From an uncultured Chloroflexia bacterium (GTDB lineage Bacteria > Chloroflexota > Ktedonobacteria > Ktedonobacterales > JADMIN01): a stretch of DNA of 32,000 nucleotides. The position numbers and the translations under genes are program-made. The notes below the pieces were generated by a model. That model was not told where the DNA came from. It did not search any database and saw only the letters and a program-made list of their open reading frames with translations. The stretch lies in contig CAVRAI010000003.1 in the NCBI GenBank assembly GCA_963718915.1, forward strand, positions 300,001 to 332,000, in the 5' to 3' direction. Below, in pieces: positions 1 through 32,000 of this stretch. Within the stretch, counting starts at the first letter, position 1. The number at the start of each line of letters is the position of its first letter.

Positions 1-464
1 GCGTCGGCGAGCAGTTGATGGAGCGCGGGCGAGAACGACGGGAGGTTCGCGGTGACGAAGATGAAGGCGTGACGATGCGCCAGTTGAGGATCCGCCATGA
101 CGGCCTGGAGCAGCTCCTCGCCATTCATACGCGGCATCTTGTAGTCCAGCAGCACAATCAGCGGGCGCGGGCTGGTGCGAAGCTGATCGAGGCCAAACAC
201 GCCATCGGCGGCATCGCTGACTGTATAACCTTCAAATTGCAGCACGTCTCGCAGCATTGTCCGAATATCAGGCTCGTCATCCACGACGAGAATTTGCCAG
301 TCAGACGCCTTCGTGGATCCCGCGCTCATGCCTGGGGATGGAGCGCCCGAAAGTTCGGGGTCGCTGTTACTGACAGGCAAAGGGGACACCGAGTGGTCGA
401 TGATCACTTCGGATTGCATCGATTCGGTGACCGCGGATATGATGCTCATCAGCGTTCTCGCCAT
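1..464 (-). CDS. response regulator receiver-domain protein (3' end runs off the window)
   Basis: Manual minus-strand translation from the ATG at plus 462-464, with an AAGAGG RBS 7 nt upstream. It gives ...DWQILVVDDEPDIRTMLRDVLQFEGYTVSDAADG...PLIVLLDYKMPRMNGEELL, a CheY-like receiver with the DD pair and the D-x-K-M-P motif. There is no stop before position 1, so it is absent from the ORF track. An alternative start (MSAGSTK) lies at 329. Confidence 0.8.
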   Translation of the reverse strand, partial: MARTLMSIISAVTESMQSEVIIDHSVSPLPVSNSDPELSGAPSPGMSAGSTKASDWQILVVDDEPDIRTMLRDVLQFEGYTVSDAADGVFGLDQLRTSPRPLIVLLDYKMPRMNGEELLQAVMADPQLAHRHAFIFVTANLPSFSPALHQLLAD

Positions 465-1006
465 GACGAGACCTCTTGCCGTGTCGTTTAGAGTCGATCT
501 GGGTCGATCTGGCCATAGAAACGGGGCATCATGCTCCCGCCATGCGCCGCGTCAAATAGCGCTCTTGCCTGTGTGGCGACGCCCATGGCCGAAACTACGG
601 TGAGTCTATCATGGCCACATAAGACATAACATCGGCAATAGTACCGGATTTCAGGCTGATTGTGGCGCTATGAAATGCGCGCCACATAGGCTTCCTGGGG
701 TGCGCGCATATGCTACCTTTCACATGAAACGCAGTGCAATGATCGAGACAGACTCCTCACGCAAGCCAGACTCAGGCCAAACGCGCGGGCGCATGGAGCA
801 CGGTGGAAGCTGGCTCTCGGCCTATGGCTAGGCCTGAGCGCGCCATCAGGTAAGTCCGAAACACCCTCCACAAACTCTCCTTCAGAGTTAGGACTTGTGC
901 GGCTATACGGGTTACTCTGGTGGCGTACATTTACACATCATGCGCCATGGCTGCCAGCGTAGCGACGAGTATTAGAAGAGTACTTCAGGCGGTCGGGGCA
1001 TTCGCA

Positions 1007-1047
1007 TCCAGAGCGTATCCAGGCGTATCCAGAGCGTATCCAGAGCA
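1007..1047 (+). repeat. tandem direct repeat, 10-11 bp unit TCCAG(A)GCGTA x3.8
   Basis: Read directly: tccagagcgta tccaggcgta tccagagcgta tccagagca. It ends about 3 nt before the GGGAGAAG RBS of the 1065 ORF. Confidence 0.85.
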
Positions 1048-1064
1048 CAGGGAGAAGTGGTCTC

Positions 1065-2510
1065 ATGATTACAACAGTCACCCCACGCAGTACTGAGACG
1101 CAGACGTATACCTGGGATCGGGACTTGTCGTCAAAGACGGCGAGCTATGCCGCTGGTAAAGCGCTCCGTGCGAGAACCCCCCGCACCAGCCATGCCGAAT
1201 GGGCGCCAGGCGCCAAACGCTCCGATCCGATCAGCCTCCTGCAAGAAGAAAACAGGTCCCGATTGAAGCAGTTGGTGCCTATCCGATTTGGGCGGATGGC
1301 GTTATCGCCCTTTGCGTTCTATCGAGGAGCCGCCAATATCATGGCGAATGATCTGGCGACAACTCCCACCTCAGGCATCATGGCGCACCTCTGCGGTGAT
1401 GCGCATATCTGCAACTTCGGCGCATACGCCGCTCCGGATCGTCGGCTGGTCTTCGATGTGAACGACTTTGATGAGACCCACGTCGGACCATGGGAATGGG
1501 ATCTCAAGCGGCTGGCTGTCAGTGTTGCCCTGGTCGGTCGGCAGAACAGCTACAGCAGCGCAATATGCAGGCAGGCTGTGCTAAAGTGCGTTCAGAGCTA
1601 TCGCGAGAGTATGCAACGGTTCGCGCAGATGACGCACCTTCAGGTATGGTATGCCCGCATCGAGATAGAGACACTCCTCGCGATGGCGCGTAACGCCGGT
1701 ATACGCAGGCATGCGGAAGCGCGGATCGAAAGGCGTGTGAAAAGAGCCGAGGCGCAGGCAGTCAGGCATACAAACCTGGACACCTTTCCGAAGCTGGCCG
1801 AAGAAGTCGATAGACGATTCCGCATCAAGGATGAGCCGCCTCTCATCTCACATTTCGATCCATTGGACCCCGATCTGGAGAGCCTGGACGCAGACCAGTG
1901 GCATACCTTTGTCCGAGAATACCTGGCGTCCCTGCCAGACGAGCTGCGCATGCTGGTCAACCGCTATCGCGTCGTTGACCTCGCCCAGAAGGTCGTGGGG
2001 GTGGGGAGCGTCGGCACGCGCTGCGCCGTCGTCCTGGCATTAGGCGGAGCGGAGGGTGACGATCCACTGTTCATACAGATCAAGGAGGCGTCCGCCTCGG
2101 TACTCGAGCCTTATCTGGGGGCAAGTCCATATCCGAACCATGGACAACGGGTGGTCGTGGGTCAGCGTTTGATGCAGGCAGCCAGCGACATCCTTTTGGG
2201 CTGGTCGACGATGGATGGGCGAGACTATTATTCGCGGCAGTTGCGGGATATGAAATTCTCGGCGGAGATCGAGACGATGCACCCCAAAATGTATGTCCTC
2301 TACGTTGGGTTATGTGGCGCAACCCTGGCGCGGGCGCATGCACGGACAAGTGATCCCGCACGAATCAGTGGATATCTGGGGCGCCGAGACACCTTCGACC
2401 AGGCCATCGCCACATTTGCCGAAGCGTATGCTGACCAGACCGAACGTGACCACGCGCGTCTCCTCGCGGCTATAAAGGATGGGCGCATCAAGGCGCAAAC
2501 CGGCGTGTAG
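1065..2510 (+). CDS. DUF2252 domain-containing protein
   Basis: 481-aa ORF with RBS GGGAGAAG. The segments LVPIRFGRMALSPFAFYRGAA...HLCGDAHICNFG...LVFDVNDFDETHVGPWEWDLKRLAVS match my recollection of the DUF2252 family signature. Confidence 0.7.
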   Translation: MITTVTPRSTETQTYTWDRDLSSKTASYAAGKALRARTPRTSHAEWAPGAKRSDPISLLQEENRSRLKQLVPIRFGRMALSPFAFYRGAANIMANDLATTPTSGIMAHLCGDAHICNFGAYAAPDRRLVFDVNDFDETHVGPWEWDLKRLAVSVALVGRQNSYSSAICRQAVLKCVQSYRESMQRFAQMTHLQVWYARIEIETLLAMARNAGIRRHAEARIERRVKRAEAQAVRHTNLDTFPKLAEEVDRRFRIKDEPPLISHFDPLDPDLESLDADQWHTFVREYLASLPDELRMLVNRYRVVDLAQKVVGVGSVGTRCAVVLALGGAEGDDPLFIQIKEASASVLEPYLGASPYPNHGQRVVVGQRLMQAASDILLGWSTMDGRDYYSRQLRDMKFSAEIETMHPKMYVLYVGLCGATLARAHARTSDPARISGYLGRRDTFDQAIATFAEAYADQTERDHARLLAAIKDGRIKAQTGV

Positions 2511-2597
2511 TCTCCACACCGTGCGTTGAGCGGGATACGCTCGGTGGAGATGGTCATGGCATTCCGCACAGGCGGCGTGGCAACCATCAGCCTGAGC

Positions 2598-2951
2598 CTA
2601 CTGCGTTGTGTCGCCTGAGGTGGATATTTGAGATCCCCGTCCGATTAGGCTTCTGAGTGCGCGATTGACCGCTTCTGAATTCGGAAAGTAGGCGCGCACA
2701 TCGGGATCCAGCACCACGGTTCCGGGGCGAGGCGTCACGTCACGCACCTCCGTCGTGCCATCACTGTGATGGATGACCATGGTATAACCATCGCGCATGG
2801 CCATCGCATGCTTGCCACGTACGCCCTGTGAAAAATCATACTCAGGGGCTATGCCTACGTCCTCCCTATCCTCCCTCTCGTTCTCATCGCCATTGTCATT
2901 GTCGTCTGGTCGGTCCTGTGCTCCCTGACCGCTAGCTCTCTGTTTGCTCAT
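2598..2951 (-). CDS. BrnA-like type II antitoxin (partner of the DUF497 toxin)
   Basis: Internal ATG at 2951 (MSKQRAS...) preceded by a GGAGAA RBS, 29 nt downstream of the toxin stop. It has the EYDFSQGVRGKH motif and a C-terminal VVLDPDVRAYFPNSEAVNRALRSLI, typical of antitoxins paired with BrnT. The upstream part of the 186-aa ORF overlaps brnT out of frame and is discounted. Confidence 0.65.
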   Translation of the reverse strand: MSKQRASGQGAQDRPDDNDNGDENEREDREDVGIAPEYDFSQGVRGKHAMAMRDGYTMVIHHSDGTTEVRDVTPRPGTVVLDPDVRAYFPNSEAVNRALRSLIGRGSQISTSGDTTQ

Positions 2952-2979
2952 AGGTTCTCCGCTCTGCTCTGGTTGCTGG

Positions 2980-3216
2980 TCAGCAACTAATGATGCGAAT
3001 GGTCTCGTCACGTTCGGTGTAGACGACGACGAGGAGACGTCCGCTGCTGGATTCTCCAATATCCACGAAACGATCCTCCTCATCTGAATGTGTCTCATCA
3101 ACAATGGTGAGTGAGAGAGGATCCGCAAAGACAGTTGCCGCTTCATCAAAACTGACACCGTGCTTTTGCTCGTTCAGGAGCGCTTTGGACTCGTCCCACT
3201 CAAATCTCGTGCCCAT
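2980..3216 (-). CDS. brnT: BrnT-family (DUF497) ribonuclease toxin
   Basis: 78 aa. FEWDESKALLNEQKHGVSFDEAATVFADP...RLLVVVYTERDETIRIIS is the DUF497/BrnT signature. Confidence 0.8.
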   Translation of the reverse strand: MGTRFEWDESKALLNEQKHGVSFDEAATVFADPLSLTIVDETHSDEEDRFVDIGESSSGRLLVVVYTERDETIRIISC

Positions 3217-3337
3217 ACTACCCCGTTTCGTGCTCGCGGGACGACCGCTACACCGCTACAGCGTAGCACAGAAATCTTGATAAGGAATGGTGCGTACAGG
3301 CGCAACTGACTCCGCAGGCTATTTGCTATACGGCCAA

Positions 3338-3353
3338 CGTTTCACGTGAAACG
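3338..3353. other. parS: parS (ParB-binding centromere-like site), CGTTTCACGTGAAACG
   Basis: Perfect 14-bp core GTTTCACGTGAAAC and a 16-bp perfect palindrome. It lies in the divergent intergenic region between brnT and the 3413 ORF and matches the conserved parS consensus tGTTNCACGTGAAACa. Confidence 0.8.
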
Positions 3354-3412
3354 GCAATTGACATATACAGAGTACCCTAATAGCTTGCCCTTGACGAACC
3401 TCATCCGCTACA

Positions 3413-4231
3413 ATGACGCGCGAGGGCGGCGCGTATTCTGAGCCTCCCGCCTGCTCGCGGAAGGACAAACTTTCTCCGATGATTCAAGACTGGCAAGAGC
3501 GTCTGCGTGCCTTCTGGAGCGCGAGCCGCCGCAATCAGATAGCCGTTCTCATATCAGGTGTCGTACTCGTTGCGTTGATCGTGGGCAGCATCTCGCTCCT
3601 CACAAATCGCGGTGGCGCATCGGCTAACGGGGTTGCCCAGGCGACCGCGACATCGCACCCGCAGACCACCACGCCCGCTGGCCCCACACCGAACACTGGG
3701 CCAACGGCTACACCGCTTCCGACGAAACCCGTCAGTCTGGCGGTCGTTGGGGGTACCGAGGCTGGCTTCACCGCCGTCTTTGGCAAACCCACGAGCACGG
3801 GTGTTGATAGTGGCAACAACCTGCCAACCGTGGACTACAAGGGGGGCGGGCCAATCGGCGGCATTACCATCGAGCTGGATAGTACCAAGAGCTATGTAGT
3901 CGGCGTGGTCCTCACCCCACCACAGAACACGCCGTTCGACTCGACGAGCGTACAGGTGATTTCGCCGCACTTCGCGCCGCCCGACGCGACTTACGATTCC
4001 GCTGCGCCCATCACCAATGGCTCCAACGAGGAGGTAGGCATCTTCCAGCTTGGCCACAGCGCACTGCTGGCCAATACCATCCCGGAGAGCGCCTTTACCG
4101 ACACCCAGGGTCAGCCAGTCACCGCCGGAACATTCTCCGTCGAGATTTACTACATCGAAGGGGGTGGCGGAAAACTGGCCTACGCCATCACCTTGCGTCT
4201 AGGGGATCAGCCCGCCAGCCCGTCAGCGTAA
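3413..4231 (+). CDS. hypothetical membrane-anchored / secreted protein
   Basis: 272-aa ORF with one N-terminal TM segment (IAVLISGVVLVALIVGSISLL) followed by a Thr/Pro-rich linker and a globular region. No family recognised. An alternative start (MIQDWQ) lies at 3479. Confidence 0.55.
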   Translation: MTREGGAYSEPPACSRKDKLSPMIQDWQERLRAFWSASRRNQIAVLISGVVLVALIVGSISLLTNRGGASANGVAQATATSHPQTTTPAGPTPNTGPTATPLPTKPVSLAVVGGTEAGFTAVFGKPTSTGVDSGNNLPTVDYKGGGPIGGITIELDSTKSYVVGVVLTPPQNTPFDSTSVQVISPHFAPPDATYDSAAPITNGSNEEVGIFQLGHSALLANTIPESAFTDTQGQPVTAGTFSVEIYYIEGGGGKLAYAITLRLGDQPASPSA

Positions 4232-4246
4232 TAACTTAGCGATGGC

Positions 4247-5167
4247 CTACGGTACTGGCCGGAGCGTATGAAGCAGGTCCGCCTCGGCGAGTAGCCCGCG
4301 CAGGCGCACACGCTCGCCCTCATTGAGCGGCGGCAGCGGACGGCGTGGCGCGCCACCGTAGTGCGCCACGAATTCGAGCGCGGCCTTGAGGCCCGCAACC
4401 CCAAAGCCCGACGTGATGGCGGCGTTGACAGGGATCAGCCGCGCCTGGAGCGCGCGCGCCTCCTCCAGTTTGCCCGTCTGCCAGAGGTCAACCAGTCGCA
4501 GGCATTCGCGGGGGGCGATATTGGCAAGCGCCGCGATGGCCCCCCGCGCGCCAACCGCCAGCGCTGGCAAGAGAAAACCGGCGCTGCCCGCCAGCACGAC
4601 AAAGCCCTCGCGCGCCTCGGCAACCACTTGCGCCATCTTGGCGACATTGCCCGAGCTATCCTTGAGACCAATGATGTTGGGATGCGCCGAGAGAGCGATC
4701 ACCGTTTCGGCGTCCAGATCAATACCAGCCGCGTTGGCAGGCATGTTGTAGATCATCACGGGAAGTGGGCTGCCATCGGCTACCGCCAGATAGTGCGCCC
4801 GCAGGGTGAAGCCATCCATCCTTGGGCGATAGTGGTGCGGTGGCAGCACCAGCGCCACATCAGCGCCAGCCTCCGCCGCCAGATGGCACAACGCGAGCGT
4901 GGCCCGCGTCGAGTTGTCGCCAACCCCCGCCAGCACCTGCGCCTCCGCGCCCATCTCTTCGCGCACCGTCGCGATCACCCGTCGCCGCTCGTCTGGGTCG
5001 AGGTGTACCGCCTCGCCATTCGAGCCAAGCGCGACGATATTGGCGATCCCCGCCGCCTTCAGTCGCTTCAGATGTTCGCGCAGTGTCGCCAGATCGAGGT
5101 CTTCGTCTTCGTCGAAGAACGTCGGAACCGGAGGATAGATGCCAGCGATGGTTGGTGATGTGTTCAT
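4247..5167 (-). CDS. dihydrodipicolinate synthase family (DapA-like) class I aldolase
   Basis: Start taken at MNTSPTIAGIYPPVPTFF. Supporting segments are ALGSNGEAVHLDPDERRRV, MIYNMP and GLKDSSGN (Schiff-base lysine context). The substrate cannot be assigned from sequence. Confidence 0.8.
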   Translation of the reverse strand: MNTSPTIAGIYPPVPTFFDEDEDLDLATLREHLKRLKAAGIANIVALGSNGEAVHLDPDERRRVIATVREEMGAEAQVLAGVGDNSTRATLALCHLAAEAGADVALVLPPHHYRPRMDGFTLRAHYLAVADGSPLPVMIYNMPANAAGIDLDAETVIALSAHPNIIGLKDSSGNVAKMAQVVAEAREGFVVLAGSAGFLLPALAVGARGAIAALANIAPRECLRLVDLWQTGKLEEARALQARLIPVNAAITSGFGVAGLKAALEFVAHYGGAPRRPLPPLNEGERVRLRGLLAEADLLHTLRPVP

Positions 5168-5174
5168 CTCGTCC

Positions 5175-6722
5175 CTACCTCTTTTTGCCGCCGCTCTTGC
5201 CCGCACTCTTCGTTGCGGACTTCTTATCAGCGGACGCCTTGCTACCGGTCTTCTCGGCTTTCCCAGCGGCCTCGGCTTTCTTGCCGTTGCTGGCAGCCTT
5301 GGCCTTCGCGTTCATCGTCGCCGGGCGTGCCAGCACAGCGGGATCGTTGCCGATAATCGTCAGGAAGCGAATCGCCTGCCGGATCAGATGGTAGAAGTTG
5401 GGCACATGATATTTCTCGTTGGGCGCGTGGATGTTGTCATCGGGCAGGCCCGTGCCCATAAAGATGACCGGCACATGTAGCTCGCTATCGAAGAGCGCGC
5501 CAACTGGAATCGAGCCGCCCTCACGCTCGAAAACCGGCGGGCGTCCCCACTCCTGCTCGAGCGCCTGCTCCGCCGCGCGGATATAGACGCTATCGAGCGG
5601 CACCAGCACGCCACGACCGCCATGCACATCATGCACCGTCATCTTGACGCCCGGCGGGCATAGCTCGGCGACGCGCTTCTTCAGCAGGCCAAGCACCTCA
5701 TCGGGATCGAGTTCGGGGGGCAGCCGCAGGCTTACCTTCGCTTTAGCCGTCGCCGGGATAACCGTCTTCGCGCCCTCGCCAACGAATCCGCCAACGATGC
5801 CATGTACCTCCAGCGTCGGGCGGAATCCGAGCCGCTCGGTGGGTTCGTAGTCCTGCTCGCCGGGCAACACCTTCACGCCCATATCATGCTTGAGCTGGGC
5901 CGAGACATCCACCGGGTTGCGCTTCCAGAGCGCGCGCTCGTCATCGCTGATTGGTTTCAGCTTTTTGTAGAGCTGAGGAATGGTGATGTGGCCGTCGCGG
6001 CCCTTCAACTCCGCAAGCACAATCGCCAGCGCGTGGATGGGATTGGGGGCAACGCCCCCATAGGCGCCGGAGTGCAGATCCTGCTTTGCGCCACGCGCCT
6101 CGATCTCGGTGTAGACGATGCCGCGCAGGCCGTAGACGAGCGAGGGCACGCCCGGCGCGGGCATGCCAGTATCGGCGACCAGCGCCACGTCGCAGGCAAG
6201 CTCTTTGGGATGCGCGCGCACATACGCCTCGATGGCCTCGCCGCCGTACTCTTCCTCGCCCTCGATCAGCACCTTCAGATTGACCGGGAACGTGCCGCCG
6301 CTGGTGCGCGAGAGCGACTCCAGCGCCTTGACGAGGCCGAGCATCTGCCCCTTGTCGTCCACCGCGCCGCGCGCATAGAGGTTGTCGTCGCGCACCTCCG
6401 GCTCGAAGGGCTCGCTCTTCCACTCATCTATTGGGTCAACCGGCTGCACATCGTAGTGGCCGTAGACCAGCACCGTCGGCTTCTCGGGCGCCGCCAGCCA
6501 CTCGCCATAGACAAGCGGATGGCCCGCCGTCTTGATGACCTTGACCTTCTTCAGCCCAATGACGTTGAGCTGATCCGCCACAAACTGGGCCGCCCGCTGC
6601 ACATCTTTCGCGTGTTCGGGCAGTGTGCTGATGCTTGGGATGCGCAAGAGCGCCTTGAGGTCGTCGAGAAATGCGTCACGATGCTCGTCCGCGTAGGCGA
6701 GCGCTGCGTCAGGTACTTTCAT
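5175..6722 (-). CDS. M20 family metallopeptidase / dipeptidase with Lys/Ala-rich C-terminal tail
   Basis: Start at MKVPDAALAYADEHRDAF (ATG at 6720-6722, RBS GGTGGA). YGHYDVQPVDPIDEWKSEPFEP...ARGAVDDKGQ is the M20 metal-binding signature. The upstream 76 codons of the track ORF lack homology and overlap the promoter region. Confidence 0.8.
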   Translation of the reverse strand: MKVPDAALAYADEHRDAFLDDLKALLRIPSISTLPEHAKDVQRAAQFVADQLNVIGLKKVKVIKTAGHPLVYGEWLAAPEKPTVLVYGHYDVQPVDPIDEWKSEPFEPEVRDDNLYARGAVDDKGQMLGLVKALESLSRTSGGTFPVNLKVLIEGEEEYGGEAIEAYVRAHPKELACDVALVADTGMPAPGVPSLVYGLRGIVYTEIEARGAKQDLHSGAYGGVAPNPIHALAIVLAELKGRDGHITIPQLYKKLKPISDDERALWKRNPVDVSAQLKHDMGVKVLPGEQDYEPTERLGFRPTLEVHGIVGGFVGEGAKTVIPATAKAKVSLRLPPELDPDEVLGLLKKRVAELCPPGVKMTVHDVHGGRGVLVPLDSVYIRAAEQALEQEWGRPPVFEREGGSIPVGALFDSELHVPVIFMGTGLPDDNIHAPNEKYHVPNFYHLIRQAIRFLTIIGNDPAVLARPATMNAKAKAASNGKKAEAAGKAEKTGSKASADKKSATKSAGKSGGKKR

Positions 6723-6887
6723 TCCCGTTTCCACCTTCCCCACTTCTACCGATACAGCCGACGCCCCACAAGCATCGGGCGCACTGTGCCATGGCGAGTA
6801 TGCGCCAGAACGGCCCGCGGCGCATGGCCAGCCCATTCCTTTTATCGTAACAGCAGGGGTGCGGGCTGTCCAGCAGGAAACCCTACC

Positions 6888-6903
6888 TTTTACACGTGAA
6901 ACA
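6888..6903. other. degenerate parS-like site TTTTACACGTGAAACA (14/16)
   Basis: The right half-site and the CACGTG core are perfect; there are two mismatches in the left half. It is intergenic, between the divergent M20 peptidase gene and the valS leader. Confidence 0.5.
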
Positions 6904-6937
6904 GTGACCCAATGCCACGTAAGACGGATACGGCAGC

Positions 6938-6967
6938 TTGACAGGGGCATACGACGTTGGCTATAGT
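6938..6967 (+). promoter_or_regulatory. sigma-70-type promoter of the valS leader
   Basis: TTGACA (6938-6943), an 18-nt spacer, then TATAGT (6962-6967), read directly. Confidence 0.6.
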
Positions 6968-6973
6968 GTCGGC

Positions 6974-7370
6974 AACGGTCAGCCGATGCTGGCCGCTCCG
7001 TTGGGAGGAGTACGCGCAGCAGCGCCGCATAGAGAGTGGGATCGCGTGAGGCAGGTCACGCGGCTGAAAGTCCCGCCAGCGCCGATACGCGGAAGGTCGC
7101 CCAGCGAGAACAATGACTGAAGAAAGCCCACCAGGTGGGCGAGTAGATCAGTCCGGGAAAGCCCGTTACAGCGATGCCCTGATTCAGCGCGCATATCGTG
7201 CGCCCGTCGGGGAAATAAGCGCGTCGGAGCGGCAACGTCCCGGCGTATTCGAGGTGGTACCGCGGAAGGCCGCGTGCGGATTCCCTGAAGCTTCGGCGAC
7301 GGAGCATCAGTGGCATATCTGACGAGCTCGCCCTTTCGTCCTCGCGGAGGACGGAGTGGGCGTTTTTTGT
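6974..7370 (+). promoter_or_regulatory. T-box riboswitch leader (valine specifier) controlling valS
   Basis: T-box sequence GAGGUGGUACCGCG at 7251-7264, including UGGU. An AGAGAG (AG-bay-like) element lies at 7031-7036 and an F-box-like CCGUUA at 7162-7167. The candidate specifier is GAAG-GUC-G at 7092-7099 (GUC = Val). An intrinsic terminator follows directly at 7329-7370, and valS begins 57 nt later. Confidence 0.85.
7329..7370 (+). terminator. intrinsic terminator of the T-box attenuator
   Basis: cgccctttcgtcctc / gaggacggagtgggcg forms a ~15-bp stem with one bulge and a GCG loop, followed by TTTTTTGTT. Confidence 0.8.
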
Positions 7371-7426
7371 TGCCCGTTTTCAGGGCTACATGCCCCGCCG
7401 CGCATCCCACCAGAAGGAGAACCGCC

Positions 7427-9890
7427 ATGACCATGGCACAATCACTGGCAAAGGCCTATGACTCCAACACCGTGGAGCCGCGCCTGAGCGAGCGCTGGCA
7501 GCGCGAGGGCATCTATCAGTTCGACCGCGCCAGCGATCAGCCCGTCTACGCCATCGACACGCCGCCCGCCACCGTCTCTGGTCACCTGCACCTGGGCCAC
7601 GCCTATTCATACACCCACCCCGATATCATCGCGCGGTTCTGGCGGATGAACGGCTACAACGTCTTCTACCCGATGGGCTTTGACGACAATGGGCTGCCCA
7701 CCGAGCGGCTGGTGGAGAAGCGGCTGGGCATCACGGCGTCCGCGGTGGGGCGCCAGACGTTCATCGAGCGCTGCCTGGAGGTGGGCATCGAGGCCGAAGA
7801 GGAATACCGGACACTGTGGCAGCGGCTGGGTCTCTCGATTGACTGGCGCTTCAGCTATCGCTCAATCGACACGCTCTCGCGCCGTACGTCACAGCAGTCT
7901 TTTCTCGACCTCTACCGCAAGGGCCTGGCTTATCAGCAGGAGGCGCCGACCATCTGGTGTCCCCTATGCCAGACGGCTATTGCGCAGGCCGAGCTGGAGG
8001 ATATCGCGGGGTTGACAACGTTCTATACGCTGGCGTTTGCGCTGCCCGACGGCGCGACACTGCCAATTGCGACAACGCGCCCAGAGCTATTGCCCGCGTG
8101 CGTGGCCGTCTTCGTACACCCCGACGACGAACGCTATGCCAGCTTCATCGGCTCCGAGGCGCAGGTTCCGCTGATGGATCGCACCGTGCCCGTGCTGGCT
8201 GACCCGCTCGCTCGTCCGGAAATTGGCACGGGCGCAGTGATGTGTTGCACCTTCGGCGATCCGACCGATGTCACCTGGTGGCGCACACACCAGTTGCCAC
8301 TACGGATGATACTGGGCCGCGATGGCCGCCTGACAGCCGATGCGGACGACCTGGCGGGGCTGACCCCCAGTGAGGCGCGCGCGCATATCATCGAACAGTT
8401 ACGGGCGTCGGGCGCGCTGCTGGGCGCGGAGGAGCACGCCCAGTCGGTGCGTGTCCACGAACGCTGCGATACCCCGGTCGAGTATCTGGTGACGCGGCAG
8501 TGGTTCATTCGCGTGCTCGATCACAAAGAGCGGCTACTGGCGGCGGGAGAGCAGATTCGCTGGCATCCGGCGCAGATGGCGGCGCGCTATCGCGAGTGGG
8601 TCGAGAATCTCAAATGGGACTGGTGCATCTCGCGCCAGCGCTACTTTGGCGTGCCCTTCCCATTGTGGCGCTGCGACGCCTGTGGCGCGATTCTTCTAGC
8701 CGATGACGCCGACCTGCCGATTGATCCAACAGACGACACAGCCCAGATCAGCCTGCGCATGTGGTAGCGAGAGCTTCACGCCTGAGCGCGACGTGATGGA
8801 TACCTGGGCGACATCCTCGATGTCGCCGCAGATCGTCGGCCAGTGGCTGTCCGACCCGGCGCTTTACCAGCAGGTGTTCCCGCTCACGCTCCGTCCGCAG
8901 GCGCACGAGATCATCCGCACCTGGGCGTTCTACACCATCGTCAAGTCACTCTACATGTTCGACACCCTCCCCTGGCATGAGGTCGCCATCTCCGGCTGGG
9001 GGCTGGCGCCGGAGGGCGCGGGCAAGATCAGCAAGAGTCGCGGTGGCGGGCCGATGACACCGGAAGCGATGATCGGCAAATACTCGGCCGATGCGGTGCG
9101 CTACTGGGCGGCGAGCACCGGCTTTGGCAAAGACACGATTATCAGTGAAGACCGCATTCAGGCCGGCGCGAAACTCGCGACCAAGCTCTGGAATGTGGCG
9201 CGGCTCAGCGAGCGCGTGCTGGCAAGCTATTCACCATCCGGGACAACGCCAGTGCTTGCGCCAACAGATCGCTGGCTGCTGGCGCGGCTGCGGCGGCTGG
9301 TCGAGCGCGTGACGACGCTTCTCATTGAGTACGACTACGCCACAGCCAAAGCGGAGATCGAGAGCTTCTTCTGGGCAACGCTCGCCGATAACTATCTGGA
9401 GCTTGCCAAGATGCGGCTCTACGATGCGGCTGATCCGCTGGCCGAAGGCGCGCGCTATGCCCTGCGCGCCACGCTGCTGACCGTGCTCAAGCTGTTCGCG
9501 CCGTTCCTGCCCTACGTCACCGAGGAGATCTATACGACGCTCTTCACGGACGAGGTCGGCTCGATTCACCGCTCCGCCTGGCCAACGCCGGATTCGGTGC
9601 CCGCAGGTGATGGAGACGATGATGCGATGATGGCAGCGGGCGACATGATGGTGGCGATTGCGACGGCGGTGCGCCGCTACAAGAGCGAGCATGGCCTCTC
9701 GCTGGGCCGCGAGCTGGCGCGACTTCAGATTGCAGTCGAGGACCACACGCTGGCGGAGTCATTACGGGCGAGCCTCATCGACCTGCGCAGCGTGACCCGC
9801 GCCACGACGGCTGAGGTGAGTGACCAACTCGATCCATCGTTGCATGCATTAATGGCTGAGGGTACAGTGCGTATTGCCATCGAGCCGTGA
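7427..9890 (+). CDS. valS: valine--tRNA ligase, reading frame broken near 8742-8744
   Basis: ATG at 7427 with an AAGGAGA RBS. The HIGH region reads PPATVSGHLHLGHAY. The track splits the gene into 7310-8767 and 8703-9890. The second frame continues with CACGSESFTPERDVMDTWATSS and the KMSKS-like GKISKSRGG. The two frames join if one C is added to the CCC run at 8742-8744. Confidence 0.9.
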
Positions 9891-9895
9891 GCCAG

Positions 9896-9911
9896 TGTTT
9901 CACGTGAAACG
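9896..9911. other. parS: parS site TGTTTCACGTGAAACG (15/16)
   Basis: Perfect 14-bp core, 6 nt after the valS stop, in the 37-bp gap between convergent genes. Confidence 0.8.
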
Positions 9912-9927
9912 TTGGGGGCCAACGCTG

Positions 9928-10887
9928 CTAGGAGGAACGCTGGCCCCAGGCGACGTAGAACGGGGCGACGCAGCGCGCCTTCGGCTGGTTCACATACGCC
10001 TGCGCCGCCACACACATGTTCTGAAACTCTTCCCTGGTGGCGATCCCCATGGACGCGATCACGCCTTCCAGGGCGCGTATGCCTGAGAAGAAGTCGGCCT
10101 CCATCATCTTGCCAACGCGCTCGCCCCATCCGCCTAGCGGGATAGCCAGGTCGCGCGTGCCGACCTGCGTCAGGCGCGCCCGCTGGAGTAGCTCGCCGAC
10201 GTGGCGCCCAAAGTTGGCGTCTATGCCACGCCGCTGCAGCATCTCGGTACCCCATGCCAGCAGCTGATCCAGGGCAGGGCCGCCGTGCTCTTCAGGGCCA
10301 GCCTCCACCAACTCGATCCAGCCGCCGGGGCGTGTCACACGCACCAGCTCGCGCACCACGAACTCCCAGCGGTCGGCGGGGATCGCCAGAAACATCAGCC
10401 GCATATGGGTGAAATCGAATGTGCTTTCGGGGAATGGCAGACCTTCGAGAACATTGGCGGGCGTAAAGGCGAAATCGCCCTGGCTACCGGCAGACGCTGT
10501 ATCCGAACTTGAAGATGGCCGATTGATATCGACCCCCACAACCTGCGCCCTGGGAAACGTCTGCGCCATCTCGCGCGCCCACCGGCCAGTGCCACAGCCC
10601 ACGTCGAGAATGGATCGCGGACTCTCCAGCGGCGCGGCGAAGTTGCCCCGAAAGGCGTGGCGTAACAGATAGTGTTGGAAGTCGAGGCGGTTGATCTCCT
10701 CGGAGTCCCGGGGCAGCGCATAGGGCACACCCACCGCGTGCTTGCGGCCACCAACAAAGCCATCCGTAGATATCCCCGACTGCTGTTGATCTCGCCGTCG
10801 CCTGCCAAACCATCGCATCGATAGTGTCCCCTTACTCACTAGCGCCACATCGAAAATATGCCGAAAACGAAGCTGTCGCAACGGCAT
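9928..10887 (-). CDS. class I SAM-dependent methyltransferase
   Basis: ILDVGCGTGRWAREMAQTFP is SAM-binding motif I, followed by VVGVDIN. An alternative start lies at 10818 (MRWFGRRRR). The substrate is unknown. Confidence 0.75.
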   Translation of the reverse strand: MPLRQLRFRHIFDVALVSKGTLSMRWFGRRRRDQQQSGISTDGFVGGRKHAVGVPYALPRDSEEINRLDFQHYLLRHAFRGNFAAPLESPRSILDVGCGTGRWAREMAQTFPRAQVVGVDINRPSSSSDTASAGSQGDFAFTPANVLEGLPFPESTFDFTHMRLMFLAIPADRWEFVVRELVRVTRPGGWIELVEAGPEEHGGPALDQLLAWGTEMLQRRGIDANFGRHVGELLQRARLTQVGTRDLAIPLGGWGERVGKMMEADFFSGIRALEGVIASMGIATREEFQNMCVAAQAYVNQPKARCVAPFYVAWGQRSS

Positions 10888-10953
10888 TCAGGCGCTGATC
10901 CTCATTGTACGACGGCAGAATGCCTCGCGCTCAGCATGCGCCCCATCATGGAG

Positions 10954-12357
10954 TCAGTGCGGCAGTAGTGAGACGACCAGCGCGACCGCCGCCGCCGCCA
11001 TTACGACGGTCGTCAGGATACCGAGGACGTTCGAGAGCCACTTGTTGGTGAAGTCGCCCATGATGGCGCGGTTGTTGGCGATCAGCAACAGCAGCACGAG
11101 CAGCGGCACGGCGACGATGCCGTTGATGACGGCGGTGTAGACGAGCGCGGCAATCGGATTGATGCCAAGGAAGTTGAGCGCCAGGCCAATCAGCGTCGCG
11201 GCGGCGATCACCGCATAGAATCCACGGGCGTGTCCAACTGGCTCCGAAAGCCCCTCGCGCCAGCCAAACGCCTCGGCGATGCCATAGGCCGCCGAACCCG
11301 CCAGCACGGGAATCGCCAGGAGACCAGTGCCGATGATGCCCAGCGCAAAGATGAGACCCGCCAGATCGCCCGCCAGCGGCCGGAGCGCCTCCGCCGCCTG
11401 AGCCGCCGTCGCGATGTTCCGCGTGCCATGAGCATGGAGTGTCAGGCCCGTTACCATCACGATGAACCAGAACGTCGCCGAGGCCGCCGTCATGCCCAGG
11501 GCGGTATCGAGCCGTAGCACGTGTATGGCGCGGCGCAGATGTCCCCGATGTCCCCCCGGCTTCACGGGCGCGGGTTTGCCGATGGCGGCCAGACGCTCCT
11601 TCTGCTCTTCGCGTTCGTGCTCCTCCTCGACCTCCTCGGCGGCCTGCCAGAAGAAGAGATACGGGCTAATCGTCGTTCCCAGCACGGCGATGGCCAACCC
11701 CAGAAACTCCGGCGTCAGTTGAATCGAGGGAACGAGCGTCGCCCGCAGCAGCGCGAGCCAGTCGGGATGAATCAGGATGCCCGTTACCAGATACGCCAGC
11801 AGTGAGAGGGTCAGCACCTTGAGGATACGGGCATAGTAGCGATAGGGGATGAAGATTTCCAGCAACAGGATACCTAGCGCGAAGATGATGAGGATCGCGC
11901 CAAAGGGAACGGCGGGCGCCAGCAGTTGGACCGAGGCGGCCATCGCGCCCAGGTCAGCGCCGACGTTGATCGTATTGGCGATGAAGAGCAGCAGCACCGC
12001 GCCAAAGAGCACCTGCCGATTGGAGTGGCGGCGCAGACAGCCAGCGATCCCGCGCCCCGTCACCAGGCCGATTCTGCCGCACATCTCCTGCACACAGATG
12101 ACCAGCGGCAAGATGTAGAGCGCCATCCAGAGAAAGCCCGTGCCAAAGGCGGCGCCCACCTGCGAATACGTGCCAATACCCGACGGATCATCGTCAGATG
12201 CGCCGGTAATGAGGCCCGGCCCAGCGATGCGCAGCAATCGACTGGCGGAGCTTAATGGCTCAGGGCGTCCGCGATGGGGCAATCGGAGTCGTGGACGCGC
12301 GGGAGTCGGCGGAGGCGGTGTATCCGTGGAACGATCACGATCAGGGGTTTCGGTCAT
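10954..12357 (-). CDS. Nramp-family divalent metal cation transporter
   Basis: 467 aa, polytopic. GPGLITGASDDDPSGIGTYSQVGAAFG is the Nramp-related DPSG signature. It carries a Pro/Arg-rich N-terminal extension. Confidence 0.75.
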   Translation of the reverse strand: MTETPDRDRSTDTPPPPTPARPRLRLPHRGRPEPLSSASRLLRIAGPGLITGASDDDPSGIGTYSQVGAAFGTGFLWMALYILPLVICVQEMCGRIGLVTGRGIAGCLRRHSNRQVLFGAVLLLFIANTINVGADLGAMAASVQLLAPAVPFGAILIIFALGILLLEIFIPYRYYARILKVLTLSLLAYLVTGILIHPDWLALLRATLVPSIQLTPEFLGLAIAVLGTTISPYLFFWQAAEEVEEEHEREEQKERLAAIGKPAPVKPGGHRGHLRRAIHVLRLDTALGMTAASATFWFIVMVTGLTLHAHGTRNIATAAQAAEALRPLAGDLAGLIFALGIIGTGLLAIPVLAGSAAYGIAEAFGWREGLSEPVGHARGFYAVIAAATLIGLALNFLGINPIAALVYTAVINGIVAVPLLVLLLLIANNRAIMGDFTNKWLSNVLGILTTVVMAAAAVALVVSLLPH

Positions 12358-12460
12358 CTTCAGTGTATCTCCTGCGGGAGGCAGCGACTGTACCGCCCCT
12401 CGCAGTGTACACGAACCAGGCCAGCCTAGCTAGCCATCAGTTTTTTCGCGCTAGCATCAA

Positions 12461-12476
12461 TGTTTCACGTGAAACT
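12461..12476. other. parS: parS site TGTTTCACGTGAAACT (15/16)
   Basis: Perfect 14-bp core in the 130-bp gap between the M50 protease stop and the Nramp gene start. Confidence 0.8.
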
Positions 12477-12487
12477 GGCGCACGCAA

Positions 12488-13366
12488 TCAGCGCTGCAGC
12501 CAGAAGAAGAGGTTGTTCCATCCAACGGCTATGAAGAACGGATCGATGCCCAGTCCGGTCACAATGTTTTCCGCCCCACCGAAGAGCACTGCACTCGCCT
12601 GAGGCACGAAGAAGAGCAGTGCGAAGAGCAGCACGAAGGCATACATCGAGACCGTCATCGCCAGTTTGGCAAACTCGCGTGGCAGCCACGGCATAATGAC
12701 CCCGAATCCGTCGAGCGGTGGGACTGGAATCAGATTCAGCACAATTGCTATTGCCTGGAAAAGCGCCAGTACCCCAATTGCGCCCAGTAACGCGCTGTGT
12801 CCCTGAACCGGGACGACGCGCGAGAGCAGCGCAAGACCCAGCAGGAAGAGGAGGTTGCCCAGCGGCCCAGCCAGCGAGATCGCGCTCTGCCAGGCGCGGT
12901 TGCGAATCAGGTCGCGCCGCAGGTAGACCGCGCCGCCGGGGAGCGCAAACCCGCCCATCAAGATGAAGATGACCGGCAGTATGATACTCATAAACAGATT
13001 CGTATAGTGGAGCGGATTGAAACTGAGATAACGGAGTGTTCCAGGGCTGGTATCGCCGCCAAGCACCGCCGTCACCGCGTGGCCAAATTCATGGAGGCAG
13101 AGGCTGAAGATCCAGCCCACCAGCACGAAACCCACCGTCCCCAGCGCTGTGGTACTCGGCGAATCCTGCCAGAGGATCCAGCCGAAAAAGCCAAAGACGA
13201 GCAAGAAGCCAGCGACGATGCTCCAGTTGATACTGCGCAGGATGAGCTGGCTAACCGAACTGGCGCGGCCTCTATTCGCGCCAGGATAGTACGGACTCTG
13301 GCGAGGATTACCAATCACGACCGGCCCCCTTCTCCGACGCCCGCTGCCGCTGGTGGCAGAGGCCAT
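12488..13366 (-). CDS. site-2 protease / peptidase M50 family membrane metalloprotease
   Basis: HEFGHAVTAVLGG (HExxH) lies within a TM segment of a polytopic 292-aa ORF. Confidence 0.7.
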   Translation of the reverse strand: MASATSGSGRRRRGPVVIGNPRQSPYYPGANRGRASSVSQLILRSINWSIVAGFLLVFGFFGWILWQDSPSTTALGTVGFVLVGWIFSLCLHEFGHAVTAVLGGDTSPGTLRYLSFNPLHYTNLFMSIILPVIFILMGGFALPGGAVYLRRDLIRNRAWQSAISLAGPLGNLLFLLGLALLSRVVPVQGHSALLGAIGVLALFQAIAIVLNLIPVPPLDGFGVIMPWLPREFAKLAMTVSMYAFVLLFALLFFVPQASAVLFGGAENIVTGLGIDPFFIAVGWNNLFFWLQR

Positions 13367-13399
13367 AGTATGCGTTGGTCGCTCTGTATTGATGCGCGA

Positions 13400-15235
13400 T
13401 CAACGGCGGAACACGCGACGGATGATCCGGTCGAGCGGCATAACGTCGTCAGTGCCCAGAAAGTGTGAGATACCAAAGTATACGCCCGTCGCCACGATAA
13501 TGGCTACCGCCAGTCGGATGATGATATACACCGACGTAATACCGGGCCGCGCCACGCTCGTGGGCAGCACCAGTTCACCCAGGTCATAGATCAGCAGCGC
13601 CGTCAGCGCCATCACGACACTCGCGCCGATCACATTGACCAGGAAGACGCCGATGCGCTTGAGGTCCAGCCCGGCGAGCCGCGGCCGCAGCAAGAGCAGC
13701 AGCACCAGCGCCTCGCCCAGCCATGCCAGCGACGAGGCCAGCGCCAGCCCGTTCGCGCCCATTGGGGCGAGCAACACGACACTCAGGCCAATACTGAACA
13801 TGAACTGATAGATGCTCACCTGCGTCGGGGTGCGGGTATCCTGCAAGGCATAGAAGCTGCGCGTGAGAATCTCGACGAGCGAGAGGCCGGTCAGGCCGAT
13901 GCCAAAGAAGATCAGCGGCCCGGTGAAGTATGGCAACTGGTCGAGCGAGAAGTCACCATGTCCAAGAATCACACGGCAGATCGGCTCCGCCAGAATCATC
14001 ATGCCAAAGGCCGAGGGGACCGCGAGGAAGATGATGCCCTTCACAGTGCGCGTAATCGTGTCGCGTAGCCGTGTCCACTCGCCCGAGGAGACCAGCGCCG
14101 CCAGCGTCGGGAACGCCGCCTGCGAGACCGCCATGCCAAAGATGCCATTCGGCAGCATGATGAGCGCGAAGGCCGTCACATAGCCGTAGGTCACCCCATT
14201 GATGTTGAGGGTACCAAGCAGATTCCGGTTGACAAATACCGAGAGGTAGAGAATGACGGCATTGAGCAGGCGTGGCGCCATCAAGCGGAACATCTCGCGA
14301 ATGCCCGGGTTGAAGATGTCAAAGGAGAACGTGTACTGCATCTTTGCGCGTGTCAGCCCCGGAACCTGGATGACGAACTGGAGCAGCGCGCCCAGCACGA
14401 CACCCCACGCTGGCCCGGCGATGCCCAGATGGCCTCCGAAGATGTGGGTTGTCTCATCCACTCTGGTCGCGAGAATGCCCAGGATCAGGCACACCGTATA
14501 GATCACCTGGCCGAGCGCGGGCAGCACAAATGACTGGCGCGCCTGCAAGATGGCAATGGTAATCGTCGCGCCGCCAAGGAAGATCGGCTGAAGCAGCATG
14601 ATGCGGGTTAGCTCGATCAGGGTCTCAGGCTCGCTCGTATTTTTGAACATAATCTCTGGCAGTGTCAGATCCAGAAACTGCCGCGTGAAGATGATTCCGA
14701 GGATGGCGAGGATGACGAGCGCCGCTATGATGATATTGAGCGCCGAACTGGCGATATGCCAAGCGGCCTTGCGGTCGCGCTTCTCGACGAGGTAGCTGGT
14801 GAAGACCGGGATAAAAGCCGAGGCCAGCGCGCCACCCGCGACGATAGTAAACAGCATATCGGGGAACGCGAAGGCATTGGTGAATGCGTCGGCGTTGAGC
14901 GTGTCCGCCCTGGAGCCGAAGACGCTGGCGAAGAGTGAGGTGCGCAGGAGGCCCAGCACACGGCTCAGCATCAGCGCGCTGGTGACGATAATAGTCGCGC
15001 GGGCAAGGTTGCCGGAGCTGAGCGCGCGCATCTGGATCGACGGTTGATCGTCAACCTCTGAATCGGCTTCCTCAGGAATAGGGGCGGAGCCGATGGAGCC
15101 TTTCGCGGCGGGCGCGCTCAGCCCCGCGCTCCAGATGGATTGTCCCGGTTGCAATGGCACCGCCGCGGGAACCTTCCCGGTGCCGGTGTTCATAAGCGTC
15201 TCGATGCTCGTTCCAGGATACGAGCGCTCGATCAT
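13400..15235 (-). CDS. murJ: lipid II flippase MurJ (MviN family)
   Basis: SRVLGLLRTSLFASVFG...DAFTNAFAFPDMLFTIVAGGALASAFIPVF plus about 14 TM segments. The homologous core begins near MRALSSG (alternative start 15031), so the first ~68 codons are uncertain. Confidence 0.85.
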   Translation of the reverse strand: MIERSYPGTSIETLMNTGTGKVPAAVPLQPGQSIWSAGLSAPAAKGSIGSAPIPEEADSEVDDQPSIQMRALSSGNLARATIIVTSALMLSRVLGLLRTSLFASVFGSRADTLNADAFTNAFAFPDMLFTIVAGGALASAFIPVFTSYLVEKRDRKAAWHIASSALNIIIAALVILAILGIIFTRQFLDLTLPEIMFKNTSEPETLIELTRIMLLQPIFLGGATITIAILQARQSFVLPALGQVIYTVCLILGILATRVDETTHIFGGHLGIAGPAWGVVLGALLQFVIQVPGLTRAKMQYTFSFDIFNPGIREMFRLMAPRLLNAVILYLSVFVNRNLLGTLNINGVTYGYVTAFALIMLPNGIFGMAVSQAAFPTLAALVSSGEWTRLRDTITRTVKGIIFLAVPSAFGMMILAEPICRVILGHGDFSLDQLPYFTGPLIFFGIGLTGLSLVEILTRSFYALQDTRTPTQVSIYQFMFSIGLSVVLLAPMGANGLALASSLAWLGEALVLLLLLRPRLAGLDLKRIGVFLVNVIGASVVMALTALLIYDLGELVLPTSVARPGITSVYIIIRLAVAIIVATGVYFGISHFLGTDDVMPLDRIIRRVFRR

Positions 15236-15349
15236 CGATTCCAGTTCCCAGAGCGGGTTGGGGGCCTTGGAGAGCCGGTTGGGGAGATCTCACAGCGGGG
15301 TAGAGACCGCTTGGGCGCTCCCACGGCGGATCGACATCCGGTTCATGGT

Positions 15350-15385
15350 CAGAACCACCAGAACCGCCAGAACCGCCAGAACCGC
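15350..15385. repeat. tandem 9-bp repeat CAGAACC(A/G)C x4
   Basis: Read directly: cagaaccac cagaaccgc cagaaccgc cagaaccgc. On the minus strand it would encode GSGGSGGSGGS inside a doubtful 157-aa ORF. Confidence 0.85.
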
Positions 15386-15911
15386 GAGCCGTCTTACTGC
15401 GATCCTGCTGCTGCGCGCCGCCGGAATCTCTCGGATCCATCCGCTGCCTGCGCCAGTCTTGCTGCGAATCCACAGTTCCCGCCTTCCACTTTCCTCTGCC
15501 TCGCCACTGCCTCGCCGACGCCGCCAACGGCCTCAACTTGCCCACCTGGCTCTACTCACTGGCCATTCTATCATTGGCTGGCGGGCACAACAACGCCTCT
15601 GGGCCTTCTGCGTGCAGGGGAACGGCGAGCAGCAGGTAGCGGGAAGTCAATCGGTATCCCCAAGAGTATAACGGGTGGGTGGGGCGCTGGTTGCGGCGAG
15701 GGAGTGAATCCGGTCACAGGCAGGATCCAAATGATACCCTTGCGTTGCCTTGTTTCGTATTCGATAGTACAGGATGGCGGCGCGATGGCGGGCATCGGTG
15801 CGCCGCATAGCGCATGATCGCCACGTTACCGGGGCTGGCATGCAAACTGCGATTGAGGGGCTGCGCAGGAGGAAGATTTCCAGACGACAGTTCTGGCCCC
15901 AGCGTCGATAC

Positions 15912-15956
15912 GTTGATACCATTGATACCATTGATATCATTGATACCGTTGATTAT
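15912..15956. repeat. tandem 9-bp repeat (A/G)TTGATACC x5
   Basis: Read directly: gttgatacc attgatacc attgatatc attgatacc gttgattat. It ends 40 bp upstream of the lepB ATG. Confidence 0.9.
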
Positions 15957-15995
15957 CGCGCATAGCTATGTGGCCTGGAGAACAGTGGAGAACAT

Positions 15996-16595
15996 ATGAG
16001 CCGACATGAGGACTACGCATACGAGGACGAACAGGGCGAGCACACTGGCGCCAAACTGCTCCGTGAGGTTCTCGAAGTCGCGATTCTTACGCTTCTCTTC
16101 TTTGGGGTGGTACGGCTGCTCGTACAGAACTATCGCGTGGACGGCCCCAGTATGCAGCGAACCCTCTATACCAATGAATACATTCTGGTGGATAAGGCGA
16201 CCTACTATTTTCACTCACCCGAACGCGGCGATGTCATTGTCTTCGAGTATCCGCTCGATACTAGCAAGAACTTCGTCAAGCGGGTCATCGGCGTTCCTGG
16301 GGACACCGTGGCCATCGATACCAACGGCACGGTCAGCGTGAATGGCAAGCCCCTGACTGAGCCGTATGTATACCAGCAGTTGTGCCCCTGTGATACGAAA
16401 TCCATCACGCTGCACGCGGACCAGTATTTCGTGCTTGGGGATCACCGTGGCGATAGCGATGACTCACGTGACTGGGGGCCTGTGCCACGCAAAGATATCA
16501 TCGGCAAGGCGGCGCTCGTCTACTGGCCGCTCCCGGACGTCCATCTGCTCCACGACTGGTCGGGCATCTTCACCAATATCCCCCCAAAGCCATAG
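15996..16595 (+). CDS. lepB: signal peptidase I (S26 family)
   Basis: RBS GGAGAA. GPSMQRTL carries the catalytic Ser and FVKRVIGVPGD the catalytic Lys; GDHRGDSDDSRDWGPVP also matches the family. There is one N-terminal TM segment. Confidence 0.9.
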   Translation: MSRHEDYAYEDEQGEHTGAKLLREVLEVAILTLLFFGVVRLLVQNYRVDGPSMQRTLYTNEYILVDKATYYFHSPERGDVIVFEYPLDTSKNFVKRVIGVPGDTVAIDTNGTVSVNGKPLTEPYVYQQLCPCDTKSITLHADQYFVLGDHRGDSDDSRDWGPVPRKDIIGKAALVYWPLPDVHLLHDWSGIFTNIPPKP

Positions 16596-17027
16596 CCAAC
16601 GCGCGCGCGATCACCTGTGATATGCGGCAGGCGAAGTGGATGATGGCCGCCTAACCTGCCGCGTATGGGAAATGTTTCACGTCAACTACCCCATGGGTAA
16701 ACCCAGGGGCTTGCAGCTAGCCCGGAACGACAAAGCCGCCGCGTCTGGCCGATTGACGGCGGCCCGGCAGAACCGAAGCCCTGCCGCGTGTGCCTCATTG
16801 GAGGCTGTACGTCAAACATTTTACCCCGGCAACGATTCCTGCCGGGAACCCGCGAATGTTCAGTTGGGGAGGTGCGAGGAACCTTGTGCAAACCGTTCGC
16901 TCCGCCAAAGCGGAGTGCCTAAGCACACAGGCAGTATACCACAACAAGCGGGAGTGCGGCGCTTACCCCTCACCGGAAGATAGGGCCTCCGCGCCGGAGA
17001 AAGGGTGAAACGCGCCCGCGCATCGCG

Positions 17028-18422
17028 CTACGTTTTGGCGACCGGCGCGCGCCCCATCGCTCGGTCGCGCAGCAGTGTGTAGAGCGCCAACGCCCCACCT
17101 ACCAGCAGCGCCAGCAGCCCGCCAGCGCCAACCTGGAATGGCTCAGCCTTTGTCTGGAGGAAGAGAATGGCCGCCGCATTGAGGAATGCCAGACTGTAGA
17201 AGAAGAAGGCCAGCGTCAGGCCAGCGATGCGCCCCGCGACCCGGAAGATGTGCAGCGTATTGAGAATCACCTGGCCATCATGCTCCACCACCGCAACCGA
17301 GACAATGACGGCGCCAATCGCCAGCGCGCCCAGCAGCAGCACGACGCCAAGCATCGGCAAGTTTGTCAGGCTGGCGTGTGAGAAGGGATTGAAGAGATCC
17401 ACAATCTGCGCCTGCGAGTCGCGGGCGGAAATCTGCAGGTAGCTGAGAATGTTCTCCGAGAAGAACCCGATGCTGAAGGCAGGGATGAGCCAGATGAGCG
17501 GGCTGAGCACCAGACGGAGCGAGAGGAGCGTTTGGTCGAACGCTTCCCACAGAATGCGGCGAATCGTCGCGCCAAAGCGCTCCTCGCCTGCGGTGGAGAC
17601 AGTGGAGGCGGAGAGGGTGAGCGCGCCGACGATCACCAGCAACAGCAATGAGATGGCCATCGCGAGCACCGCGATCCCCACATCGAGCACCTCCAGCCGA
17701 TTCAGCCCGTTAGTGAGATGGAGGCCAAAGAGTTGATTGAAGTCCACGGCGACATACGGCTTCTGATTGCTCCCCAGCCCGAGGCCGACCAGGCTCAAGA
17801 CACTGCGCTGCCCCAGGGTATCCAGCAGGAACGCGGCGATGAAGAAGAGGATGGCGAGGCCGCCAAAATCTGAGGCGAACGCGCGATACGAGATCGGCGA
17901 CATCCGCGACGGCTGTGCGCCGGGTCTGTCCACATGGGGCCGACGACGATCAATGGCATCCACCACGAAGACGACGAGCAGCAGCAGGTTGATGATGATA
18001 TACGTCCACGGGCTGCTGGTGAAGTTGCCCGGACGATGCCCTTCGGCATTGAAGAGCCGCTCACCCGCGTAGATGATTGCGAAGCCACTGGCGACAAAGA
18101 TGTAGAGGATACGCGGCCAGGTGCGATTCTCGGAGATAGCGAGCTGCAAGAGCACCAGCAGCAGGCTGAAATAGATGTAGAGCGCAATCGGCTGGACATC
18201 ATCATGCCCGCCAGTACGACCGGCATCGATACCGGTGATAAGAAAGGCGACATAGCCAAAAACAATGATGAGCGGCAGAAGGATATTCCCAGAGAGAAAC
18301 CGTGGCAAGCGGGTGGGAGGCGCTGAAGAAGTGGACACCTGGAGTGCTCCTCTCAAAGGCTGGCCGACAAGCGGTGTGGCATCACACGTATTCACATTGT
18401 CGCGCGTGCGGGGGGAAGACAC
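17028..18422 (-). CDS. hypothetical polytopic membrane protein
   Basis: 464-aa ORF with about 10 hydrophobic segments. No family recognised. Confidence 0.5.
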   Translation of the reverse strand: MSSPRTRDNVNTCDATPLVGQPLRGALQVSTSSAPPTRLPRFLSGNILLPLIIVFGYVAFLITGIDAGRTGGHDDVQPIALYIYFSLLLVLLQLAISENRTWPRILYIFVASGFAIIYAGERLFNAEGHRPGNFTSSPWTYIIINLLLLVVFVVDAIDRRRPHVDRPGAQPSRMSPISYRAFASDFGGLAILFFIAAFLLDTLGQRSVLSLVGLGLGSNQKPYVAVDFNQLFGLHLTNGLNRLEVLDVGIAVLAMAISLLLLVIVGALTLSASTVSTAGEERFGATIRRILWEAFDQTLLSLRLVLSPLIWLIPAFSIGFFSENILSYLQISARDSQAQIVDLFNPFSHASLTNLPMLGVVLLLGALAIGAVIVSVAVVEHDGQVILNTLHIFRVAGRIAGLTLAFFFYSLAFLNAAAILFLQTKAEPFQVGAGGLLALLVGGALALYTLLRDRAMGRAPVAKT

Positions 18423-18639
18423 ACTGCTCCCCTGACCGCGCCAAGTGTAACACAGGTTGCCAGAGAGTGCGCGTGGGGTTTCTCACATATTGGCAGGGAG
18501 GCGAATACTTCCAATTTCACAACCTGCGAGGGAATAGGTCACCAGGCTTTCCGCTTTTGCGAACTGTGCGTACAATTATTCTATCAGTGCCACAAGCAAA
18601 GGGCTGCGATTCCAGTTGAGCCAGAGACTGAGGAATACC

Positions 18640-19635
18640 ATGTCAAACAGATCGTTGCTGATAGAGTCCGCTGCAACGCTGAAATACAATGAGGCCCTTG
18701 AGACGCTGCCCGAACATGTGCTGGCATTAATGGAAAGCAACGATCAAACACTATTGCCAGCATTAGCGAAAAACCAGCAGGCGACGCAAGCCATTGAGGC
18801 AGTGATTCAGAACCTCTACACACATCACACACTTCTCGACGGCGATGGTAGGGAGATGGATGATGTGCCCGATGAGAGTGTCCATCTCATTGTCACCTCT
18901 CCGCCCTACTGGACTCTAAAACAATATCCGCATTCTCAAGGTCAGCTTGGAGACATCCAGGCCTATGATGCCTTTCTGGAAGAGTTGGACAAGGTCTGGA
19001 GGCATTGTCTGCGTGTACTCGTACCGGGCGGGCGACTCATTGTTGTAGTCGGCGATGTCTGTCTCCCGAGGCGCCGCTACGGCAGGCATGTCGTCTTCCC
19101 TTTGCACGCAAGCATCCAGGAACACTGCCGCAAGATAGGGTTCGACAACCTCGCGCCAATTATCTGGCATAAGATCGCCAACGCGCAATTCGAAGTCGAG
19201 GGCAATTCAGGGTTCCTGGGGAAACCCTACGAGCCGAACGGCGTCATAAAGAATGACATTGAATACGTGCTCTTTCAAAGAAAACCGGGAGGGTATCGGA
19301 GTCCTTCGCATGTCGCCCGGATCTTGTCGCTGATTCCCAAGGAAGCTCACCAGGAGTGGTTTCAGCAAATATGGTCGATCCCAGGAGCATCCACTCGTCA
19401 CCATCCCGCTCCATACCCTCTGCCGCTAGCTGAACGCCTTGTGCGAATGTTCTCCTTCGTTGGCGATACGGTCCTTGATCCATTCATGGGAACAGGGACA
19501 ACAAACCTGGCTGCAGGCAAGTGGGGGCGAAACAGCATTGGCATTGAAATTGAGGCCGAGTATTTTGACATGGCCGCCCGACGCCTACGAACTCTCCAGG
19601 CATCACAACTTACCTTTACCGTTACCACTGCTTGA
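18640..19635 (+). CDS. beta-class DNA methyltransferase (N4-cytosine or N6-adenine; PF01555-like)
   Basis: Motif IV IVTSPPYW precedes motif I LDPFMGTGTT, which is the beta-class order. The ATG at 18640 follows a GAGGAA RBS; the track ORF begins at a TTG at 18616. Local GC is ~50% against ~65% in the flanks. Confidence 0.85.
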   Translation: MSNRSLLIESAATLKYNEALETLPEHVLALMESNDQTLLPALAKNQQATQAIEAVIQNLYTHHTLLDGDGREMDDVPDESVHLIVTSPPYWTLKQYPHSQGQLGDIQAYDAFLEELDKVWRHCLRVLVPGGRLIVVVGDVCLPRRRYGRHVVFPLHASIQEHCRKIGFDNLAPIIWHKIANAQFEVEGNSGFLGKPYEPNGVIKNDIEYVLFQRKPGGYRSPSHVARILSLIPKEAHQEWFQQIWSIPGASTRHHPAPYPLPLAERLVRMFSFVGDTVLDPFMGTGTTNLAAGKWGRNSIGIEIEAEYFDMAARRLRTLQASQLTFTVTTA

Positions 19636-20402
19636 AGGATGATTGCGTGATTAGCCATCCACAAGATTACTCGCGCATCTTTCGTGATGCGGTTACATCA
19701 TTTTGGCAGACCAGGCAGGCGCAAGGAGAAAAAGGGATACCCGATCAAGGAAACAGGAGCCAGGCCACGGGTGGTCGGCAAATGGATGGCTTCGCGGGAA
19801 CAATCGGCGATTTGCTCGTGAATGCTGGGCTGAGCAGATCGCTAATCCACCATGCCAGGCAAATGGCAGCGACCCCACAGGAGCAGACTGGGGTAGAACT
19901 TCCCGGCTTCTATCGTGCAACAAAAAAGTGGGATATCGTGATCGCCACTGACGGGAACCTCCGCGCTGCAATCGAGTTAAAATCCCTCATTGGCCCCTCG
20001 TTCGGTAACAACTTCAATAACAGGGTTGAAGAAGCTGTTGGCAGCGCGGCGGATATCTGGCGAGCCTACCAGGAAGGTGTTTTTCGCCCTTCTCCTCAAC
20101 CCTGGTTAGGATATCTATTCTTGATAGAGGATTCCATAACTTCGCAAAGACCTGTCAGAATCGCCGAACCCCATTTCCCTGTGCTCAACGAATTCCAATC
20201 CACAAGCTATACAGGTCGAGCCGAACTCCTCTGTTTAAAGTTGCTGAGAGAGCGGCAGTACAATGCCGTGAGTTTTCTTGTGTCAAACAAAGACCAGTCA
20301 GGTGCTGAGAGCAATTACACAGAACCCAACATTGAGCTTTCAGCTGAGGCATTCTTTGTCGGTTTGCTAAATCACCTCGGCTTGCCGCAAACCAACTCTT
20401 GA
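19632..20402 (+). CDS. type II restriction endonuclease, PD-(D/E)xK fold (XhoI/PaeR7I-like from memory)
   Basis: Its start overlaps the methylase stop (cTTGA); an alternative GTG at 19647 follows GAAGGA. WDIVIATDGNLRAAIELKSLIGPSFGNNFNNRVEEAVG contains D...ExK. I recall the GPSFGNNFNNR block from the XhoI/PaeR7I family but cannot verify it here. Confidence 0.7.
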   Translation: MKDDCVISHPQDYSRIFRDAVTSFWQTRQAQGEKGIPDQGNRSQATGGRQMDGFAGTIGDLLVNAGLSRSLIHHARQMAATPQEQTGVELPGFYRATKKWDIVIATDGNLRAAIELKSLIGPSFGNNFNNRVEEAVGSAADIWRAYQEGVFRPSPQPWLGYLFLIEDSITSQRPVRIAEPHFPVLNEFQSTSYTGRAELLCLKLLRERQYNAVSFLVSNKDQSGAESNYTEPNIELSAEAFFVGLLNHLGLPQTNS

Positions 20403-21791
20403 TTCCGAAACTCGATTGGCGCGCATCTCACGATAGACGCCTGCCACCCACCAGAGGAGCCCGCCCGCCAGCAGCACCAGCAGCGGCTCGATGGGCGCAC
20501 GGAAGCGAGGCGAGCCATAGAAGGCGACATTCTCGAGGATGGTCAGTCCGATGGTGAGGTAGACTGGCAGAAGGTGTCGCCATTTGCGCCGCCAGGTGAC
20601 GACCAACCCCAGCGCCGCCAGCAGGAAAACCACGTACGACATCACCGGAAGCAGGCCGTCACGGACAAATATCGTTGAAGGACGGTCTGGATACTGCGCA
20701 AAGGGGTGCCCCTCATAGGCCGTGGCCCAAGGCGTCCACATGTGGACCAGATGTATCCAGAGCAGCGAACGGGTCTGCTCCGGATGCGCCTCGATCCAGT
20801 TCACCGTCCGTTGCGCGAGTGCCTGTTCGTCCGCCGCCGTATGGTCGTGAAAGTCGGAGTCGAGACTGGACGACAACGACCACAGCCCATAGAGAATATC
20901 GCCCGGGCGGTCCACCGTGTCGTTGTACGATCCCGCGAGGGTCTTGTAGACGTTCGACGGTGGCAGCGGTGAATGGGTCACGCGCGAGGCGTAGAGCGTC
21001 CATGGGAGCATGAGGGCGAAGGCCAGCACCGCAACCAGCGCCGCACTCACGACCACTCTGCGCCAGGGCGCCAGTTTGAAGAGGAGGGCGAGCAGAGCCC
21101 ACAGCACGAGCAGACCCAGCAGCAGCGTTCCCGTCGGGCGGGCCAGCGCCGCCAGCGCAAGCGAGACACCGCAGAGCACGATCCATACTCGCCGCGAGTC
21201 GCGCTGCATCCGCATGAGGAAGAAGAGAAAGGCGGTCTGGAGGAAGATATAGAGGGACTCGGTGTAGAGCCAGCCATCCCAGATAAACATCCCAGCGTAG
21301 ACGGCAGCGATGATGCCCGTCACCAGCGCGATGCGCCGTCCAAAGAGATCCTTCGCGATGAGGTAGACCAGCACGCACGTCCCCGACCCAAGAACGCAGC
21401 AGGCGAGGCGAGCATAGCGGGTGGCATCTCCCAATACCGCGTAGATCGCGGCCATGACCATAGGCCAGAGCGGCGGACGATAGACGGGGACATGCTGCTG
21501 GGGGAAGCAGTAACAGTGCTGGTGGACAAGGCTCCTGGCAAGCTCGTTGTAGATCACCGCGTCGAACATGGGCTGATAGCCAGCGGCAACCGTCTTGTTG
21601 AAAATGATCCGGACGATGAACGCGAGGCAGAAAACGACCGCCATTGGAATATACTCGCGCAACCTGGACCAACGCCATCGATGCGCGATCTGGGTCGCGC
21701 GGGCGCTGAGACGATGACGCTGAGCGTCAAGCCAACCGTGCATGCGCGCCTCCTGCCTCGCCACATGGCGAACCCGCGTGCATCGGGACAA
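20367..21791 (-). CDS. glycosyltransferase family 39 (ArnT/PMT-like) membrane protein
   Basis: 474-aa polytopic ORF with an N-terminal FNKTVAAGYQPMFDAVIYNELARSL loop typical of GT-C / PMT_2 enzymes. The start codon is uncertain (alternative at 21743). The 3' end overlaps the endonuclease gene by 36 nt. Confidence 0.6.
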   Translation of the reverse strand: MSRCTRVRHVARQEARMHGWLDAQRHRLSARATQIAHRWRWSRLREYIPMAVVFCLAFIVRIIFNKTVAAGYQPMFDAVIYNELARSLVHQHCYCFPQQHVPVYRPPLWPMVMAAIYAVLGDATRYARLACCVLGSGTCVLVYLIAKDLFGRRIALVTGIIAAVYAGMFIWDGWLYTESLYIFLQTAFLFFLMRMQRDSRRVWIVLCGVSLALAALARPTGTLLLGLLVLWALLALLFKLAPWRRVVVSAALVAVLAFALMLPWTLYASRVTHSPLPPSNVYKTLAGSYNDTVDRPGDILYGLWSLSSSLDSDFHDHTAADEQALAQRTVNWIEAHPEQTRSLLWIHLVHMWTPWATAYEGHPFAQYPDRPSTIFVRDGLLPVMSYVVFLLAALGLVVTWRRKWRHLLPVYLTIGLTILENVAFYGSPRFRAPIEPLLVLLAGGLLWWVAGVYREMRANRVSESRVGLRQAEVI

Positions 21792-21815
21792 CCTCGCCGA
21801 CAGCAGTTGCTGTCG

Positions 21816-25161
<3,346 letters not shown>

Positions 25162-25166
25162 AGTTG

Positions 25167-26045
25167 TTATTGCTCCGTCTCGAATTCGTAGACATCTACA
25201 TCATTGACCGGGTTGTAGCCGATCTCCTGATAGACGTGGTTAGCGGTCGGGTTGGCCAGGTCGGTAAACAGGTAGCAGAAAGCGCGCCCGCTCTCCAGCA
25301 GATGCTGGCTTAGTATCGCGACACACGCGCTGGCATAGCCCTTACCGCGATGCTCCGGCGGCGTATAGACCGGCCCAATGCGAACACCGCGCAATGTCGG
25401 ATTACCATACGAGACGAACGAGACGGGCACGCCGCCATCCTCCCAGAGGTAGCCGCCGCGTGTCGATGAGGCGAAGTAGCGATCCACCCACTCCACCGCG
25501 TCGAGGCGCTCCTTCGGCCCCAGCGCCTCAGCCGCGAACGCTTCGAGCCAGCGCGCCAGCAAATCGCGGTCAGACTCTATGGGGCGGCGGTAGCTCCCAG
25601 GCACATTCGTCACCGGAATAACCGTTTCCAGCTCGTATACTCGCTCCTGGACGGCTAGATGTTCCGCCAGCCCTGTCTGCGCGCGCCAGCGCTCGGCGAA
25701 GAGCCGCGAGACCGGCACGGGCGCATGAACACCGGGCAGGCTGTTGTGATAACGCGACCAGAGATCAGCGGCGATCAGCCCCAGCGCCGCCGATGGATCG
25801 ACGGCGTACTCCGGTGCGATCAGCGAGAGGATGACGTTGAACGGTGGCGTGCGCATGGCGACCAGCAACACCGCGCCCTCATCCTCCACCAGCGCCATGT
25901 AGGGTAGCTCGTCGGCGGGCATGGGGCCGCGCGGCAGCGTTGAGAGCAGGCCAAGGATCAGGCAATGCGTCGCCTCATGCGCGAGCAGATACGGCTCGAC
26001 CCGCGCCGCAAACTCTCCAATATCACTCAAGCGCTCAAGTTGCAT
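25167..26045 (-). CDS. GNAT family N-acetyltransferase
   Basis: The C-terminal domain has the acetyl-CoA motif [11 protein letters not shown]...[18 protein letters not shown]. The ORF is 292 aa and sits between carA and carB. Confidence 0.6.
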
Positions 26046-26121
26046 GCCTGACCTCTTCGGCTGGCTGGATAATCATCGTAGCAAGCAACATACCCTGCTC
26101 GCTCTTTCGCCTCGTCACTGG

Positions 26122-27297
26122 CTATACCGACGCGACCGGCAACGCCACCCGACGGTGCTCGCCGACCATCGCCGCGAAGCGGTCGAACAGATATTGATTA
26201 TCTTCCGGGCCGGGCGCGGCCTCAGGATGATACTGCACCGAGAAGACCGGCAGCGTCTCATGCGCCATCCCCTCGACACTGCCATCCGACAGGTTGATAT
26301 GGCTCACGTAGAGGCCGCTCTCGGCGGGAATCGTCGCCGCGTCTACCTGGAAGTTGTGATTCTGCGAGGTCACCGTCACCCGCCCGGTGCGTACCTCGCG
26401 CACGGGATGGTTGACGCCGTGGTGGCCAAACAGCAGACGGCTGGTGCGCGCGCCCGCGGCCAGCCCCAGAATCTGGTGGCCAAGACAGATACCCATCAGC
26501 GGTACCTTCTCCTCCCAGACCAGCGCGCGCGTGAGCTCGACCAGGTTCGCCACACTCTCGGGATCGCCCGGCCCATTAGAGAGCAGCACGCCATCGGGGC
26601 AGATGCGGCGCACATCGGCGAGGGTCACGGTATGCGGCGCGATAACGACCTCCAGCCCGCGCCGCGCCAGACTGCGGGCGATATTCTGTTTATAGCCGGT
26701 GTCAATCAGCAGGACGCGCGGCGCCCCGACCGGCGCTGGCTCGTCCGCCTTCCAGGTATCCGCCTCTTTGATCGAGACATCCGCGACCACATCGAGATCG
26801 GTGACGGTATGCACCTGATTCGCCTCGGCCACCAGCGCCGCGATGTCTGGCGTCTCGCCCGCCTCATAGACCCGCAAGACGCCGCGCAGGGTGCCATGTT
26901 CGCGCAGGTGGCGCGTGAGCGCGCGGGTATCCAGCTCGCAGACGCCAGGGATGCCGTTGGCGGCCAGATAGTCATCTATCGAAGCGGAGGCGCGCCAGTT
27001 GCTATAGTCATCGCTGGCCTCACGCACAATCAGCGCGGAGAGCCACGGACGGCGCGACTCGACATCGTCCAGGGTAACACCGTAGTTACCAATCAGCGGG
27101 TAGGTCAGAACAACCATCTGCCCGCGATAGGATGGGTCGGTGCAAATCTCCTGGTAGCCCGTCATGCCCGTGGCAAAGACGACCTCGCCCCGGCGTCCAT
27201 GGCGCATCGCCTCAATCGCGCCGAACGGCCGCCCGGTAAAGGTTGCGCCATCTTCCAGCGTTAGCACCGCGCTCCGCTCGCTCCGTTCCCATTCCAT
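26122..27297 (-). CDS. carA: carbamoyl-phosphate synthase small (glutaminase) subunit
   Basis: Start at MEWERSERSAVLTLEDGATFTG. GEVVFATGMTGYQEICTDPSYRGQMVVLTYPLIGNYG matches the family, and GICLGHQ carries the catalytic Cys. Confidence 0.9.
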   Translation of the reverse strand: MEWERSERSAVLTLEDGATFTGRPFGAIEAMRHGRRGEVVFATGMTGYQEICTDPSYRGQMVVLTYPLIGNYGVTLDDVESRRPWLSALIVREASDDYSNWRASASIDDYLAANGIPGVCELDTRALTRHLREHGTLRGVLRVYEAGETPDIAALVAEANQVHTVTDLDVVADVSIKEADTWKADEPAPVGAPRVLLIDTGYKQNIARSLARRGLEVVIAPHTVTLADVRRICPDGVLLSNGPGDPESVANLVELTRALVWEEKVPLMGICLGHQILGLAAGARTSRLLFGHHGVNHPVREVRTGRVTVTSQNHNFQVDAATIPAESGLYVSHINLSDGSVEGMAHETLPVFSVQYHPEAAPGPEDNQYLFDRFAAMVGEHRRVALPVASV

Positions 27298-27340
27298 ACT
27301 GTTGCCCTCCCGGTCTCTGCTAGCGAACCGCCCCGTCTGT

Positions 27341-28759
27341 TTAGTCTGCCGTACCTGCCTCATTCGCCGCGTCATACACCACGGCGCCATCGAGCAGTGT
27401 CATCCGCACGCGCCCGCGAAGTGGAACGCCCGCCAGCGGTGTGTTGCGCCCGCGTGAGGCGAACTGCTCTGGGTCAACCGTCCACGCCTCATCAGGATCG
27501 AAGATAACGATGTCCGCCGCCGCGCCCGGCTTGAGCGTTCCCGCCTCCAGTGCCCAGGCCCGCGCGGGCCGCGACGTGAGGGCGGCAATCAGCGTCGCCA
27601 GCGGCAGTGTGCCTGCCCGCACCAGCGCCAGCAGCGCCGCCAGCGCCGTCTCCAGCCCGGAGATGCCGAACGCCGCCTCGCCATACTCGCAGTCTTTATC
27701 CACCTGTGTGTGGGGCGCATGATCGGTCGCGATAGCGTCAATCGCGCCATCGAGCAGACCTGCCAGCAACGCCTCACAATCGGCGGCTGTGCGGAGCGGT
27801 GGATTGACCTTTGTATGCGTGTCGTAGCGCATGCCCGGCGCAAGCGTGATCCCTTCGGACGCGAGCGCCGCCGCCAGTGGGCCAGTGCGCTCGCCCGCCA
27901 CCCAGCTATCGGTCAGCAGCAGATGATGCGGCGTGACCTCCGCCGTGACAGGCAGTCCCTCGGCCTTCGCCGCTCGTATCAAGTCCACCGATCCCGCCGT
28001 GCTGAGGTGCGCCGCATGGTAGCGCGCGCCAGTCAGCCGCACCAGCGCCAGATCGCGCGCCAGCATCACCTCTTCACCCGCCGCGGGCCAGCCTTGCAGA
28101 CCCAGCATCGTCGCCACCGCGCCCTCATTCATGACGCCGCCACCAACGAGGTCCTCATCCTGGCAGTGCTCGACGACTGGAACACCCAGCGGCGCGGCGT
28201 ATTCGAGCGCGAGCCGCATCAGACGGCTGCTGTGGACGGGTCGGCCATCGTCGGAGAAGGCGACCGCGCCTGCCTCGGTCAGTTCGGCCATCTCGCTCAA
28301 CTCGCGACCATCCTCGCCCTTGCTGATGGCGGCGATGGGGCGCACGTGGGCAGGCGCATCCTTCGCCCGCGCCAGCACAAATTCCAGTGTTGCACGTGAA
28401 TCAATCACCGGGTTGGTGTTGGGCATGCAGCAGATGGTGGTGAAACCGCCACGCGCGGCGGCCCGCGCCCCGCTGGCAATCGTCTCTTTGCCCTCGAAGC
28501 CCGGCTCGCGCAGATGGGCGTGCAGATCGACGAAGCCTGGCGCCAGCACCCAGCTCGCGGGCAACTCCACCATGCGGAGCGGCGCATCCGACTCCGCCAC
28601 TCGCGCCGCCAGCGTATCAGCGTCGGTTCCGTGCGCGACGATACGCCCTTCGCGAATCAGCAGCCAGCCCACCGCATCCAGATGCTGGCCTGGATCAATA
28701 ATGCGCGCCCCAGTCAGCGCCAGTTGTTCTCGTCGCGCCTGTTCTGTCACGCCGCTCAC
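27341..28759 (-). CDS. pyrC: dihydroorotase
   Basis: PGFVDLHAHLREPGFEGKETIASGARAAARGGFTTICCMPNTNP. The GTG start overlaps the pyrB stop (GTGA). Confidence 0.9.
   Translation of the reverse strand: MSGVTEQARREQLALTGARIIDPGQHLDAVGWLLIREGRIVAHGTDADTLAARVAESDAPLRMVELPASWVLAPGFVDLHAHLREPGFEGKETIASGARAAARGGFTTICCMPNTNPVIDSRATLEFVLARAKDAPAHVRPIAAISKGEDGRELSEMAELTEAGAVAFSDDGRPVHSSRLMRLALEYAAPLGVPVVEHCQDEDLVGGGVMNEGAVATMLGLQGWPAAGEEVMLARDLALVRLTGARYHAAHLSTAGSVDLIRAAKAEGLPVTAEVTPHHLLLTDSWVAGERTGPLAAALASEGITLAPGMRYDTHTKVNPPLRTAADCEALLAGLLDGAIDAIATDHAPHTQVDKDCEYGEAAFGISGLETALAALLALVRAGTLPLATLIAALTSRPARAWALEAGTLKPGAAADIVIFDPDEAWTVDPEQFASRGRNTPLAGVPLRGRVRMTLLDGAVVYDAANEAGTAD
28388..28403. other. degenerate parS-like site TGTTGCACGTGAATCA (14/16) inside pyrC
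   Basis: The CACGTG core has one mismatch in each arm. Confidence 0.4.
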
Positions 28760-29757
28760 TCCTTCGCCGCCTTCGCCGCCTTTGCCGCGAGTGTCCCAGC
28801 GACCATCTCCAGCACGGCCATGCGCATGGCGACGCCGTTGGTCACCTGCTCTTCGATCACCGAGGCTGACCCGTGGGCCACCGCCGAGGCAATCTCGACA
28901 CCTTCGTTCATCGGCCCCGGATGGAGCACCAGCGCGTCCGGTTTCGCCAGCGCCAGCCGCTCCTCAGTCAGCCGGTAGCGCTGCCCGTATTCGCGCAGCG
29001 ACGGCAACAATCCCGCCTGCTGGCGCTCACGTTGCAGTCGCAGCACCATGATCGCGTCGGCGTCCTTGAGCGCGCGGGCGCAATCCGTCTCGACGGTGAC
29101 ACGCCGCGGCGCGCCCGTTCCCGGCACGCGGCGCGCCGCGTATAACTCGGCGGCGGCTGGCGGCAGAAGCGTTCGCGGGCCACAGAGCACCACCTCCGCG
29201 CCCGCGGCGGTGAGCGACCAGACGTTCGAGCGGGCGACCCGGCTATGCAGGATATCGCCGAGGATGACGACGCGCGCCCCCGCCACCATCTCCAGGTGAC
29301 GCTCCATCGTGAAGAGATCGAGCAACGCCTGCGTCGGGTGGGCATGCCAGCCATCGCCCGCGTTCACCACCCCGCCGCGAATGGCGCGGGCAATGGCATC
29401 AGGCGCGCCCGACTGGTTGGAGCGGACGACGATGATATGCGCGCCGAGCGCCTGGAGCGTCTCGACGGTATCGCGCAGCGACTCGCCTTTGGTGACGCTG
29501 CTGGCCGACGCCGTCACGTTCACGACATCCGCGCCCAGTTTCTTGCCCGCAAGCTCGAACGAGACCCGCGTCCGGGTGCTGTTCTCGTAGAACAGGTTGA
29601 CCAGCACGCGGCCCTGAAGCGCCTTCAGTCGCATGTCGGGCTGGCGCATCAGCTCGCGCATCGTAGCGGCGCGATCAAGCAACGCACGCAATTCGTCGGG
29701 CGTCCAGTCGTCCAGGTCGAGCACATGCTGGCGCGCCGGAAGCGCCCGATGTTTCAC
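28756..29757 (-). CDS. pyrB: aspartate carbamoyltransferase catalytic subunit
   Basis: NLFYENSTRTRVSFELAGKKLG, HPTQALLD and HPGPMNEGVEI. The GTG start at 29757 lies in the centre of a perfect parS. Confidence 0.9.
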   Translation of the reverse strand: MKHRALPARQHVLDLDDWTPDELRALLDRAATMRELMRQPDMRLKALQGRVLVNLFYENSTRTRVSFELAGKKLGADVVNVTASASSVTKGESLRDTVETLQALGAHIIVVRSNQSGAPDAIARAIRGGVVNAGDGWHAHPTQALLDLFTMERHLEMVAGARVVILGDILHSRVARSNVWSLTAAGAEVVLCGPRTLLPPAAAELYAARRVPGTGAPRRVTVETDCARALKDADAIMVLRLQRERQQAGLLPSLREYGQRYRLTEERLALAKPDALVLHPGPMNEGVEIASAVAHGSASVIEEQVTNGVAMRMAVLEMVAGTLAAKAAKAAKE

Positions 29758-29765
29758 GTGAAACA
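29750..29765. other. parS: parS site, perfect 16/16 TGTTTCACGTGAAACA, overlapping the pyrB start codon
   Basis: Exact match to the fully symmetric parS consensus. The central CACGTG supplies the pyrB GTG start and an overlapping upstream-frame TGA. Confidence 0.85.
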
Positions 29766-29891
29766 GCCGATTCCGCTGGGCCTCCGCCCTGGCCTGCCTT
29801 CACTCGTACCAGGAACGGTCCTCGCCTCCCCTCGATATCTCGCGGCAAAGTCCACGCACTCATCGCCGATTAGACACCGCCTGGGCCAGCA

Positions 29892-30752
<861 letters not shown>

Positions 30753-30760
30753 TCACAAAG

Positions 30761-30789
30761 AGTATAGCATCGCTATTACACTAATGCAA
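30761..30789 (-). promoter_or_regulatory. sigma-70-type promoter of the pyr operon
   Basis: Minus strand: TTGCAT (30784-30789), a 17-nt spacer, then TATACT (30761-30766). Confidence 0.6.
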
Positions 30790-30853
30790 AGAAGCGGTAC
30801 CTATAAGCAGTGACTATACGAATATACACTTCGGTTGCTATTGTTATGTCTAC

Positions 30854-30882
30854 TTGACGCGGTGAGTGAGGCTGGCTATAGT
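30854..30882 (+). promoter_or_regulatory. sigma-70-type promoter directed towards aroH-tyrA
   Basis: TTGACG (30854-30859), a 17-nt spacer, then TATAGT (30877-30882). It is divergent from the pyrR promoter. Confidence 0.6.
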
Positions 30883-31017
30883 GCTGGCATGATGAGATAT
30901 CCCTCACAATATGCGGATAGCTATTACCGGCGGCCCTCTGGCACGGTGGATCGGGGTATTCCCGTGCGCGCGATGAGGTGATAGATCGCCGCAAGGTGTA
31001 ACCGCCAGCCAGAGGGT

Positions 31018-31051
31018 AAGCAGAAGCGAGAGTGCTTCTGCTTTTTTGTTG
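31018..31051 (+). terminator. intrinsic terminator within the aroH-tyrA 5' leader (attenuator)
   Basis: AAGCAGAAGC-GAGAGT-GCTTCTGCTT is a perfect 10-bp stem followed by TTTTGTTG. It sits 67 nt upstream of the aroH ATG, with no upstream gene on this strand. Confidence 0.8.
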
Positions 31052-31117
31052 TCCTCTGCTTCCCTCTCTCCTGTGGGTGAGGGGGTGAGGGGGCGAGGTC
31101 AGGGGGAGTCAATACTG

Positions 31118-31957
31118 ATGGAAAGCTCATCGACCGTGCGCTGCCGGGGACTGCGCGGCGCGACCACCGCCGCCGATAACAGCGCCGAAGCGATTCTCGC
31201 CGCCACCCGCGAGCTACTCGAACGGCTGGTGGCGCGCAATGCCCTCGATGTCGCGGATATCGCCAGCGCGTTCTTCACCGTGACCGACGACCTCGACGCC
31301 GCCTATCCCGCCCTGGCCGCGCGCGAGCTGGGCTGGAACGAGGTGGCGCTGCTCTGCGCCCGCGAGATCCCCGTCCCCGGTAGCATCTCTCGCTGCATCC
31401 GCGTGCTGCTCCACATCAACACGACGAAGGGACAGGGCGACCTGCGCCACGTCTATCTGCGCGAGGCGGTGGCGCTGCGGCCTGGCTTCGCCGACACTGC
31501 CACCACCAGCTACTATGCCCGCCGTAGAGCGCGTCGCCATCATCGGTCTGGGGCTAATGGGCGCGTCGCTCGGCCTGGCGCTACGGGAGCGGGGAGAGGC
31601 GCGGCAGGTAGTGGGATTCGACGTCGATCCTGGCGTGACAGCGCGCGCCCGCGAACGCGGAGCGATCGACGTTGCCTGCTCATCGGTCGCGGAGGCGGTG
31701 ACTGGCAGCAATCTGGTAGTGCTGGCCACGCCGCTGCTGGCAATGCGCGATCTGCTGGCGGAGATGGCGCCACTGCTGGCCGAGACGACGATTGTCACCG
31801 ACCTTGGCAGCGTCAAGGCGGAGGTCGTCTCATGGGCGGAGTCGCTCGCTGCCCGCCCCCCGCCAGTTCGTTGGGGGACATCCGATGGCGGGCAGCGAGC
31901 AATCAGGCATCGAGGCAGCTACTGGCGCTCTATATCACGACTGCGTCTGGTGTCTGA
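31118..31957 (+). CDS. aroH: AroH-type chorismate mutase ORF; homology ends near 31490 but no in-frame stop occurs until 31957
   Basis: ATG at 31118 after [42 protein letters not shown]...[22 protein letters not shown]...[10 protein letters not shown]...[14 protein letters not shown] is collinear with Bacillus and Thermus AroH (~120 aa). The remaining ~150 codons overlap tyrA out of frame and are Arg/Gly-rich junk. Confidence 0.75.
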
Positions 31958-32000
31958 CGCCCACCGATGACACATCCGTCGCCGCGCTCCACCGCGTCGC
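31515..32000 (+). CDS. tyrA: prephenate dehydrogenase (partial at window end), reading frame broken at a C6 run at 31856-31861
   Basis: [17 protein letters not shown] is the Rossmann GxGxxG motif, followed by LVVLATP...IVTDLGSVK. After the CCCCCC run the conserved [18 protein letters not shown]...CLTP continues in the +1 frame to the window end. Confidence 0.85.

Follow-up and report, generated by a model that had tools for sequence, protein, structure and literature searches.

Is the palindrome that recurs along this stretch of DNA a chromosomal centromere, or does it belong to another binding protein or to a repeat family? The window, that is, the whole stretch of 32,000 nucleotides that was analysed, carries five perfect copies of GTTTCACGTGAAAC, at 3339, 9897, 12462, 24822 and 29751. 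The initial annotation had pointed to these copies, and all its coordinates and sequences proved correct. From their sequence and arrangement, the palindromes very probably form one discrete chromosomal parS centromere cluster of an uncultured Ktedonobacterales, and they are predicted to be sites where ParB is loaded.

The palindrome and its setting in the window

The number of copies was compared with analytic and shuffled expectations. At 62% GC, 4.8e-5 copies of GTTTCACGTGAAAC are expected against the five observed, and 100 dinucleotide-preserving shuffles of the window gave 0 matches. If up to three mismatches to the 16-mer TGTTTCACGTGAAACA are allowed, there are eight matches, at 3338, 6888, 9896, 12461, 16673, 24821, 28388 and 29750, while the shuffles gave 0.06. 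The half-site GTTTCAC occurs 14 times against 2.0 expected, and all but one of these (13/14) fall within these sites. The array is therefore not a product of chance, as had been claimed. The motif matches the 16-bp inverted repeat tGTTNCACGTGAAACa of chromosomal parS, with five perfect 14-mer cores, one of which belongs to a perfect 16-mer; it is identical in sequence to the consensus with which it had been equated. According to what Lin and Grossman (in 1998) and Livny (in 2007) reportedly described, GTTTCACGTGAAAC / TGTTNCACGTGAAACA is the parS of Bacillus, Corynebacterium and other bacteria. The use of parS of this type in Corynebacterium is documented (PMC7083940). Three other sources of the motif (chance, terminator hairpins and coding constraint) were rejected: the stem has neither a loop nor a T-run, and the contexts of the sites are unrelated.

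On the corrected gene map 87.5% of the window is coding, in agreement with the earlier figure of about 88%. Three of the five perfect sites and five of all eight are nevertheless intergenic, an enrichment with binomial P = 0.016 and P = 0.0012, respectively. It had been stated that five of the seven best sites lie in intergenic gaps or at gene junctions. The enrichment stands, with five of eight as the corrected count, but the site at 29751 is inside pyrB and not at a junction. All positions are given in Table 1.

Table 1. Putative parS sites, doubtful matches and the inserted element; coordinates are those of the window
Feature	Sequence	Coordinates	Strand	Context
parS S0		~2.7 kb left of DUF2252 gene, just outside window		at overlapping 3' ends of two genes
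Doubtful relic	CCTTTCACATGAAACG	716..731	.	two core mismatches
parS S1	CGTTTCACGTGAAACG	3338..3353	.	intergenic, DUF2252 / next gene; perfect 14-mer
parS S2	TTTTACACGTGAAACA	6888..6903	.	intergenic, divergent M20 peptidase / class-I aaRS genes; two core changes
parS S3	TGTTTCACGTGAAACG	9896..9911	.	intergenic, directly 3' of aaRS stop codon; perfect 14-mer
parS S4	TGTTTCACGTGAAACT	12461..12476	.	intergenic, Nramp / M50-like genes; perfect 14-mer
parS S5, left half	TGTTTCAC	16673..16680	.	intergenic; separated from right half by insertion
324-bp insertion splitting S5		16681..17004	+	non-coding; junctions ambiguous by 2 bp (GT)
parS S5, right half	GTGAAACG	17005..17012	.	intergenic; separated from left half by insertion
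parS S6	AGTTTCACGTGAAACT	24821..24836	.	inside carB, codons E-F-H-V-K-L; perfect 14-mer
Doubtful site S7	TGTTGCACGTGAATCA	28388..28403	.	inside pyrC; 16-mer match with up to three mismatches
parS S8	TGTTTCACGTGAAACA	29750..29765	.	right-most site; perfect 16-mer, inside pyrB

Could the palindromes be the sites of another DNA-binding protein, either a ParB paralogue of the nucleoid-organising Noc type or a transcription factor that binds a palindrome centred on CACGTG, and not a segregation centromere? This would suit a cluster near which no parB gene is seen and which has several sites in intergenic DNA containing promoters, such as S2 between divergent genes, but the 14-16-mer has exactly the sequence of canonical parS and differs from the Noc-binding site, which is ATTTCCCGGGAAAT. 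Moreover, the contexts of the sites are functionally unrelated (within carB and pyrB, among others, and between the ends of convergent genes), which makes a poor fit to a regulon, and parS sites, unlike the scattered Noc sites, are typically confined to one block, here of 31 kb. We consider such operators improbable and retain parS as the identity of the motif.

Edges and conservation of the cluster

Where does the array begin and end? There are nine positions in ~31.5 kb, S0 being outside the window and S1-S8 inside. The 17 kb to the left of S0 (L023/L024) contain neither a parS site nor a half-site, and the 12.6-14 kb to the right of S8 (L014, L016) contain no parS site; at the array's own density, the probability of such site-free flanks is 2e-4. 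Three non-syntenic control loci also gave 0 parS sites; the background consisted of ~30 kb of flanking sequence and, from less closely related genomes, 43 kb of non-redundant control DNA. Within the flanks and control loci scanned, the cluster is bounded, with sharp edges at S0 and S8. The phrase 'very large ParB loading platform', used in the initial annotation, does not suit an array that stops at S0 and S8 with site-free DNA on both sides.

The same data bear on another explanation, already raised in the initial annotation, that the motif is a generic dispersed repeat (REP-like, uptake-sequence-like or MITE-end-like) which resembles parS, and that the window is typical of the genome. Genomes of Ktedonobacteria are indeed rich in repeats and transposons (PMC3236041), but the motif is clustered, with 0 sites in the ~30 kb of immediate flanks and in the three unrelated loci. 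In addition, the copies have no conserved sequence in common beyond the 16 bp, and their positions are orthologous between genomes and not variable. A dispersed repeat is thus extremely improbable.

The relatives comprise six to eight metagenome genomes with 75-90% DNA identity. The MurJ relatives are Ktedonobacterales MAGs, and their syntenic loci carry the motif at matching positions. Long contigs with this locus include contig_66840 of ERZ25039538 (CAVQGK010000018.1, 666 kb), where the array falls at about 456-486 kb, and DASUHD010000153.1 (100 kb). In the S4 spacer, compared over seven genomes, the 14-mer is the sole invariant block and the rest has diverged; in the S5 spacer too (six to seven genomes for S4/S5), the 14-mer alone is invariant amid diverged intergenic DNA. 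In carB, again over seven genomes, the 14-mer of S6 is invariant while adjacent synonymous positions vary. That nothing but the 14-mer stays invariant where intergenic DNA has diverged indicates purifying selection on it, independently of its surroundings. The initial annotation had read the placement of the sites as a sign of selection; the sites do keep their positions in relatives and have the intergenic enrichment given above.

The individual sites differ in how well they are kept. L009, L012 and L013 each carry an identical S1 at the orthologous position. S2 has orthologues with a perfect core at L002:17352, L004:19214, L006:17074 and L008:17747, and its variant in the window would be due to decay or to a mistake in the assembly. 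S3 was found at L001:7095 and L004:16147 and, with one core mismatch, at L002:14322, while L006 has no match at the orthologous position. S5 is intact in L001-L006 at the orthologous position, in the form (T/C)GTTTCACGTGAAAC(G/A). S8 has an identical copy at L014:8610, and L016 is without it; in the window it encodes A-V-S-R-E-T in the linker of the pyrB product, which joins an N-terminal zf-C4_ClpX domain to the ATCase domain, in a reading frame that is broken by several frameshifts in the window assembly. Two matches are doubtful. The orthologue of S7, which reads GTCGCCCGTGAATC in L014, drifts as the coding sequence does, and from this S7 appears not to be maintained as parS. The 12/16 match at 716, noted earlier, is indeed present, and at its position the relatives have CCCTTCACGCGAAACG with three core mismatches; judged by these sequences, the relic probably has no function.

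The 324-bp insert in S5

The match at 16673 had been taken for a degenerate copy, but an insertion of 324 bp has split a formerly perfect parS here, and the match is its left half. The insert is absent from all relatives, and its junctions were set by comparison with the empty site in L004. A second full-length copy was found at L020:1223-1538, with 78% identity, the same ends and unrelated flanks. The comparisons below rest on these two full copies; no further copy is present in the window or the syntenic loci. The insert has no terminal inverted repeats and no target-site duplication, and both copies lie in GT|GA (CACGT|...|GAAAC in the window and ACAGT|...|GACAT in L020).

What kind of element is it? 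The two copies differ by nine compensatory base pairs, and their consensus fold has hairpins at both ends. This structure is drawn solely from covariation between two copies, since the single-sequence folds are no stabler than shuffles (z = -0.7 and -0.9). The top Rfam match of both copies is HEARO (RF02033), starting at the first base of the element, at scores (13.7 and 16.7 bits) that fall far short of the family's gathering threshold of 83, and just the first ~35 nt closely resemble the HEARO consensus. The insert carries no iscB, tnpB or tnpA gene, and its neighbours are host genes conserved in insert-free relatives.

For the ISC2/IS605B elements of Ktedonobacter racemifer, a 4-bp target of GT|GA or GT|GG was described (Kapitonov et al. 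2016, PMC4810608). The insert is like the K. racemifer ISC/IS605B and HEARO elements (PMC4810608) in its insertion at GT|GA, the lack of target duplication, a 5'-GTCA terminus and subterminal hairpins. It is unlike ISC/IS605B in being only 324 bp long, in having none of iscB, tnpB and tnpA, and in an Rfam score far under threshold. Its sequence points to a structured element that is mobile and looks like a stand-alone HEARO/omega-RNA or a PATE of the IS200/IS605 (ISC) superfamily, and it may be expressed as RNA and moved in trans. The parS core contains GTGA, the preferred target of ISC/IS605B (IscB/TnpB-type) elements, and one of the nine sites has been destroyed. With a HEARO/omega-RNA-like element sitting at GT|GA within a parS, one class of IS200/IS605 elements may have canonical parS among its natural targets.

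Proposed partition function and known parS arrays

How would such a cluster work? By analogy with studied systems, ParB binding and spreading and a role in segregation may be envisaged as follows. The helix-turn-helix domains of ParB dimers would recognise each of the 16-bp palindromes, and CTP-bound ParB would close into a clamp and then slide onto the flanking DNA. With a parS site every 3-6 kb, the sliding zones would join up into a single nucleoprotein complex spanning a few tens of kb, which ParA-ATP would segregate and which would probably load SMC too. Redundant sites would make the centromere robust: even with S5 lost to a transposon and S2 perhaps decayed, five perfect sites are still present.

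The place of the cluster on the chromosome was sought through marker genes. The window and the flanks of the relatives (20 kb left and 12 kb right, ~64 kb in total) contain no parA, parB, dnaA or DnaA-box cluster; for the window, the same had been noted before of parB, dnaA and DnaA-box clusters. The ParB box II motif (GERRxRA) is absent from the 329 kb of locus DNA scanned, DnaA boxes are as frequent as chance predicts, the search for origin markers gave no tRNA or Rfam genes, and GC skew was uninformative as an origin marker. Then might a ParB-binding cluster serve mainly as a hub for SMC loading and chromosome folding, or lie far from oriC, and not be the origin-proximal partition site proposed in the initial annotation? 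Such a role would agree with the ~64 kb around the cluster that are without parAB and oriC markers, and with Corynebacterium glutamicum, whose cluster is not centred on oriC but 73 kb away and nucleates SMC-dependent arm alignment (PMC7083940). However, it refines the main explanation and is no true alternative to it, and in the species studied most parS are found in the 20% of the chromosome nearest the origin (PMC7022226). We hold it to be highly improbable and keep to a partition centromere.

What could the cluster mean for the lineage? Cultured members of Ktedonobacterales are actinomycete-like (PMC3236041). The speculative connection with mycelial, sporulating bacteria chances to agree with this taxonomy; the lineage itself is uncultured, with 62% GC. 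A broader scenario, which seems to us rather unlikely, is that Ktedonobacterales, the mycelial and spore-forming branch of Chloroflexota, came independently to a parS centromere of several sites, 10-20 kb or more from any parAB/oriC marker, with which many chromosome copies are distributed into spores in a Streptomyces-like way; the GTGA of the parS core, as a target of the ISC/IS605B elements that abound in these genomes, would expose the centromere to recurrent transposon attack, with redundancy as the buffer. A literature search found no paper on the biology of parS or ParB in any Chloroflexota, Ktedonobacteria included. The analysis provides a concrete, conserved map of a putative centromere, with nine positions and defined edges, for a little-studied lineage, and the cluster could be used as a partition-complex marker in imaging or ChIP.

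The closest comparison is with C. glutamicum, where nine parS lie between genes and a tenth in a coding sequence, all within 35 kb (Bohm et al. 2020, PMC7083940). Both clusters have the 16-bp B. subtilis-type consensus, with 10 sites in 35 kb there against nine positions in ~31.5 kb here, where at least five are intergenic (S1-S5) and S6 (carB) and S8 (pyrB) are coding. The phyla differ, C. glutamicum being of the Actinomycetota and the window of the Chloroflexota. For C. glutamicum, experiments have established ParB binding, the zones over which it spreads, the loading of SMC and the redundancy of the sites (a single one suffices), whereas here such properties are predicted. Myxococcus xanthus has 22 parS in ~3.1 kb (PMC3899335), many copies as here, near the origin of a large genome; they adjoin parAB and are ten times denser, while the sites here are 1.4-8 kb apart among housekeeping genes.

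Arrays of this 14-mer had been called a hallmark of Streptomyces. The parS array of Streptomyces coelicolor is said to have been described by Jakimowicz et al. in 2002. S. coelicolor has 24 parS and S. venezuelae 16 over ~200 kb, roughly one per 10 kb (PMC4852455). The palindrome is the same and the sites are many, and Streptomyces is mycelial and sporulating, a life style that cultured Ktedonobacteria share (PMC3236041), but its arrays have more sites and are sparser than the nine in ~31.5 kb with sharp edges found here. The hallmark does not hold, since C. glutamicum and M. xanthus also have such arrays and the window is from Ktedonobacterales. C. glutamicum, a unicellular rod, has the same parS design (PMC7083940); dense arrays need not point to Streptomyces, as this design was already described. 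Nor is the array 'exceptionally dense', as had been written, beside 10 sites in 35 kb (PMC7083940) and 22 in 3.1 kb (PMC3899335). The locus is a further example of a familiar system, parS clusters of similar size being already known in other bacteria.

Palindrome array and its conservation

The 14-mer GTTTCACGTGAAAC occurs five times in the window without mismatch, where 4.8e-5 copies are expected by chance (analytic, at 62% GC), and no shuffle yielded a perfect copy. With up to three mismatches to the 16-mer TGTTTCACGTGAAACA, there are 8 sites against 0.06 expected, plus a weaker match at 716, and 13 of 14 GTTTCAC half-sites fall within these sites. Thus the array described in the initial annotation is borne out copy by copy, and its reading of the motif is well supported: the palindromes are very probably canonical chromosomal parS.

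What kind of chromosome carries the array? The window (62% GC) holds ordinary chromosomal genes: DUF2252, DHDPS, M20 peptidase, class-I aminoacyl-tRNA synthetase (aaRS), methyltransferase, Nramp, M50-like protease, MurJ, signal peptidase, an XhoI-type restriction-modification pair, a PMT-type glycosyltransferase, the pyrimidine operon pyrR-pyrB-pyrC-carA-(GNAT)-carB and a chorismate mutase-prephenate dehydrogenase (CM-PDH) fusion. The GNAT acetyltransferase gene of the operon is kept in the relatives' loci L014 and L016. A search with MurJ gave 7 loci at 84-96% identity, all in MAGs labelled Ktedonobacterales, Ktedonobacteria or uncultured Chloroflexia, so the host belongs to Chloroflexota and not to Streptomyces. 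Cultured members of its order form actinomycete-like mycelia and spores (PMC3236041); the GC content of cultured lineages, 49-54%, is below the 62% of the uncultured host lineage. Several genes of the window assembly are frameshifted (see the table). Each of them is intact in some relatives (for example aaRS, 819 aa in L008; carB, 1111 aa in L016; pyrB, 405 aa in L014), and carB breaks similar to those of the window also occur in L014, another long-read MAG. The frameshifts look like long-read assembly errors rather than pseudogenes, so caution is needed with single-base differences in this assembly, the S2 variant among them.

The relatives' loci align collinearly with the window (75-90% DNA identity), and their palindromes match its positions. 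In alignments taking in 45 bp on either side of each site, the 14-mer is the sole invariant block of the S4 and S5 spacers (six or seven genomes), and at S6 it is invariant while adjoining synonymous positions of carB vary. This is direct evidence that purifying selection acts on the motif itself. The core of S2 is perfect in four relatives but altered at two positions in the window. At S7 and 716 the sequence drifts along with its surroundings in relatives, and these two are probably not functional.

Coordinates of probable parS positions and other features (window positions unless a locus from another genome or metagenome contig, L, is named)
Feature	Coordinates	Perfect 14-mer	Context
S0	L008:7201, L023:16991		MFS/histidine-kinase junction, about 2.6-2.8 kb left of DUF2252, just beyond window
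S1	3338	3339	intergenic
S2	6888		intergenic
S3	9896	9897	intergenic
S4	12461	12462	intergenic
S5	16673		intergenic
S6	24821	24822	in carB, codons EFHVKL
S7 (doubtful)	28388		in pyrC
S8	29750	29751	in pyrB, linker AVSRET between N-terminal ClpX-type zinc ribbon and ATCase domain
Weaker match	716		12/16
324-bp insert	16681-17004		non-coding, in core of S5
Second insert copy	L020:1223-1538		metagenome contig
5' hairpin motif	L021:845-876 and 402-425, L022:1172-1203		
Hairpin pair	L021:420-880 (-)		
XhoI-family island	18494-20443		low GC (0.54)
Segment beside S1	2511-3313		ORF 2598-3158
Methyltransferase gene	9912-10953		beside S3
850-bp insert	L004:15299-16148		at S3 position
GNAT gene	25167-26045 (-)		between carA and carB
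pyrB	28756-29975 (-), L014:7617-8834, L016:7549-8772		
aaRS frameshift	near 8700-8767 (8700-8770)		
carB frameshift	near 24730 (24700-24760)		
pyrB frameshifts	29770-29975		several in first 230 bp
CM-PDH frameshift	about 31500		

Extent and placement of the cluster

The edges of the cluster were found by stepping outward through the relatives' loci. Left of S0 the next 17 kb in relatives have neither site nor half-site; right of S8, the right-most site, there is no site in 12.6 kb (L014) or 14 kb (L016). If sites continued outward as densely as within the array, the chance of about 30 kb of flank with none would be 2e-4. Sites are likewise lacking in three non-syntenic loci of more distant relatives. 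These results define a discrete cluster, its nine positions spread over about 31.5 kb. The empty flanks on both sides and the three control loci make it very unlikely that the window merely samples a repeat found genome-wide, and the very large ParB loading platform once suggested gives way to a cluster ending at S0 and S8.

The gene map, corrected with relatives' genes, places 5 of 8 sites between genes, although coding sequence makes up 87.5% of the window (P = 0.0012). The intergenic enrichment first proposed thus stands, while the placement of 29751 at a gene junction does not: the site is inside pyrB, whose N-terminal part is hidden by frameshifts. The enrichment is real yet not unusual, since 9/10 parS of C. 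glutamicum are intergenic and a 16-bp palindrome is hard to accommodate in a reading frame. PyrB (aspartate carbamoyltransferase) of the host lineage is 405-407 aa long, including a ClpX-type C4 zinc-ribbon domain at its N-terminus; the pyrB gene overlaps pyrR.

Split site and variable neighbouring DNA

S5 reads TGTTTCAC [324 bp] GTGAAACG in the window, and its palindrome is intact in 6/6 relatives. The second full-length copy of the insert has identical ends, 78% identity and unrelated flanks, and two more contigs also contain the 5' hairpin motif. Judged by sequence, the insert is a discrete mobile unit. Both full copies are flanked by GT and GA, lack a target duplication, start with GTCA and carry subterminal hairpins, sharing target, termini and hairpins with the ISC2/IS605B transposons for which these features are reported in Ktedonobacter racemifer (PMC4810608). 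At nine base pairs the two copies differ by compensatory changes. The top Rfam match of both is HEARO (IscB-associated RNA), far below threshold and beginning at the element's first base, and the 5' end agrees with the consensus of HEARO (IscB omega-RNA). The insert contains no ORF, and the genes on either side belong to the host. The insert is a candidate non-autonomous IS200/IS605-superfamily element with a stand-alone omega-RNA-like structure (omega-RNA/PATE, ISC/IS605B type). In L021, two CCCCATGG(G/C)TAAA(C/G)CCAGGGG hairpins about 450 bp apart flank an ORF of about 60 aa, which may be another member of the family with cargo. Because the parS core CAC-GTGA-AAC presents the target on both strands, parS would be intrinsically exposed to this transposon class, though a single case is an anecdote.

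Other DNA near the sites is variable too. The island with an XhoI-family restriction endonuclease and an N6/N4 DNA methyltransferase is absent from every syntenic relative, and so is probably a recent insertion within the cluster. About 800 bp beside S1 are missing in L009; the methyltransferase gene beside S3 is missing in L001 and L002/L008, and L004 has a different insert there. With the S5 insert counted, lineage-specific insertions lie beside or inside 3 of the 5 intergenic parS (S1-S5), which may reflect only tolerance of insertions in spacers.

Proposed ParB loading and known arrays

How might such a cluster work? The ParABS mechanism is well established (reviewed in PMC7022226, also PMC7083940), and from it we infer the following steps for this locus. 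Each palindrome would nucleate ParB dimers, which would take up CTP, shut into clamps and slide across adjacent DNA. With sites 3-6 kb apart, the sliding zones would fuse into a single complex spanning the cluster, to be segregated by ParA and probably to load SMC. As first noted for the window, there is no parB, dnaA or DnaA-box cluster, nor parA, in about 64 kb around the locus. Since as much as 73 kb separates the parS cluster of C. glutamicum from oriC (PMC7083940), a lack of origin markers within 10-20 kb does not count against the interpretation.

Our literature search turned up no publication dealing with parS in Ktedonobacteria or Chloroflexota. S. coelicolor has 24 parS and S. venezuelae has 16, which fall within about 200 kb (PMC4852455), and the array had been called exceptionally dense and a hallmark of Streptomyces. 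Neither description holds, with ten parS in 35 kb in C. glutamicum (PMC7083940) and 22 in about 3.1 kb in M. xanthus (PMC3899335). The Ktedonobacterales cluster is a further instance of an already known array type, and its design is almost exactly that of C. glutamicum.
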